Shown here piece after piece: positions 1 through 64,000 of a stretch of DNA of 64,000 nucleotides. The stretch lies in NCBI GenBank assembly GCA_965207065.1, contig OZ242260.1:2336001-2400000 (forward strand), given 5' to 3'. A model generated the notes under the pieces. That model was not told the origin of the DNA. It was given only the letters and a program-made list of their open reading frames with translations, and did no database searches. Both the position numbers and the translations under genes were made by a program. The DNA comes from a bacterium (lineage in GTDB: Bacteria > UBA8248). Numbering within the stretch: the stretch's first letter is position 1; each line of letters starts with the position of its first letter.

Positions 1-1235
1 GCGCCTCCCGGCCAGGGCTGCGCAATCTCGCGAAGCCGTATCGGGTCCGTTCTGGCGTAGATGGAAGTGGTCAGTATACTCCTGTGCCGCAGGAGCGTGG
101 CGATGGTCTCCAGCGTGGCGCCGTCTTCGAGCAACCGGCAGGCCACCGAATGGCGAAGCAGGTTTACGCCTCCCGATGGAGTATCCTCCAATCCCGCGCG
201 GCGCAGGGCGCTCGCGACGATTGAGCCGACGACGGACGAGGAGGAGAAGGGACGCCAGGGCGGACGCATACAGAGGAACACGTGCGGGTCGTCCAACGGC
301 GGCCGCCCGTCCTTCAGCCAGACGAGGATGGCGTCGCCGACCTCCTGGGGCAGGGGCAGCGTGGCCTCGCGACGCCCCTTGCCCGTGACGCGCAGACGTC
401 CGCGCCGCCAGTCGATCTGCTCGAACGTCAGGCCGCCGGCGTCGCCCGCCCTGAGCCCCAGCCGGGCGACCAGGAGCAGGAAGGCGAGGTCCCGCCGTCC
501 GATCGCCGTGCCCGTGTCGCAGGAGGCGAGGAGCCGCTCCACCTCCGCCGCCTTCAGGCCGCGCGGAACGTTGTCGCGCCGCGGCATGACGACGCACGGC
601 ACGGCTCTTGCCAATATCGCCGGACACCGGTCGAGCGCGGCGTTGTACCCGAGCCAGGAGCGTAGCGCCGTCGCTCTCGACTTCCGGGAGGGCAACTTCC
701 CGGACAGACCCGCGTGGGAGAACGCCGCGCGAAGGTTCGCGGCGTCGTAGCGCGCCGGGTCCGTGCCGACCAGCGGCAGCAGTTGGCTCAGCGCGCACTC
801 GTAGCGCCGCAGGCTCGAGGCGGCCAGCCCCTTGTGCCGCCCAAGCCAGTCGAGCCAGGCCGCGACCTCCGGCGCCCGTTCCGGCGTTCGCACCGCCGGA
901 GCATCGGTCACCCCGCTCCCTGAGAGGAACCGCACGAACCTTCGCACCCCGTAGAGGTACCTCTTGCCGGGCGGACGGCGGCGCGCCCCGGGACAGCGGC
1001 ACTCATGAGCGCCGAAGCGAGCCACATCGCTCTCGACGGCGTCATCCGGACATCTGCCCGTCAAGTGAAGCCAATGGCAAAAATGCCGGGCTGCCTGAAC
1101 GTATCCCTCCACCGTCGAGCAAGTGTGATCGAGTTGGAACAGATGATGCCGGTAGGCGTCGACGTGCCGGGCGTGCGGCCCCATGTCCATCAACCAGCGT
1201 CGTGTGACAGGATCGAATCGTGTCGTATCGGGCAT
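1..1235 (-). CDS. Tyrosine recombinase, RIT (recombinase-in-trio) RitA-like; runs off the window's left edge
   Basis: Not in the ORF track; translated by hand: MPDTTRFDPV...RDLAFLLLVARLGLRAGDA...GKGRREATLPLP...LLRHSVACRLLEDGATLETIATLLRHRSILTTSIYA...IAQPWPGGA. R, K, R-H and Y catalytic motifs present. AGGAGG RBS at 1241-1246 (minus). Confidence 0.85.
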   Translation of the reverse strand, partial: MPDTTRFDPVTRRWLMDMGPHARHVDAYRHHLFQLDHTCSTVEGYVQAARHFCHWLHLTGRCPDDAVESDVARFGAHECRCPGARRRPPGKRYLYGVRRFVRFLSGSGVTDAPAVRTPERAPEVAAWLDWLGRHKGLAASSLRRYECALSQLLPLVGTDPARYDAANLRAAFSHAGLSGKLPSRKSRATALRSWLGYNAALDRCPAILARAVPCVVMPRRDNVPRGLKAAEVERLLASCDTGTAIGRRDLAFLLLVARLGLRAGDAGGLTFEQIDWRRGRLRVTGKGRREATLPLPQEVGDAILVWLKDGRPPLDDPHVFLCMRPPWRPFSSSSVVGSIVASALRRAGLEDTPSGGVNLLRHSVACRLLEDGATLETIATLLRHRSILTTSIYARTDPIRLREIAQPWPGG

Positions 1236-1299
1236 CGTAACCTCCTGTTGTGAATAGGCGCCCGAAGCGCGGGCGCGGACAGGAGAGACGATGCAAAAG

Positions 1300-1413
1300 T
1301 TATGTGGAGTTCGCTACCCGCAAACCACACAAAAACTACGAACTCCAGGATGAACTCCACATAACCATGAACTCCACATAATCCCGGTTATGTAGAGCTC
1401 TACATAACCGGGA
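1300..1413. repeat. Terminal repeat array of the RIT-like element
   Basis: ATGAACTCCACATAA direct repeats at 1350-1364 and 1367-1381; inverted copy TTATGTGGAGTTC at 1300-1312; perfect 32-bp palindrome at 1382-1413. Confidence 0.8.
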
Positions 1414-1840
1414 CGTCGGGCGCACCGTCTGGGCGGCGGCGGATCGTCACGAGGGGCTTGTTGCCGGGCGGGTGGGGCGGATCGGAAACCTCGCTCGTGA
1501 GCGTGGCGCCAGGTGTCTCGAAGCGGAGCAGGACCCGTCCCCGGGACACCTCGACGGCGCCGCCGCCCGCCCGGCCGGGGTCGGTCAGGGTGATGACCGG
1601 CGGCTCGCCCCGCTCGCTGAAGCGGTCGGGGACCGGCCACGCCGCGTCCGGGTCCCGGGGATCGGCGCCTTCCCAGGCGGCGTCCACGAAAACCCTGCGG
1701 CAACGAACGTTCGGCCGCCGGTCCGCATGGGCGTTCTCGACGGCCTTTTCCAGCGCCTCCTCGAGGGTCTCCGCCTCCACGGTGAGCGTATCTGTGAAGC
1801 GGGCCGCGTATCCGCACCGGACGGTCCAGGGCTTTTTCAT
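1400..1840 (-). CDS. Hypothetical ICE protein, probably 3'-truncated by the RIT insertion
   Basis: ATG at 1840 overlaps the upstream stop (ATGA), with GAGG RBS; its TAG stop lies inside the palindrome. Confidence 0.6.
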   Translation of the reverse strand: MKKPWTVRCGYAARFTDTLTVEAETLEEALEKAVENAHADRRPNVRCRRVFVDAAWEGADPRDPDAAWPVPDRFSERGEPPVITLTDPGRAGGGAVEVSRGRVLLRFETPGATLTSEVSDPPHPPGNKPLVTIRRRPDGAPDVPVM

Positions 1841-3546
1841 GGAGATACCTCCTCTTCGGCCAGGTCGATGCCGACGGCGCCGCCTCGCACGGTGATGGTG
1901 ACGGCGCGGTCCCTGGGGATGAGCCAGAACAGTTCGCGCCGCACCGCACAGGCGATCGTGCGCCTGAGCGCCTCCTCTTCCGAGCACAGGAGACCGATGG
2001 CCAGGTGCAGGGCTTCCTCCTCGAAGCGGGCGCGCTGCGTCTCCCAGCTGTCGGCGTCCGCCTCGTCAGATGGTGAAAACCAGGCGTCGCGCAGGACGTC
2101 GGCGAGTTCGGCCGGTTCGATGGCGCTCCCCGCCGTGACCAGCGGCCGGACGTCTGCGAGCCAGGCCCATGCCTCGCCCGCGAAGGCGAGGTCGGCGTCG
2201 AGCGCGATGGTTTCACTCGTACCCTCCGGGCCCTCGACGGCCAGGCTCATGCGGATCGCGTCCGGCCTCGGGAAAGGCTCGTTGGACGGTCCTGACCGCT
2301 CGGGCGGGGCCTGAAAATCCTCGAGGGGACGGGCCTCGCCGCCGAGAGCGACATCGGTACTGACGTCCTTGATGCGTGGGAGGGCGTCGTACCAGGGGTA
2401 TCCCTGGAATCTGCGGTCGGCCTCGAAGAGCCTCGGCGCCGTTCCGCCGCGCTCGGCGGCGCGCCAGAGCGCCTGCGCTTCTGGGGGTTCGAGTTCCGTA
2501 TCCATAACGAGCGCGTCGGCAGGCAGGGGCTCGGGAGACGGTCCCGCGAGCCAGTTGTCGATATCGGCGACGGGCGGCCGCCAGGGGCGGAGCGCAGGCG
2601 ACGGCGCCGGCAGTTCGACCCCGGCCGCACGCGCGCGCTTCCACTCCCCGAATGCGATGACCGGCGCGGTCTCGGCCCTGGCCATCGCCCGGTAGATGGC
2701 GGTACGAGCCGCTTCGCGCATCTCCTCCAGGAAGGGCGTCTCGACCGCTTCCTTGCGCGCGGGCAGGACGAGTTCGAGTCCGGGACAGTCCCGGACATCG
2801 GCGCGTACCGACCAGGCCGGGCCGTCGACGGGATGCACCGTGGGCAGGCGGACCGGCAGGATCAGGCCGTGGAAGTTCAGGTCCGGTTCGTCGCGGTAGC
2901 GGCTTCTGTCCGCGAAGACGCCGAAGGCGAGGCCTCGCCAGGACTCCGCGTGGACGGCGTTTTCGAGGAAGTCCCGGCGCGGGAGGGCCTCGCCGTCAAG
3001 CGCGATCGGGAGGGGGTTGTGCCGGGCCGCGTTCTCGAGCGCGCGCCGGATGACCTCTCGATTCTCTTCCGTACGGAAGCGGACCGCCGTCCCGTGGGGA
3101 CGGGGCGCCTCCTCGTCGGGGACGACTATCGCCTCCGCCTCTCCCAGGAAGTGGGCGGGCGTGAGTTCGACGCGCCAGCCGGCGCCCGGGCACGCCCTCG
3201 ACGCAACCGTGCAGCCGCGGCGCGCGAGGCTCAGGAAACCCATACCGGCCGCGTCCTCGCGCCTCACCAGTTCCTCGCTCCAGCCGTTCTCGCCGAAGGA
3301 GAGGAGCACGGCGGGATCGGCGATCCCGGCCCCGTCATCGGTGATGGTGACGGCCTGTGCGCCGGATATCTCCTCGATAGTGACGCGGAGGCGCGTCGCT
3401 CCCGCCCGGCGGCTGTTCTGGAGCGCCTCGGTGAAGACGTCTGCGAGCCGCGCCGTGTACATCCTCGTGACGCGATGAAGGGCGCCCTCGTGGATACGGG
3501 CGCGGATCCGGTCGGGGTGCGGCGAAGCATTCGGTGTATCGTTCAT
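1837..3546 (-). CDS. GHKL/HATPase_c N-terminal domain ATP-binding protein
   Basis: EALQNSRRA (N box), ITDDGAGI (G1), AAGMGFLSL (G2), HGTAVRF (G3); AGGAG RBS. Confidence 0.8.
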   Translation of the reverse strand: MNDTPNASPHPDRIRARIHEGALHRVTRMYTARLADVFTEALQNSRRAGATRLRVTIEEISGAQAVTITDDGAGIADPAVLLSFGENGWSEELVRREDAAGMGFLSLARRGCTVASRACPGAGWRVELTPAHFLGEAEAIVVPDEEAPRPHGTAVRFRTEENREVIRRALENAARHNPLPIALDGEALPRRDFLENAVHAESWRGLAFGVFADRSRYRDEPDLNFHGLILPVRLPTVHPVDGPAWSVRADVRDCPGLELVLPARKEAVETPFLEEMREAARTAIYRAMARAETAPVIAFGEWKRARAAGVELPAPSPALRPWRPPVADIDNWLAGPSPEPLPADALVMDTELEPPEAQALWRAAERGGTAPRLFEADRRFQGYPWYDALPRIKDVSTDVALGGEARPLEDFQAPPERSGPSNEPFPRPDAIRMSLAVEGPEGTSETIALDADLAFAGEAWAWLADVRPLVTAGSAIEPAELADVLRDAWFSPSDEADADSWETQRARFEEEALHLAIGLLCSEEEALRRTIACAVRRELFWLIPRDRAVTITVRGGAVGIDLAEEEVSP

Positions 3547-3574
3547 GTCCTGGACTCCTTTAGACGTGAAAACG

Positions 3575-3609
3575 AAAAAGCGCCCCGCAGCAAATGCCGC
3601 GGGGCGCCG
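3575..3609 (-). terminator. Intrinsic terminator-like hairpin between the parB-like and ATPase genes
   Basis: Minus strand GCGCCCCGCGGCATTTGCTGCGGGGCGC followed by a T-run. Confidence 0.55.
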
Positions 3610-3628
3610 TTCTGGACGTATTTGCGGG

Positions 3629-5872
3629 TCAGTCCCCGCGCAGGAACTCCGGGATATCGGTCCCTTCGCCGTTCACGGCGTCGAATCCCTGGACGATCAC
3701 CCTCGGACTCCCGTCCGCGGTGGGGACCGCGTTCATCGCGTCGATCGCCCGGGCGAGGTCCCCGCCCGACGGGGCGTCGCCTCCGGCGGTATCGTCTGCG
3801 GCGGGGCCGGATTCCGCGTCGGAGGCCTCTTCATCGACGGCTTCCGGTCCGGTTTCCCCGGCCGGCGGGTCTTCCTCCACGGCCTCCTCCACCCGGCCTG
3901 AGTCGAAGGGCGCGAAGCCGGGCGGCGTCCAGGCGAGTGCGGCGGCGTGCGCCCTTTCTTTCAGTCCTTCGGGCGGGTCGGCGGCGAAGGCTTCTTCCAT
4001 CGCGCAGGCCAGGTCAGCCTTCTTGTACTTCGAGCGGGCGGAGGCCCAGACGGAACCCAGCGTCGCGCGCGCGATGGCGAGGATGCGGGCCTTCGTGATG
4101 CGCGACCAGAACATTGCGGCGGAAGGCCGCACGTGTTTCGCAAAATCGATATCGAGCCTGGCGACCGTGGCCTCGAATTCGGGCCGGGCATCGGGCTCGA
4201 AGGCAAGCTGGCCCTTGAGCGCCCGTGCGACCGCCGCCGCGAACAGGGCCTGTTTCTCTACGAGGGGGAGCGCCCGCATCTTCGCGAAGGACTCGCCCTC
4301 GTCTTCGACTTCCATCCAGTCGAGGGAGAGACCCGAACGGTCTTCGAGCATGGCTTCGCCTGAGCTCCAGGCGGAAAAATCCTCGTCGTTTGCCCGCGAC
4401 GGCGGCCTGTCGGCGGTCACCCTGAAGGCGATGTCGAGGGCGCCCGCCATGTGGTCATCGGCGAAGGCGGCACGGGCGAACTGGAAGAGCGTCAGGTCGA
4501 AGGCCGCCTCGAAGTCCCCCGACAAGTGCGCCTTGACGAGCGTCGTTCGGACGGCGCGCAAATCATCGGCGAGTCCGACCCCGATCCCGGTCTCCTTGCG
4601 CGCCTGAACGCGCGGGTCGGGGGGCGCCGCGAGCGGCGCGTCCACGCGGCCCGGATCGGCGCCGTTTGCCTCGCCCGCGTCCGTGCGCTCGGGCATGTTC
4701 TCAGGCTTGACCAGGCCCTCGATTAGCTTAAGTTCGCCGTCGTAGCCGACCGTGGCGATGCAACCCGCCAACTTGTAGTCACCCGGGAGGAACGCGGCCC
4801 GCGCGCTAACGGCCTCATCGATCGCACGGAGGCGCGACTCGATCCCTTTGGCCTCACAGGCGTGTTCCTCGGTCCACTCGTCGTCATCCAGATCTACGAG
4901 CTCGTCTTGGCGGATGCGCAGGCTCTCCCGTTCGCTCTTCTCCTCATCGGTGGGAGCGCCCGGCTCGGGGCTTATCCGCCCGAACGTCGAGACTGCGCTC
5001 CAGTCGGCCTCGAGCACCGCCTCGGCCCACTTCCAGCGCTTCTCGAGTTCTTCCGCCGCTTCCCGGAGCTTCCCTATAGCGAGTTCGTTCAGGAGCACGG
5101 GGTCGTCGAACCATATTCCCCGGGTGTCCTCTTCCGCGAACAGGTCACGCGTGAGCGTCCCGCCCGCCGCCTCGTAGGCTTCTTCGCCCACGAACTGCGC
5201 CACGGCCGCGACGGCGGACACGCTCTCCTCCGTCAGCTTACCCCTCACCTGCCAGCCGCTCGGGCGGTAGCCCTGGGTTTTCACTTGCTCCCAGACCGCC
5301 CTCTGGCGGGCGTGGTCGGTCGTGACCGTGAAGGCTTTCAGGGTGTCCAGGTCCATCTCCCCCGCCCGGTAGGCGTCGAGCAGCTCGGGCGCGGCGCCGC
5401 CGAGACTCAGGCGCTGTTCGACCAGGCGCTCCGTCAAGCCGAAACGCGCCGCGATCGCGGATACGGAGACCCCCGCTTCGGCGAGACCGGTGAACGCGAC
5501 GACCTGGTCGGCGGGGTGCATGGCGACACGCACCACGTTCTCGGCGAGCGATAGTTCTCCTGCGTTCTCATCAGCCCCGGTCACCCGGCAGGGCACGGGG
5601 TGGTCCACGTCCAGCACTCCTTCTTCTGCGAGCGCTTTCATGGCTGCCAGGCGGCGTCCGCCGGCGACCACGGCGTAGTGCTCTATACCGTTTCCGCCGG
5701 GGTGTTCTACCCTGACGATCAGGTTCTCCAGCAGGTCGTGGGCCGCGATGGAGGCCTTGAGCTCCGCGAAGGCTGCCGGGTCCGCCGGCGTCTTGCGGAC
5801 GTTCTCCGGCGCGAGCTCCAGCCGGCTCAGCGGAATGGAACGGATGGTTGGCTCGGGATGGGTCATGCGCAT
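3629..5872 (-). CDS. Large ParB/Srx N-terminal domain protein of ICE/plasmid leading regions
   Basis: IPLSRLELAPENVRK, LLENLIV, VVAGGRRLAA, SLAENVVR, followed by an HTH; AGGAGGAG RBS. Confidence 0.85.
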   Translation of the reverse strand: MRMTHPEPTIRSIPLSRLELAPENVRKTPADPAAFAELKASIAAHDLLENLIVRVEHPGGNGIEHYAVVAGGRRLAAMKALAEEGVLDVDHPVPCRVTGADENAGELSLAENVVRVAMHPADQVVAFTGLAEAGVSVSAIAARFGLTERLVEQRLSLGGAAPELLDAYRAGEMDLDTLKAFTVTTDHARQRAVWEQVKTQGYRPSGWQVRGKLTEESVSAVAAVAQFVGEEAYEAAGGTLTRDLFAEEDTRGIWFDDPVLLNELAIGKLREAAEELEKRWKWAEAVLEADWSAVSTFGRISPEPGAPTDEEKSERESLRIRQDELVDLDDDEWTEEHACEAKGIESRLRAIDEAVSARAAFLPGDYKLAGCIATVGYDGELKLIEGLVKPENMPERTDAGEANGADPGRVDAPLAAPPDPRVQARKETGIGVGLADDLRAVRTTLVKAHLSGDFEAAFDLTLFQFARAAFADDHMAGALDIAFRVTADRPPSRANDEDFSAWSSGEAMLEDRSGLSLDWMEVEDEGESFAKMRALPLVEKQALFAAAVARALKGQLAFEPDARPEFEATVARLDIDFAKHVRPSAAMFWSRITKARILAIARATLGSVWASARSKYKKADLACAMEEAFAADPPEGLKERAHAAALAWTPPGFAPFDSGRVEEAVEEDPPAGETGPEAVDEEASDAESGPAADDTAGGDAPSGGDLARAIDAMNAVPTADGSPRVIVQGFDAVNGEGTDIPEFLRGD

Positions 5873-6263
5873 CTCCTCCTGTGGATGGGATGGGAACGTG
5901 CCGGGAACCCTCTCCGGTCTCCGGCTTCACCCTCGCCCCGCCCGGCTCGGCCTCCCGGCGGTGAGAGGCGAGTTGCAGGAGATATGAGCGATTCCTGGGG
6001 CGCCTGCGTTCAGCGTCGATTGAACCACGCAACGGAGGCTACGGGCCGGTTTTACAGGTGGTTCGGAGAGAGTGCGGGTTGGTGGAATCCCGACCGGAGG
6101 GTGCGCAGCTTTCGATGACCGGTGGCTCCCGGGTCAAGTCTTCACCCCGATTCCACTCTTCTGGCCGTCATCGGCGAAATCCGTTTTTCCCGTGATACCG
6201 CGCGGCGCACCCGTGAATTTCAGGTGATCAGGTTTCCCGGCATGGACCTGTATTGCGGTTCGT

Positions 6264-6290
6264 TTATTTTCGTATTATATTCGTATTCAT
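6264..6290 (-). repeat. Left copy of a 27-bp inverted repeat pair bracketing the tra region
   Basis: Reverse complement ATGAATACGAATATAATACGAAAATAA matches 29380-29406 at 25/27 positions. Confidence 0.75.
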
Positions 6291-6512
6291 GGATATCTTT
6301 CTTTCCGAGTTCAAGCGACAGCTTCTCCCCCGTACGGAGTCGCGGGGCTCCGCCTCACTCCCGTACATGCCGTTGCTGTGGAGGAAAATCACTTTTTTTG
6401 CCATATCCCTGCGCAGCCGTTCGCAATTGAGAGCGGGGTTGGCAAAAAATCGCAGGAAACTAGATATATTTAGTTATTTATAAGATAATATATATTCATA
6501 TATATTTATCGC

Positions 6513-7250
6513 ATGAAGACGTTCACTCATCACACACAGATTCCCCTGGACGACAAATTGAACCGCTGCGTTGCCGCGTGGTGCGCGCGCCACGGCGTGA
6601 GCACGAGATATCTCGGGAGGGCCGCGCTCGGAGATCCGGATTTCGTTGACGAACTGCGCCGGGGACGCTCCGTGGGGATGAAGACGGCGGACAGGGTGCT
6701 CGCCTTCATGGGGGTTCCGCCGCTGGGACCGGCCTTCAGGAGCGAGGTCGAGGCGTTTATGGCCTTGACGGGGACCAAGCCGCGGGTGCTTGGCGAGGAG
6801 GCCACGGGCAGTCCTTCCTTCGTGTGGAAACTGCGCCGCGGGTATTCGCCGCGGCTTGCGACGATTGAGCGGGTGCGCACTTGGATGGCTTCGCACGTGA
6901 GCGAAGAGGATCTGAGGGTTATCCGCGCCCGGGTGACGGATACAGCCGGTATGAAACCTTTCCAGCGGGCGGCGTCCCGCCCGCAGACTACAGGGGTCCC
7001 GACTGGCGGGACCGAGACAGAAGGGGAGATATGCATGAAAGGGAATGACAAGCATTACCTGAGCACGCGGGAAGCGGCGGAGTGGCTGGGCCTCTCGCCG
7101 AGGACGCTGGACCGCTACCGCGTGAGCGGGGCGGGGCCTGCGTTTCATCGTTTCGGTTCGCGGGTGCGCTACCTCCTCGCGGACCTGGAGGCGTGGGCCG
7201 CTGCGCGGAGGCGGACCTCCACCTCGGACGACGGAAGGAGGGTTGCGTGA
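6513..7250 (+). CDS. Two tandem Cro-like HTH domains plus a C-terminal AlpA/excisionase-type HTH (possible internal start at 7035)
   Basis: Repeats LGRAALGDPDFVDELRRGRS and LGEEATGSPSFVWKLRRGYS; C-terminal YLSTREAAEWLGLSPRTLDRYRVSGAGPAF...RVRY. Confidence 0.75.
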   Translation: MKTFTHHTQIPLDDKLNRCVAAWCARHGVSTRYLGRAALGDPDFVDELRRGRSVGMKTADRVLAFMGVPPLGPAFRSEVEAFMALTGTKPRVLGEEATGSPSFVWKLRRGYSPRLATIERVRTWMASHVSEEDLRVIRARVTDTAGMKPFQRAASRPQTTGVPTGGTETEGEICMKGNDKHYLSTREAAEWLGLSPRTLDRYRVSGAGPAFHRFGSRVRYLLADLEAWAAARRRTSTSDDGRRVA

Positions 7251-7546
7251 TGAGAACGTATTTCAGGGGAAAGCATCTGCTCGCGGCGCTCGTCTGGACG
7301 CTGTGTGAAGTGGAGGCTGTCTTCGCGACGACGGACACGACGTTCGCGGGTCCGCTCGGCACGGTGACGGACATCGTCTCGGGCACGGGCGGACAGCTGG
7401 CTGCCGCGCTCGCGGTGGGCGCCGCCCTGGTGGGTTCGGTGCTTCGCTTCAACGCGGGGCAGATCGCGGGCGCGGTGGGGGTGGGCATTGCGGCGGGCGC
7501 GGGCACGGGCGTCGTGACCGGCCTCGTGGGCACGGCGATCGTATGA
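7250..7546 (+). CDS. traA: Conjugative pilin
   Basis: Small hydrophobic protein with a leader and two TM segments, directly upstream of traL. Confidence 0.7.
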   Translation: MRTYFRGKHLLAALVWTLCEVEAVFATTDTTFAGPLGTVTDIVSGTGGQLAAALAVGAALVGSVLRFNAGQIAGAVGVGIAAGAGTGVVTGLVGTAIV

Positions 7547-7552
7547 GGAGGG

Positions 7553-7849
7553 GTGATGAACGATCAGGCGAAACACGCGATTCCCGCACGTCTGGACGAT
7601 CCCGAGAGGTGGCTGTTCTGGACGCTCGACGAGGCGGCGGCGCTCCTGGCGCCCGCGGTGCTGGGTCTGGCGGCGAACGCCTTCGTTACGGGTTTGATCG
7701 CGGGACTCGGCGGCTGGGCGCTTCTTCGCCGCGCGAAGCGGGGCGGCGGGGCGGATACGGCGCTGTGCGCCCTTTACTGGTTCCTGCCCGGCTTTGCGCT
7801 CGGGCTCAAGGCCGCGCCGCCGAGCCACCTGCGCCGCTTCACCGGATGA
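7553..7849 (+). CDS. traL: F-type T4SS TraL
   Basis: IPARLDDPERWLFWTLDE...LYWFLP...PPSHLRRFTG. Confidence 0.9.
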   Translation: MMNDQAKHAIPARLDDPERWLFWTLDEAAALLAPAVLGLAANAFVTGLIAGLGGWALLRRAKRGGGADTALCALYWFLPGFALGLKAAPPSHLRRFTG

Positions 7850-7859
7850 GGAGGTTTTC

Positions 7860-8417
7860 ATGAAACGCGACCTGCTGGAAGCAGAGCGACGTCGCGTCAG
7901 GGACGGCCGCGCCGCGCTGGCCGTGCTTCTCGGCCTCTCGCTCCTGGCCAACCTGGCGCTCGGCATCGGCCTCGCCTCGGTCGAGCGGACGACGGTGCTC
8001 GTGCCCGCCGTGGCGGGGCCGGCGTGGGAGGTAGGCGGCGGACGGGCGGGCGCGCGGTATCTCGAAGATGTGGGCCGCACCGTCGCCGTGACGCTCCTGA
8101 CCCTCACGCCCGAGAACGCAGGCCTCGTCCGTGAAACCGTGGCGCGGATGAGCCACCCTTCCGCGCGCGGCGCGATAGGCGCATGGGTGGCGGCGGAAGC
8201 GGGACGTATGAAGGGACGCGACCTATCGACGGCGTTCTACCCCGGAAGGGTCGAGGCGGACCCTGCGGGACTGACCGTCCTCGTGAGCGGGGAGCTCGCG
8301 ACCTGGATGGGAAGGGAACGCATATCGCGAGAGCGAAAGCGCTACCGGCTCTCCTTCCGCGTGGACGCGGGACGGATCGGCCTGCTCCGTTTCGAAGAGA
8401 TGGAGGATACGAAGTGA
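7860..8417 (+). CDS. traE: F-type T4SS TraE
   Basis: N-terminal TM, TVLVP, YLED...LLTLTPEN, STAFYP; operon position. Confidence 0.85.
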   Translation: MKRDLLEAERRRVRDGRAALAVLLGLSLLANLALGIGLASVERTTVLVPAVAGPAWEVGGGRAGARYLEDVGRTVAVTLLTLTPENAGLVRETVARMSHPSARGAIGAWVAAEAGRMKGRDLSTAFYPGRVEADPAGLTVLVSGELATWMGRERISRERKRYRLSFRVDAGRIGLLRFEEMEDTK

Positions 8418-9154
8418 AACGAACATCAATCATACGAATGACCCTGCCCGTACTGCTTATGCTCGCGGCATACCTTTTTGGACCGCTCCCGGCATCCGCG
8501 ATGCAGATACTCGAAGCCGCGGACCATGCCGAGCTCGAAGCGGTGGTTTCTGACCGAGCGGTGAGCCGGATCACGCTGGCGGGTGACCGGGTCGCGCGCG
8601 TGGTGCGTGGAGCGGAAGGCTTCGCGGTGGAGCACGACAAGGCGCGCGGGGACCTCTATCTCAGGCCTCTTAAGCGCGCAAGCGCAGACCCCGGGCAAGT
8701 GACGCTCTTCATCGGGACGGCGAAGGGTTTCACCTACAAACTCTCGCTCAGGACGGCCGCGCGGGATTCAGCGCAGATACTGATCCGAAACGCCGCCGCG
8801 ACCCCGCTGACGGAAGGCCCGGTAGTGGGAGATGGCCGCGTGGGCGCGCTCGTGGCGCTCGTGCGCGCCGTGGCGCGGCGCGAGGTTCCGCCCGGCTACG
8901 TGGTCGAGACGCCGCATGAATCACTGCGGCGGGACGGGCTTGCGCTGCTGGCAATCTGGCGCGGGCGGCGCTTCACGGCGCGCGTATACGAGGCGGATCC
9001 GAGTCCGGGGGATGACCCCGTAACCCTCGTGCAAGGCATGGCGCCCGGCGTCGCCGCCCTGTGGCGGGCTTCGCACGAAAGCGGCCCTTCGGGCGGACGG
9101 CTCGTCGTGGCGGTCCATGAAACCTACACGACGGAGGCGCGCGATGAGCGATAA
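8414..9154 (+). CDS. traK: F-type T4SS TraK secretin-like protein
   Basis: Signal peptide, SRITLAGDRV, GDLYLRP, TLFIGTAKGFTYKL; located between traE and traB. Confidence 0.8.
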   Translation: MKRTSIIRMTLPVLLMLAAYLFGPLPASAMQILEAADHAELEAVVSDRAVSRITLAGDRVARVVRGAEGFAVEHDKARGDLYLRPLKRASADPGQVTLFIGTAKGFTYKLSLRTAARDSAQILIRNAAATPLTEGPVVGDGRVGALVALVRAVARREVPPGYVVETPHESLRRDGLALLAIWRGRRFTARVYEADPSPGDDPVTLVQGMAPGVAALWRASHESGPSGGRLVVAVHETYTTEARDER

Positions 9155-10361
9155 GGAGAAGACACGGGTGGACCCGGAGAGCCGGAAGAACAGGAACCGG
9201 CAGCTTCTCCTGTTCTCGGTTCTTGTCGCGGTGGTCCTGTTCGCCCTCGCGCTTTGGCTCTCGGCGGGTGGGGGCGGCGCGCCTGCGCGGCTCCAGGGCG
9301 GCGTCCGCGCGGAACTCGCGGGCGCAAAGTCTGCGGAGACGGTCTGGATCAGGCGCTCCGAGTCCCGGATCGGGCAGATGGAGGCGCAGCTCAGGGACCT
9401 CGATACGAAGAACAAACGCATCGACGCGGAGAACGCGCGTCTTCGCGAGCGCCTCGTGAAGGACGCCGCGGACGGACGGCTGGTGATCGACCGACAGGCG
9501 GCTGCGATCGACCAGCTGCGCAGGAAGCTGGAAGCGCGGCCCATAGCGCCCCCTCAGGCCAAACAACCCGCCCGGGGCGCCGGAATGAAACGTCCCGCTC
9601 GGGGCGGAAAGACTCCCCCGATCCAGTCTGCGCCCATGATCCTCGAATTCGAAAAACCATCAAAGGGAGGTTCCGCTGCAGGCGCCCGGCCGCTTTCCTG
9701 GTGGCTGCCGGCGGGCGCCTATGCCGAGGCAATCGTGCTCGCGGGGGTTGACGCCTCGGTGGGCGTCTCCTCACAGGGCGACCCCCGGCCCGTGCTGCTG
9801 AGGCTCACGGGCAAGGCGCGGAGCGCGGCGGCGGAAGGCAAAGCGCTGGAGGCCGACGTCACGGGTTGTACGCTCACGGGAGCGGCCTACGGTGATCTGT
9901 CGTCCGAGAAAGTCTACGTGCGGCTTCGCACCATGACCTGCTCAGGGCCCGGTCCGGACACCGTGATCGAGACGAGAGTGACGGGCTTCGTGGCGGGGGG
10001 CGGCAAGGCGGGCGTACGGGGACCCGTGGTGAGCCGGGAGGGGGCGCTGGTCGAGAAGGCGTTCCTGGCCGGCCTGGTATCGGGCGCGGGCGAGACGGCG
10101 GCCAACATGCTCCAGGCGCCTTCCGGGACGGCGGGGGTCGAGAACGCGGCGAGTTTGAGCGATCTGGGACGCGCGGGCCTGGGGGCGGGCGCCGGGTCGG
10201 CCGGCCGCAAGGTGGCGGACTACCTGATCAGGCGCGCCGAGCAGTACCAGCCGGTGATCCAGCTGCAGACGGGAACGCGCGTCACGGTGGTGTTCATCGA
10301 GGGCGCGCACATCGACGGGCAGGACAACGCGAGAACCACAAACCGGAGGAGCAACAAATGA
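9144..10361 (+). CDS. traB: TraB (VirB10-like)
   Basis: TM plus coiled coil, LPAGAYAEAIVLAGVDA, GDLSSEKVYVR, YLIRRAEQYQPVI. Confidence 0.9.
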   Translation: MSDKEKTRVDPESRKNRNRQLLLFSVLVAVVLFALALWLSAGGGGAPARLQGGVRAELAGAKSAETVWIRRSESRIGQMEAQLRDLDTKNKRIDAENARLRERLVKDAADGRLVIDRQAAAIDQLRRKLEARPIAPPQAKQPARGAGMKRPARGGKTPPIQSAPMILEFEKPSKGGSAAGARPLSWWLPAGAYAEAIVLAGVDASVGVSSQGDPRPVLLRLTGKARSAAAEGKALEADVTGCTLTGAAYGDLSSEKVYVRLRTMTCSGPGPDTVIETRVTGFVAGGGKAGVRGPVVSREGALVEKAFLAGLVSGAGETAANMLQAPSGTAGVENAASLSDLGRAGLGAGAGSAGRKVADYLIRRAEQYQPVIQLQTGTRVTVVFIEGAHIDGQDNARTTNRRSNK

Positions 10362-10843
10362 AAATAATAAAACTTCATATGCGGGCGCTCGCGCCCCTCT
10401 TGCTGGCGGCGCTCCTCACGGGTTGCGCCGGAAGCGGCCACGTGGGCGAGTCCTGGCAGTGCCCCCTCGCGCAGGGAACGGCTTGCGCGAGCGTTTCAGA
10501 GGCGGACCCCGCCGTTCGTGCGCCGGGAGAGGCGCGCCAAACGGAACTCCCCGCTCCCGTTCGCTACGCGGCATCTGCCAGCTCCTCTGTCCTGAGCGGC
10601 TTCATCTCCTGGTTCGCGGAACTGTTCCGTCACGAGGAAGAAGACGCAGGCGCGGCTACGGCGGAGCCGCTGATCGTTCCACAGCCGGCGGAAGAGACTC
10701 CGGCCGAGCCGAATGAAAACCTCCGTACGAAGGAGCGGATCGCCCGGATATGGATAGCGCCCTACGTGGACGCACAGAACAACTATCACGAGGGTTATTG
10801 GGTACGCGCAGTCATAAAGCCCGCGCGCTGGAGGCTGCCGTGA
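10358..10843 (+). CDS. traV: TraV lipoprotein
   Basis: Lipobox LTGC, C-x6-C, RTKERIARIWIAPYVD. Confidence 0.9.
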   Translation: MKIIKLHMRALAPLLLAALLTGCAGSGHVGESWQCPLAQGTACASVSEADPAVRAPGEARQTELPAPVRYAASASSSVLSGFISWFAELFRHEEEDAGAATAEPLIVPQPAEETPAEPNENLRTKERIARIWIAPYVDAQNNYHEGYWVRAVIKPARWRLP

Positions 10844-13368
10844 TCGGGCGCTTAAAGGACATGTTCGGCGGCGCCGACGCGCTCGCGCCCCGCGCGCTCC
10901 CGGCCATGCCCGCGCCCCTGGTGGAGCTTCTCCCCTGGCGGGCCTGGGACGAGTCGGGGGAGTTCTACGTGAACGAGGGCGGTCTGGGCTTCGTCCTGGA
11001 AATCCCGCCCTTCGCGGGCGTGGACGAGGGGACGCTGGACGCGCTCGCGGGAACCTTGGCCGATTCCGCGCCCGAGCGCTCGGTGGTTCAGGTGATCCAC
11101 TGGGCGAGCCCGCGCTACGGGGCGGCGCTTGCGGGGTGGGCGGGGCCGAGGGAGACGGCGGGCGGTCTCCTGGCCGTGATGGCGAAGCGCAGGGAAGCGC
11201 TCCTGAGAGGCGCCGGCTGGCGTCCGCTCCACGCGGGCGGGCCGCCCTTTACGCTGAACGACTGCCGGGTATTCCTCGCGGCGAGCCTGCCGGGAAGGCC
11301 GGGGCCCGCGTCAGAGACCGCGCTCGGCGGCTTTCGGCGCGCACTCGAGGGCGCGCTGGCCTCGATCGGGACGTGGGCGCGGCGGACGGAGCCGGACGAA
11401 TTGTTGTCACTCGCCGCGGAACTGACGGCGCCCGAGGTCGAGGGCGCGCACGACGGGGGCCTCATGCGGCCCGAGAGGCGCTGGTCGCCGCGCGACCCGC
11501 TCCATCTGCAATGCGCCGCCCCCGGACGGGCGATGAGCGTCGCGCCTGCGGGCCTCCTCTTCCACCATCCGGATGGCGCCGACGTCGGCGTGCGCGTCCT
11601 CACGGCGCGCGCCTACCCCGAGGTATGGCCCGGCTGGCGGGGAAACGCCCTGATCGGTGATTTCTATCGCGACTTCTTACAACCCGGCGCGCCGGTACTG
11701 ACCGCGCTCACCGTGATGATGGGCGAGGCGGCGGACGGTGAGCGAGCGTTCCTGAAGTCCGCCCGCGCGACGCAGCAGGCCGGAACGGGAATCGCGCGCT
11801 ACCTGCCGGGACTGCCAGAGAAGGCGCGCGACTGGCGTTTCGTGACCGAACGTCTCAAGGAAGGCGAGCGCCTGGTACGTGCCTGTTACGCCATCTGCGT
11901 CTACGCGACACCGGAAGCGATGGATGAGGCTGAACAGGCGGTGCGCGCCATCTACCACGGACAGGGCTGGCGGCTGGGGGCGGAGCGCTACGCCCACCTC
12001 CCCGCCTGGCTCTCCTGCCTGCCCATGACGCCTGCCGGCGGACTCGACGCCGACCTCGCGCGCCTCGGCCGGATGAAGACGCTGCTCACTTCTTCGGTCG
12101 TCAATCTCGCGCCCGTGCACGGGGAGTGGCGCGGCCAGCGGCCGAATCCCGACGCTCCGCCCGCTCTCTTGCTCGTGGGAAGACGCGGCCAGCCCGCCCC
12201 CTGGTCCCCGTTCGCGAACGAGGCGGGAAACTACAACGTGGCCGTGACCGGGAAGTCGGGTTCGGGAAAATCCGTCCTGATGCAGGAACTCGTCGCAGGC
12301 ATCGCCGGCGCGGGAGGCGAGGCCGTCGTCATCGACGACGGGCGATCCTTCCAGCATACGGCCGAGGCGCTCGGCGGCGCCTTCATCGCCTTCGGCAAGG
12401 ACCCGGCGCGGCTGAACCCCTTCGCCATGATCGATAAGGAGACCGCGGCGCGCGACGGCGACTACCGGGAGGAGTGCTTCGCCATGCTGGCCTCGGTGGT
12501 CGGCCGGATGTGCCGGAGGCGCGGTCGGATCGACGACGTGGAAGCGGCTCTGATCGACGAGGCCATCGCACGCGCCTGGGAGGAGGCCGGAAACGATGCG
12601 GATTTAGGGTTAGTGCAGAAAAATCTCGAATCCGCAGGGGACAGGCGAGCGGCCGATATGGCGCTGGCGCTCGGTCCCTGGCGGCCGGGCGGCGCGATGG
12701 GGAGGCTCTTCGAGGGAGGCGGTACGCCCGCGCTCGACGCCGCGCTCACCGTGTTCGAACTCGCGGAGCTCAAGGGGCGCGGCGACCTTCAGGGCGTGGT
12801 CCTCATGCTCGTGGTGTTTCTCGCGACGCAGCGGATGTACCACGGGCCGAGGACGCGGCCCAAGGCCATCGTGATCGACGAGGCCTGGGATTTGCTCTCG
12901 GGCGAGGACAGCAAGGCGTTCCTCGAAGGCGCCGCAAGACGCGCTCGCAAATACCGGGGCGCGCTCGTGACGGGCACGCAGAGCGTGAACGACTACTACG
13001 CGAACCCCGCGGCCCGCGCGGCCTGGGACAACTCCGACTGGGTGATTTTTCTCGCGCAGAAGGACGAATCGGTCGAACTTTTAAAGCAGGAAAAACGCAT
13101 CCACTGCGACCCGGGGATGGAACGCGCGCTCAAGAGCCTGGCCACGGTGGACGGGCGCCATGCCGAACTCGTGCTCCACGGCCCCGACGGCTGGCGCGTC
13201 GCGCGGCTCGTGCTCGACCGGGTGTCGGGCGCGCTCTACTCCTCGCGTGGACCCGCCTTCGCAGCGATCGAGAGACTGAAAAGTGAAGGCCTCACGACGG
13301 AAGAAGCCGTACTGCGAATCGCGGATGAGGGTCTCCCGGAGGAGACGTCAGTTGAGGGCGCGCAATGA
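10840..13368 (+). CDS. traC: TraC (VirB4-like ATPase)
   Basis: NYNVAVTGKSGSGKS Walker A, IDEAWDLL Walker B, RRARKYRG. Confidence 0.92.
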   Translation: MIGRLKDMFGGADALAPRALPAMPAPLVELLPWRAWDESGEFYVNEGGLGFVLEIPPFAGVDEGTLDALAGTLADSAPERSVVQVIHWASPRYGAALAGWAGPRETAGGLLAVMAKRREALLRGAGWRPLHAGGPPFTLNDCRVFLAASLPGRPGPASETALGGFRRALEGALASIGTWARRTEPDELLSLAAELTAPEVEGAHDGGLMRPERRWSPRDPLHLQCAAPGRAMSVAPAGLLFHHPDGADVGVRVLTARAYPEVWPGWRGNALIGDFYRDFLQPGAPVLTALTVMMGEAADGERAFLKSARATQQAGTGIARYLPGLPEKARDWRFVTERLKEGERLVRACYAICVYATPEAMDEAEQAVRAIYHGQGWRLGAERYAHLPAWLSCLPMTPAGGLDADLARLGRMKTLLTSSVVNLAPVHGEWRGQRPNPDAPPALLLVGRRGQPAPWSPFANEAGNYNVAVTGKSGSGKSVLMQELVAGIAGAGGEAVVIDDGRSFQHTAEALGGAFIAFGKDPARLNPFAMIDKETAARDGDYREECFAMLASVVGRMCRRRGRIDDVEAALIDEAIARAWEEAGNDADLGLVQKNLESAGDRRAADMALALGPWRPGGAMGRLFEGGGTPALDAALTVFELAELKGRGDLQGVVLMLVVFLATQRMYHGPRTRPKAIVIDEAWDLLSGEDSKAFLEGAARRARKYRGALVTGTQSVNDYYANPAARAAWDNSDWVIFLAQKDESVELLKQEKRIHCDPGMERALKSLATVDGRHAELVLHGPDGWRVARLVLDRVSGALYSSRGPAFAAIERLKSEGLTTEEAVLRIADEGLPEETSVEGAQ

Positions 13369-13414
13369 GTCATCCATCGCAAGATTATCAGTATGAACAC
13401 GAAAAGGAGATCAC

Positions 13415-14143
13415 ATGAACGCGAAACGACGTGCGCAAACAAGCGCCGCAGAGGAGAGAACCCTCGCCTGGCCGGGGGACCCCGAACTGCTTGCGGCCGA
13501 CTCGGTCGACTTCGAGGCCCTGGCCCACGTGCTCGCCAACACCTGCAGAAGGGAGGGACGGGTGAGGCGCTATCACTCGATCGCGGCGCACGGGATCGCG
13601 ATGAGCGAGGCGATAGAGGACCTGGCCGCCACTGCGGGAGGCGACGTGAGGGAGGCGGCGCTCCTGGCCCTGCTTCATGAGGCCGCCGTCGCCTGGTTGG
13701 GGTCCGGCGGCGCCCCCTCGCGTCGCTCGACGCCGCGGCTGAGACGGCTCGGTGAAAAAACGGACCGCGCGGTGCGCGAGGCGGCCGGACTCGGTGCAAA
13801 GCCGGCTTCAGGGCCTGCGGAACTCGTTCGCTTCGTGGCCCGGATGGCCGATGCGGCCGAGGCGCGCGACGTACCGGGAGCGGGTGCGAATGCATCCCCG
13901 CTCCTCACCTTCCCGCCGATTGAGAGAAGGATCAGGTCCCTTGGTCCGGAGCGCGCGGCGAGACTATGGCTCGAGCGCCTGAATGTGCTCAGGGAAAAGC
14001 CCGGCGCGGCTGCAAGCATTTCCGCTCCCTATCCCGGGGTATCCGGCAATAACCGTGAGGAGGAAGTACATGCCACGCAAGCGCAAACGCCGAAAGAGAA
14101 AGATGGGACGCCCCGGGCGGGAGGTTCGCGCGATGCGGCCTGA
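13415..14143 (+). CDS. HD-superfamily (YfbR/phage phosphohydrolase-like) protein with degenerate HE motif
   Basis: ALAHVLANTCR...YHSIAAH...ALLHEAAVAWLG...AEARDV. Confidence 0.65.
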   Translation: MNAKRRAQTSAAEERTLAWPGDPELLAADSVDFEALAHVLANTCRREGRVRRYHSIAAHGIAMSEAIEDLAATAGGDVREAALLALLHEAAVAWLGSGGAPSRRSTPRLRRLGEKTDRAVREAAGLGAKPASGPAELVRFVARMADAAEARDVPGAGANASPLLTFPPIERRIRSLGPERAARLWLERLNVLREKPGAAASISAPYPGVSGNNREEEVHATQAQTPKEKDGTPRAGGSRDAA

Positions 14144-14381
14144 TCGCAGGCAGCACTCGGAGCCTGAGCGCTTCATCCGGGTCTATGAGGACACCGACAA
14201 CGTGTTCCGCGCCGCGATCGCTTCGGGCGTGCTCTCGGCCGACGCAGGTGAGCGCCTCTACGCGGGCCGGTTCCACTACATGTTCCATGACGAGGAGGGA
14301 ACGGCGTGGTTCAGGCGTCATGACGCCGCGGAGTGGGTCGAGATGGATGATGCGCTTTGCGCGGCTGGGGACCGGCCATGA
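14070..14381 (+). CDS. Small hypothetical protein
   Basis: GAGGAGG RBS before ATG 14070; stop overlaps the next ATG (ATGA); alternative start at 14133. Confidence 0.5.
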   Translation: MPRKRKRRKRKMGRPGREVRAMRPDRRQHSEPERFIRVYEDTDNVFRAAIASGVLSADAGERLYAGRFHYMFHDEEGTAWFRRHDAAEWVEMDDALCAAGDRP

Positions 14382-14764
14382 ACGGGGTTTCCGGGTTCGC
14401 GGCCGCTCTCCTGCTCGCGGCTGGCGTCGCCGCCGCCGTCTCGGCCGGGACAGTGAGGTTTGCCCCCGGAAAACCCCATCGTATCGCGAGCGTTCGTCTG
14501 TCGAGCCTCACGGCGGACTACGTGACGAGGTCGCTGCGCGAGGGCGGGGATTCGGAGAAGGCCCTGGCCGCCGCCCGCGAGTGGGGAGCAAGACTGGAGA
14601 GGGCGCTCGCGAAAGTGGCGGCACGGCGTGGCGTCGTGCTGCTCACCGCGGGCGCCGTCGCCGCGGGCGCGGAGGATTTGACGACCGAGGTCGAGGCGGC
14701 GATGGCGGAACTCGCGTCGAGGACATCACCGAACAGGGAGAAGAATAATGCTGATGATCGATGA
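14378..14764 (+). CDS. trbI: TrbI-like F-type pilus protein
   Basis: N-terminal TM, VVLLTAGAVAAGAEDLT; position after traC. Confidence 0.75.
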   Translation: MNGVSGFAAALLLAAGVAAAVSAGTVRFAPGKPHRIASVRLSSLTADYVTRSLREGGDSEKALAAAREWGARLERALAKVAARRGVVLLTAGAVAAGAEDLTTEVEAAMAELASRTSPNREKNNADDR

Positions 14765-15302
14765 TGCCGTGAAGGGCCGTACCAACCCCCGGGGCTTCAG
14801 GCTGCTCGTCTGTATGGCCGTCCTCTCGGGCCTGTGGCTCGCGGCGGCCTCGCGCGTCCACGTGAACGCGAGCACCTCCGACGGCGCATGGGGATACTTC
14901 GCGCTGCCGCTGATCGGATCGCCAAAGCGCGGCGACCTCGTCCTCTTCGACCCGCCCGAAGCCGCCGGCTCGCCGATTCCGTATCTGAAACGCGTCATCG
15001 GCCTGCCGGGCGAGCGCGTGGAGGTGGATGATGAATGGCGCGTCAGCGTGAACGGCGTTTTATCGGGAGTCGCAAAGCGGCGCGCGCTTGACGGCCGTCC
15101 GCTTGCCGCAATCGAACCGGGAGTCATCCCGCCGGGCCACTACTACGTGCATGCGGAGCACAAGGACAGTCACGACAGCAGGTACCGCGAGATCGGCCTC
15201 GTGCCGATCGAGCGAATCCGGGCCCGCGCGCTTTCGCTGCCCGATCTTCCCTGGCTGGGACTCGAAGGCCCCCTTGCGAAGCCGGAGGAGGCGCGGCCAT
15301 GA
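14748..15302 (+). CDS. S26 conjugative signal peptidase (TrhF/TraF-type pilin maturation protease)
   Basis: NASTS, RGDLVLF, LKRVIGLPGE, SHDSRY. Confidence 0.85.
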   Translation: MLMIDDAVKGRTNPRGFRLLVCMAVLSGLWLAAASRVHVNASTSDGAWGYFALPLIGSPKRGDLVLFDPPEAAGSPIPYLKRVIGLPGERVEVDDEWRVSVNGVLSGVAKRRALDGRPLAAIEPGVIPPGHYYVHAEHKDSHDSRYREIGLVPIERIRARALSLPDLPWLGLEGPLAKPEEARP

Positions 15303-15958
15303 AGCGGCATTCATTCATCTCAATCCTTATCGTGGCCATGATCATCCTCATGGCGGGATTCGCTGCGTCGAAGGATCTGGGCGTTCGCGGTGCCGTATGG
15401 CCGGTCGAGGAACCCGACCTACTCAGGCAAATCGAGGAAAAACTCGAGTCAATGAAGGCTTCGGGCGAACTCGCGCGCATGAGGCGCGAGGCGGTGGAAC
15501 GCGCCCGTGAGCGGATCGAGGCGCCTCCCCGCGTCGCCGGCATCAAGCCTGCGAGTGAACGCAGGAGCCGGCTTTTCGATCCATCGGTCACGCTTATGCG
15601 CGACGCATGGACGGCGGAGGGGCATCTGATCGCGGCCCGGGGGACGCGAATCAATCCCATCGAAAAACACCCCCTGACCCGCGAGCTCCTGTTTATCGAC
15701 GGTACGCGCCCGGTCGAGGTCGACTGGGCGATTGCCCGTAAAAAACCCTCGGTCATCGTTTTGCTCGCGGGCCGTCCGCTGGAGTTGATGAGAGCGCACG
15801 GGCGGGCGTTTTTCTTCGACCAGGGCGGGCGGCTCGCGAGGCGGTTCAGGCTGCGCGTTACACCCTCACTGATCAATGTCGAGGGACTGTTCTTGCGGAT
15901 CACGGAAGTCCCCCTGGAAGACGAAGAGAACGCCAGGAGCGAAGGAGATCGCCCATGA
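15299..15958 (+). CDS. traW: TraW
   Basis: DLGVRGAVWPVEEPDLL, FDPS, GTRINP, FFDQGG. Confidence 0.92.
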   Translation: MKRHSFISILIVAMIILMAGFAASKDLGVRGAVWPVEEPDLLRQIEEKLESMKASGELARMRREAVERARERIEAPPRVAGIKPASERRSRLFDPSVTLMRDAWTAEGHLIAARGTRINPIEKHPLTRELLFIDGTRPVEVDWAIARKKPSVIVLLAGRPLELMRAHGRAFFFDQGGRLARRFRLRVTPSLINVEGLFLRITEVPLEDEENARSEGDRP

Positions 15959-16956
15959 GGCGCCTGATTATTTTCACTCCAATCATTTTTCTCTCCTGCA
16001 TTCTCTCGACACAGAGTGTCTCTGCACAGTCCTGCTCGGGTCGTTTCGTGAACCCCGTGACGGACGTGTGCTGGGAGTGCCTGTTTCCGATATCGATAGG
16101 GCCGATCCGTATCGGGAGCGCGGCGGGAGCGCCGGACACGCCCAACCCGGGCTCCCCGATCTGCTTCTGCGGGAGCCCCATCCCACGGATCGGCCTCTCG
16201 CTGGGCGTCTGGGAGCCCGCGCGTCTGATCGACGCGAGCCGCGCGCCCTGGTGTTTCCCGAACCTGGGGGGCCTCACCATCGACGGTGGACTCCCCGCCG
16301 GACGCGGACGCACGGGCGCATCGGGCGGGGATGGCGCTCAGGGCTCCACCTGGCACGTCCACTACTACGTCTATCCGCTGCTCTCCTGGATCGGGGCGTT
16401 GATCGATCTCGGCTGTCTCGAAGGCGGCGGTTTCGACATCGCCTGGGTCTCCGAACTCGATCCGACCTGGCGCGATGATGAGCTCTCGTTTCTGCTGAAC
16501 CCCGAAGCCGCTCTCTTCGCGGACCTCCCCGCCCAGGCGGCGTGCGCGGCGGACTGCGCGGCGGCGTCTGCGGGACTCCCGCTCGATCCCTTGTACTGGT
16601 GCGCGGGCTGTCAGGGTTCAATGTACCCCCTGACCGGGAACGTGGGCGCCCACGTGGGCGGCGTGCAGGCCTCGCTGCTCGCCGCGCAACGTCTCGTCTT
16701 CCGCCTGCACCGCATGCTTCTCGCCTGGGGAACGTCGGGCTCGGCCGCGCTGTGCGGCCGCTACCCCATGCCGATCATGAAGAAATCACAGTACCGCTGG
16801 CAGATGACCCAGCCGGTCCCCGCCACCTCGGCGCTCACCGGCTGCAACCCCACGGGCCGCTCCACCGTGCTCTGGGAGTCGCTGCGCGAACTGCCGGTTT
16901 CGGGCGAGAACTTCGGCTATCTCCTCTGGCGCAAGCGCAACTGCTGCCTCCTCTGA
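15955..16956 (+). CDS. traU: TraU
   Basis: CSGRFVNPVTDVCWECLFPISIG, WEP, CAGCQG, WRKRNCC. Confidence 0.95.
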   Translation: MRRLIIFTPIIFLSCILSTQSVSAQSCSGRFVNPVTDVCWECLFPISIGPIRIGSAAGAPDTPNPGSPICFCGSPIPRIGLSLGVWEPARLIDASRAPWCFPNLGGLTIDGGLPAGRGRTGASGGDGAQGSTWHVHYYVYPLLSWIGALIDLGCLEGGGFDIAWVSELDPTWRDDELSFLLNPEAALFADLPAQAACAADCAAASAGLPLDPLYWCAGCQGSMYPLTGNVGAHVGGVQASLLAAQRLVFRLHRMLLAWGTSGSAALCGRYPMPIMKKSQYRWQMTQPVPATSALTGCNPTGRSTVLWESLRELPVSGENFGYLLWRKRNCCLL

Positions 16957-16969
16957 TTGGGTGGATAGG

Positions 16970-17680
16970 ATGAAACGATTCTTGATTCTGCGAAGCGTTG
17001 TTCTCTCATATGCGCTCCTTATCGCGGCGTTGTCCGCTCCGGTTCTCGCGCAGGAAAAAGGTGAAAAAGCGGCGCGCGAGATCGTAGATCACGTTCTGAG
17101 GCAGGGGAAAAAATCCCCACCCGCCAACCTCGGTTCCTGGTCGCGCTCGGTACTGGAGCGTGCCCTCGGTCGCGCGTGGAGCAACGCCCCGGAAACCTCC
17201 CTCCCTCTCCCGGCCGAGGATCAGGCCGACCGCCTGGCGGGCAGGAAATCCGAACCACCAAGAAGTTCCGAGATCATCGTCTTCATGAGTCTGTCCGTCC
17301 CTGGCGCGAGCCTGCGGGAATGGAGCCTGGAGGCGGCGCGGATCGGCGCGCCGCTGGTGGTGCGCGGCGTCGCGCGGGGAGGACTCCGGGCCACGGTGAA
17401 GCGCGTCGGGGCGCATCTCGCGGAAGGCGCAGGCGCCGCGATCAACCCGCGCCTTTTCCGGCTGTTCGAGGTCACCGCCGTGCCCGCCGTCGTCGTCGTC
17501 CCGGGCGGCGTCCCGGCGTGCAAGAGCCGGGGTTGTTCGGCGGACCCCGCACCGCCCCACGATCTTGTCAAGGGGAACATCGGCCTCGACGCCGCGCTTT
17601 CGATCATCGCACTTGAGGGCGGACCGGGCCGCGGGACGGCGCGGCATCATCTCGGGAAGCTCAGGGGAAATCACAAATGA
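16970..17680 (+). CDS. trbC: TrbC (F-type)
   Basis: VFMSLSVP, LVVRG, INPRLFRLFEVTAVPAVV, GNIGLDAAL. Confidence 0.88.
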   Translation: MKRFLILRSVVLSYALLIAALSAPVLAQEKGEKAAREIVDHVLRQGKKSPPANLGSWSRSVLERALGRAWSNAPETSLPLPAEDQADRLAGRKSEPPRSSEIIVFMSLSVPGASLREWSLEAARIGAPLVVRGVARGGLRATVKRVGAHLAEGAGAAINPRLFRLFEVTAVPAVVVVPGGVPACKSRGCSADPAPPHDLVKGNIGLDAALSIIALEGGPGRGTARHHLGKLRGNHK

Positions 17681-18753
17681 AGCGCAACCAAAAAGTGAAG
17701 GCCGCCATCCTGATCATACTCATGCTCGCGCACCTGCCGGTGAGCGATTCGCGCGCCGAAGACCCGAAGGCGGCGGCGCGCGCGATGGGCTCTGCGGGTC
17801 GAACGACGGCGGCGGCCGTGGCGAAGGACCCGGCTTCCGCGTCCAAAATCCCCGGCTACGCGGGAACGGACCTCAAAGAGCGCGACATCGGCGCCGCCGA
17901 TCTCGAAGACGCCGCGAACGATGCGCTCGCGGACTCCGACGACCCGGGCGGTCAGGCCGGACGCTACGTGACCAAGGGTGTGAGTACGCGGGATAAAGTC
18001 AAAATCAAAACCGATGACCCGGTGGTCGTGCGCGGGGAGGAGGTGCAGGAGGATCCTTCCGCACCGCGCTTCCAGGCTTCGGGCCTCGCGTCGGGGTCTG
18101 TATCGGACTGCGGTGCGGGACTCGCGCAGGCCGAATCGGGCGGCGCCTGCGGCTCGGTCTCCTGGTGCGTGGGGGCGGATTGCGAAACGAAACCCGTCCA
18201 GGCCAATACGGGGTTCGTCGATTCGGCGGCAAAACTCAACATGGTGATGGAACTCGGCGGCGATGAGTTCGACCGGGGGAATCTTCTCTTCTTCCGGGGA
18301 GAGCGGCGCGCGTGCCGGATACGCTGGGGCGGACTCGCCGATTGCTGCAAGGATTCGGGTCTGCTCATCGGCATCGGCAACTGCACGGAGTCGGAGCGTC
18401 TCCTCGCGCAGGAGCGCCATGCGGGCAACACGCACTACCTCGGAGTCAGGTGCGCGAAGCGGATCTTCGGCGTCTGTGTGCGGAAGGAGCGGGTCTGGTG
18501 CGTCTTCGGCTCGAAGCTCGGCCGCATCCTGCAGGAGGCGGCGCGGTCGCAGCTCGGCATCGGCTGGGGCAGCTGCCGGGGCTTCACGGTGGCGGAGATG
18601 GAGCGAATCGACTTCGAGGCCGTGGACTTGTCGGAATTCACTTCAAACCTCATGGACGGTGCGAGCGAACCCTCGATCACGCTTCCCGGAGCGGACGGGA
18701 CCGGTGAGGCGATGCGCGAGCGGATCGGCGAATTTTATGACAGGAACAAGTGA
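17677..18753 (+). CDS. traN: TraN mating-pair stabilisation protein, unusually short
   Basis: Cys-rich C-terminus: FFRGERRAC, DCC, WCVFGSKLGRILQE, CRGFT, IDFEAVDLSEF. Confidence 0.85.
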   Translation: MKRNQKVKAAILIILMLAHLPVSDSRAEDPKAAARAMGSAGRTTAAAVAKDPASASKIPGYAGTDLKERDIGAADLEDAANDALADSDDPGGQAGRYVTKGVSTRDKVKIKTDDPVVVRGEEVQEDPSAPRFQASGLASGSVSDCGAGLAQAESGGACGSVSWCVGADCETKPVQANTGFVDSAAKLNMVMELGGDEFDRGNLLFFRGERRACRIRWGGLADCCKDSGLLIGIGNCTESERLLAQERHAGNTHYLGVRCAKRIFGVCVRKERVWCVFGSKLGRILQEAARSQLGIGWGSCRGFTVAEMERIDFEAVDLSEFTSNLMDGASEPSITLPGADGTGEAMRERIGEFYDRNK

Positions 18754-18762
18754 GGAATCGAC

Positions 18763-19548
18763 ATGAACAACGTATATGCAATGGGCTTCGCCTGTCTGCT
18801 CGCGCTCCTGACGGCCGTCTCCGCAGACGCCCGGGAGTGGCGCTCCTGGTGCGGCGCGGAAGCTCCCCTCGGCTGGCACTTCTACTGCGACCGTGATGAG
18901 AAGAAGGACGAGGAAACGCAGGCGGGGCAGACGCCTCCTCCAAGCTCCAAAGAGCGCATCCATTCTTTGCGCAAGGCGCTCGAAGATGCCCGGGCGCAGG
19001 CGATCCTGGAACCGACTCCTGAGAACGTCACGGCCTACCTCCGCCTGCAGCAAAGGGCGCTGCAATCCGCCGCCGCGTTCTCAGACGCCTTCAGGCGCGC
19101 GGTCTGGGCGAACCCGGGTCTGGACTACACGCTGAGACGCCCCGTGGGCGCGCTCGCCAAGAGGCTCTGGTCCGAGGAGCGCCGGGCGGAGCGCGACGCG
19201 GCGCTCGCACGTCTCGGGGAGCGCTACGGACTCATCTACCTGGGATCGGAAAAATGTCCGGCCTGCCGCGTATTCGGGCCATTGCTGCGCGCCTTCGCGC
19301 TTCGTCACGGGCTTGAGGTTCTCGCCGTCACGATGACGGGTGGAGCGCTCGAGGGCTGGCCGGAGGCGGTCGCAGATCAGGGCCGCGCCGAGCGCCTGGG
19401 CATCAAGGCCCCGGTGCTTCCTGCCCTCATCCTCTACGACACGAAGGCCAGGCGCGCGATGCCCGTCTCATACGGAGTGGTCGCCGAGGACCAGCTGGCC
19501 GAGCGCATCTTCGCCCTGACCGCAAGGGAGGTCGGCAGTGACTACTAG
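18763..19548 (+). CDS. traF: TraF thioredoxin-like protein
   Basis: GWHFYCD, AILEPTPENV, CPAC motif. Confidence 0.9.
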   Translation: MNNVYAMGFACLLALLTAVSADAREWRSWCGAEAPLGWHFYCDRDEKKDEETQAGQTPPPSSKERIHSLRKALEDARAQAILEPTPENVTAYLRLQQRALQSAAAFSDAFRRAVWANPGLDYTLRRPVGALAKRLWSEERRAERDAALARLGERYGLIYLGSEKCPACRVFGPLLRAFALRHGLEVLAVTMTGGALEGWPEAVADQGRAERLGIKAPVLPALILYDTKARRAMPVSYGVVAEDQLAERIFALTAREVGSDY

Positions 19549-20950
19549 ACGGATTTTCATGCTGCTCATTCTGAGTGCAACACTCTTTTGTGTTGCCCCC
19601 GCCCGCGCGGACGTCCTGTCGGAGATGGAGAACTTCTGGCGGGGCGCCGCTGTGAACACCACCGGGCCCACCGCATTCGACGGCCAGGCATCCGGCCACT
19701 GGACGCTCGGGAACCTTTATTTGAGAGCGCCCGTGCGCTCCGAGTCGATCGCGACGGTGAGCCTGCCTTCTTACCGCGCCGGCTGCGGGGGCATCGACGC
19801 GTTCGCGGGAGCGTTTTCCTTCATCGATTCGGACCAGATGATCGCCTTCGCGCGCGCCGTGGCGCAGAACGCGGCGGGCTTCGCCTTCGAACTCGCGCTC
19901 GAGACCATCTCGCCCGTGATCGCCGAGACGATGTCGAAGCTGAGAGCGCTCGCCCAGTGGGTGAACAACCAGAACGTAAACTCCTGCGAGACCGCCCAGG
20001 CTCTCGTCGGCGCGGTGTGGTCCAAGAACGACCGCGCGAGTGCGGCGATCTGCGCCGCGATCGGGACGCGGCAGGGGATTTTTTCGGACTACGCCGCCGC
20101 GCGCCACGGCTGCGGCGCGGACGGGAAACGCAATTCGACCCTGGCCGCGGCATCGGGGCCGCTCAGGGAACAGACGCCGGTCAACGTGAACTACGCCTGG
20201 CGCGCCGTTCAGGCCTCGGGCTTCCTGGCATCCGACCGCGATTTAGGGGAATTTGCCATGTCGGTCGCAGGATCGATCATCGTGACCGCCCCGGTCACAG
20301 ACGCCGATTCTTCCGGTCCCCGGGTGCGCGTGCTCGAACCCCTGGCGCTCGATCGCCGCGTGACCGAGGTCCTGATGGAAGGGGGCGGCGACCTGCCGGT
20401 CTACCGGTGCGACACTCCCGCCGAGTGTCTCAACCCCACGCTCGGACGCCTCACGGTGCCCGCGGCGCGGGGTTTCAGGAACCGGGTCGCGGAACTGCTC
20501 CGCCGCCTCGTCGACGCGGTGCGGACGGACACGGCGCCGCCGCCGGACGCCCTGGGACTCGTGAACTTAACCACCTTGCCCGTCTACCGGCTCGTGAACG
20601 CGGCCGCCGCCTACCGCGGCGCAGTGGTGGAGCAGGAGGTGGAAACACTCGCCGAAGCCGTGGCGCTCGACGTGCTCCAGGTATGGATATCGGACCTTCA
20701 CCGCGCGATCGAGGAGCGAGCGGGCTCGATGGACGTCGCGGACGGCGAGCGTCTCACGCGCTGGCGCGAGGGTTTGAGAAGAAACCGAACCGCCCTCGCT
20801 CGCCACCGAAACGAGGGTCTGAAACGCTTCAACACCGCTCTCGCCGTGGTCGAGAAACTCCGTCTCATCGAGACCGAACTCGCAGGCGCTCTCTCGGCCG
20901 ATCTGCGCGCTGCGCTCGCTTTCTCGCGCGGTGCCGGGGCCTCGAGATAG
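19538..20950 (+). CDS. traH: TraH
   Basis: PSYRAGCGGIDAFAGAFSFI, FELALETISP, NSCETAQALV. Confidence 0.93.
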   Translation: MTTRRIFMLLILSATLFCVAPARADVLSEMENFWRGAAVNTTGPTAFDGQASGHWTLGNLYLRAPVRSESIATVSLPSYRAGCGGIDAFAGAFSFIDSDQMIAFARAVAQNAAGFAFELALETISPVIAETMSKLRALAQWVNNQNVNSCETAQALVGAVWSKNDRASAAICAAIGTRQGIFSDYAAARHGCGADGKRNSTLAAASGPLREQTPVNVNYAWRAVQASGFLASDRDLGEFAMSVAGSIIVTAPVTDADSSGPRVRVLEPLALDRRVTEVLMEGGGDLPVYRCDTPAECLNPTLGRLTVPAARGFRNRVAELLRRLVDAVRTDTAPPPDALGLVNLTTLPVYRLVNAAAAYRGAVVEQEVETLAEAVALDVLQVWISDLHRAIEERAGSMDVADGERLTRWREGLRRNRTALARHRNEGLKRFNTALAVVEKLRLIETELAGALSADLRAALAFSRGAGASR

Positions 20951-20971
20951 TGACGCAGAAAGAGACAACCC

Positions 20972-23899
20972 ATGTATGAAATCTTCACCCTGGGAGGCGG
21001 GACCTACCTGGTCGACCTCCTGAACGCCGTTGCCGCCATCACGGGCGGGGGCGCCTTCGTCATGCTGGCGCAGATCGCGGGGATCACGGGACTCGCCTGG
21101 GCGCTCTTCCGCACCGCTTTCGGCGGGTCGTGGAAGGACAACGCCAAATGGTTGCTGCTCTTCGTCTGTGTGTGGGGCGCGCTGGTGGTCCCGAAGGGAA
21201 CGGTGCGCGTGGTGGACAGGCTGGACCCCGCGCTCGCGCCGGCGGTCGTTGCGAACGTGCCGCTGGGTCTCGCGCTGTTCGCCTCGCTCACGAGCCGGGT
21301 GGGAGACGGGTTAACGCGCCTCACCGAACAGGCCTTCTCGCTTCCGAACGATTTGGCTTACCGCCGACACGGGCTCATCTTCGGCGCGAGGCTCGCCGCC
21401 GCAACGACCCGGATGGAGGTGACCGACGCCGTCTTTGCCCGGAATCTCAGGGCCTACGCCCGGCAGTGCGTGTTCCACGCCCTGCTTTTGGGCCACATAT
21501 CGGCGGACGACCTGCGCGAGAGCACGGACCTCTGGGCGCTCGTCACGGCTTCGGGATCGCCCTCCGCCGGCGCCTCGCCCGCGCGCATGGTGGAATACGT
21601 CACCCGTGGCGCGGCCTCGGGGACGGGCGCCACGACGCTGGACCGCGCGATTGTGACCTGCTCGGCCGCCGCCTCTCGCCTTGACGCCCTCTGGGGGGCG
21701 GAGATAACGCGCGCCTCGGGCATATTCGGGATGAGGCTCTTCCCGGGGGTCGCGAGCGAGGCGCTCGCGCGGGCGGAACTCATGGCGGCGCTTCCCGCCG
21801 CGCACGATTTCCTGATCGGGGCGTCGCGCTCAGCCGCCGAGGCGCTTCGCCAGCAGATGGTGCTGAACGCCGTACACGACGCGGGCGAGCAGTGGAGCGC
21901 CGAAGCCGGAAATGCCGCGGCGCTGAGGTCCTATACCGAGGCCCGCGCCCAGGCCCAGACCGTATCGGCCTACCGGGCGATCGGAAGACAGGCGGAGACC
22001 TGGGTGCCGATGCTGCGGATCGTCTTCGAGTGCCTCTACATCGGCGCGTTCCCGATGGCGGTCCTGTTGATGCTCACCCCTGCGGGCGGCGCGATATTCC
22101 GCTCCTACTTCTCGGGTCTGGTGTGGCTGCAGAGCTGGGGTCCGCTCTACGCGATCCTGCACCGGGTCGCGATGGGAGAAGCCGCGCAGCGCATGAGCGC
22201 GGCAGCGCTCATGCCGGGCGGGGACGTCGGCGTTTCGCTCGTGGCCCAGGCGGGTATCCGGGCCGTGACTTCGGATGTGGCCGTGATGTCGGGCTACCTC
22301 TCGATGTCGGTGCCCTTTCTCGCCGCGGCCTTGGCCTACGGTGTCGGCCGCGCGACCTCGCTCGCCACTTCGGTCCTCTCGGTCGGACAGGACGCGGCCT
22401 CGTCCGCTGCCCAGGAAGGCACAACGGGCAACATTTCATTGGGAAACACGAGCGCGGACACGCACCGCTTCGCCTCCGTCGAGGGTCACCAGGTCAGGAC
22501 CTCCGCGCAGGTGGACACAGGGAGGTACACCGGCTTCGCTCCCGGCGGCGCGGCCTACACCGTGACCGGCGAGGGCGCCGCCGTGATGGACGCGAGTTCC
22601 GCCACTAGCCGGGTGCCTGCGGCGGGCGTCAGGCTCTCGGAATCCCTGGCGCAGAGCCATGAAGTCCGTGCAGGCGCAGCGGTCGAGCAGGCCCGTCACT
22701 TCTCGGCCGAGGCGGCCGCAGCCAGGACGGCCGCCGCGACGGATTCCGCCGCCATGGTCGAGCGGTTCTCTCATGACGTGCGAAGCGGCGTCACCCACGC
22801 GCGGGGTGTCACGGAGAGCGAGAACGCGGGCGCGCAGCGTCTGGAATCCCATATCGAGAAACTCTCACAGGCCGGCGGGATCACGAAGGATCAAGCCGCA
22901 AGTCTCGCGAGCGAGGCCAGGGTGGGAGGCGGATTCGATTTCATTGTCAGGATAGGCGCTAACGGCTCTGCGAGCTGGCGCGGACAGACGTTCTCGCGCG
23001 AGGCCTGGAACCGGATGACGGACTACGCGGGACAAAGCGGATTATTGGACCTCTGGTCGCGCGTGGCGGACGCTTCCAAGCGCTACGCGAGCGCAACCGG
23101 CGAGAGCGAGATGAAGAGCCTGGAGGAGAGTATGGGCGCCAATCTCACGCGCATGCGGCGCTTCAGCGAGCAGGAGGCGGTGAGCAGGCGCGAGGCTGAA
23201 AACTGGAGCACGCAGGCGGCCGAGGTGCGCGCGAACGCGCGATCGATAGAGAGCGAACTCGGACAGCCCTTCTTCGCGTGGCTGACGACGCGGGTGGGCG
23301 CGGACGGGCGCGAGATAGGCGCCGCGGGCGCGATGCGCCTGGCATCTCCTCAGACGACCGAAGACGCGGAAGTGCTGCGCGCCCATGCCGCCGCCTTCAT
23401 CGCCGAGCGTTATCCGGCGGGCGGAGGGGTTGAACCGGCGCCGGTTCGAGCAGAATTCGATCATGCGAGGGCAGGATTGCGCGAAGCGGACGGGACGGAC
23501 GCGGCGTGGAATGACTGGTCGAGGTCGGTGCGCGAAAGGGCGAGCGGCGAAGGCGCGCCCAGGCCGGGCGGCGCCGGTGAACGGGCCGCGCGCGGACGCG
23601 CGGAGATCGAGACCGAACTCGACATCCGCGAAGCTGGCCGGGCGGCCCGCAGGGGAGTGACGGGGGAGCGAATCGGGGAGGGGCGTCCTGAAATCGCCGC
23701 GGAGACCAAGAAGCCCTTCTCGGAACACGTCGTGGAGGACTTGCCCGTCGTCGGCGATTGGCTGGGGGGCAAACTCTACGGCACCGCGCGGAACGCGGCG
23801 CCCGGGGGGGATGAGAAGAAAGCCGTGTCCGAACGGGAGAGGAAGAAAGAAAGCGGAGGCGGGAGCGGGTTTTCAGGCGATCAGGTGATGGGGCCGTGA
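20972..23899 (+). CDS. traG: TraG (F-type)
   Basis: YEIFTLGGG...LNAVAA, VANVPLGLA, WLQSWGPLYAILH; long soluble C-terminus. Confidence 0.92.
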   Translation: MYEIFTLGGGTYLVDLLNAVAAITGGGAFVMLAQIAGITGLAWALFRTAFGGSWKDNAKWLLLFVCVWGALVVPKGTVRVVDRLDPALAPAVVANVPLGLALFASLTSRVGDGLTRLTEQAFSLPNDLAYRRHGLIFGARLAAATTRMEVTDAVFARNLRAYARQCVFHALLLGHISADDLRESTDLWALVTASGSPSAGASPARMVEYVTRGAASGTGATTLDRAIVTCSAAASRLDALWGAEITRASGIFGMRLFPGVASEALARAELMAALPAAHDFLIGASRSAAEALRQQMVLNAVHDAGEQWSAEAGNAAALRSYTEARAQAQTVSAYRAIGRQAETWVPMLRIVFECLYIGAFPMAVLLMLTPAGGAIFRSYFSGLVWLQSWGPLYAILHRVAMGEAAQRMSAAALMPGGDVGVSLVAQAGIRAVTSDVAVMSGYLSMSVPFLAAALAYGVGRATSLATSVLSVGQDAASSAAQEGTTGNISLGNTSADTHRFASVEGHQVRTSAQVDTGRYTGFAPGGAAYTVTGEGAAVMDASSATSRVPAAGVRLSESLAQSHEVRAGAAVEQARHFSAEAAAARTAAATDSAAMVERFSHDVRSGVTHARGVTESENAGAQRLESHIEKLSQAGGITKDQAASLASEARVGGGFDFIVRIGANGSASWRGQTFSREAWNRMTDYAGQSGLLDLWSRVADASKRYASATGESEMKSLEESMGANLTRMRRFSEQEAVSRREAENWSTQAAEVRANARSIESELGQPFFAWLTTRVGADGREIGAAGAMRLASPQTTEDAEVLRAHAAAFIAERYPAGGGVEPAPVRAEFDHARAGLREADGTDAAWNDWSRSVRERASGEGAPRPGGAGERAARGRAEIETELDIREAGRAARRGVTGERIGEGRPEIAAETKKPFSEHVVEDLPVVGDWLGGKLYGTARNAAPGGDEKKAVSERERKKESGGGSGFSGDQVMGP

Positions 23900-24228
23900 C
23901 CGAAGGGACCATCGTCATCGTAAAGCCCTCCCTCCTCGTAATCACGGCGCCAGGCGTAACGGCCCGTCCGCGTCGACCAGTCGAAGTGCTCGTCGTCTCT
24001 TTCGGGGAGCGTGTAGCCGGTGAAGACGGAACGATCCCCCTGGAACGCCCGCCACAGGGCGCCGGCAAGCGCCGTGAGAAAACTCCAGATCACGGCCCAG
24101 AACCAGGCGGCGAACAGCAGGCTCGCGCCGCTCCCGGACGCGAGGACGCAGAGGGTGAAGAGAAAAGCGATTGCGGGTCCGGCGAGGACCAGACAATGGG
24201 CCAAAGCGGATGGTTTCTGGTTTTTCAT
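23881..24228 (-). CDS. Small membrane protein, candidate entry-exclusion factor
   Basis: Two TM helices and an acidic tail; GAGGAG RBS; convergent with and overlapping the traG 3' end. Confidence 0.55.
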   Translation of the reverse strand: MKNQKPSALAHCLVLAGPAIAFLFTLCVLASGSGASLLFAAWFWAVIWSFLTALAGALWRAFQGDRSVFTGYTLPERDDEHFDWSTRTGRYAWRRDYEEGGLYDDDGPFGHGPIT

Positions 24229-24393
24229 GGATGGCTCCTCATGAATTGTAATTCAACGGAAGTCGGGGCCACGGACTCTCCCGGGACCCCGCTCTTTCGC
24301 CCCCGCCCCACCCTCCTCGACCTCCGTGCGGCGCATCGCGGGCCGGAACCACCCGAAACACTTTTGCTCATAAAACCTGAACGGGAGGACAAT

Positions 24394-26334
24394 ATGACCA
24401 TCGGAAACGCCACCCTTCGCGGCGGCCAGACGCTGCTTCACGACGCCCGCATGTGGGGCCAACTCGCGCGCTGGGGCGTCGTGGGACTCGTACTCGCCAT
24501 CGTCCTGACCCCTGCGGTGAGTCTCTTCACGACGACGAGCGCGCACGAATGGCGCGTCGTGGGACTCGGGACACTCGCCGAGGCCAAGCTCGCCATCGGC
24601 TATTCTCCCGATTCGGGCCAGGTCTACGAGTGGGGAGAAGGCGTGCAGGTGATCGAATCCATCTCCCTGATCGCGTCCGACCCCAGGATCGAGCGCATCA
24701 GGAGGCGGTTTCTCGCTACCATTCATACGAAAGCGTGGCTGGGCCTCTGGCTGGGGCTCTCGTGCGTGGCCGCATTCATCGTCACCTTCTGGCTGCTGGG
24801 CAGGCGCATGGCGCGCGCGAGGCGGATCCGGGGCGCCGAGATGACCACGGCGCAGGCGCTCGCAAGACGCGTTACGCCTTTCTTCTCCCGCCTGACGGGA
24901 GGATTCTTCCCGACCGCGCGCGGGTCCACGCCCCGTATCGCGGGTGTCCCCTGGCCCGAGCGGGCAGAAACCCAGCACACCATCGTCTCGGGCACCACGG
25001 GTTCGGGGAAGACCGTCCTGATCTCGGACCTGGTATCCCAGATTCGCGAACGGGGGGAGCGCTGCATCCTCTACGACAAGATGGGAAGCTACACGCGTGC
25101 GTTCTTCGACCCCGCCCGCGACGTGCTCATGAATCCCCTGGACGCCCGGGCGCCGCGGTGGTCGCCCTTCCTGGAAGCCAGGACGCCCAGGGACTTCGAC
25201 ACGATGGCGGCGGCGCTCATCCCCCAGCAGAAGGACACGGTGGACCCCTTCTGGGTGACGGCCGCGCGGCAGCTGTTCGCGAACGGCGCGGGCGTCCTCT
25301 GGAAGCGCGGCGTGACGGAGAACAGCGTACTCGTAAAACACCTGCTCAAGACGGAGTTGACTGCCCTCGCAGAGGCCATGGAGGGCACGGTGGCGCAGTC
25401 CATCGTGGACCCCGAAAACCCCAAGACCGCGCTCTCGGTGCGCGCCATGCTGACCGCGCACCTGGGCGCGCTCGAGTGCCTGCCCGACTCAGGAAAACCG
25501 TTTTCGATAAGGGAGTGGGTGGAGCGGGAGGACGAGGCGGGCTTCCTGTTCCTGACCTCGCGCGGGGACCAGCATGCGAGCCTCCGGGGCCTCATATCGA
25601 CCTGGCTCGAGATCGCCGTGAACGCGCTCTTATCCCTCGCGCAGGACGATGGGCGCAGGATTTGGATCGTGCTCGATGAGCTTCCCACCCTCCACCAGGT
25701 TCCGAGCTTACAACCCGGTCTCGCCGAATCGCGCCAGTTCGGGGGGTGTTTCGTACTGGGGATCCAGGTGATCTCGGCGCTCCGCGATCTCTACGGGCGA
25801 AACGGCGCCGAGACCGTGTCGGGTCTCTGCGGCACCCGGGTGGTGCTGGCAGCGCCCGACCAGGAGACGGCGCGCTGGTCGGCAGAGAGCCTGGGGAGAG
25901 GCGAGGTCACCGAATACGCGGAGGGTCTCAGCTACGGCGCCAGCGCGATGCGCGACGGTGTATCACTCACCCAGCGCCGGGAGATGCGGCCACTGGCGCT
26001 GCCTTCCGAGATCATGCGCCTCGAAAACCTCGACGGCTACCTCAAGTTCCCGGGTCCCTGGCCCGTGGCGCAAATCCGGCTCGACTATGTGAAAAGGCCC
26101 AAGGCGGCCGAGAGTTTCATCCCGAGAGAGGGTGTGACGCTTCCCGATCCGAAGGAAGACGCGGGAACCGAAGCGCCGGAAACCGTGAACGCTCCCTCCG
26201 ATGAGGAGACTGCTCCGTCCGGTGGTCACGAAACAGACCCTGAAAGCGGCTCTGCTCCTCCCCTGCCGGAAAACAGCGGAAACGACACGCCCGGCTCCGG
26301 GGAGCCGCAAGGCTATCGCCTGAGGAGCTACTGA
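24394..26334 (+). CDS. traD: Type IV coupling protein TraD
   Basis: GGAGG RBS before ATG 24394; two TMs; SGTTGSGKT; LDELPTL; SRQFGGCFVLGIQ. Confidence 0.92.
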   Translation: MTIGNATLRGGQTLLHDARMWGQLARWGVVGLVLAIVLTPAVSLFTTTSAHEWRVVGLGTLAEAKLAIGYSPDSGQVYEWGEGVQVIESISLIASDPRIERIRRRFLATIHTKAWLGLWLGLSCVAAFIVTFWLLGRRMARARRIRGAEMTTAQALARRVTPFFSRLTGGFFPTARGSTPRIAGVPWPERAETQHTIVSGTTGSGKTVLISDLVSQIRERGERCILYDKMGSYTRAFFDPARDVLMNPLDARAPRWSPFLEARTPRDFDTMAAALIPQQKDTVDPFWVTAARQLFANGAGVLWKRGVTENSVLVKHLLKTELTALAEAMEGTVAQSIVDPENPKTALSVRAMLTAHLGALECLPDSGKPFSIREWVEREDEAGFLFLTSRGDQHASLRGLISTWLEIAVNALLSLAQDDGRRIWIVLDELPTLHQVPSLQPGLAESRQFGGCFVLGIQVISALRDLYGRNGAETVSGLCGTRVVLAAPDQETARWSAESLGRGEVTEYAEGLSYGASAMRDGVSLTQRREMRPLALPSEIMRLENLDGYLKFPGPWPVAQIRLDYVKRPKAAESFIPREGVTLPDPKEDAGTEAPETVNAPSDEETAPSGGHETDPESGSAPPLPENSGNDTPGSGEPQGYRLRSY

Positions 26335-26335
26335 A

Positions 26336-29176
26336 ATGGTCGCGTCGATCGGCGCCGTAGCCGCGCCCGCGCAGTGTGTCTCCTACTTCGAGCGCGACGA
26401 CTACTACACGAAGGAAGACCCGAACCACCGGGAGGCGAGCGCCTGGCGCGGCAGGGGCGCCGAGGACCTGGGGCTGTCGGGTCCGGTCGACCCCGATACC
26501 CTCCGCTCCGTGCTTGATGGCGTGGTCCCCGACGGTTCGGGGCGCAGGCTCGGGCGCCCGGGAAAGGACGGGTCGTTCCACCACCGTCCCGGCCGCGACC
26601 TCACCCTCTCGGCCCCAAAGTCCGTCTCGCTGCTGGCCTACCTGGGCGGCGATGCGCGCGCGATTTGGGCCCACCAGGTCGCCGTGGCGCGCACCCTCGA
26701 CTGGGTCGAGCGAAACGTCGCCGAAACCAGGATGAGCGACCCTAAGACAGGACAGATTGTCCGCGTGGGGGACCAGAAGAGCGTGGTCGCGACCTTCCGG
26801 CACGATACGTCGCGCAACCTGGACCCCCTGCTCCACACGCACGCGGTAATCGCCAACATGGTCCGGGGGACGGACGGCAAGTGGAGGACCATGTCCAACG
26901 AAAAACTCTATGCGAGCAAGATGCTGATCGGCGCCCACTACCGGGCCGAACTCGCCCGGGGTCTCGAAAACTTCGGCTACCGGGTCGAGAAGACCCACGC
27001 CGACGGGTGCTTCGAGGTCGAGGGCGTCCCCAGGGACGTGATCGAGGCGTTCTCGACCAGGCGGGCGGAGATCGAGAAGGCGATGGAAGAACGCGGACTC
27101 GGCAAGACGTCTGAGAACCAGCGCGCCGCCCAGCGGGCCGCGCTCATGACGCGGGACCCCAAGCGGGAAGCCGACAAGGGGACGCTCATGGCTGTATGGG
27201 AGAAGCAGGCCGCTGATCTCGGCTTCGACGCCGTCGCCCTCAAGGCGCAGGCGATGGAGAGGAGGGCCGTATCCCGCGACGCCGGCCGGAGCGCGGCGGA
27301 CGTCGAACCCGCCCGCGAGGCCGTGGAATGGGCCGTCGCGCATCTCTCGGAACGCGAGGCCGTCTTCGACCGCGCCGCTCTGCTCGCGGGCGCGCTCGCC
27401 TGGCGGCCGGGCGCGGTCTCGATGGCGAATGCTGTGCGCGAGGTGGAGAGACTCGAAAAAACAGGCGTCCTGCACGCAGCGGACCTGCCCGGAGTGAAGG
27501 ACATGATCACGACGGAGAAGGCCGCGGCGGCGGAGCGCGAGACCATCGCCCTGGTGGAGGCAGGACGCGGACGGGGCGCGCCCGCCATGCGCGGCCGCGC
27601 CGTTGACAAGGCGCTCAGAAACGGACCGCTGACCCATGGCCAGCGCGAGGCCGTCAAGCTGATCCTCACCGACTCCGACCGCGTCGTCGGCGTGCAGGGC
27701 TACGCGGGCGCCGGCAAGACGAAGATGTTAAAGCGCGCCCGCGCGCTCCTCGAGAAGCGCGGCTACGAGGTCCGGGGCCTGGCGCCCTCGGCCTCGGCCG
27801 CAAGGACCCTCGAAGCCGAGGCCGGGATCGGGAGCGAGACGCTCCAGCGTTTCCTCACGCGATATACAGACGTCGCCCGGGGCAGTCTCACGAGGAAAGC
27901 CCAAAAACACTTGCGCGCGGGCTACGCGAAGACCGCTCTCGTGGTGGACGAGGGTTCCCTCGCATCGACGCGCGAGATGCGCGAGCTCCTGCGTATCGCG
28001 CAGACCTTGCGCCTGCCCCGGGTCGTGCTCGTGGGCGACGCGAAACAATTAGACGCCGTCGACGCCGGCAAACCCTTCGCGCAGCTGCAGGCCGCGGGCA
28101 TGAAGACGGCGACCATGAACGAGATCATGCGCCAGCGCGACCCCGATCTCAAAGCCGCCGTAGAGGCCACGCTCGCGGGCGACGTGAAGCGCGCCTTCGA
28201 GAAACTGGGTTCCAACGTAGCCGAGGTGAAACCCGACAACCTCGCGGGCGCCGCCGCCGCGCGATGGCTTGCGCTCCCGCAAGAGGCGCGGGCGAACGCC
28301 GGACTCATGGCGCCGAGCCACGCGATCCGCGAGAAGATCAACGCCATCGTCCGCGAGCGCCTGGTCAGGGACGGAGTCGTCCACGGCCCGGCCTTCCTCA
28401 CGCAGCGCCTCGTCTCGCGCGGCTACACCAACCCCGAGAAATCGCTCGCCGCGAACTACGCGCCAGGCGACGTGGTCGCCTTCCATCGCCCCTACAAGCG
28501 CATCGGCGTCGAGAAGGGAGACGAGTTGCGCGTGGCGGGCGTCGACCACGCGAACGCCGCGGTCATCCTTGAAGGCAGGCGTGGAGAGGAAGTCCGCTGG
28601 GAGCCCGGCCGTCTCGCGGCGCGTACCGGCGGTGTTGAGGTCTACAAGGTCGAGCATATGGAACTGCGCCAGGGCGACAAGGTCCGCTGGACCCGGAACG
28701 ATCCGGACCTCGGTCTCATGAACAGCCAGGCCGCCGAAGTGACGGACGTCAGGGGCGGGCGCGTCACCTTCCGCATCGAGGACGGGCGCGTCCTGGACAT
28801 GACGAGCGCCGATCCCCAGCTTCGCCACGTCGACCGCGCATGGGCCTCGACCGTCCATGCCTTCCAGGGCAGAACGGTCGATACCGTCATCGCCGCCATG
28901 GAAGCCAACCACCCCGAGCTCACCAACCAGAAGACGCTCTACGTCGAGATCAGCCGCGCCCGGGACCGGGCGGAACTCGTGACGGATGACGCAAGAGCGC
29001 TGCGCGAGCGGATCGAAGCCGCGACGGGGGAGCGCATCGCGGCGCTCGAGGCGATCGGAGCGGGCAAGGCGGAGAGCATCGGGGCCGAGAAGCCGAACGA
29101 GGCGACGCAGGCAATCGAGCGGCGGTCGCCGGCGATGGAGAAGACCCGATCGGATCGAGGGATGGAGATGCCGTAG
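26336..29176 (+). CDS. traI: MOB-F (TrwC/TraI) relaxase-helicase
   Basis: SYFERDDYY, DLTLSAPKSVS, HDTSRNLDPLLHTH (HUH), QGYAGAGKT, VDEGSL, YVEISRAR. Confidence 0.95.
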   Translation: MVASIGAVAAPAQCVSYFERDDYYTKEDPNHREASAWRGRGAEDLGLSGPVDPDTLRSVLDGVVPDGSGRRLGRPGKDGSFHHRPGRDLTLSAPKSVSLLAYLGGDARAIWAHQVAVARTLDWVERNVAETRMSDPKTGQIVRVGDQKSVVATFRHDTSRNLDPLLHTHAVIANMVRGTDGKWRTMSNEKLYASKMLIGAHYRAELARGLENFGYRVEKTHADGCFEVEGVPRDVIEAFSTRRAEIEKAMEERGLGKTSENQRAAQRAALMTRDPKREADKGTLMAVWEKQAADLGFDAVALKAQAMERRAVSRDAGRSAADVEPAREAVEWAVAHLSEREAVFDRAALLAGALAWRPGAVSMANAVREVERLEKTGVLHAADLPGVKDMITTEKAAAAERETIALVEAGRGRGAPAMRGRAVDKALRNGPLTHGQREAVKLILTDSDRVVGVQGYAGAGKTKMLKRARALLEKRGYEVRGLAPSASAARTLEAEAGIGSETLQRFLTRYTDVARGSLTRKAQKHLRAGYAKTALVVDEGSLASTREMRELLRIAQTLRLPRVVLVGDAKQLDAVDAGKPFAQLQAAGMKTATMNEIMRQRDPDLKAAVEATLAGDVKRAFEKLGSNVAEVKPDNLAGAAAARWLALPQEARANAGLMAPSHAIREKINAIVRERLVRDGVVHGPAFLTQRLVSRGYTNPEKSLAANYAPGDVVAFHRPYKRIGVEKGDELRVAGVDHANAAVILEGRRGEEVRWEPGRLAARTGGVEVYKVEHMELRQGDKVRWTRNDPDLGLMNSQAAEVTDVRGGRVTFRIEDGRVLDMTSADPQLRHVDRAWASTVHAFQGRTVDTVIAAMEANHPELTNQKTLYVEISRARDRAELVTDDARALRERIEAATGERIAALEAIGAGKAESIGAEKPNEATQAIERRSPAMEKTRSDRGMEMP

Positions 29177-29379
29177 AATCACGACCGGGTTTCATCGGCG
29201 CCCGACAATCGGAGTTTCACCCCGTCGAAATGTCCAGCCGCGCCGTTCACGGAGAGGAACATCTTCGGCCTCGCTTCGAAGGCCTGTCCGAGCGCGTCCC
29301 TGCCGAAGCGCGTCGTGCTCAGCCCGTGGCGCGACCCGGGTTTCCGTTGTCCGTCCCGGTGTGTCGCTCGATCTTCTTT

Positions 29380-29406
29380 ATGGATACGCATATAATACGA
29401 AAATAA
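29380..29406 (+). repeat. Right copy of the 27-bp inverted repeat pair
   Basis: ATGGATACGCATATAATACGAAAATAA; contains TATAAT facing the downstream ORF. Confidence 0.75.
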
Positions 29407-29477
29407 TGGGATTTATATACAATAGTGCCTAAAACTATTTCTTGTTTTTCTTATTCAATTCTTCTGAAGGTCACAAA

Positions 29478-29831
29478 ATGAGCAAAAACTCTCACGAAAG
29501 AGATGCGAAAGTAATGTTTGCTACCCTTTGTGTCCTTCATGAACATGGCGAATTGCAACGCAGAAGAGTCATTGAACTTGTAGAGGAAAGAATCGGATCG
29601 ACATTTACCGAGCAGGACAAAGAACCTACTCAAACTCATGACGAACGTTGGCTGTCTTGTTTTTGGATGACGGAGAATTACGAAGAAACGGGATATCTGG
29701 CGAGTTATAAGAGAAAAGAAAGGCCTTACGGTCTGTGGCGCATTACCTCCAAAGGCGTGAAAGCACTTAATCGAAATCCAGGAGATTTGCACACGACAGT
29801 TGTGTGGGAGTATCGCAACCGACATAAATGA
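29478..29831 (+). CDS. Solo Mrr N-terminal-like winged-helix protein
   Basis: GYL...GLWRITSKGVKAL pattern; AT-rich relative to the ICE; no nuclease domain follows. Confidence 0.6.
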   Translation: MSKNSHERDAKVMFATLCVLHEHGELQRRRVIELVEERIGSTFTEQDKEPTQTHDERWLSCFWMTENYEETGYLASYKRKERPYGLWRITSKGVKALNRNPGDLHTTVVWEYRNRHK

Positions 29832-29838
29832 TTATTAT

Positions 29839-29852
29839 TAGGATATATCCTA
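29839..29852. promoter_or_regulatory. Putative operator of the XRE/S24 repressor
   Basis: Perfect palindrome TAGGATATATCCTA upstream of the repressor gene. Confidence 0.5.
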
Positions 29853-29926
29853 CGCCTCGAACCCAAACGCGCTCACGCCCATGGCCCTCTACGCCGGGGG
29901 CTTGATAAAAATGACGAGGGAATCCC

Positions 29927-30622
29927 GTGAACGAAGAGGGAAAAGAGGCAATCAGGAACGATCCGCTCCGCATCAGGCTCAAGGACCTTCTCAGGCGAAA
30001 CGGCCTGACCCTGGCTGCCGCGTCCACGGCCCTCGGGCGCAACAGGGCCTATCTCCAACAGTACGTGGAGCGCGGCTCGCCCGCCGTGCTCGGCTACCGG
30101 GACGGCGAGGTGCTGGGCGAACTGCTCGGCTGTGACCCCGCCGAAATCCGCCATGAGAAGCTCCCCGAACGAAGACCCTACAGGAGGAAACATTCCTCAC
30201 GGCCCATAGCGAACGTATCCGAAGTCACGGTCGAGGCGGCGGGTGCGTTCGAGACCGGCTTCGTGACGGAGACCGCGCGGTGGGGCTGGCCGACGAACAT
30301 GATCCGCCACGAGGGGGGCGCTGATCCCGAGAACCTGCGAATCATCCGGGTGCGCGGGAATTCGATGGAGCCCGGGATGAGTGAGGGGGACCGGATCGTG
30401 GTCGACACCTCGCGAAAGACCCCCGCCACCGGGGAGACCTTCGTCCTGTGGGACGGGAGCGGGATCGTGGTGAAGAAGGTGGACGTGGCGCCCCCTGCCG
30501 AGGGTGGCGGGCCGCCGCGCATCCGTCTCATATCGGAAAACCCCGACTATCCCCCCTATACGCGCCTGGCCGATGACGTTCACTTCCTCGGCAAGGCGCT
30601 CTGGGTCGTGCGCAGGATGTGA
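29927..30622 (+). CDS. CI/LexA-like repressor (XRE HTH plus S24 peptidase)
   Basis: GRNRAYLQQYVERGSP HTH; AAG putative cleavage site; VRGNSMEP (Ser) and VVKK (Lys); LISENPDY. Confidence 0.88.
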   Translation: MNEEGKEAIRNDPLRIRLKDLLRRNGLTLAAASTALGRNRAYLQQYVERGSPAVLGYRDGEVLGELLGCDPAEIRHEKLPERRPYRRKHSSRPIANVSEVTVEAAGAFETGFVTETARWGWPTNMIRHEGGADPENLRIIRVRGNSMEPGMSEGDRIVVDTSRKTPATGETFVLWDGSGIVVKKVDVAPPAEGGGPPRIRLISENPDYPPYTRLADDVHFLGKALWVVRRM

Positions 30623-30844
30623 GGTGAGGCGTCCGCGTTAGCCGTTGCCCTGTCTCCGGCGAACCCGTATATTCATCCCGCCCGCCCGTTTGAGCGCGAA
30701 CCGCCTGTCGAGACGAACGAATTGGATCCGAGCGAACCGTTTTCGAATTTTCCTTGTTCCTCCTCTGAAAATCACCTGCAGGGTTCGGCCGGCATCCTGA
30801 GCGCCGACACGAATCCCCTGGGCGAAGCCACGAGCGACCCTCCG

Positions 30845-32791
30845 GTGAGCGGGCCGATGGTCGCCGCGCGAAGCGCGCTGGCCGAGACGTTCGGGTTCAG
30901 CGGGTTCCGGCCGGGCCAGGAGGCCGTGATCGGGACGCTGCTCGAAGGACACAGCGCGCTCGCCGTGATGCCGACGGGATCGGGCAAGTCGCTTTGCTTC
31001 CAGATCCCTGCGCTCGTCATGGGCGGTCTGACGGTGGTCGTCTCACCGCTGGTGGCGCTGATGCGGGATCAGGTGGCGGCGCTCGGGCTCGCGGGCGTCG
31101 CGGCGGAGGGCATCCATTCCGGCAACGGCCGGGCGGAGAACGTCGCCGCCTGGAGGCGCGTGGCCGAGGGCCGGGTCCGTCTCCTCTACATGGCGCCCGA
31201 GCGGCTGATGACCGGGCGCATGCTCGAGGCGCTCGAGCGCTTACCCGTCAAGCTGTTCGCCGTCGACGAGGCCCACTGCATCTCGCAGTGGGGGCCGGCC
31301 TTCCGTCCGGAATACGCGGACCTCTGCCGGTTGCCTGACCTCTTTCCCGGGATACCGCTCGTAGCGCTTACGGCGACCGCCGATGCGGTGACCCGCGAAG
31401 ACGTCGTCGAGCGCCTCTTCGGCGGCCGGGTCCGGCAGTTCGTGCTCGGCTTCGACCGTCCGAACATCTCCCTCGCGGTCGGGATGAAGCAGAACTGGAA
31501 GCGGCAGCTCGGGGACTTCGTCGCGAGCCGCGAGGGCCAGAGCGGCATCGTCTACTGTCTCTCGCGTAAGAAGACGGAAGAGGCCGCCGCCATGCTGGCG
31601 GCGGATGGGGTCCGCGCGCTTCCCTATCACGCGGGTATGGAGCCCGCGGTTCGCGAACACCACCAGAACGTCTTCATGACCGAGCCCGGCGTCGTCATCG
31701 TGGCGACCATCGCGTTCGGGATGGGTATCGACAAGGCCGACGTGCGCTACGTCTTCCACACCGACCTTCCGGGGAGCATGGAGGCCTATTACCAGGAGAT
31801 CGGCCGCGCCGGGCGCGACGGCAGCCCCGCCGAGGCCCACATGCTCTACGGGCTGGCCGACATCCGGATGCGGCGCCAGTTCATCGAGGAAGAAGACGCG
31901 GGCCCGGAGCGCAGGCTGCGGGAGCACAAGCGGCTCGACGCGCTTCTCGGCTATTGCGAGGCGCCGGCCTGCAGGCGGGTGACGCTGCTCGATTACTTCG
32001 GCGAGGGGATTGGACCCTGCGGCAACTGCGACGTCTGCCTCTCGCCGCCCGAGCGGGTCGATGGCACGGATGAGGCGCTCGAGGTTCTCTCGACGGTCTC
32101 GCGCTCGGGAGAGCGGTTCGGCGCGGCGCACCTGATCGACGTCCTGCGCGGAAGGAATACGGAGAAGATCGCTCGTTTCGGACACGATTCCCTGCCCGCC
32201 TTTGGAGCGGGCGCGGAGCGGAGCGCAAACGAGTGGCGCTCCCTGATCCGCCAGATGATCGCAGCGGGATTCCTCTGGCTGGACATCGGGGGCTACGGTG
32301 GGATCGGGATCACGGAGAAGGGCCGCATGCTGCAAGGCGGCGAGGGCGAGTTCATCTACCGAAAGGACACGGTGGCGGCGCCGCGGACCGCAAGGACCAG
32401 GGACCGCGGCGACGGGCCGGCGGAGCAACAACTGAGTGAACGGGAAACCACGCTTCTGGGCGCCCTCAAGGCGCTCAGGCTCGAAATCGCGAAAGAGCGC
32501 AAGGTGCCCGCCTACGTCGTGTTTCACGACCGCTCGCTCATCGAGATGGCGCGCCGCCGTCCGCGCACCGAGGCTGAGTTCGCGGAGATAGGCGGCGTCG
32601 GCGCCGCCAGGCTCGAAGCCTTCGCGGAGCCGTTCCTCGCCGCTATCGAGAAGGCCCTCGCCGGTGCGGACGAGAGCGCCGGAGTTCCCGGGAGCGACAT
32701 TATCCAGGAGGCTTCCGAATTCTCCACACCGCTCACCGAATCAGAAGGCGCCGGCACAGGTATTTTGAGTGATACCGGACGACCTGGATAA
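30845..32791 (+). CDS. recQ: RecQ DNA helicase (start uncertain: 30722, 30845 or 30857)
   Basis: FRPGQE, MPTGSGKS, VDEAHCISQWG, ATIAFGMGID, YYQEIGRAGRDG, CGNCDVC Zn site, HRDC (VPAYVVFHD). Confidence 0.92.
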   Translation: MSGPMVAARSALAETFGFSGFRPGQEAVIGTLLEGHSALAVMPTGSGKSLCFQIPALVMGGLTVVVSPLVALMRDQVAALGLAGVAAEGIHSGNGRAENVAAWRRVAEGRVRLLYMAPERLMTGRMLEALERLPVKLFAVDEAHCISQWGPAFRPEYADLCRLPDLFPGIPLVALTATADAVTREDVVERLFGGRVRQFVLGFDRPNISLAVGMKQNWKRQLGDFVASREGQSGIVYCLSRKKTEEAAAMLAADGVRALPYHAGMEPAVREHHQNVFMTEPGVVIVATIAFGMGIDKADVRYVFHTDLPGSMEAYYQEIGRAGRDGSPAEAHMLYGLADIRMRRQFIEEEDAGPERRLREHKRLDALLGYCEAPACRRVTLLDYFGEGIGPCGNCDVCLSPPERVDGTDEALEVLSTVSRSGERFGAAHLIDVLRGRNTEKIARFGHDSLPAFGAGAERSANEWRSLIRQMIAAGFLWLDIGGYGGIGITEKGRMLQGGEGEFIYRKDTVAAPRTARTRDRGDGPAEQQLSERETTLLGALKALRLEIAKERKVPAYVVFHDRSLIEMARRRPRTEAEFAEIGGVGAARLEAFAEPFLAAIEKALAGADESAGVPGSDIIQEASEFSTPLTESEGAGTGILSDTGRPG

Positions 32792-32898
32792 TCGTCAGGT
32801 TCTTATTCACATCGGCGGAGTCGACGGCGCCGCGATGCCGGTTCGGGTCACGTCGCCGAATGCGCAGGATGAGATTCCAGTGGCAACAAGACGGCGCC

Positions 32899-34068
32899 CT
32901 ACAGCAGGTCTTCGGCGATGCTCTCCGCCACACGCTCTGCGGACTCTCGCACCGAATCGCGCGCGAGATGCGCGTAGCGGGAGGTGGTCTCGATTCGCGC
33001 GTGGCCCAGGAGCTTCCCGATCACGGAAAGCCCCTCGCCGAGCGCGAGAGCCCTCGAGGCGAACGAATGGCGCAGGTCATGGAGGCGCACGTCATGAAGG
33101 CCCGCGCGCGAGCGGACGGCCCGCCAGGCGTCATCGAGTTTCCGGAGGTGCGTACCCGGCTTCCTGCCGGGAATGACCCAGGGACTGCCGGGGGTGCGCG
33201 GGAGAGCCGCGAGAAGTTTCACGGCAGGCTCTGAGAGCGAGATCACGCGCGCGCCCGTCTTGGAGTCTGCGAGCCTTAGTTCCGCATCGTCAAGCGCCAC
33301 CTCCTCCCAGCTTAAGCCAAGGATCTCCGACTTCCGGCATCCGGTCAGGACCAGGAGCCTGATGGCGGCCACCGCGCTCTCCGACGCGCCGCCTTTCGCC
33401 TCCGCTTCGTCCAGAGACTTCCCCAGGCGCTCCAATTCCGTCTCGGTGAGGAAGCGTTCCCGCCTGCGCCCGGGGTATTCGGCGATGGCGCGGCACGGAT
33501 TCGTCCCCTCTGGAACCATGCCCCACTCCCCTGCCAGGCGGTACATGGCGGACAGCGCCCGGACGGCCTGGTTGGCGGCCGCGGGCGTGGCGCTCAGCCG
33601 CCCGTGGAGTTCCGCCACGTGTTTGCGTTCGACCGATGCGAGGGGCAGCTTCCCGAGCGCAGGCACGACGTGCTTCAAAACCATGGAGCGGACCGTCTTC
33701 GCTGTGCTCGGCTTGCAGCGCACGGATACGTACTCTGCGAGATAGCGATTGCCGAGCTCGGCCAGAGTGGGACCGCCTGCGGGATTGAGTGGCCTGGGCA
33801 CGGCCTCCTCGCCCGCCTTGATGCGCGCGATGACGAACGCCGCGCGCTTCCTGGCCTCCTCCGCATGGATGACCCCGTGGCGGCCCACCGTCACGCGCCT
33901 GGGGCCCTCGGGACCCCGCGCCTGGGCGACGTAAACCTTGCTCCCGGTGGGATATGCCCGCACCCCGAAGCCGGTGAGGTCCCGGTCCCAGAACACCGTG
34001 TCCTTCTCGACCGTGAGTTTCGCGACCCCGCGGTTCGAGAGCGTCTTCATGATGGGCTTCGTCGTCAT
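32899..34068 (-). CDS. Tyrosine integrase with N-terminal arm-binding domain
   Basis: FWDRDLTGFGVR, TGCRKSEI, DSKTG, HDLRHSFAS, LLGH, RYAH. Confidence 0.92.
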   Translation of the reverse strand: MTTKPIMKTLSNRGVAKLTVEKDTVFWDRDLTGFGVRAYPTGSKVYVAQARGPEGPRRVTVGRHGVIHAEEARKRAAFVIARIKAGEEAVPRPLNPAGGPTLAELGNRYLAEYVSVRCKPSTAKTVRSMVLKHVVPALGKLPLASVERKHVAELHGRLSATPAAANQAVRALSAMYRLAGEWGMVPEGTNPCRAIAEYPGRRRERFLTETELERLGKSLDEAEAKGGASESAVAAIRLLVLTGCRKSEILGLSWEEVALDDAELRLADSKTGARVISLSEPAVKLLAALPRTPGSPWVIPGRKPGTHLRKLDDAWRAVRSRAGLHDVRLHDLRHSFASRALALGEGLSVIGKLLGHARIETTSRYAHLARDSVRESAERVAESIAEDLL

Positions 34069-35246
34069 CCCTCCCTCCTCCCGTTCGTGACGTGGACGCC
34101 GATGCTCTCGCCCACACGGGCGGCCGCCGCCTTCTCGGCGTCCCGCATCAAGTGCGCGTAGCGCGCCGTGCTCACCACGTGACGATGGCCGAGCAACCTG
34201 CCGATCGTGGACAGACTCTCGCCCAGCGCCAGCGCCCGCGAGGCGTAGGAATGCCTCAGGTCATGGATCCGAACGTCGTCCAACTCCGCGCGCTCCCTCA
34301 CGGCCCCCCAGTAGTAGGAGAGGTTCCCCAGGCGGCCTCTCCCGTACTTCGAGGGGATCACCCAGGGATCCTCCGGCGAGCGGGGAATCCCGTCCAGCAC
34401 CCTGAGCGCGGGCGCCGTCAGCGGAACCATGCGAGGACCCGCCTTGGCGTCCTTGAGCCTGAACTCCCCCGCCGTGCGGTCCACATCGTCCCAGCGAAGA
34501 TCCAGGATCTCGCTCCGCCTGCATCCGGTAAGCGCAAGGAGCCTGATGGCCGCGACGGCAGGGGGCCACATCCTCCCCTCCGCCTCCAGGTCACGTAGCG
34601 CCCGGCCCAGGCGGCGGAACTCCTCTTTCGTCAGAAACCGCTCCCGCTTCCGCGTCCGGTAGCGGCGAAGCCCCCGGCACGGGTTGCTCCCGGCAGGAAC
34701 CAGGCCCCACACCTCGGCCATCTTGAACATTTTAGAGAGAAGGCCCAGGGCCGCGTTGGCGGTGGCGGGCGTCTCGCGCAGACCGTGATGGAGGTCCGTG
34801 ACCTCCGCCCGCCCGACCTCGGCGAGCGGCGTCCCGCCCAGCGCCGGAAGGATGTGATTCATGCTCATGGAGCGGTACGTCCCGGCGGTATCGGGCTTGC
34901 AGTGCGTCCCGGCATGTTCGCGCATGAAGCGCTCGACCAGGACGGCCACCGTTGGTTCCGCCTCGGGTGGCGCGGCAACGGGAGCCTCTCCGCGCCTGAT
35001 GCGGTCGATGACGCCGGCCGCCGCCTTCCTCGCCTCATCGCACGACAGCTCCCCGTGACGGCCGAGCGTCACGCGCTTCGGTCCCCACGGCCCACGTGAC
35101 TGCACCACGTAGACCTTCCGGCCCGTGGCGTAGACCCGCACACCGAAGCCGGCCAGGTCCCGGTCCCAGAAGGCGGTGTCGTTCCTCTCGACAGATAGCG
35201 CCTCGACGACGCGTTTGGTAAGCTTGATGTTGCTTCTTCTGGGCAT
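34065..35246 (-). CDS. Tyrosine integrase with N-terminal arm-binding domain (paralogue)
   Basis: FWDRDLAGFGVR, TGCRRSEI, DAKAG, HDLRHSYAS, LLGH, RYAH; ATGA overlap with the second integrase. Confidence 0.92.
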   Translation of the reverse strand: MPRRSNIKLTKRVVEALSVERNDTAFWDRDLAGFGVRVYATGRKVYVVQSRGPWGPKRVTLGRHGELSCDEARKAAAGVIDRIRRGEAPVAAPPEAEPTVAVLVERFMREHAGTHCKPDTAGTYRSMSMNHILPALGGTPLAEVGRAEVTDLHHGLRETPATANAALGLLSKMFKMAEVWGLVPAGSNPCRGLRRYRTRKRERFLTKEEFRRLGRALRDLEAEGRMWPPAVAAIRLLALTGCRRSEILDLRWDDVDRTAGEFRLKDAKAGPRMVPLTAPALRVLDGIPRSPEDPWVIPSKYGRGRLGNLSYYWGAVRERAELDDVRIHDLRHSYASRALALGESLSTIGRLLGHRHVVSTARYAHLMRDAEKAAAARVGESIGVHVTNGRREG

Positions 35247-35787
35247 GGGCGCTCCCTGAAAATCGTGTCACAGGCCTGAGGGTACAGGCGATCCGTAATC
35301 AATTCGCATACGTCAGACATCAAACGTGAGTCTATTAAAGCGTAATATTGACGTAAATGCAAGGAGAGGTGAAAAAGGGAATACGGTATTTAACGCTTTT
35401 ATAACAGCAACTTATCATACCTGGTCGCATGCAGTCGCACCATTGACCATGGGGCGTAATCATGAACATGTCTTTCGATAAATTTCCATAAATTTTCGAG
35501 GGGAAATGCGCGAAAATGCGGGGACTTGCGGGGCCCGAACCTGTGCGCGAAAACCGGTTCCGACGGCCTGATTCCGCCGCCGCCGCACCGGGGCGCAGGG
35601 GAATTCTGCCATTGTCCGCGCCTCGGGCGATGACGGCAAATGCGTGGAATTGCGGGGAGCTGCGCCTCTGATCAGGGCGGCCGCCCGTCGCATCAGGAGG
35701 GTGTTCGCCCGGCCCTGAAAGGCGCGCGCCACCGCATGTTCCGTGCGCCGCGTTCGAGAACGTGACGACATAAGTAGTTGATATCGC

Positions 35788-36564
<777 letters not shown>

Positions 36565-36793
36565 TTCGTCGAACTCCTTATGTGTAGCTATGTGAGGATC
36601 TCTATAGAGCGGAAAAGCCCGGATGTCCTGATTCGATGAGAAGATAGCCTATGGAACGGCGTTCGTCACCTGATGGCGCGATGGGTGAAATTTTATGAAA
36701 ATCTGAGAAATCTACTCTAGCCGATGACCGCACCCACCAACAAACGAAAGTAAACGATAAAAAATCAGTGAGTTGTCTGAGAACACCCTGTTG

Positions 36794-36820
36794 TTAGCAG
36801 CCGGACGGCTTGAGTGCTAG
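36794..36820 (+). promoter_or_regulatory. CIRCE element (HrcA operator)
   Basis: TTAGCAGCC-N9-GAGTGCTAG versus consensus TTAGCACTC-N9-GAGTGCTAA, upstream of groES. Confidence 0.8.
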
Positions 36821-36826
36821 TAGGAC

Positions 36827-36855
36827 TTGACAAACATTCTCATATTCCATATATA
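36827..36855 (+). promoter_or_regulatory. Sigma70-type groESL promoter
   Basis: TTGACA-17 nt-TATATA immediately after CIRCE. Confidence 0.6.
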
Positions 36856-36971
36856 CACTCGCGAATAAGGATTTGGCCGAGAGTTCGGGTGGGATTCGCC
36901 CGGAGCAAGGCACTATAGATTCAAATGTTTGGATGAGATTGCAACATTTTTCTACTGATAAGGAGGAAGTG

Positions 36972-38950
<1,979 letters not shown>

Positions 38951-38967
38951 GTTATTGTTTCGATGTT

Positions 38968-38998
38968 CAAAGGGGGCCTCTCGGGGCCCCCTTTTTTT
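38968..38998 (+). terminator. groESL intrinsic terminator
   Basis: AAAGGGGGCC-TCTCG-GGGCCCCC followed by a T-run. Confidence 0.85.
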
Positions 38999-39141
38999 GT
39001 GGAGAATAGCTGCTGGGTGTTTTGAGGAGCAGTAATTCATCCCGCAAGATTAAAGCATGATGTATCTTCGCCGTATAATTCCGCTGGTTTGCCTTCTCGC
39101 ACGGATTCAAGCGATGATTTAGTTTGAACAGAGAGGGATGT

Positions 39142-40836
39142 ATGGCGAGAGAAAAACCGAAAAGACTTCCTTTCACCCTTTTCCTGGTATCGTTATCATT
39201 GCACCTGCTCGTATTCGCAGCCTCAAGCCATGAATACGTTTGGAGAGAACGCTCGAAGAAAAGCCGCCCTATCAAATTTCGAGTCTTATCCGTCGATAAA
39301 CCCGAAGAAAAACTTCCACCGAATCCCCAAAGTCGGTTTTTATCGAATGCGAACCGAAAAGAAAGTGGTTCCGGCAAACCCGGCAAGACCCCGCGCTTGA
39401 GGCGCGAAGATAGAGACTTGATTTCATCTCACCGAGGAGGAGTCGGCTCTGAAACGGCGTCAATATCACCTGCGCCGGAATCGAGGATTCCGGCTCTTTC
39501 CGTCTCTCCGACCCGGCCGCCAACGTCTCCAGCAGTCGTAAAACCAAAGCCTGAGCCTGAAAGGGAGGAAAAAAAGCGGGAAAAGAAATCTCCTGAAACT
39601 TCGGAGATAACAGAAACGCCACAGCCGACAGAGACAGCGAGCCTTGCGCCGAAACCAGAGCCTTCGGTCAAGACCCCGCCGCTCGCGATTCAAGACAAGA
39701 TACAACCAAAGGCAAAGCCGACGGCGGATAAAAAGCCAGAGAGAGAAAAAAAAGCGGCCAAAGCGATTCCGAAGATCGAGAGCAAATCCAAGCCGGTGGT
39801 CGAGAAAAAAACGGTAAGGAAAGTTGTAAAGAAAAAGCCTCGGGAGGAGAGCCAGAAAATCGAGGCGAAGGGGAAAAATTCAAAAAAGCTGGAAATGGCT
39901 GCATTGCCCCTGGCTCCAAAACCGAAGGCTCAAGTTCGAGCCCCCAAACCCGTAAGGCGAAACCCTCCGGTGGACGTAACACCGAAAACTCAGCCCCAAA
40001 AGGTGAAAAAAATACCGGTGAGAGAATCTCCTGATATTCCGGAAATAAAGAAAACGATCAAGCCCATCGAAACGACAAGTATCGCGCCGACACCCGAGCC
40101 TTCTGACAAGTCCCAATCGTCCGCTACCAAGCAGGAAGAGATACAACCAAAAGTAGTGGATAAAATGCCGGAAAAGAAGAGAATAGAATCGAAAGAGTCT
40201 CCGAGGGATAAGGACAAGCCCAATCCGGTGGTCGAGAAAAAAGCAGTAAAGAAGGTTGTAAAGAAAAAGCTTCCCAAAAAGAACAAGAAAGTCGATGAGA
40301 AGAAACAGACGAAGGAGAAGGTTGAATTGGCCGCGTTGAAACCGGTTTTTCGACCGACTCGACCGAAACGGCCAGTTCCAAAGCGGCCTCAAGCAAAGGA
40401 CCCTTTGGCGCTATTTCGAGTGAAGCCAAAACCCAAAGGCAAACCCAATCTCCCTCAGTTCGATCTCTCAGACGAGATAGCAGAGAGGATCGCGAAAAAG
40501 AGCTTATCGGACGAAGACCTGGAAAAAGAAGAGGGGGAGACCATTTCGCTTGATACGCGTGATTTTCGCTACGCTTCTTATTTCGCTCACATTAAGAGAA
40601 GAATCCAGAATGCCTGGATATGGCCTTTGGAGGCGCAAAAAAACAGAGGTGAGCTGTTGTTGCGCTTTAAGCTGAAAAAAAATGGTGCTTTGGAAGAAGT
40701 TCGTCTCATCAAATCCGCAGGGGTTCGAATTCTCGATGATTTGGCTATGGCCGCCGTCACCAAAGCGGCGCCGTTCAATCCGTTTCCGGAAGGCCTTGAA
40801 CGCAAGTCGATTACAGCCACATTCGTGTATGACTGA
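39142..40836 (+). CDS. TonB/TolA-family energy transducer with long Lys/Pro-rich linker
   Basis: N-terminal TM with SLSLH; C-terminal YFAHIKRRIQNAWIWP...LDDLAMAAVTKAAPFNPFP. Confidence 0.8.
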   Translation: MAREKPKRLPFTLFLVSLSLHLLVFAASSHEYVWRERSKKSRPIKFRVLSVDKPEEKLPPNPQSRFLSNANRKESGSGKPGKTPRLRREDRDLISSHRGGVGSETASISPAPESRIPALSVSPTRPPTSPAVVKPKPEPEREEKKREKKSPETSEITETPQPTETASLAPKPEPSVKTPPLAIQDKIQPKAKPTADKKPEREKKAAKAIPKIESKSKPVVEKKTVRKVVKKKPREESQKIEAKGKNSKKLEMAALPLAPKPKAQVRAPKPVRRNPPVDVTPKTQPQKVKKIPVRESPDIPEIKKTIKPIETTSIAPTPEPSDKSQSSATKQEEIQPKVVDKMPEKKRIESKESPRDKDKPNPVVEKKAVKKVVKKKLPKKNKKVDEKKQTKEKVELAALKPVFRPTRPKRPVPKRPQAKDPLALFRVKPKPKGKPNLPQFDLSDEIAERIAKKSLSDEDLEKEEGETISLDTRDFRYASYFAHIKRRIQNAWIWPLEAQKNRGELLLRFKLKKNGALEEVRLIKSAGVRILDDLAMAAVTKAAPFNPFPEGLERKSITATFVYD

Positions 40837-40950
40837 GCCAAGCGTGGGTATCATTTCCAAATCTTGTGGTGGTCTATTTGGTTGACACCATCAAGTGCTG
40901 ATTCTAGGATGATTTTTTCGGTGATTCACTGCCAATCAGGGGATTACTCT

Positions 40951-41622
40951 TTGTCCGAATCATTGCCACGTCTAAGCAAGCAAATTGAAGATTATCTGAA
41001 GAACATCTTCAAACTTCAGCAGGAATCGTCCCCTGTCACCACGAGCGCGATAGCGGATTGTATGGAAATCTCGGCTGCGTCGGTGACGAGCATGGTCAAG
41101 AAACTCGATCATCAGGGATTGCTTACATATAAGCCGTATAAAGGGGTCGTTTTAAGCTCGAAGGGGGAGAAAGTCGCATTAGAGATTATTCGGCACCACC
41201 GGTTGCTCGAGTTGTACCTGAACCAGAAGATGGGAATTGAGTGGGACAAGGTGGATGTCGAGGCGGAAGAATTGGAGCATGTATTGAGCGAGGAGCTCGA
41301 AGCTGTTTTGGACAAGGAACTCGGCTATCCCACCCTGGATCCCCACGGCGATCCGATTCCCGCCAAAGACGGCACCATGGTTGATACGAAAGAAATCGGT
41401 CTCCTCTCGCTCGAGGCGGGAAGGGTGACGAAAATCACCCGTGTATTGCAGGATGACCCGAATATCTTGCGGTATTTGGGAGAACTTGGATTTTTCCCGG
41501 AAATGCCCATTGAGGTGATCGAGCAATCGCCTCTCGCCGGCACGGTAACGTTATTGGTCGACGGAAACAGACATACGCTGGGCCGTGATATCGCCTCTCG
41601 AATTTTCGCGCTGAATGAATAA
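40951..41622 (+). CDS. DtxR/MntR metal-dependent repressor with FeoA-like domain
   Basis: EDYLKNIFKL, RHHRLLELYL, EAEELEH, DPHGDPIP. Confidence 0.9.
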   Translation: MSESLPRLSKQIEDYLKNIFKLQQESSPVTTSAIADCMEISAASVTSMVKKLDHQGLLTYKPYKGVVLSSKGEKVALEIIRHHRLLELYLNQKMGIEWDKVDVEAEELEHVLSEELEAVLDKELGYPTLDPHGDPIPAKDGTMVDTKEIGLLSLEAGRVTKITRVLQDDPNILRYLGELGFFPEMPIEVIEQSPLAGTVTLLVDGNRHTLGRDIASRIFALNE

Positions 41623-41666
41623 AACCACCATCCAAAAGCTCTCAAGCATTTTCACTAGGAGAAGAC

Positions 41667-42230
41667 ATGCCTGCCAGGAAACAGACGACCAGGAAAAAAG
41701 CCGCCAAACAGGATTTTGACCACCGCTTCCGCGCCATCTACAACAAGGATGTCGAATGGCAGGAGGATGTGAGCAACGAGTTGCTGACGCTGCCGCCAGG
41801 CGTGAAGGTGAAGATTTTCGCCCATGACCCGGTGATGAAGCGCATCGACATGAAGGTGAAGTTCCCGAAAGGCTACGTGGAGCCTCGCCACACGCACAAG
41901 AGCTGGCATTCGATTCTGGTGACTCGTGGCAGGATGTGCGTGGCGGGCAAGGATTTGAGGCCGGGCGATTACGTTTTCGGGTGGGATTTGCCGCACGGTC
42001 CGTATGAATATCCAGACGGCTGTGAGGTTTTCGTCGTCTTCATGGGCGAAGGCACGCAGCATGTCTGGGAAGAAGAAAAGCATCTCAAGCACAAACTGAA
42101 ATGGGAAGCGAGGTCGGCCGCGGGCAAAAAAGCCGCCGCCGAGGGCGATACGGCGAGAAAGCAGGCGTTGGCCGAAAAAAGAACGGCCGCGAAGTCCAAG
42201 GCGAAGCGAAAGACGCGTCGCTCGGGATGA
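41667..42230 (+). CDS. Cupin-domain protein with basic tails
   Basis: PRHTHKSWHSILV...PGDYVF...PHGPY; AGGAG RBS. Confidence 0.7.
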   Translation: MPARKQTTRKKAAKQDFDHRFRAIYNKDVEWQEDVSNELLTLPPGVKVKIFAHDPVMKRIDMKVKFPKGYVEPRHTHKSWHSILVTRGRMCVAGKDLRPGDYVFGWDLPHGPYEYPDGCEVFVVFMGEGTQHVWEEEKHLKHKLKWEARSAAGKKAAAEGDTARKQALAEKRTAAKSKAKRKTRRSG

Positions 42231-42234
42231 GAAG

Positions 42235-43254
42235 ATGACGCCGCAGCGAATCGCCGTAATCGGCGCCGGCGCCTGGGGGACGGCCCTGGCGGATTCGTTC
42301 GCAGAAACCGGCCACGAGGTGATGCTCTGGGTTTTCGAGGCCGACCTTTGCGCCCGCATGGCGTCCCACGGTGAAAACGACCTGTATCTCCCCGGAATCA
42401 CCCTGCATGAGAATTTGCGTTTCACCTCCGATCTGGCCGAAGCCGCCTCGGCGGGGCAGGACGTTCTCGTGAGCGTGATGCCGAGCCACGTCGTCCGGGC
42501 GGTGTGGACGAAGCTGGCGGCCTGGGTTCACGAGGAAACGCTCATTGCAAGCGCCACGAAGGGGGTGGAAGAGAAAACTCTGCTCCTGCCCACCCGGATT
42601 ATCACCGAATGCATCGGTGCGGCGGGCGGCGCCGAGCGCGCCCTCGCTTGCCTCTCGGGGCCGACGTTCGCCCGAGAACTCGCGGAGAGAAAACCCACGG
42701 CCATCACGGCGGCGTCCGAAGATCCCGAAGTGGCGAACGCGATTCAGGAGATGCTCTCGGCCCCCAATTTCAGGATATACACGGGCGCCGATCCGGTCGG
42801 CGCGCAGCTCGGCGGTGCGCTCAAGAACGTCATCGCCCTGGCGGCGGGAGTCGCCGACGGCATGGAACTTGGGTTTAACGCGCGGGCGGCGCTCATCGTG
42901 CGCGGGCTGGCGGAAATCGCGCGTCTCGGGGTGGCGATGGGCGGCCGGGCGGAGACCTTCGCGGGCTTGGCGGGCATGGGCGATCTGGTGCTCACCTGCA
43001 CGGGCGATCTGAGCCGGAACAGGACGGTGGGCGTGCGGCTGGGGCAGGGCGAGCCCTTGCAGAAGATACTCGAATCCATGACGGCCGTGGCCGAGGGCGT
43101 ATCCACAGCACCTGCGGCCGTGGGGCTCGCGGATAAGCACGGCGTGGAGATGCCCATATGCCGCGAGGTGCACGCCGTGTTGTTCGAGGGCCGGAACCCC
43201 GGGGACGCCGTGCGGGACCTCATGGCGCGTCCGCTCCGGGCCGAGCTCCCCTAG
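42235..43254 (+). CDS. gpsA: NAD(P)H-dependent glycerol-3-phosphate dehydrogenase
   Basis: GAGAWGTALA, LSGPTFA, GGALKNVIA, GMGDLVLTC...SRN. Confidence 0.96.
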   Translation: MTPQRIAVIGAGAWGTALADSFAETGHEVMLWVFEADLCARMASHGENDLYLPGITLHENLRFTSDLAEAASAGQDVLVSVMPSHVVRAVWTKLAAWVHEETLIASATKGVEEKTLLLPTRIITECIGAAGGAERALACLSGPTFARELAERKPTAITAASEDPEVANAIQEMLSAPNFRIYTGADPVGAQLGGALKNVIALAAGVADGMELGFNARAALIVRGLAEIARLGVAMGGRAETFAGLAGMGDLVLTCTGDLSRNRTVGVRLGQGEPLQKILESMTAVAEGVSTAPAAVGLADKHGVEMPICREVHAVLFEGRNPGDAVRDLMARPLRAELP

Positions 43255-43541
43255 GGGGCCGCGCCCAGATGCGGGCAGTTGCGGGCAAATGCGCGGGAGG
43301 CGAAAAACTTTTTTGCCGCCGGATCTGAGTGTGATGCGCTCATATATGTATGATAACTCTTTGTATTAAAATCAATTACAGCAGACATGATTTTCAGGAA
43401 TTTATCGAAAAACCCCGTGAATTTATCGAATTTTATCGAAAATAGGATTATTTTCATTTCTGCGCCGTCCTTGAATCCATCCGCGCGATTCCTTTTTTCG
43501 CGATAATCGAAGCCGAGCGAGGAGGGCGGGTTCACGCTTCT

Positions 43542-43861
43542 GTAGAGGCAGCTCGCGAGCTGCCCGTGTTCTTCAGAAGATGGATGGGTCGTTCCGGCGG
43601 AGAATGCAGCAATCACCGCCTTCACTCTCGCCCAAATGCCTGATTCCATGAGAATGCCCCTCTCCCGTCAGCCCGATTCCAACCTGTGCGCAAGAAATCG
43701 TTTTCCCGCGTCGCGCGCACGATAGCGCAGACGTGGATTTCAGCGAATACGGCAATTGCGGGCAAATGCGCGGCGTGTTGTTTGTTGTAGGGGCGGACCC
43801 CTGTGTCCGCCCTAATGCGTTAGAGGGTAACGATACCGTAGGGGCGGCTCGCGAGCCGCCC
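43542..43861. repeat. GTAG-type REP hairpins (3 copies)
   Basis: GTAGAGGCAGCTCGCGAGCTGCCC (43542), GTAGGGGCGGACCCCTGTGTCCGCCC (43787), GTAGGGGCGGCTCGCGAGCCGCCC (43838). Confidence 0.75.
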
Positions 43862-44015
43862 GCGGGTTTGGGCAATCACAAAAACCGCCGGTTGACCACC
43901 ACATATAAGGCCCATACCGAGCCGCTCCTTGCGCATCCCAACGCAATCGGCGAAAATTGAAAGCCATGAGTCCGGTTTCGCAGGAGTCTTATCCATCAAT
44001 ACCTGGAGATTATTC

Positions 44016-44765
44016 ATGGAGCTAATCCGAGGGTGGGAATCGCAATATGCCCCGGAGAAGACTGGGCGGATTCGTCTTTCCAAAGCGACGTTTTACCGTG
44101 ATATCGATACGCCCGTTTCCGGTATCCGTGACGAGAAGGAGGGGGAGACCAGAGTAGGCATGGAAGGGAGAGTAACGAGGGAGGGAGAGGGCAACCTGTT
44201 TGGCTTACCGGAAATGACCTTTACAATCGTGGAAGATGGTGAGGAGACTGTCGCCCATTTGAAAGAAGGAAGCAAAACGGCAACCTACAGGCAGGAGTTG
44301 CGGACGGAGATTCATCCGGTCCCGTACGTGTTCTGCACATCGAGAAAACCGGAATCTACAGACGAAGAAAGAAGGCTGAAAGAGGCTTTTTCCAATAAGT
44401 ATGATGCATGGTACGTCATCAAGGACGCGGACGCTCTCGGAAGGGAGTTGGAGAAGGCCATCAATGGCTGGCTGTTTGATCAGCAAGTGACGGAACGTGG
44501 ATTGACCAAGCGTTACGGCTGGGTGAGCTACTATGAGGGAGAGAATCCAAAGATTGTTGCAGACATGACTGATGAGGAATGGGGAAGCAAAGTTACAGGT
44601 TATCTTGCCTCGATGGAGGCATGGTTCAAAAAGAGAAAAAAATACGAAGCAGAAGCAGAATACAGGTACGCCTACGTCATAGAAAGCCCACAGTTGAGTA
44701 CGCTCCCGGATCACATCTTTCTGGACCTCACCATGTCCGCCATCAAGCTGTTTGAGAAGATTTAG
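44016..44765 (+). CDS. Hypothetical protein, DUF2971/ART-fold-like motifs
   Basis: GGAG RBS; YVFCTS and FKKRKKYEAEAEYR motifs; lower GC than neighbours. Confidence 0.55.
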   Translation: MELIRGWESQYAPEKTGRIRLSKATFYRDIDTPVSGIRDEKEGETRVGMEGRVTREGEGNLFGLPEMTFTIVEDGEETVAHLKEGSKTATYRQELRTEIHPVPYVFCTSRKPESTDEERRLKEAFSNKYDAWYVIKDADALGRELEKAINGWLFDQQVTERGLTKRYGWVSYYEGENPKIVADMTDEEWGSKVTGYLASMEAWFKKRKKYEAEAEYRYAYVIESPQLSTLPDHIFLDLTMSAIKLFEKI

Positions 44766-44800
44766 AATGCCCTTGGCAGCCCCTTAGATTCGGCCTTATA

Positions 44801-45128
44801 GGGGTTGTTGAAAAACCCCCCTCGATGCGGGAAAACCACCGTCATTCCGGCGAAAGCCGGAATCCATTTATGATTTTTACTTTCGTTTTCGCATTTGATT
44901 CCGACTTGCGGGAGGTCAAACGCGACCGATGAGGGAGCGTATGCCGCGCCTGAATCCGGAACGGATGAGGCGGATATATGTGACGGCGGCCCTATCTTCC
45001 TCGCCGGTAGCGAGAACGTCCGGGCGAAAGGCCAAAGACAAAGGTGAAAATGGATTCCGGCTTTCGCCGGAATGACGAGCAAAGGCGGAGGTCAATCTCA
45101 AGCGAAGCGAGGCTTTTTCAACAGCCCC
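44801..45128. mobile_element. MITE-like element with GGGGYTGTTGAAAAA terminal inverted repeats
   Basis: Left GGGGTTGTTGAAAAA, right TTTTTCAACAGCCCC; internal inverted pair of GTCATTCCGGCGAAAGCCGGAATCC at 44841 and 45052. Confidence 0.6.
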
Positions 45129-45194
45129 GTATAGGGCGTTATTCTACAACCTAAATGAGGGAGGGGTTGCTGTTTTACAGGGCTGTCGGTCTTC

Positions 45195-45909
45195 CGTAGG
45201 GGCGGACCCCTGTGTCCGCCCGCGCCTGGAGAAAGCAAGAACGCATTCCCGCTCGAAACCCCGCCCGTCGCTTGACAGCCCGTAAGCCTCGAAAGCAATA
45301 TCCAGACACTGCGATACAAAACGCCACAGACCCTGAACGATGTGGGTCCACGAGGTTGTATCCCGGCGAGGGGGATGCGACATGCCGTGTGGACCTGTGA
45401 CCCGATATATAACCCGCACCTGCGAGCGTCTGTCCGCGGGTTATCCTCAAGCCACGTTCCATCCTCGTTATAAAAACAATTCCGCCGTGCGGGTGGGGTC
45501 CATTTTATCCGGCAAGGGCGGCAAAATGTCTCGCTTCAAAGACTCGACGGCGTAGCCAGGCATGACCAACTGGAAAAACCGCACGATGTGGACGGGGGAC
45601 AACCTCGACATCATGCGCGGCATGAACTCCGAGAGCGTCGACCTCATCTATTTGGACCCTCCCTTTAATAGCAAGCACAACTACGCTGCGCCGATAGGAA
45701 GCGAGGCCGCGGGAGCGGAGTTCAAGGATACTTGGACGCTCAGCGATATTGCGGTGGAATGGCACGGCCTCATCGCGGACGAGAACCCCGAACTCTACAA
45801 GGTCATCGACGCCACCATGACGAATTCGGACCGCGCATACATCATCTACATGGCGATCCGTCTTCTTGAAATGAGGCGCATCTTGAAATCCACGGGGTCG
45901 ATATATCTC
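45195..45909 (+). repeat. Copy 1 of a ~715-bp direct duplication (REP, leader, MTase 5' end)
   Basis: Homologous to 47390-48100; the first 139 bp are identical. Confidence 0.9.
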
Positions 45910-46773
45910 CATTGCGACCCCACGATGAGCCATTATCTGAAACTAGTCATGGATTCGATATTCGGGAGAAAGAATTTTAGAAATGAAATCGTGTGGAGCT
46001 ATCAAAGGTGGACAGGTGCAACACGACATTTTCAACGAATGCACGATATTGTGCTTATGTTCGCGCGCTCAAATGAATCGACATTCAATCAGCTTCTTGA
46101 ACCACATAGTCAGAAAGGACTATTTCGTCACAAGGGGAAAAATAGGACAACGCGCATTACGCAAGAAGGTTCACTTAGCCAAACGTATGTGGACAATAGT
46201 GGATTAAAGGCTATGCGTGATGTATGGGAAATCTCATTCTTGAACGCAAACGCGAAAGAGCGTGTTGGCTACCCCACACAGAAACCCTTGGCCCTGTTGG
46301 ATCGCATCATCAATGCCTCATCGAATCCCGAAGATGTAATTCTCGATCCATTCTGCGGATGTGCCACGGCTTGCATTGCGGCGGAAAAAAACGTGCGCGA
46401 ATGGGTGGGGATCGACATATCACCCAAGGCGGTGGACTTGGTGAAATCAAGAATGGTGAATGAGCTCGGCATGTTCGGCCAGGTGATTCACCGGACGGAC
46501 ATTCCCAGGCGAACCGACATCGTGGACTTCCCCGTCTACAAGACCCACAAGCATACGCTCTACGGGCTGCAGGAAGGCCGATGCAATGGATGCAAGGTTC
46601 ACTTCCCGTTCCGAAACTTCACGATTGACCATATCGTGCCGCAATCAAGAGGTGGGCAAGACCACATAGAGAACCTGCAACTACTCTGCGGCGCGTGCAA
46701 CTCCATGAAGGGTGCTGGAACCATGGCGGAACTGCTCGCCAAACTGAAAGAACAGAATATGCTGGCCGGATAA
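45562..46773 (+). CDS. Beta-class amino (N6A/N4C) DNA methyltransferase fused to a C-terminal HNH endonuclease
   Basis: DLIYLDPPF, YPTQKP, ILDPFCGCAT; CNGC...IDHIVPQSRGGQDHIENLQLLCGACNSMKG. Confidence 0.9.
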   Translation: MTNWKNRTMWTGDNLDIMRGMNSESVDLIYLDPPFNSKHNYAAPIGSEAAGAEFKDTWTLSDIAVEWHGLIADENPELYKVIDATMTNSDRAYIIYMAIRLLEMRRILKSTGSIYLHCDPTMSHYLKLVMDSIFGRKNFRNEIVWSYQRWTGATRHFQRMHDIVLMFARSNESTFNQLLEPHSQKGLFRHKGKNRTTRITQEGSLSQTYVDNSGLKAMRDVWEISFLNANAKERVGYPTQKPLALLDRIINASSNPEDVILDPFCGCATACIAAEKNVREWVGIDISPKAVDLVKSRMVNELGMFGQVIHRTDIPRRTDIVDFPVYKTHKHTLYGLQEGRCNGCKVHFPFRNFTIDHIVPQSRGGQDHIENLQLLCGACNSMKGAGTMAELLAKLKEQNMLAG

Positions 46774-46836
46774 CGGCATATTCGATGCACTGCCCGTTAT
46801 CAGCAAAGAGGCTAAGCCCAAGCAGGAGGATATGGG

Positions 46837-47199
46837 ATGACTATGTTTCAAAGGGCATCACAGGTTTATTGGTTGCTTACAGGTGCGGCTAAAGATAGAA
46901 AGACCTATACCTATTTCAACATCGAGGGATTCACCGGGATGGATAGAAGGGGAATTGGACAACCCCTTGGTCCAATCACCGTGTATTGCATGGTCAACGA
47001 TCTTCCCCTTTTAACGGTTCTCGCCGTCAATGCAAAAACAGGCGCTCCTTGGGGGCACTATTACGACGATATCGAAGATATCAATTCTTACCGAGAGCAG
47101 GTTTTCAATTTCGATTGGTTCAAGATTCCCCCGCCACAAACCGACGACTTCGAGGCCGTGTACAAGAGCCACTCTCATTTGCTTGAGGAGCAGGCATGA
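46837..47199 (+). CDS. Small hypothetical, winged-helix-like protein
   Basis: AGGAGG RBS; TYTY...LGPITVYC...LPLLTVLAVN..TGAP...VFNFDW pattern. Confidence 0.6.
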   Translation: MTMFQRASQVYWLLTGAAKDRKTYTYFNIEGFTGMDRRGIGQPLGPITVYCMVNDLPLLTVLAVNAKTGAPWGHYYDDIEDINSYREQVFNFDWFKIPPPQTDDFEAVYKSHSHLLEEQA

Positions 47200-47225
47200 C
47201 AGTGGAGAGGTGAATAGTTCCCCAC

Positions 47226-47338
47226 CTATCCACCTCTCAGATACACGCGCAAATTACCTAGGCACTCGCCCCAGCCTCCCTAGTGCTCATCGCGCATGTT
47301 CTCATGCGGGAATCCCTAGTGGGTGAGGACGACCGCGC
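47226..47338 (-). pseudogene. Decayed 3' fragment of an SRPBCC gene
   Basis: Colinear with 55289-55400; two in-frame TAG stops replace GAG and CAG codons. Confidence 0.75.
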
Positions 47339-47389
47339 TCGCGGCGACCTTGCCCGCCTGGGCCGAGGAAGGACGAAAGATTGTGCCTT

Positions 47390-48100
47390 CGTAGGGGCGG
47401 ACCCCTGTGTCCGCCCGCGCCTGGAGAAAGCAAGAACGCATTCCCGCTCGAAACCCCGCCCGTCGCTTGACAGCCCGTAAGCCTCGAAAGCAATATCCAG
47501 ACACTGCGATACAAAACGCCACAGACCCGGAACGATGTGGGTCCACGAGATTGTATCCCGATGAGGGGGATGCGGTATGCCGTGTGGACCTGCGATCCGA
47601 TACGAAACCCGCCCGCGCGAGTGGCTGTCCACGGGGTATCCCCGCGTTAAGTTTTTTCCCCATTACGAAAGCGATACCGCCGGGCATACAGCGTCCTTGT
47701 CCTTCGGCGCGGCGAAATGTCGCGCCGCATGGGCTTTGCGGCGTAGCCCGGCATGGCCAACTGGAAGAACCGCACGATGTGGACGGGGGACAACCTCGAC
47801 ATCGTGCGCGGCATGAACTCAGAATCCGTCGACCTCATCTATTTAGACCCTCCCTTCAACAGCAAGCACAACTACGCCGCGCCGGTAGGAAGCGAGGCCG
47901 CAGGCGCCGAGTTCAAGAATACCTGGACGCTGAGCGATATTGCGGTGGAATGGCATGGCCTCATCGCGGACGAGAACCCGGAACTCTACAAGGTTATCGA
48001 CGCCACCATCACGCATTCGGATCGCGCCTGCATCATCTACATGGCGATCCGCCTGCTCGAAATGAGGCGCATCCTGAAATCCACGGAGTCGAAATATCTC
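47390..48100 (+). repeat. Copy 2 of the ~715-bp duplication
   Basis: Homologous to 45195-45909; similarity ends abruptly after ATATCTC. Confidence 0.9.
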
Positions 48101-48130
48101 TATAATTGGAGAAAACCACTTGCGAAATAA
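47753..48130 (+). pseudogene. Truncated DNA methyltransferase (N-terminal third only)
   Basis: Near-identical to the first ~115 aa of the 45562 protein (DPPF present); lacks the SAM-binding motif and HNH. Confidence 0.85.
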
Positions 48131-49514
48131 AAATCGTTCCACTCAAAAGGCATTCAGCGTTCTTCTCTCGTTCGCTTTGCTATTGCCCGGCTGTGGGGGT
48201 GGAGGCGGTGGTGGAAGCGGGAGTGGACGCGGTCCGGACGTATTCCACAATACGGCACATGTTGTAGCGGGACCGAATCAGACGATCGAAGACGCCAGGC
48301 AAGCACCTGTCATAGACTTTGACGGAACGCTTCATATCGGAGCCGGCGTTGAGCCGGACAGGAATGAACTCGGGACGACGGGTGAACATGGCAATGCAGC
48401 CATATACTCAGGTAATGTGCGAGACGGGGCGGGTCGTGATGCTACTGTTGCTTTCATCAGCCAGTTCTTTACGAACCGTAAGAGGCTTAGATCATTCCTG
48501 GATCAACCCGTTGTTCGGGTCGCCCGGGGGACATCTGACGCGCATACGGAATTGGCAGTCCGCGCCGTCCAGATACTCAATGCCTATCTTCCCCGTGAGA
48601 ACCGGATGATATTCAGCGAAATCCCAGCGACATACGGAGCCGATCTTGTTGATATTCCCGACGGAGAAATTCATATCTATTTCGGTCCATTTGGAGTACA
48701 GACTCCAGCAAACTTTGGGACATATCGAGGTGTATCATCTACCGCTACCGCTGGTGGGGGAATCATTGCGGTAGCTTCGCGCATATGGATAAATACGAAC
48801 CGACAGCACGAATTTACGTATGAGGCCAATATTTCCTCTATGGCCCATGAACTGATGCACTCTCTCGCATTCAGTGGACACCCGGACTCTGCCAGATATC
48901 GTGATTCACTCATGCGCCATAGATCTCCACGTGGTTTCTCGAGACGAATCCTGGGGCCGATAGACCGTGATGCAATTGCTGCGGCTTTCGAGTATCACTA
49001 CACGGCTACGTCGGCGAACGAGCTCGGGCCATGGAGCGATACTTCATTTCACCTACGTGGCGATATGGATGACGTATCATTCGGTATTGCATCTTTTAAC
49101 GGCTTGCTGCAGCCGTGGGCATCCGGTCCGAGACCGGAAACGGATCTGGCGGATAATCAGGCTTTATCGGGAAGCGCAAGCTGGACTGGCAGGCTCCTGG
49201 GGTTCACTACCGAATCGGAATCGCTCGCCGGAGCGGCGGATCTCACCATCAGCCTCGCAACGCTCAGGGGACAGATTGACTTCACCGGCCTCGAGCACTG
49301 GGGCGTGAATGCGACGCCGGGGCCTGTCGGCTCAGGCCAGACCTGGAATGATGGCGACCTGCGCTACAGCGTCATCGTCCGGGGCAATACGTTCACGCAG
49401 ACGGGCGGCGACACGGGCGAGGTTACGGGCGCGTTCTTCGGCCCGAATCACGAAGGGATGGGCGGTGTCGTCGAGAGAAGCGATATGTCCGCCGGGTTCG
49501 GTGGAACGCGATAG
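48120..49514 (+). CDS. Lipoprotein with zincin metalloprotease domain and TbpB-like C-terminal beta-barrel
   Basis: LLPGC lipobox and poly-Gly linker; HELMHSLAFSGH followed by SLM Met-turn; C-terminal VTGAFFGPNHEGMGG...AGFGGTR. Confidence 0.7.
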   Translation: MRNKNRSTQKAFSVLLSFALLLPGCGGGGGGGSGSGRGPDVFHNTAHVVAGPNQTIEDARQAPVIDFDGTLHIGAGVEPDRNELGTTGEHGNAAIYSGNVRDGAGRDATVAFISQFFTNRKRLRSFLDQPVVRVARGTSDAHTELAVRAVQILNAYLPRENRMIFSEIPATYGADLVDIPDGEIHIYFGPFGVQTPANFGTYRGVSSTATAGGGIIAVASRIWINTNRQHEFTYEANISSMAHELMHSLAFSGHPDSARYRDSLMRHRSPRGFSRRILGPIDRDAIAAAFEYHYTATSANELGPWSDTSFHLRGDMDDVSFGIASFNGLLQPWASGPRPETDLADNQALSGSASWTGRLLGFTTESESLAGAADLTISLATLRGQIDFTGLEHWGVNATPGPVGSGQTWNDGDLRYSVIVRGNTFTQTGGDTGEVTGAFFGPNHEGMGGVVERSDMSAGFGGTR

Positions 49515-49685
49515 AAAAAGAAGGGGAGGCAAGAATGATGGAGTGGTGATGGCGAAATATCGGATTTTGGACCAAGGCATTCCGGGATGATGTTCAACGA
49601 CTACGTTCACCGTAGAGCTGGCCCCCGCCTCCGCTCGTAATATTATGCTGCCACGCCCCCAAACCTACTCACCACCAACGCCCCC

Positions 49686-50522
49686 TCACACCTCGACCTC
49701 CAGCAGGTCGCGTCCCAGAATGATTTCCCCGGCAAAATCCCGCCGGACGTCCTCTTCTATCGCGCGCATGAGGCGCTCGGGTTTTTCGCGGAAATGGGTG
49801 AGGACGAGTTTCTTCACGCCCGCGTCAGCGGCGATCTTTCCCGCCTGCGCCGAGGAGGGGAACAGGTGCCGGGTCAGGCGTTCGGTGTGTGCGTCGGTCA
49901 CCTCCGCCCCGGCCAGATAACAGCACAGCACGAGGGCGTCCGCCCCCCGCGCTAGACGGTCCAGCCCCTCGCAGGGAATCGTATCCCCGCTGATGGCGAC
50001 GATTTTTCCCTCCGCCTCCAGGCGGTAGCCCAGCGTCACCCAGTCGAAATCGGGGATTCCCAGCCCCTGCCCGTGCTCGACGAACTCCGCATACACCTTC
50101 CAGCCCCCGCCCTCACAAACGAGGCCCGCGCCGATCTCGCGCACCTCCACCGGCTTCCACCCCCCTATGGCGGGTTCTCCCTCGGCCCGGAAGCGGATAT
50201 CCTTCGCGTAGACCCTTTCGATCAGGGCTGTGACGACTTCCGCCGTTCCCGCCGGCCCGTATACGCGCAAGGCGCCCGGACGGCCCTGTAGCCAAGTGCT
50301 CAGGATCACGTCGCCCAGGTCGCTGATGTGGTCGTAATGATGATGGGTGATGAAGACCGGATTCACTTCTTTAAGAGGCGCGCCCGCGCGCACGAGCTGG
50401 GTCACCGCCCCGCGGCCGCAGTCGAAGAGCAGCCGCTCCTCACCGGTGTGGACCACGAGGGAAGACCCCAGGCGCGCCGGGTCCGGCCGGGGGCCGCCCG
50501 TGCCGAGCAGGGTGATCTTCAT
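49686..50522 (-). CDS. MBL-fold hydrolase, RNase Z/arylsulfatase-like
   Basis: MKITLLGTGG, FDCG, THHHYDH, SGDT, LVLTHF. Confidence 0.88.
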   Translation of the reverse strand: MKITLLGTGGPRPDPARLGSSLVVHTGEERLLFDCGRGAVTQLVRAGAPLKEVNPVFITHHHYDHISDLGDVILSTWLQGRPGALRVYGPAGTAEVVTALIERVYAKDIRFRAEGEPAIGGWKPVEVREIGAGLVCEGGGWKVYAEFVEHGQGLGIPDFDWVTLGYRLEAEGKIVAISGDTIPCEGLDRLARGADALVLCCYLAGAEVTDAHTERLTRHLFPSSAQAGKIAADAGVKKLVLTHFREKPERLMRAIEEDVRRDFAGEIILGRDLLEVEV

Positions 50523-52027
50523 TCTTCCTCCTCCGGCGGGAAGTGCGGGGCGCTCCTGCCGCGCGTGAAAAAGGGATAAAGCAGAAGAATCGCCGAGGCG
50601 ATCCACGCGAGCAGGGCGAGGGGGTGCTCGATGAAGGTTTCATAACTCCCGCGCGATATGACGAGCGACTGGCGCACCTTTTCCTCAAAAAGCCTGCCCA
50701 GGACGAACGCGAGCACGAGCGGAGCGCCCGGATAGCTCAGCTTGCGCATCATGTAGCCCAGCAGCCCGAAGACGGCCATGAGCAGGACGTCGGTCGGGTT
50801 GTTGCTCACGCTGTAGGCGCCGATTCCGCAGAACAGGAGAATCATGGGCCAGAGGTAGCGGTAGGGCACGGTGAGCAGGCGCGCCCACATGCCCACCAGC
50901 GGCAGGTTGAGCAGCAGAAGCAGCGCGTTTCCGGTGTACATGCTCGTCACCACCCCCCAGAAGATGGCGGGGTGCTCGGTGATCATGAGGGGGCCGGGCT
51001 GCACGCCGTGGGTGAGAAAGGCCGCCGTCAGAACGGCCACCGCAGCGCTCGGGGCGATGCCCAGCGTGAGGAGGGGTATCATGCTGCCCGCCGTGGCGGA
51101 GTTGTTGGCCGCCTCTGGCCCCGCCACGCCTTCTATCACGCCCGTGCCGAATTTCTCGGGTCTTTTGGAGATGCGCCGCTCGAGAGAGTAGGAGAGAAAA
51201 GGGGGCACGATGGTGCCCATGCCGGGCAGGATCCCCATGAAAAAGCCGACGACGCTGCCTCGCCCGATGGCCGGTGCGGAGTCGCGCCAATCCTGTCGCG
51301 TGGGCCACAACCCCTTGATGCGGCCCTTGAACACTTCCATCTTCTCCTCTTTCTCCAGGTTGATCAGCACCTCCGAAATGCCGAACAGGCCGATTACCAG
51401 GGGCGCGAAGCCCACCCCGTCCATCAGGGTGAAGGTGCCGAAATCATAGCGCGGCGTGGATTCCACCGGGTCCAGGCCGACCGTGGATAGGAGGAACCCG
51501 AGCAGGGCGGACGCCGCGGCGCGCGGGCGCGATCCGCCGCTGAACTGGATTACCAGCAGGAAGCTCAGGCACAGGAGCGCGACCAGTTCCGGCGGGCCGA
51601 TCTTCACCGCCATCTCGGCCAGGGCGGGCGCCATGAGCGTGATGCCCAGAACCCCCAGCGTTCCCGCGATGAACGAGCCCCATGCGCAGATGGCGAGCGC
51701 CGGTCCCGCTCTCCCCTGCCGCGCCATCTGGTAGCCGTCCAGCGTTGTCACGACCGAAGACGCCTCGCCGGGCAGGTTGAGCAGAATCGACGTGGTGGAG
51801 CCGCCGTACATCGCCCCGTAGAACACCCCGGCCATGATGATGATGGCGGCCGTCGGTTCCATCTTGATGGTGATCGGGAGGAGGAGTGACATGGTGGCGA
51901 CCGGGCCGAGTCCCGGCAGTACCCCGATGGCCGTCCCCACGAAAACGCCCATGAAGCAGGCGAGGAGGTTGTACGGGGCGAGGCTCACCGAGAAGCCAAA
52001 ATAGAGGTTTGCGAAAAGATCGCCCAT
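50519..52027 (-). CDS. tctA: Tripartite tricarboxylate transporter TctA
   Basis: GVLPGLGP, YGAMYGGSTTSILLNLPGE, LDGYQMARQG, GPEAANNS. Confidence 0.95.
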   Translation of the reverse strand: MGDLFANLYFGFSVSLAPYNLLACFMGVFVGTAIGVLPGLGPVATMSLLLPITIKMEPTAAIIIMAGVFYGAMYGGSTTSILLNLPGEASSVVTTLDGYQMARQGRAGPALAICAWGSFIAGTLGVLGITLMAPALAEMAVKIGPPELVALLCLSFLLVIQFSGGSRPRAAASALLGFLLSTVGLDPVESTPRYDFGTFTLMDGVGFAPLVIGLFGISEVLINLEKEEKMEVFKGRIKGLWPTRQDWRDSAPAIGRGSVVGFFMGILPGMGTIVPPFLSYSLERRISKRPEKFGTGVIEGVAGPEAANNSATAGSMIPLLTLGIAPSAAVAVLTAAFLTHGVQPGPLMITEHPAIFWGVVTSMYTGNALLLLLNLPLVGMWARLLTVPYRYLWPMILLFCGIGAYSVSNNPTDVLLMAVFGLLGYMMRKLSYPGAPLVLAFVLGRLFEEKVRQSLVISRGSYETFIEHPLALLAWIASAILLLYPFFTRGRSAPHFPPEEEE

Positions 52028-52488
52028 CAGAACCCCAGCAGGCCACGGGGGAAGTGCACGTTCAACAGCTTGACGAAGAGCACGAAGGCAGCCGCCGAAG
52101 CCGCCGCCGAGATCAGGAGGCCCCGGAGGAGGGACTGGCGGTCGATCACGAGCCAGCAGAACGCCATGAAGATGAAAGTCGTGGCGAGGAATCCGGACAC
52201 TTCGAGGAGCAGCCCGAAGATCGCCGTCCCCGCCATGACGGAGAGAACCCGCCGGTATCCGGCGAGCGTGAATACGGCCTCAGGTTCTGTGGACGCCTCA
52301 TCCTCCGGGTTTTGACGGAGGTATCGCGTCATCAGGTAGACCGATGTGGCCGCCAGCCCAAAGCATGTCCAGAACGGGAAGAATCCCGGACCGGGCCGGG
52401 TGATGCTCCCGAGACCCAGCCGATGGGCGAACCAGCCCATCAGCAGCGAAACGGCGAGCAGCGCCGCTGGCGGGGCAATCCTGCGCAC
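52027..52488 (-). CDS. tctB: TctB
   Basis: PGPGFFP, four TMs, C-terminal FVKLLNVHFPRG. Confidence 0.85.
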   Translation of the reverse strand: MRRIAPPAALLAVSLLMGWFAHRLGLGSITRPGPGFFPFWTCFGLAATSVYLMTRYLRQNPEDEASTEPEAVFTLAGYRRVLSVMAGTAIFGLLLEVSGFLATTFIFMAFCWLVIDRQSLLRGLLISAAASAAAFVLFVKLLNVHFPRGLLGF

Positions 52489-52498
52489 GGGGGCCGCT

Positions 52499-53482
52499 CT
52501 ATTTTTTCTTGATGCCGACGGCCTTCATGATCTCCTTGGAAGTTTCGTGGTCCTGGCGGGCGAGTTTCTTCGCTCCCGCCCCGTCCACGAATTCCACCCG
52601 GAAGCCCGCCTTGTTCAGTTTCTTCACCACGGCCGGGTCGCCGGCCGTCTTCTGGAGGGCCGCGGAGAACTTGTCGAGAACCGCCTTGGGCGTTCCCTTC
52701 GGCGCCCAAAGACCGGCCCACAGACCGATGCTCGCCCGTCCGAGTCCCTTTTCCTTCAAGGTCGGAATCTTGGGGAACTTCGGGTCACGCGCATTGTCCG
52801 TGATGGCCAGTCCCACCAGTTTGCCCGCCCGCAGCAGCGCCTGCATCGCGCCGAATCCGCCCGCCGAGAAGTCCACGTGGCCGCCCAGGGCGGCGTTTCG
52901 CGCGGGGCCGGAACCCTTGTAGTGCACCGGCGTGGCTTTCAGGCCCCGTATGGCGAGAACCGCCGCCATGGTGAGATACGGCGCGGTCGGCGCCCCGCTC
53001 GTGCCGTAGTTCAGCTTTCCGGGATTTTTCTTGATGTAGGCGAGCAGGCCGTCGAGGTCTTTCCAGCGCTTGTCGGGCTTGGAAACGATGCCCGTCGCGC
53101 CGAAGGCGTACGCGCCGATGTACTCGTAGTCATCCAGCCCGAAGGACAGCGTGCGCAGGGCCGTTCCCACGGTGAGGGGCGCGGACATGGTGGAGAGTAT
53201 GGTGTAGCCGTCCGGTTTGGCCTTCTTGACGTAGTTGTAGGCGATGGCGCCGCCTGCGCCGGGCTTGTTGACGAGCTGGATCGCCCCACCGAAATTTTTC
53301 TGGAGCGCGGGATGGATGATGCGGATCGTGGTGTCTCCCGGCCCTCCCGGCGGGAAGGAGATGATGAATTGTACGGGGTAGCTTGGGTAGTTCGCCGAAT
53401 GCGCGCTTTGCAGGGGCAGGCAGACAAGCGCGACGACGAACAGGAGAAACAGGGAACGACGAGGCATGACGTTTTCCTCCAT
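52499..53482 (-). CDS. tctC: TctC/Bug substrate-binding protein
   Basis: YPSYPVQFIISFPPGG, NKPGAGG, KPDGYT, VHYKGSG, IPTLKE. Confidence 0.92.
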   Translation of the reverse strand: MEENVMPRRSLFLLFVVALVCLPLQSAHSANYPSYPVQFIISFPPGGPGDTTIRIIHPALQKNFGGAIQLVNKPGAGGAIAYNYVKKAKPDGYTILSTMSAPLTVGTALRTLSFGLDDYEYIGAYAFGATGIVSKPDKRWKDLDGLLAYIKKNPGKLNYGTSGAPTAPYLTMAAVLAIRGLKATPVHYKGSGPARNAALGGHVDFSAGGFGAMQALLRAGKLVGLAITDNARDPKFPKIPTLKEKGLGRASIGLWAGLWAPKGTPKAVLDKFSAALQKTAGDPAVVKKLNKAGFRVEFVDGAGAKKLARQDHETSKEIMKAVGIKKK

Positions 53483-53642
53483 GCTGCAGGAAATGCGGGG
53501 AACCGCTCCGCCCCCGGCATATCTCCCGGCTCAGGATCGAAAAAACCTCTTCACATGCGGATTGTCTTTAGTTGTCGGGAGTATAACAAAACGGCGCGCC
53601 GCTCGCTATCGGGCGGAATCTGGGCCTTGCTTGGAGATCGTC

Positions 53643-53766
53643 GTCTTTCCGGCGAAAGCCGGAATCCAGGGATGTGTTTTTGTTTTTTGATTTTGGCGGT
53701 TTTGGAGGTCGGTTCGCGGTGTCGCCATTCCAGAAGGTTCTGGATTCCGGCATGCGCCGGAATGAC
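53643..53766. repeat. Inverted pair of GTCATTCCGGCG...CCGGAATCC palindromic repeats
   Basis: 53643-53667 and 53742-53766; same family as 44841/45052. Confidence 0.75.
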
Positions 53767-53994
53767 GGGGAATTGCTCTCCCCCAATCCCCCCCATATCC
53801 CCGCGCAGAATACCGATGCGCTCGGAGCCGAAAGGAAAGACCCGCTCTTCCGGGAACGGGAAAGGTCCGGCCCGGGGGAACGGATATCATTGCAAATGGC
53901 CAGGAAAAAGTTGATATTAGTCCTTTTGCAATTTTTTTAGTCCGGCCAGGGTGGCGAGGCGCGCATGCCGGCCGATAGCGGAAAGGAGTCCGAG

Positions 53995-54939
53995 ATGAAC
54001 GCTTCTTCGAATGATGGCAGGAAATGCCTGGCGTGGGCGGATTTCCCGGAAGGGTTCACCCCCTTCTTCCTCGACCCGACGGGGGCGCGGCTGGATGCGA
54101 AGGAGCTCTCTCCGGGGGTGTACGCGCTTCTCTCCTCCGTCCCCAACGTGGACAACGCCGGCTTCGTCGTGGGCGAAAGGGACGTGCTGGTGGTCGACGC
54201 CCACATCAACCCGGCCATGGGGCGCCAGATTCAGGAGCGGGTGCGCGAAGTGACCGACAAGCCGATCCGCTACCTCGTCAACTCCAACTACCACGGGGAC
54301 CACACTTTCGGGAACTGCGCGTTTCCGGCCGAGACGGTGGTCATCCAGCACCGCCGGACGGCGGACCTCGTTCCCTTTCACGAGGAAGAGCGGCGCTTCA
54401 TGCTGCCCTGCGTGGGAAACGACCCGAAGATTCTGGAGGAGGTGGAGTTGCGCAGCGCCGACGTCGTCTTCGACGACTACCTGCGGATCGACCTGGGGGG
54501 AAAGGTGGTGGAGTTGCACTATTTCGGCCCGGCGAACACCCCCGGCGACACCATCACCTACGTTCCCGAGGCGAAGGTCGCCTGGACGGGCAACATGACG
54601 GGCGGAAACCTCATCATTCCCCTGGAGAGCGACGCGCCGACCTATATGAACTCGATCGCGCGCCTTGCGCAGACCCTCGAGGTCGAAACCCTCATACCCG
54701 CCCACAACCCCATGTCGGGGCCGGAGCTCCTGGGCGGTTACATGCAGTACCTGAGCGACGTGACCCAGGCCGTGCGGGGGGCCGTCGGCGCCGGATGGAC
54801 GCTCGCCGAGGCGATGGAGCGAATCCCGCTCGACCTCGACAGGCCCTACGCCCCGCCTGCGGATCACCCGCGGTTCGATTTCTTCCAGGACCTGCACAGC
54901 TACGCCGTGATGAAGACCTACCAGTCCCTTTCGGGATGA
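53995..54939 (+). CDS. MBL-fold protein, cyclase-like, with altered metal ligands
   Basis: NAGFVVG, VVDA, NSNYHGDHTFGN, ANTPGD, IPAH; AGGAG RBS. Confidence 0.8.
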   Translation: MNASSNDGRKCLAWADFPEGFTPFFLDPTGARLDAKELSPGVYALLSSVPNVDNAGFVVGERDVLVVDAHINPAMGRQIQERVREVTDKPIRYLVNSNYHGDHTFGNCAFPAETVVIQHRRTADLVPFHEEERRFMLPCVGNDPKILEEVELRSADVVFDDYLRIDLGGKVVELHYFGPANTPGDTITYVPEAKVAWTGNMTGGNLIIPLESDAPTYMNSIARLAQTLEVETLIPAHNPMSGPELLGGYMQYLSDVTQAVRGAVGAGWTLAEAMERIPLDLDRPYAPPADHPRFDFFQDLHSYAVMKTYQSLSG

Positions 54940-55044
54940 CGGGCGACCGCGCCTTGCTTCGCGATTGCCGTTATTCCGGCATACGACGGAAATAAGAAAT
55001 CACTCCCCCTTGAGGGAGTTGTTGAGAAATTTTTTGAAGAGAGC

Positions 55045-55285
55045 AACCCCCTCTACCCCCCCTTGTCAGGGGTCAAACGCGAGTGAGGAACGAGCGTTTG
55101 CATGAGCCATTGGCGGGAAACGCATCGGCTTGCAATTCCTCCCTCCTCGGTCGGAATTGACCCCTGACAAGGGGGGGTAGGGGGGGTTGGTTTTCAGGGG
55201 GGAGCTGTATTCAGACGTCCCTCGATACGGCCCTTGAGGGCCTACTCGGGATGAGGGTGTTTTTGATTACCTCATCCTGAGTAGC
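55045..55285. repeat. Intergenic inverted repeat mosaic
   Basis: ~32-bp arms CCCCCTCTACCCCCCCTTGTCAGGGGTCAA and TTGACCCCTGACAAGGGGGGGTAGGGGGGG; also CTACTCGGGATGAGG and CCTCATCCTGAGTAG; related copy near 56290-56314. Confidence 0.7.
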
Positions 55286-55288
55286 TCC

Positions 55289-55732
55289 CTATCCCGCTCC
55301 CAGATACGCGCTGAGATTCTCCAGGCACTCGTCCCAGCCTCCCTGGTGCTCGTCGCGCATGTTCTCGTCCGGGAATCCCTCGTGTGTAAGTACGACGGCG
55401 GTCTCATCACCCTCATCAAAAAAATCGATGCTCACCCGGGTTTCGGGGTAATCCCAATCGCCCCGTTCCCAGCGGAAGGTGAATACGAGCCGCTCGGGCG
55501 GCCTGATTTCGACGAATTCCCCGTTGAGATAAAAAGACTCATCCTCATCCGTCCGCATCTCGACGCGGTATTTCCCGCCGATTCTCAAATCCATCTCGGC
55601 GCTGGGCACGGTGTGGCCCTCCGTTCCCCACCATTGCTTTAGGGCGTCCGCCTGCGTCCAAGCGGCGAATACTCTCTCCCTGGGCGCCTGGAAGGTTCGT
55701 TTGATGAGAAGGGTCATTTTTGTTTCGATCAT
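55289..55732 (-). CDS. SRPBCC/AHSA1 (START-like) protein
   Basis: RTFQAPRERVFAAWT, DLRIGGKY, PPERLVFT, HQGGW. Confidence 0.9.
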   Translation of the reverse strand: MIETKMTLLIKRTFQAPRERVFAAWTQADALKQWWGTEGHTVPSAEMDLRIGGKYRVEMRTDEDESFYLNGEFVEIRPPERLVFTFRWERGDWDYPETRVSIDFFDEGDETAVVLTHEGFPDENMRDEHQGGWDECLENLSAYLGAG

Positions 55733-56070
55733 TTCGAAGTCTCCGTGTCAGTTGTTTCATCGAGATAGCGGGCGAGGGCGTCGAATCCCTCCTCCCAGAA
55801 CCGCTGGTGGAAATCGAGCCATTCGGACGCTTCCTTCATCGCTCCGGCCTTGAGGCTCAGGCGGTGGACGCGGCCTCTCTTTTCCCTGCGGATCAGGCCG
55901 GCGCGCTCCAGCACGCGCAGGTGTTTCGAGATCGCCGGCAGTGAAATATCGAATGGCGCGGCGAGGCTGGTGACCGTGGCCTCTCCCCGCGAGAGGCGCG
56001 ACAGCATGGCCCGCCTCGTGGGGTCGGAAAGCGCGGAAAAAGTGGCGTCGAGTCCGGCTCCTGCTTTCAT
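55729..56070 (-). CDS. ArsR/SmtB regulator
   Basis: FSALSDPTRRAML, ISLPAISKHLRVLERAGLI. Confidence 0.92.
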   Translation of the reverse strand: MKAGAGLDATFSALSDPTRRAMLSRLSRGEATVTSLAAPFDISLPAISKHLRVLERAGLIRREKRGRVHRLSLKAGAMKEASEWLDFHQRFWEEGFDALARYLDETTDTETSK

Positions 56071-56159
56071 GGGTTACAACGTCTCCTTCCTCGGGGTTGG
56101 CGGTAGGGGCCGTATGTGGGGTTGCCCTGAAAGGCGCGCAGGGGGAAGTAGAGGGGTGT

Positions 56160-56277
56160 GTAGGGGTCGCATATATGCGACCCTTCCCGGCCGGAATGCA
56201 GGGCGTCCGTATCTCCCGCGGTCGACGGCCCGGCCTTTATCGGCACAAAGGCCGGGCCGCATATATGCGGCCCCTAC
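56160..56277. repeat. Inverted pair of GTAG REPs
   Basis: GTAGGGGTCGCATATATGCGACCC and GGGCCGCATATATGCGGCCCCTAC. Confidence 0.75.
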
Positions 56278-56345
56278 ACAAACCGAAGACCCCCCGACCC
56301 CTCTTGTCAGGGGGGCTTTTCTACACCTCCTCTGCCTCTGCCCCC

Positions 56346-56864
56346 CTAAAACGCCCAGCCGAACCCGCTAATATGTCCCCGGAGGTAGCAGATCTGCCCG
56401 CAATGCTGGTGGTAGTCGGAGGCCACTCTCCCCAGGTATTCTCCCGTCTTGGCGGCGTTGCCCCCGATGTCCGTCATTTCCTTTTCGAGGTCCTCCGCCG
56501 AAAGTGATTCCAGCACAGACGTCGTGCGTTCCCGTACGGCGTTGGCGTAGCCGATCAGGTCTTGTTTCGTGAATTTGAGGCCCATCACCTGCTCGAGAGA
56601 ATCGCCGAATCCGATCTGTTTCGGCTCGGGCGCCATGTCGAATTTCTCGTGCCATTTCCCGGCGGTCCAGACCTGCTCCTCACCGGCCACCGCCGCCAAG
56701 GCGCAATCCTCGACCCTCGTCTTGTGCCACATCAGCCAGCCGATGGGGTTGTCCTGGTCGCTGGGACGTTTCTTGAGGTCCGCATCATCGAGGCCCTTCA
56801 GCGCCCGTTTCACGAGTCCGTCGCTCATCTCGAAGGTGAAGGCGATCATTTGCGCTCCGTTCAT
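56346..56864 (-). CDS. DinB-family protein
   Basis: NPIGWLMWH...ED, HQHCGQICYLRG. Confidence 0.85.
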   Translation of the reverse strand: MNGAQMIAFTFEMSDGLVKRALKGLDDADLKKRPSDQDNPIGWLMWHKTRVEDCALAAVAGEEQVWTAGKWHEKFDMAPEPKQIGFGDSLEQVMGLKFTKQDLIGYANAVRERTTSVLESLSAEDLEKEMTDIGGNAAKTGEYLGRVASDYHQHCGQICYLRGHISGFGWAF

Positions 56865-56955
56865 GGAAAGCTCCTGTCGTTGAGTAATGCGTGAAATAAT
56901 TTATTGAATGACCATTTGGTTCGCTTTATGTCTCCCGGATACTGATGTCAGCTTG

Positions 56956-57372
56956 TCAGATGAATTTCTCTTCACGGTGGATGAAGCCGATGCAAAGGCC
57001 GAAGACGCCGAATTGCAGAGCGAGATAGAGCGTTTCCATAAAGACAAACGCAGACGCGCCCGGCACTTCCTGCTTGGCGACGAAGGCGAGCACGTGGGAA
57101 GTCCAGAAGAAGGCGCCCGTGATGAGAGCGAACTTGACCCCTCGCTGGTAACTGCTTCCCCCGGCCTTCAGCATCGGAAACAGAGCGCAGAGCAGAACCC
57201 CCTGAAGCACGATGGTGAGCAAACCGAGGAGAAAGTTCGGCTCCCCCTCGAAGTAGCCGAACGATTCGTATCTCTCTTTGAAAAGCAACACATGCCAGCC
57301 CACGGCGAGCGAGAACGTGCAGATCGTGTAGGCGGCGGCGCCCGATATCAGCTTCTTTGCGTTCATTATCAC
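56956..57372 (-). CDS. Four-TM membrane protein of unknown function
   Basis: Hydrophobic segments, WHVLLF motif. Confidence 0.65.
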   Translation of the reverse strand: MIMNAKKLISGAAAYTICTFSLAVGWHVLLFKERYESFGYFEGEPNFLLGLLTIVLQGVLLCALFPMLKAGGSSYQRGVKFALITGAFFWTSHVLAFVAKQEVPGASAFVFMETLYLALQFGVFGLCIGFIHREEKFI

Positions 57373-57544
57373 GCCCCCGCTGCCGTTTGCATGGGAGATG
57401 CCTCGTCCGCTTGAGAAGCGGCGGAAGGCGGCCTGCTCGCCGGCTGGTCTCCCGCAACGGTGGTTCGGCCCAGGATGCCGGAAATGATTCTTGCGCCGTT
57501 CATGGGAAGCTCCTGTGGTGAAGTTGTCATGAAATCATTTAATG

Positions 57545-57562
57545 ATTAACCATTTGGTTAAT
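57545..57562. promoter_or_regulatory. Palindromic operator, probably for the ArsR regulator
   Basis: ATTAACCA-TT-TGGTTAAT; related TGACCATTTGGTTC near 56909-56922. Confidence 0.55.
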
Positions 57563-57628
57563 TATATAGCTTTCCGTTCTTTCGGTCAACGTGCAGCCTG
57601 GCCTGTATTTGCGATTGTTCGCCTGGTC

Positions 57629-57764
57629 GGGGTTGTTGAAAAAGTCCCCCAAAGTGGCTGTTGTCCCCTCAAAACGAGAGTATTCGCCGGAATGACGACG
57701 GTGATCGATTCCGCCCGATTAGGAAGAAATCGATTGAGCGAGAAGGGGGTGTTCCAACAACCCG
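57629..57764. mobile_element. Degenerate short MITE-like copy
   Basis: GGGGTTGTTGAAAAA...TTCCAACAACCCG with an internal partial CGCCGGAATGAC repeat. Confidence 0.45.
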
Positions 57765-57842
57765 CCTTGTCGGGGAGCGGGTTATGGGCCATGCTTGCGT
57801 GGCGTTCGCCTCGCCGCCCGAGGACCGAGACGGGTTGAGTTC

Positions 57843-58556
57843 ATGAAATCGTTTCTCTTGCGGCCCCTGGCCTGGATGGTCGCGGCCCTGTTGCTGCCCG
57901 CCTGCTGGGGGGCGGCGCTTTCTTTCGGCAAGACTCTCCCGGCCGCTTTTTTCGCAAGCGGCGGCTCGTATCTGCTTGCGCCCGAGGGCTGGGCGTTCAT
58001 TATCGGAGCCTGCGCATACGCCGTCTGGCATCGTCTGGCGCCGCCCGAGTTTCTCTACGCCTTCGTGCACGAGTGCACGCACCTGGCCTTCGCCCTGCTC
58101 ACGGGCAAGAAGGTGAGTTCCTTTGAAGTCAATCAGGGGAGCGGCAAGGTGGGCTTGAGCGGTACGAACACCCTCATCACCCTGGCGCCCTATTTCTTCC
58201 CGCTGCCCACGGTCGCCGTCCTGATTCTGGGCGCGCTGTTGGGCTGGGCTTTCGGATACCCGCAGATCGGCTGGGCGGCGGCGTTTTTCTCAGGGTTAAC
58301 GCTGTGCCTGCACGTGCTCATGACGCTGCGCGCGCTCGGCGCGTCACAGCCCGACATCGCCCGCGGCGGGCGGGTTTTCTCCTGGGCCTTTATTTTTTTC
58401 TTCGGACTTGTCTTTATCGGCGGCGCTGCGCTCGTCTCGGCGGGAGGTTGGGGGGTGGCGGCTTTATACGGCTTGTCGATCTGGCGCGAAAGCCTGGATG
58501 CGTATGCGCTTCTGTTCGGCCTGGTGGAGTATATCGCATGGAGTATCGGCTCTTGA
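57843..58556 (+). CDS. M50-like membrane metallopeptidase
   Basis: FVHECTH, ITLAPYFFP, SQPDI; multiple TMs. Confidence 0.7.
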   Translation: MKSFLLRPLAWMVAALLLPACWGAALSFGKTLPAAFFASGGSYLLAPEGWAFIIGACAYAVWHRLAPPEFLYAFVHECTHLAFALLTGKKVSSFEVNQGSGKVGLSGTNTLITLAPYFFPLPTVAVLILGALLGWAFGYPQIGWAAAFFSGLTLCLHVLMTLRALGASQPDIARGGRVFSWAFIFFFGLVFIGGAALVSAGGWGVAALYGLSIWRESLDAYALLFGLVEYIAWSIGS

Positions 58557-58561
58557 AACGC

Positions 58562-59167
58562 ATGGTTTTCGCATCACGGTTTCGCTCTTGGTTGGTCATT
58601 TTCCTCCTGCTGTTACCGGGCTGCGCCTATGAGATATCGACGATACAGGGCGTCGCGAAGCCGGAGAAAATACAGACTATTGAGCGAATCTCCGTCGCTC
58701 CGTTTCGCTACCCGAGCGACTGGACGGGGCTTTTCCGCGACGTCTACGCGCAGGCTGGGCTGAAGGCGCCCGATGTGAGGAAAATCGAGATGATAGAGGG
58801 CGCCTTCCTGATTCGCGACGCCTTGAGCGCCAAAGGCTATCTGGCGCTTCGCTGGCCGGAGGAACTCGAAAAGAAAGAGGCGGATGATCTGCTGAACGCG
58901 AGTGGCGAAATCGCAGGCGTTCATCTGGCGGCGCTCAAGAGTTCGGGCGCACAGGCGGTCGTTTTGGCGAAAGGCGGGCGGACCTGCGAAAACGTCGAAG
59001 TGTGCATGGGCAGGGTGGAGATACGGCTGATAGTCCTGGGTTCTCAGGAGACGTTGTGGGAATCGCAAGCCGCTGCGACGACGGCGTTCTCCCAGGGGGA
59101 TGAGATGAAAGCCGCCGTCGCCGAGGCGCTCGCCGCATTTCCCGATAAATCACCCGGTTCGAATTAA
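58562..59167 (+). CDS. Hypothetical lipoprotein
   Basis: LLPGC lipobox; start may be 58538. Confidence 0.65.
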   Translation: MVFASRFRSWLVIFLLLLPGCAYEISTIQGVAKPEKIQTIERISVAPFRYPSDWTGLFRDVYAQAGLKAPDVRKIEMIEGAFLIRDALSAKGYLALRWPEELEKKEADDLLNASGEIAGVHLAALKSSGAQAVVLAKGGRTCENVEVCMGRVEIRLIVLGSQETLWESQAAATTAFSQGDEMKAAVAEALAAFPDKSPGSN

Positions 59168-59312
59168 TCGTAGGTAGTTTTAAGTCGGAAAACGCTCCCC
59201 AGCCATGACGAATTGTCGTTTTTTTGTGCGGCCTATGACAAAATGTCATTTTGACCTATCGATAAAAATAGTATGTCATTGAAAAATAACGCGTTATTTA
59301 TGATGGAGAAAA

Positions 59313-59328
59313 TGGCACGGAGCTTGCA
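59313..59328 (+). promoter_or_regulatory. Sigma54 (-24/-12) promoter
   Basis: TGGCAC-GGAGC-TTGCA matches TGGCAC-N5-TTGCW; upstream palindrome ATGACA-AAA-TGTCAT at 59235-59249. Confidence 0.75.
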
Positions 59329-59338
59329 TATTATATGA

Positions 59339-59491
59339 GTAGTGCTAATCGCGGCGTTCTTAGGCGGCACGCCCCGGTTGGTCGGCGAGAGGAGTAGCCG
59401 ATTGGGTCGGCGCTCCTCCGCCACGCAATCATACATCTCGCAACTACCCCCTGCGAGAGCCTCCTCCCGGAGACGGGAGGAGGTTTTTTTT
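59339..59491 (+). ncRNA. Candidate sigma54-dependent small RNA
   Basis: Bounded by the sigma54 promoter and a strong terminator; three internal hairpins; no credible ORF. Confidence 0.6.
59459..59491 (+). terminator. Intrinsic terminator
   Basis: GCCTCCTCCCG-GAGA-CGGGAGGAGGT followed by a T-run. Confidence 0.85.
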
Positions 59492-59649
59492 GGGGCTCCT
59501 TCCTTTCGATCTGATTTCTCTGCACCCGGTTTTCAATTGCCCGGTGTTGGGTTATGGTGCGCCCTGCATGCAATCAGGCGAACTCTACTCAATAAAATTT
59601 TCAAGAAGATGCCGGGAACTCATCTATTCAGGAAATAAGGAGCAGAAAA

Positions 59650-60648
59650 ATGGCTACGGATAAGGTGCGCCTCGCCTCTATCGGGCTTGGCTGGTGGGGC
59701 GGCGTTCTGGTGGACGCCCTGAACCGCAGCGGTTCAGGCGAAGTTGTTTCGGGCTTCGCGCGCAGCGAGGATGCCAGAAAAGCGTTTTCGGAAAAACACG
59801 GCTGCCGGACCGCGGACAGCCTGGACGATCTATGGAACGACCCGGAGGTGGAAGGCGTCATCGTCGCGACGCCCCACTCCACGCATCTGGATATGATTTC
59901 TTCGGCCGCATCGGCAGGAAAACACGTGTTCGTCGAAAAACCGCTCACCCTGACGGTCGATGACGCGAAAAAGTCGGTCGAGGCGGCCAACGCAGCGAAC
60001 GTCACCCTGCAGGTCGGTCATCACCGCCGCCGCCAAGGCGCGAACCGCAAGATGCGCGAGATGATCGACAATGACGAACTCGGCGTTGTGCATCAGCTCG
60101 AAGCCAACCTCTCGCTTCCCATGGGTTTCGAAGCAAGAGACGGCTGGCGCAACGACCCCGCCGAATGCCCCGCAGGCTCGATGACGGGCCTGGGCGTCCA
60201 CATGATCGACAACCTGCAGTACCTGGCAGGCCCCGCGAAGCGGGTGGCCGCATTCAGCAAGCAGCTGCTCGGCAAGACGAATCTGGACGATGCGACGAGC
60301 ATCATCATCGAATACGAGAGCGGCCCGCTGGGCCATATCGGCAGTTGTTTCGTGGTTCCCAAAATCTGCGACACAGCGGCCTTCGGCACGAAGATGAGAG
60401 CCTACAGCGAGGAAGAGGGCGGCAAGCTCTACGTGGCCAAGGTGGGCGTAGATGCCCGGACGGAAGTCGAGGTCGAGGGCGGGGACGCCCTGGCGGATGA
60501 GATGGATGAGTTCTGCAAGTGCATCCGGGGCGAAGCGACGCCCGAAACCGGCGGGCCCGAGGGGCTCGAGGTCGTCGCCGTGCTCGAGGCGGTCGTGCAG
60601 AGCGCGACGACCGGCCAGGTGGTGGACGTGGCGGCCCTTCGCGGATAG
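59650..60648 (+). CDS. Gfo/Idh/MocA oxidoreductase
   Basis: IGLGWWG, ATPHSTH, GKHVFVEKP, GVHMID. Confidence 0.92.
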   Translation: MATDKVRLASIGLGWWGGVLVDALNRSGSGEVVSGFARSEDARKAFSEKHGCRTADSLDDLWNDPEVEGVIVATPHSTHLDMISSAASAGKHVFVEKPLTLTVDDAKKSVEAANAANVTLQVGHHRRRQGANRKMREMIDNDELGVVHQLEANLSLPMGFEARDGWRNDPAECPAGSMTGLGVHMIDNLQYLAGPAKRVAAFSKQLLGKTNLDDATSIIIEYESGPLGHIGSCFVVPKICDTAAFGTKMRAYSEEEGGKLYVAKVGVDARTEVEVEGGDALADEMDEFCKCIRGEATPETGGPEGLEVVAVLEAVVQSATTGQVVDVAALRG

Positions 60649-60674
60649 CTTTTGGCATTTTTCTGGAGGAAACG

Positions 60675-62921
60675 ATGGCTCAGATGACGCACGTCGGCAC
60701 GTCGCCGACGAAAGAAGACGCTCTGGCGAAAGCGGTCGGTGATACCGTTTACGGCGATGATTTCCACCTGCCGGGCGAGATATACGGGAAAGCCGTCCGC
60801 GCCACGATGACGCCGGCGAAGATCAAGGAAATTGACGCGAGCGAGGCGCTCGCGCTGCCGGGCGTGCACTGCGTCCTGACGGCGAAGGACATTCCCGGCC
60901 AGAACGCGGGCCGCTATCCCGATTTCCCGGTACTGGCCGAAGACGTCGTTCTGGACATCGGCGATGCGGTCGCGCTCGTGGCCGCCGACACGCGTGATCT
61001 GGCCGAAGAAGCGGCATCGCGCGTGCGGGTCGTCTACGAACCGCTGCCGGGCGCATACGACTTCGCCGGCTTGGAAGAGGGCGAGGTGGTCTGCGACTGG
61101 AAGACGGATAAGGGCGACCTGGAGGCCGGCTTCGCCGAGGCGGACGTGATTGTCGAGAACACTTACTTTTCCGCCTGTCTGGATCACGCCTTCATCGAAC
61201 CCGAAGGCGGCGTCGCCTGGGTGGACGAGCGCGGGGTGGTGAACATCCGCGTGCCCACCCAGATGATCGAGAACTACCAGAACGTGGCGCGGACGCTGGA
61301 TCTTCCGCTCAGCCGCGTGCGCTACGAATGCCCGATGCTGGGCGGAGCGTTCGGCGGCAAAGAGCACCCGCTGCTCGGCGCTTTCATGGCGCTATTGTCG
61401 ATCCGGACGGGACGGCCCGTGCGCATGGCCTACTCGCGCGAGGAGACCATGAACACGGGCAGCAAGAAACATCCCTTCCTCATGAAGTACAAGACGGGCG
61501 CCACGAAGGACGGGAAGCTCACCGCCATAGAGGTGGACATCATCGGCGATGCGGGCGGCTACGCGGCCAACAGCAAGGGCCTGCTCCTGGGCGCTCTCGT
61601 GGTGAGCGGCGGCCCCTATGAGATTCCCAACGCAAAGGGCCGCGCGCGCGCCGTCAGGACGAACAACCCCTTCACCGAGGCGATGCGCGGCGTGGGCGCG
61701 AACCAGGTGTGCTTCGCCTACGAGGCGCAGATGGATGAGCTGGCGGACAGGCTGGGGATGGACCCGCTCGAATTCCGCGAGAAGAACTTCATCGCCAGGG
61801 GCGAGACGCTCATGCAGAACCAGCCCGTTCCCTCGCGCGTGATGCTGCCTGAACTGGCAGAGGAGACCAAGAAGCTCATCGGCCGCTCGGCGGGCCGCGT
61901 CCCAGAGAAAGACCACGGTCCCTGGCGCGTGGGTGTAGGGTACGTCGCGAACATCGGCGGATACGGGAGGCCGAGGAACGAGGGCGAGGTCTATGTGTCC
62001 ATTGATCTCGACGGCAGCGTGAACGTGCGCACGGGCGCATCGGACGTTGGCGCCGGCCAGACGCAGACGAACCGCCAGATCGCCGCCGAAGCTCTCGGCA
62101 TCGCTCTTGAGGACGTGACGGTCACGATGTCGGATTCCCACGTCACCCCGCTCGTGGGCGTTACGGCGGGCTCGCGCCAGACGATGATCTCGGGCGGCTC
62201 GTGCTACCGCGCATCGACGGAGCTTAGGGACAGGATACTGAAAGGCGCTGCGGAACTGCTCGAAGCGAACCCTGAGGATCTGGATATCCGCGAGGGGCGC
62301 GTTTACGTCAAGGCCGCAGAAAAGCGCGGTGTCGCCTTCGCCGAGGCCGCCGCCCAGTGCAAGAAGATGGGCGTCGACCTACACACGGTGGGCAAGACGA
62401 AAATCGGCGTCCACGAGTTTGAGGGCCACGAGCAGTACGGCGACGCGGGCGGCTGGATGGACTACGTGTTCGGCATCCACGCGGCCGAAGTCGAGGTGAA
62501 CGTCGATACGGGCGAGCTCCGCGTGCTCAACTACTGGTCGGGCCACGACGTCGGCCAGTCCATCAACGTGCAGCACGTGGAAGGCCAGTTCGAGGGCGGC
62601 ACCATGATGGGCGTCGGCCACGCCCTGGCCGAGGAAGTCTTGACGCAAAAGGGCGCGCTCCTGAACAACGAGTTCCACGGCTACCTCATCCCCACCTCGG
62701 TGGACACGCCCGAGTGGGACAACGTGATCATGGAGTCCGGCGAGGGTCTCGGTCCCTTCGGGGCGAAGGGCATCGGCGAGCCTCCCTGCACGGCGGGGGC
62801 CGCAGCTGTGGCCTGCGCGGCGGGCCAGGCGATAGGCGCGCGCCTCACGCGCATCCCCATCACGCCGGATCACGTCATGGAGGTGCTCGGCCGCCTGAAG
62901 ACGAACGGAAGCCAAAGCTAG
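60675..62921 (+). CDS. Xanthine dehydrogenase-family molybdopterin-binding large subunit
   Basis: HAFIEPE, GGAFGGK, AMRGVG, TAGSR, GQFEGG, GPFGAKGIGEP; GGAGG RBS. Confidence 0.93.
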   Translation: MAQMTHVGTSPTKEDALAKAVGDTVYGDDFHLPGEIYGKAVRATMTPAKIKEIDASEALALPGVHCVLTAKDIPGQNAGRYPDFPVLAEDVVLDIGDAVALVAADTRDLAEEAASRVRVVYEPLPGAYDFAGLEEGEVVCDWKTDKGDLEAGFAEADVIVENTYFSACLDHAFIEPEGGVAWVDERGVVNIRVPTQMIENYQNVARTLDLPLSRVRYECPMLGGAFGGKEHPLLGAFMALLSIRTGRPVRMAYSREETMNTGSKKHPFLMKYKTGATKDGKLTAIEVDIIGDAGGYAANSKGLLLGALVVSGGPYEIPNAKGRARAVRTNNPFTEAMRGVGANQVCFAYEAQMDELADRLGMDPLEFREKNFIARGETLMQNQPVPSRVMLPELAEETKKLIGRSAGRVPEKDHGPWRVGVGYVANIGGYGRPRNEGEVYVSIDLDGSVNVRTGASDVGAGQTQTNRQIAAEALGIALEDVTVTMSDSHVTPLVGVTAGSRQTMISGGSCYRASTELRDRILKGAAELLEANPEDLDIREGRVYVKAAEKRGVAFAEAAAQCKKMGVDLHTVGKTKIGVHEFEGHEQYGDAGGWMDYVFGIHAAEVEVNVDTGELRVLNYWSGHDVGQSINVQHVEGQFEGGTMMGVGHALAEEVLTQKGALLNNEFHGYLIPTSVDTPEWDNVIMESGEGLGPFGAKGIGEPPCTAGAAAVACAAGQAIGARLTRIPITPDHVMEVLGRLKTNGSQS

Positions 62922-62955
62922 ACGAACGTACCGGGCACGAGATTTTCGCATTGGA

Positions 62956-62987
62956 AACGCCCCGCATTCGCTGCGGGGCGTTTTTTC
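62956..62987 (+). terminator. Intrinsic terminator
   Basis: AAACGCCCCGCA-TTCGC-TGCGGGGCG followed by a T-run. Confidence 0.8.
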
Positions 62988-63041
62988 GTCTTTAGATGAA
63001 AAAGAAAACCACTTCGCCTCGATGAATATTTCGATTCTGTG

Positions 63042-63239
63042 GTAGGGGCAGGCCCCGCGCCTGTCCGAGGCCCCGTGCCTGCTCCTACGGTTATAAAATC
63101 CCCATAGGCCTGAATTGCAGATTGCCGTCATTCCTAGATAGTGATTTGGCTTCAGGGATGCGAGGGAGTGTAGGGGTCGCATAAATGCGACCCTGCTTTT
63201 TTGCCGTCCAGCAATGGGCCGCATGTATGCGGCCCCTAC
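63042..63239. repeat. GTAG REP cluster
   Basis: Copies at 63042, near 63069-63088 (reverse), 63170 and 63216-63239 (reverse). Confidence 0.7.
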
Positions 63240-63466
63240 AATTGGTTTTCCAGACGAAGAGGGAGTGGTTTCGCTTATGCCCACTCCTCCTCCGCAGCCC
63301 CGAAAATTCCATGAGTGGAACCTTACCCCGTCGTAACACTAGATAGGATGAAATCAAGAAATGCGCGGAGCGGCTGTCGGATAAGAATGTACGGCAATAC
63401 CGCTTTTCGATCCCTACGCAGGAGATTGGCGCCGCCTTGGTTGTGCGATCAGGGAGGAGCAAAACC

Positions 63467-64000
63467 ATGCACACCAAACTGTCGAACGAAGGCCCGGCTT
63501 GCAGAGCGTGGGCCGTATCCAGACCGTTCCGGGCGTATGGCTTGGCCGTTTTCCTTGCCTGCGCGGTTGTAATCGGGCTGTTGCCGCAGGCGGCCATTGC
63601 CAAAGCGGAGAATGGCTACCGCCTTAGCGGTCCCTACACGCAGAACAATCTCGCCGTCTATCTGATTCACCGCGAGCGCCGAAGCGTCGGCCCCGCGCCG
63701 CTCACCTTGGGCGAGGCGATGAGGCAGGGCCTCGTCAAAGTCGTCGAAACGGGCAGCGTCAGCCGGCTCATGGTCCGCAATCTGGGCGACCGCGAGGTCT
63801 TCATCCAATCGGGGGACATCGTCAAGGGCGGTAAACAGGACCGCGTTCTGCTCACCAGCATGATTATCCCCCCGAACTCGGGCGACATCCCCATCGGCGC
63901 CTTTTGCGTCGAGGCGGGACGATGGGCCAGGCGCGGCCTGGAGAATATGAGCGCGTTTTCGATGTCCGCGTACCGCATGCCCTCGCGGGCGGGGAAGATC
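63467..64000 (+). CDS. ARPP-1 (DUF6569-like) domain protein with signal-like N-terminus; runs off the right edge
   Basis: Not in the ORF track; translated by hand: NLAVYLI...LTLGEA...VFIQSGDIVKGGKQDRV...FCVEAGRW; GGAGGAG RBS. Confidence 0.75.
   Translation, partial: MHTKLSNEGPACRAWAVSRPFRAYGLAVFLACAVVIGLLPQAAIAKAENGYRLSGPYTQNNLAVYLIHRERRSVGPAPLTLGEAMRQGLVKVVETGSVSRLMVRNLGDREVFIQSGDIVKGGKQDRVLLTSMIIPPNSGDIPIGAFCVEAGRWARRGLENMSAFSMSAYRMPSRAGKI

Follow-up and report, generated by a model that had tools for sequence, protein, structure and literature searches.

Inverted repeats flanking the transfer genes of an F-type ICE as probable copies of a dispersed chromosomal operator

The element and its flanking repeats

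The window, i.e. the entire 64,000-nucleotide stretch of DNA that was analysed, contains an island in which T4SS genes, a coupling protein, a relaxase and an integrase occur together, identifying it as an F-type (MPF-F) ICE (Table 1). Its GC content falls at ~35.3 kb, beyond the integrases. Among its relatives we distinguish Type A ICEs, which have the layout ParB(-)-ORF245(+), from Type B ICEs, sister elements in the same genus in which cI is divergent from ORF245. Two promoter-like sites (6461-6489 and 6477-6506) stop 7 nt short of the ATG of the ORF245 homolog of the window, ORF245a, suggesting that its mRNA might be leaderless or possess a very short leader. Beyond the conjugation genes lies a cI-like repressor, whose GNSMEP and VVKK motifs and AAG stretch appear compatible with autocleavage, and the palindrome upstream of it may serve as the operator of cI itself. 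This cI module is adjoined by a decayed 41-codon stub of its partner gene, and no intact partner is present there.

Table 1. Coordinates of the features of the ICE, as positions in the window
Feature	Position	Strand	Remarks
ParB_N-domain protein (3629-5872) and HATPase_c protein (1837-3546)	1837..5872	-	Type A-specific operon; left of the left arm
Left arm	6264..6290	-	19-bp core 6266-6284, 19/19 against the genome-wide consensus ACGAATATAATACGAAAAT
ORF245a promoter region	6382..6512	+	Homology with Type B switches, in their ORF245-proximal part
ORF245a ('cro-like' gene)	6513..7250	+	Two N-terminal repeats, C-terminal HTH_17/excisionase-type domain; full-length match to relatives
F-type conjugation genes	7553..29176	+	TraL-like, TraE, TraK, TraB/TrbI, TraV, TraC, S26 peptidase, TraW, TraU, TrbC, TraN, TraF, TraH, TraG, TraD, TrwC-type TraI relaxase-helicase
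ORF245b' relic	29287..29381	-	First ~41 codons of Type B ORF245; start changed from ATG to ATA, frame broken
Right arm	29380..29406	+	Core 29386-29404, 18/19 against the consensus; in displaced Type B cI/ORF245b switch
Small Mrr_N-domain gene	29478..29831	+	Cassette between right arm and cI palindrome; absent from G003A and Type B switches
Perfect palindrome TAGGATATATCCTA	29839..29852		75 nt upstream of cI; same element in the G033 and G017 Type B switches
cI-like repressor	29927..30622	+	HTH_31 and Peptidase_S24
RecQ-family helicase	30722..32791	+	Accompanies cI in Type B ICEs
Two tandem tyrosine integrases (P4-type)	32899..35246	-	Arm-DNA-binding domains

A preliminary description of this locus had reported 27-bp inverted repeats (hereafter arms) around the cro-like and transfer genes, each with a TATAAT and an internal 11-bp repeat spacing. 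All of this stands: the arms match at 25/27 positions (and were also recovered as a 93% inverted pair), the HTH_17 gene and the F-type tra genes lie between them, TATAAT is found in both, and 12/16 and 10/16 positions, respectively, recur at 11 bp. A 23-nt version with <=3 mismatches has 2 sites in the window, both of them the arms, against an expectation of 0.00 from 100 shuffles. The heptamer TGTCGCT, said to lie inner to the arms, is indeed common to both in the window, but the sister ICE in G003 does not keep it at its right arm, and it is therefore treated here as a coincidence. For the outward-facing TATAAT a simple sigma-70 scan detected no -35 box at either arm and called no promoter there. 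The left arm, which is kept in 5/6 Type A ICEs, is placed upstream of both the ParB-like operon, at a distance of 390 nt, and ORF245a, at 223 nt. A second inverted match (6586-6632 with 29287-29333; 47 nt, 79%) has as its right half the ORF245b' relic, indicating that the similarity of the arms reaches into a gene fragment.

The preliminary description read this arrangement mainly as a tra module that could be inverted, or had been at some time in the past, one of the integrases being the possible invertase. In its phase-variable form this would mean that a tyrosine integrase recombines the arms, flips the 23-kb block and toggles ORF245-tra beside cI. The bracketing of the block by inverted repeats favors such a module, as do the two tyrosine recombinase genes located 3.5 kb away. 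However, the arms lack a dyad-symmetric core (12/27 positions are symmetric), and their longest stretch of perfect identity is 17 nt.

Dispersal of the motif and its putative regulator

The 19-bp core of the arms is a direct repeat with an 11-bp period, which fits a dimeric binder, and takes the form of a head-to-tail operator pattern, ACGAA-N6-ACGAA, around an AT-rich center resembling a -10 box. In the genome carrying the ICE the 19-mer has 7 copies with <=2 mismatches, and the 23-nt pattern 5 matches as against 0 for a backwards-read control pattern. A PWM scan gave 12 matches above the best control score. A survey of the phylum detected the motif in 35/51 genomes, with 0 matches to the control pattern across all 51. 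Information content ranges over 1.4-2.3 bits within the 19-mer and drops almost to zero outside it, and the motif is conserved at orthologous sites upstream of genes although the surrounding sequence diverges. The arms are hence not private to the ICE but belong to a motif used throughout the genomes of the host lineage, an observation that removes the specificity for boundaries expected of an invertible module.

Orthologous sites precede genes for an alpha/beta hydrolase (own genome, G001, G003, G025, G028 and G032-G035), a radical-SAM protein with an HHH protein (best match TIGR03916; own genome, G001, G002, G025 and G036), a Y-family polymerase of the dinB type (own genome and G003), a SocA_Panacea protein (own genome and G002) and a ComM-like Mg chelatase (own genome and G037); a umuD-like gene has the motif in G048, and other mobile elements also carry it at promoters. 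Canonical SOS genes thus lie downstream of the motif, i.e. the dinB-type polymerase, the umuD-like gene, the radical-SAM/UDG-type cassette and the comM-like gene, as assigned with NCBIfam scores that fall below the curated cut-offs. Upstream of recA two motif-like blocks are conserved in 6/6 genomes, and just upstream of a methyltransferase-lexA operon two TTCGT-N6-T(T/A)TGT sites are conserved in 4/4 genomes. The PWM scores of the lexA-operon site (17.0) and the recA site (15.4) both lie inside the control range (maximum 20.1), so that their weight derives from position and from conservation among close relatives only. No conserved instance of the strict pattern CGAA-N7-CGAA was found within 1.5 kb of lexA. 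Given its presence at the dinB, radical-SAM/UDG and comM-like promoters, along with weaker versions upstream of recA and the lexA operon, the motif is most likely, as predicted from its sequence context, the SOS (LexA-type) operator of this lineage. SOS members in several phyla include dinB and a UDG/COG4277 operon, according to PMC8565304. A literature search limited to the pairing of a LexA-binding motif with a Nitrospin- lineage found no published example, and the motif appears to be undescribed so far.

OmpR/PhoB-type activators bind 11-bp direct repeats, the pho-box architecture, which the two 11-bp units of the motif resemble. The motif could accordingly be only a strong promoter core (a -10 box with its context), or the target of such an activator or of an alternative sigma factor, with neither a repressor operator nor a link to DNA damage. 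The embedded TATAAT/TATATT would fit this, as would the facts that the best-conserved member of the gene set, the alpha/beta hydrolase, has no known repair role and that several sites adjoin unrelated genes (sugar transferase, DNA methylase, amine oxidase). We regard it as improbable, since recA and the lexA operon join the SOS-type genes listed above in the gene set, since the position of the motif over the -10 box and the start region is one at which repressors act, and since the motif serves genes in both orientations. A -35 match of >=4/6 occurs in the TATAAT direction at 7/43 motif sites and in the opposite direction at 15/43; the promoter direction at the motif sites is ambiguous and can only be assigned conjecturally. 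Repressor binding and an SOS signal at the motif are what we infer from this context.

Three genomes (G025, G036 and G037) lack an ORF245 homolog and possess only two S24 proteins, and still keep the motif, which implies that its binder is chromosomal rather than encoded by the ICE. Hence, of the alternative raised in the preliminary description, namely twin operators under one ICE regulator, the twin operators and the single regulator are supported but the placement of that regulator on the ICE is not. The SOS-like regulon makes the host LexA the most likely binder, a putative assignment for which we see an even chance. Some other factor is a less likely candidate, and less likely still is a second repressor, a 244-aa XRE-S24 protein conserved on the chromosome of this lineage in addition to the canonical LexA. 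No motif was found upstream of the XRE-S24 gene. In G026 and G027, where LexA is kept and the XRE-S24 gene is missing, one half-site is altered at all 4 orthologous hydrolase/radical-SAM sites, which could point to the XRE-S24 protein instead of LexA.

Type A and Type B elements and the origin of the right arm

The orientation of the tra block was compared among homologous ICEs, and a single one was found in 6/6 Type A relatives, all of them ParB(-)-ORF245(+). In 4/6 of these traI is directly followed by Int1 and Int2, with neither cI nor the right arm, so that the same two integrases occupy the same place and orientation where a right arm is missing. In the assemblies of two samples the left arm lies within contigs that show the reference orientation: X19 and X20, which represent one sample, each have a 1473-nt contig covering 5649-7121 with 0 differences, and X22 has a 694-nt contig covering 5822-6521. 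No contig in X21 spans 6166-6299, and among the loose contig ends listed (all but 72) none lies at 6264-6291, a comparison that is blind to a rare inverted subpopulation. Together with the dispersal of the motif these observations run against the invertible module, which we consider extremely improbable.

The premise that a cI gene usually lies head-to-head with a cro-like gene is confirmed at 11/30 related loci and at 4 sponge-MAG loci (L027/28/29/32). The divergent cI/ORF245 switches of the sister ICEs hold the motif between both genes, 5-6 nt before the ORF245b ATG. The presence of such Type B ICEs in the same genus, and the ORF245b stub adjoining the cI of the window, would be in keeping with a one-off historical inversion, in which the tra block of a Type B-like ancestor (cI divergent from ORF245-tra) flipped once and left the arms as scars. 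However, no ParB/HATPase homolog was found beyond traI in the four Type B ICEs that were mapped across 60 kb, and the two layouts are therefore not related by a flip. Moreover, the cI module is entirely missing from most Type A ICEs, as noted above, and ORF245a, with a promoter region of its own, shares only 57-58% identity with the g1 Type B ORF245b. As the ORF245b stub is already divergent from cI in situ, nothing needs flipping, and we hold this scenario to be very unlikely.

Across 960 nt the right junction of G003A shares 97.6% identity with the Type B switch resident in that genome, and the window and G003A have a common breakpoint after about codon 41. On the strength of these comparisons the right arm is taken to be a displaced fragment of a Type B cI/ORF245b switch. 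This right copy would have been brought in with a Type B fragment comprising ORF245b codons 1-41, the operator, the palindrome, cI and RecQ. An ancestor shared by the window ICE and the G003 ICE would have acquired this fragment, inverted, at the 3' flank of its traI; the Mrr_N cassette would later have split the fragment. If the fragment arrived by recombination in this manner, the inverted-repeat geometry would be a by-product rather than a recombination substrate.

We accordingly favor, as very probable, an explanation without any invertible module, in which each arm is a copy, independent of the other, of a chromosomal transcription-factor operator, and modular recombination between co-resident ICEs brought them into their present arrangement. 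What is directly seen is that the motif is dispersed and conserved, together with the gene neighborhoods, the layouts of the relatives and the relic. In the Type A layout the left copy lies between the ParB-like operon and ORF245a. In Type B ICEs the operator overlaps the putative core promoter of ORF245, whose message seems to be leaderless, such that DNA damage would directly de-repress the transfer regulator.

Known switches and the biology of the elements

In fimS, Hin/Gin and the R64 shufflon the inverted repeats contain a recombinase core and occur only at the switch. The present segment is likewise flanked by inverted repeats with recombinase genes nearby, but differs in its dispersed operator copies, its 23-kb length and the absence of a second orientation among the relatives and contigs compared.

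Other parallels lie among SOS-controlled systems. SOS boxes occur on mobile elements, including integron integrase promoters, some phages and SCCmec ccrAB (PMC9578287). As in those cases, the operator of a host repressor, putatively, lies in a promoter of the element, so that damage would trigger the element; unlike them, the motif is a new direct repeat whose binder is a candidate only, and it is found here at the partition-type operon of an ICE and in the sisters on the promoter of the transfer regulator. The SetR switch of SXT/R391 (PMC9578287) similarly belongs to an F-type ICE with an S24 repressor of the lambda-CI family, and shares with the Type B sisters a repressor gene divergent from the transfer-regulator operon and, by our inference, a coupling to SOS. 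In contrast to SXT/R391, the partner gene here encodes an HTH_17 protein, with no SetCD homologs seen, the relaxase is of the TrwC type, the Type A ICEs that lack cI have no repressor at all, and a host operator also appears to take part in the coupling. The Alphaproteobacterial LexA box GTTCN7GTTC, a direct repeat that is also the SOS box of Caulobacter (PMC9578287), resembles the motif in being an 11-bp-period direct repeat upstream of SOS genes, and TTC-N8-TTC is common to both; the half-site is TTCGT here as against GTTC, and the host phylum differs. Finally, the non-canonical LexA of Bacteroidetes is a chromosomal repressor with a CI-type HTH and S24 domain and a small regulon centered on dinB/UDG (PMC8565304). 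Judging from its domain type, the 244-aa XRE-S24 protein could play that role, although here, unlike in Bacteroidetes, a canonical LexA is also present and the XRE-S24 gene lacks an upstream motif.

To a broader, tentative proposal we give somewhat less than an even chance: the motif would be an undescribed SOS box of this lineage, reportedly sponge-associated Nitrospinota, read by LexA or by the second CI-type S24 repressor. The F-type ICEs of sponge symbionts would have wired the leaderless ORF245 and the ParB-type operon to it, so that for most of them (4/6 Type A) a repressor gene on the element is unnecessary; the repressor module of the window ICE would have been captured from the rival ICE type and may confer immunity against that type.

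The analysis disposes of an appealing but mistaken model, in which a conjugation cassette of 23 kb is phase-variable, and indicates that recombination between co-resident elements with a common control region is enough to place inverted repeats on both sides of a gene block. It also supplies a candidate SOS operator for a phylum for which we found none in print. In place of the cassette it offers a testable model, in which host DNA-damage signaling would gate conjugation in ICEs spread among uncultured sponge symbionts of several phyla.

Arms of the inverted repeat and a dispersed host motif

The two arms flanking the transfer block read as reported, with 25 of 27 positions identical, and are copies of a motif dispersed in the host genome. 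Between them, as claimed, lie ORF245a (the "cro-like" 245-aa HTH_17 gene) and a full F-type transfer set with TraD and a TrwC-type TraI last. To the left of the left arm is a minus-strand ParB_N/HATPase operon, and the right arm is followed by a small Mrr_N gene, an HTH_31+S24 cI-like gene, RecQ and two tyrosine integrases. In the window a 23-nt version of the arm with up to three mismatches matches only the two arms (none in 100 shuffles), and the 11-bp period proposed for them was recovered as a head-to-tail repeat in each (12/16 and 10/16 positions); no dyad symmetry was found in the arms (12/27 positions). The heptamer TGTCGCT is indeed present on the inner side of both arms of the window, but as a shared element it was rejected, not being conserved in G003A, the Type A integrative element (ICE) of genome G003. 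Small ORFs whose ends fall in the arms (46 and 58 aa, '...IIRK') were likewise rejected as not conserved in relatives, and an Rfam scan of both arms and of the hydrolase site described below returned no relevant family.

Beyond the window, the 4.48-Mb genome holds three more matches to the arm pattern and none to the backwards-read control. The 19-bp direct-repeat core has seven copies there with up to two mismatches, and with a PWM made from 36 distinct sites 12 matches outscore everything on the reversed genome. At least one match with up to two mismatches is present in 35 of 51 genomes of the phylum, including 21 of the 22 other genomes of the genus (control pattern, 0/51). In an alignment of 40 sites every one of the 19 core positions has an information content of 1.4-2.3 bits, and the flanks have next to none. 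As the left arm matches the consensus at 19/19 and the right arm at 18/19 positions, the likeness of the arms does not exceed that between any other pair of copies of the motif.

Coordinates of the features (positions are those of the sequence named)
Feature	Sequence	Coordinates	Remarks
Left arm	window	6264-6290 (-)	
Right arm	window	29380-29406 (+)	
Contigs of X19 and X20	window	5649-7121	span left arm, 0 differences
Diverged contig of X22	window	5822-6521	spans left arm
Interval in X21	window	6166-6299	no contig across
Leader deletion in X22	window	6293	16 nt
Homologue of ORF245-proximal part of Type B switch	window	6382-6512	just upstream of ORF245a; score 60, shuffle maximum 24
Second inverted match	window	6586-6632 / 29287-29333	47 nt, 79%
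Small ORF	window	7253-7546	directly 3' of ORF245a; signal-like N-terminus, Gly/Ala-rich hydrophobic C-terminus, no Pfam match
Palindrome TAGGATATATCCTA	window	29839-29852	
Repeats outside the ICE	window	43787-48008, 44840-45077, 53641-53768	two direct repeats of ~300 nt with 87-89% identity, at a distance of 2.19 kb; 28-30-nt palindromic 'CGTCATTCCGGCGAAAGCCGGAATCCA' element in several copies
Leader duplication	G003A (L026)	about 9790-9850	~33-nt tandem duplication between left arm and ORF245a
traI 3' fragment	G033 (L124)	5293-5547	265 nt, 88% identical to window traI 3' end; just left of Int1/Int2 pair, Type B ICE next
Extra ORF245-family copies	own genome	3197210, 1196102	examples
Second motif-bearing mobile element	own genome C1 (L014, L018)	39293, 4456733	near-identical copies
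Conserved block at hydrolase site	own genome (L006)	5638-5730	
cspA thermoregulator match	own genome (L006)	6295-6677	below gathering score (57.4 vs 78 bits, E = 1.8e-12); upstream of EF-G-like gene

Orientation of the transfer block and origin of the right arm

The preliminary description had suggested that the block might invert at the arms, on the premise that CI-like repressors sit head-to-head with a cro-like gene. A scan of species genomes gave 14 loci, and the 51 phylum genomes contain ORF245 homologues in 15, from which 30 loci were examined. Eleven of these show the premised arrangement, cI(-) facing ORF245(+)-tra (Type B); six have ParB(-) facing ORF245(+)-tra, as in the window (Type A); and in 13 ORF245 has no ParB or cI neighbour within 1.5 kb. 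Contrary to the suggestion, the transfer block has one orientation in all six Type A ICEs. Four of them (G001, G002, G034 and G038) pass from traI directly to two integrases with neither cI module nor right arm, the right arm being confined to the window and G003A. Since no ParB/HATPase homologue is present in the four Type B ICEs that were mapped, each across 60 kb, Type A is not a flipped Type B. Contigs were drawn from runs X19-X22, of which X19 and X20 are from one sample, possibly the source; X1-X18, with small word shares, were left out. In these contigs the left arm coincides with no joint and with none of the loose ends listed, and a rare variant could escape them.

Type B ICEs from the same genus (G033, G017 and the second ICE of G003) carry the motif in the gap between cI and ORF245b, the Type B counterpart of ORF245a, with 5-6 nt separating it from the ORF245b ATG. 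A TTGCAA box is followed there, after 17 nt, by a TATATA hexamer, a placing from which the ORF245b message would be leaderless. In other genera, and in sponge MAGs of other phyla, Type B ICEs share this divergent gene pair and lack the motif. Over 960 nt the right junction of G003A has 97.6% identity with the Type B switch of the same genome, and a single breakpoint, common to the window and G003A, joins the first ~41 codons of ORF245b, inverted, to the 3' flank of traI. This stub retains its ATG in G003A, and in the window it has ATA instead and a broken frame. The palindrome TAGGATATATCCTA is ~20 nt from the motif in Type B switches; in the window an Mrr_N cassette is inserted between the two. 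The second inverted match between the two ends is protein-coding similarity: immediately inward of the right arm, a short minus-strand frame is similar to the ORF245a N-terminus (10/16 residues, E = 5e-4). Upstream of ORF245a lies a homologue of the ORF245-proximal part of a Type B switch, whose cI side is replaced by the left arm and ParB leader. The traI 3' fragment of G033 points to tandem stacking of Type A and Type B ICEs at a single site and to recombination between the two types.

Among the window, G001 and G002, the leader that separates ORF245a from the left arm differs by 16-20-nt indels, and the small ORF beyond ORF245a looks like an F-type pilin (TraA). The ORF245 family is itself multi-copy (14 matches in G028, 13 in G029, which equals G002, 8 in G005, 7 in G038, 5 in G007 and 4 in the own genome). 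Many of the extra copies are about 55% identical, sit in 276-aa frames, have neither tra nor cI nor ParB genes as neighbours within 1.5 kb, and look like a separate small mobile element family.

Genes beside the motif and its candidate binder

The motif recurs at orthologous positions across genomes while the flanks change. Such sites adjoin an alpha/beta hydrolase gene (own genome, G001, G003, G025, G028 and G032-G035) and a radical-SAM + HhH protein (own genome, G001, G002, G025, G036) whose best NCBIfam match, scoring below the model cut-off, is the UDG-linked repair protein TIGR03916. Sites shared by the own genome and one other genome each adjoin a Y-family polymerase gene whose start codon is 14 nt away (G003), a SocA_Panacea gene (G002) and a ComM-like Mg chelatase (G037). 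In G048 the neighbour is a umuD-like gene with a 434-aa ORF next to it, and relaxase-bearing elements carry the motif as well. In the second mobile element the motif is ~260 nt from the TrwC relaxase gene and comes after a conserved GC-rich stretch, 'ggggatttcccgcc...gctccc'; the sister genomes G002 (L048), G003 (L049) and G028 (L075) also contain this element. At the hydrolase site and its orthologues (L038, L043, L067-L072), 60-70 nt on the motif side away from the hydrolase are strongly conserved, forming a hairpin then a T-run (z = -2.1) downstream of a TTGCAT-17-TATATT promoter-like arrangement, without an Rfam match; the block may encode a small RNA under damage control.

All six genomes aligned share two conserved motif-like blocks upstream of recA, and two TTCGT-N6-T(T/A)TGT sites, invariant in 4/4 genomes, immediately precede a tRNA-U5-methyltransferase-family gene that precedes lexA. 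A strict half-site search missed the lexA-operon sites, and by PWM these and the recA sites are weak, scoring 17.0 and 15.4 where the control reaches 20.1. PMC8565304 gives dinB and the UDG/COG4277 operon as recurrent SOS members, and Table 1 of PMC9578287 gives a direct-repeat SOS box for Caulobacter. Based on the gene neighbours of the motif, the recA and lexA-operon sites and these published cases, we read the motif as a predicted SOS-type operator of the host lineage. A narrow literature search found no published LexA motif for the host phylum.

The putative binder is chromosomal, because G025, G036 and G037 keep the motif without an ORF245 homologue and with only two S24 proteins each. 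ORF245, absent from these three, was rejected on that ground, as was the ICE-encoded cI, which they and G001 and G002 lack, yet keep the motif. The chromosomal candidates are LexA, of 205 aa in the own genome and present in 46/51 genomes, and XRE-S24, a conserved 244-aa second CI-type repressor (37/51). In G026 and G027, which lack XRE-S24, one half-site is altered at all four orthologous sites examined; this co-loss first pointed to XRE-S24, and was weakened by the altered form TTCGT-N6-TTTGT being equal to the conserved lexA-operon variant. The S24 fragment of G026 is not an XRE-S24 orthologue (E = 0.036), a four-genome alignment has no motif upstream of the XRE-S24 gene, and no HTH similarity was found between the ICE cI and XRE-S24 (E = 0.31). 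Weighing these jointly, we give LexA roughly an even chance of being the binder, regard some other factor as a tentative option and consider XRE-S24 rather unlikely.

A possible damage-responsive control of the ICE

In the mechanism that we propose, a host SOS-type repressor would occupy both arms. On the left, nothing else upstream of the ParB-like operon is AT-rich and -10-like, and the motif there faces ORF245a at a distance of 223 nt; on the right, it heads the Mrr_N-cI-RecQ unit and the now dead promoter of ORF245b', the relic near that arm. A simple sigma-70 scan called no promoter at either arm and two just before ORF245a. The sequence is ambiguous on promoter direction, a -35 match of at least 4/6 accompanying 7/43 sites in the TATAAT direction versus 15/43 in the opposite one. 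The proposed logic is similar to that of SOS boxes on integrons and phages and of the SetR switch of SXT/R391 (PMC9578287); it differs in the motif, in the HTH_17 partner gene and in the absence of a repressor from most Type A ICEs. DNA damage would lift repression at the arms, and the cI of the window, with its usual S24 motifs, might add a second damage-sensitive layer.
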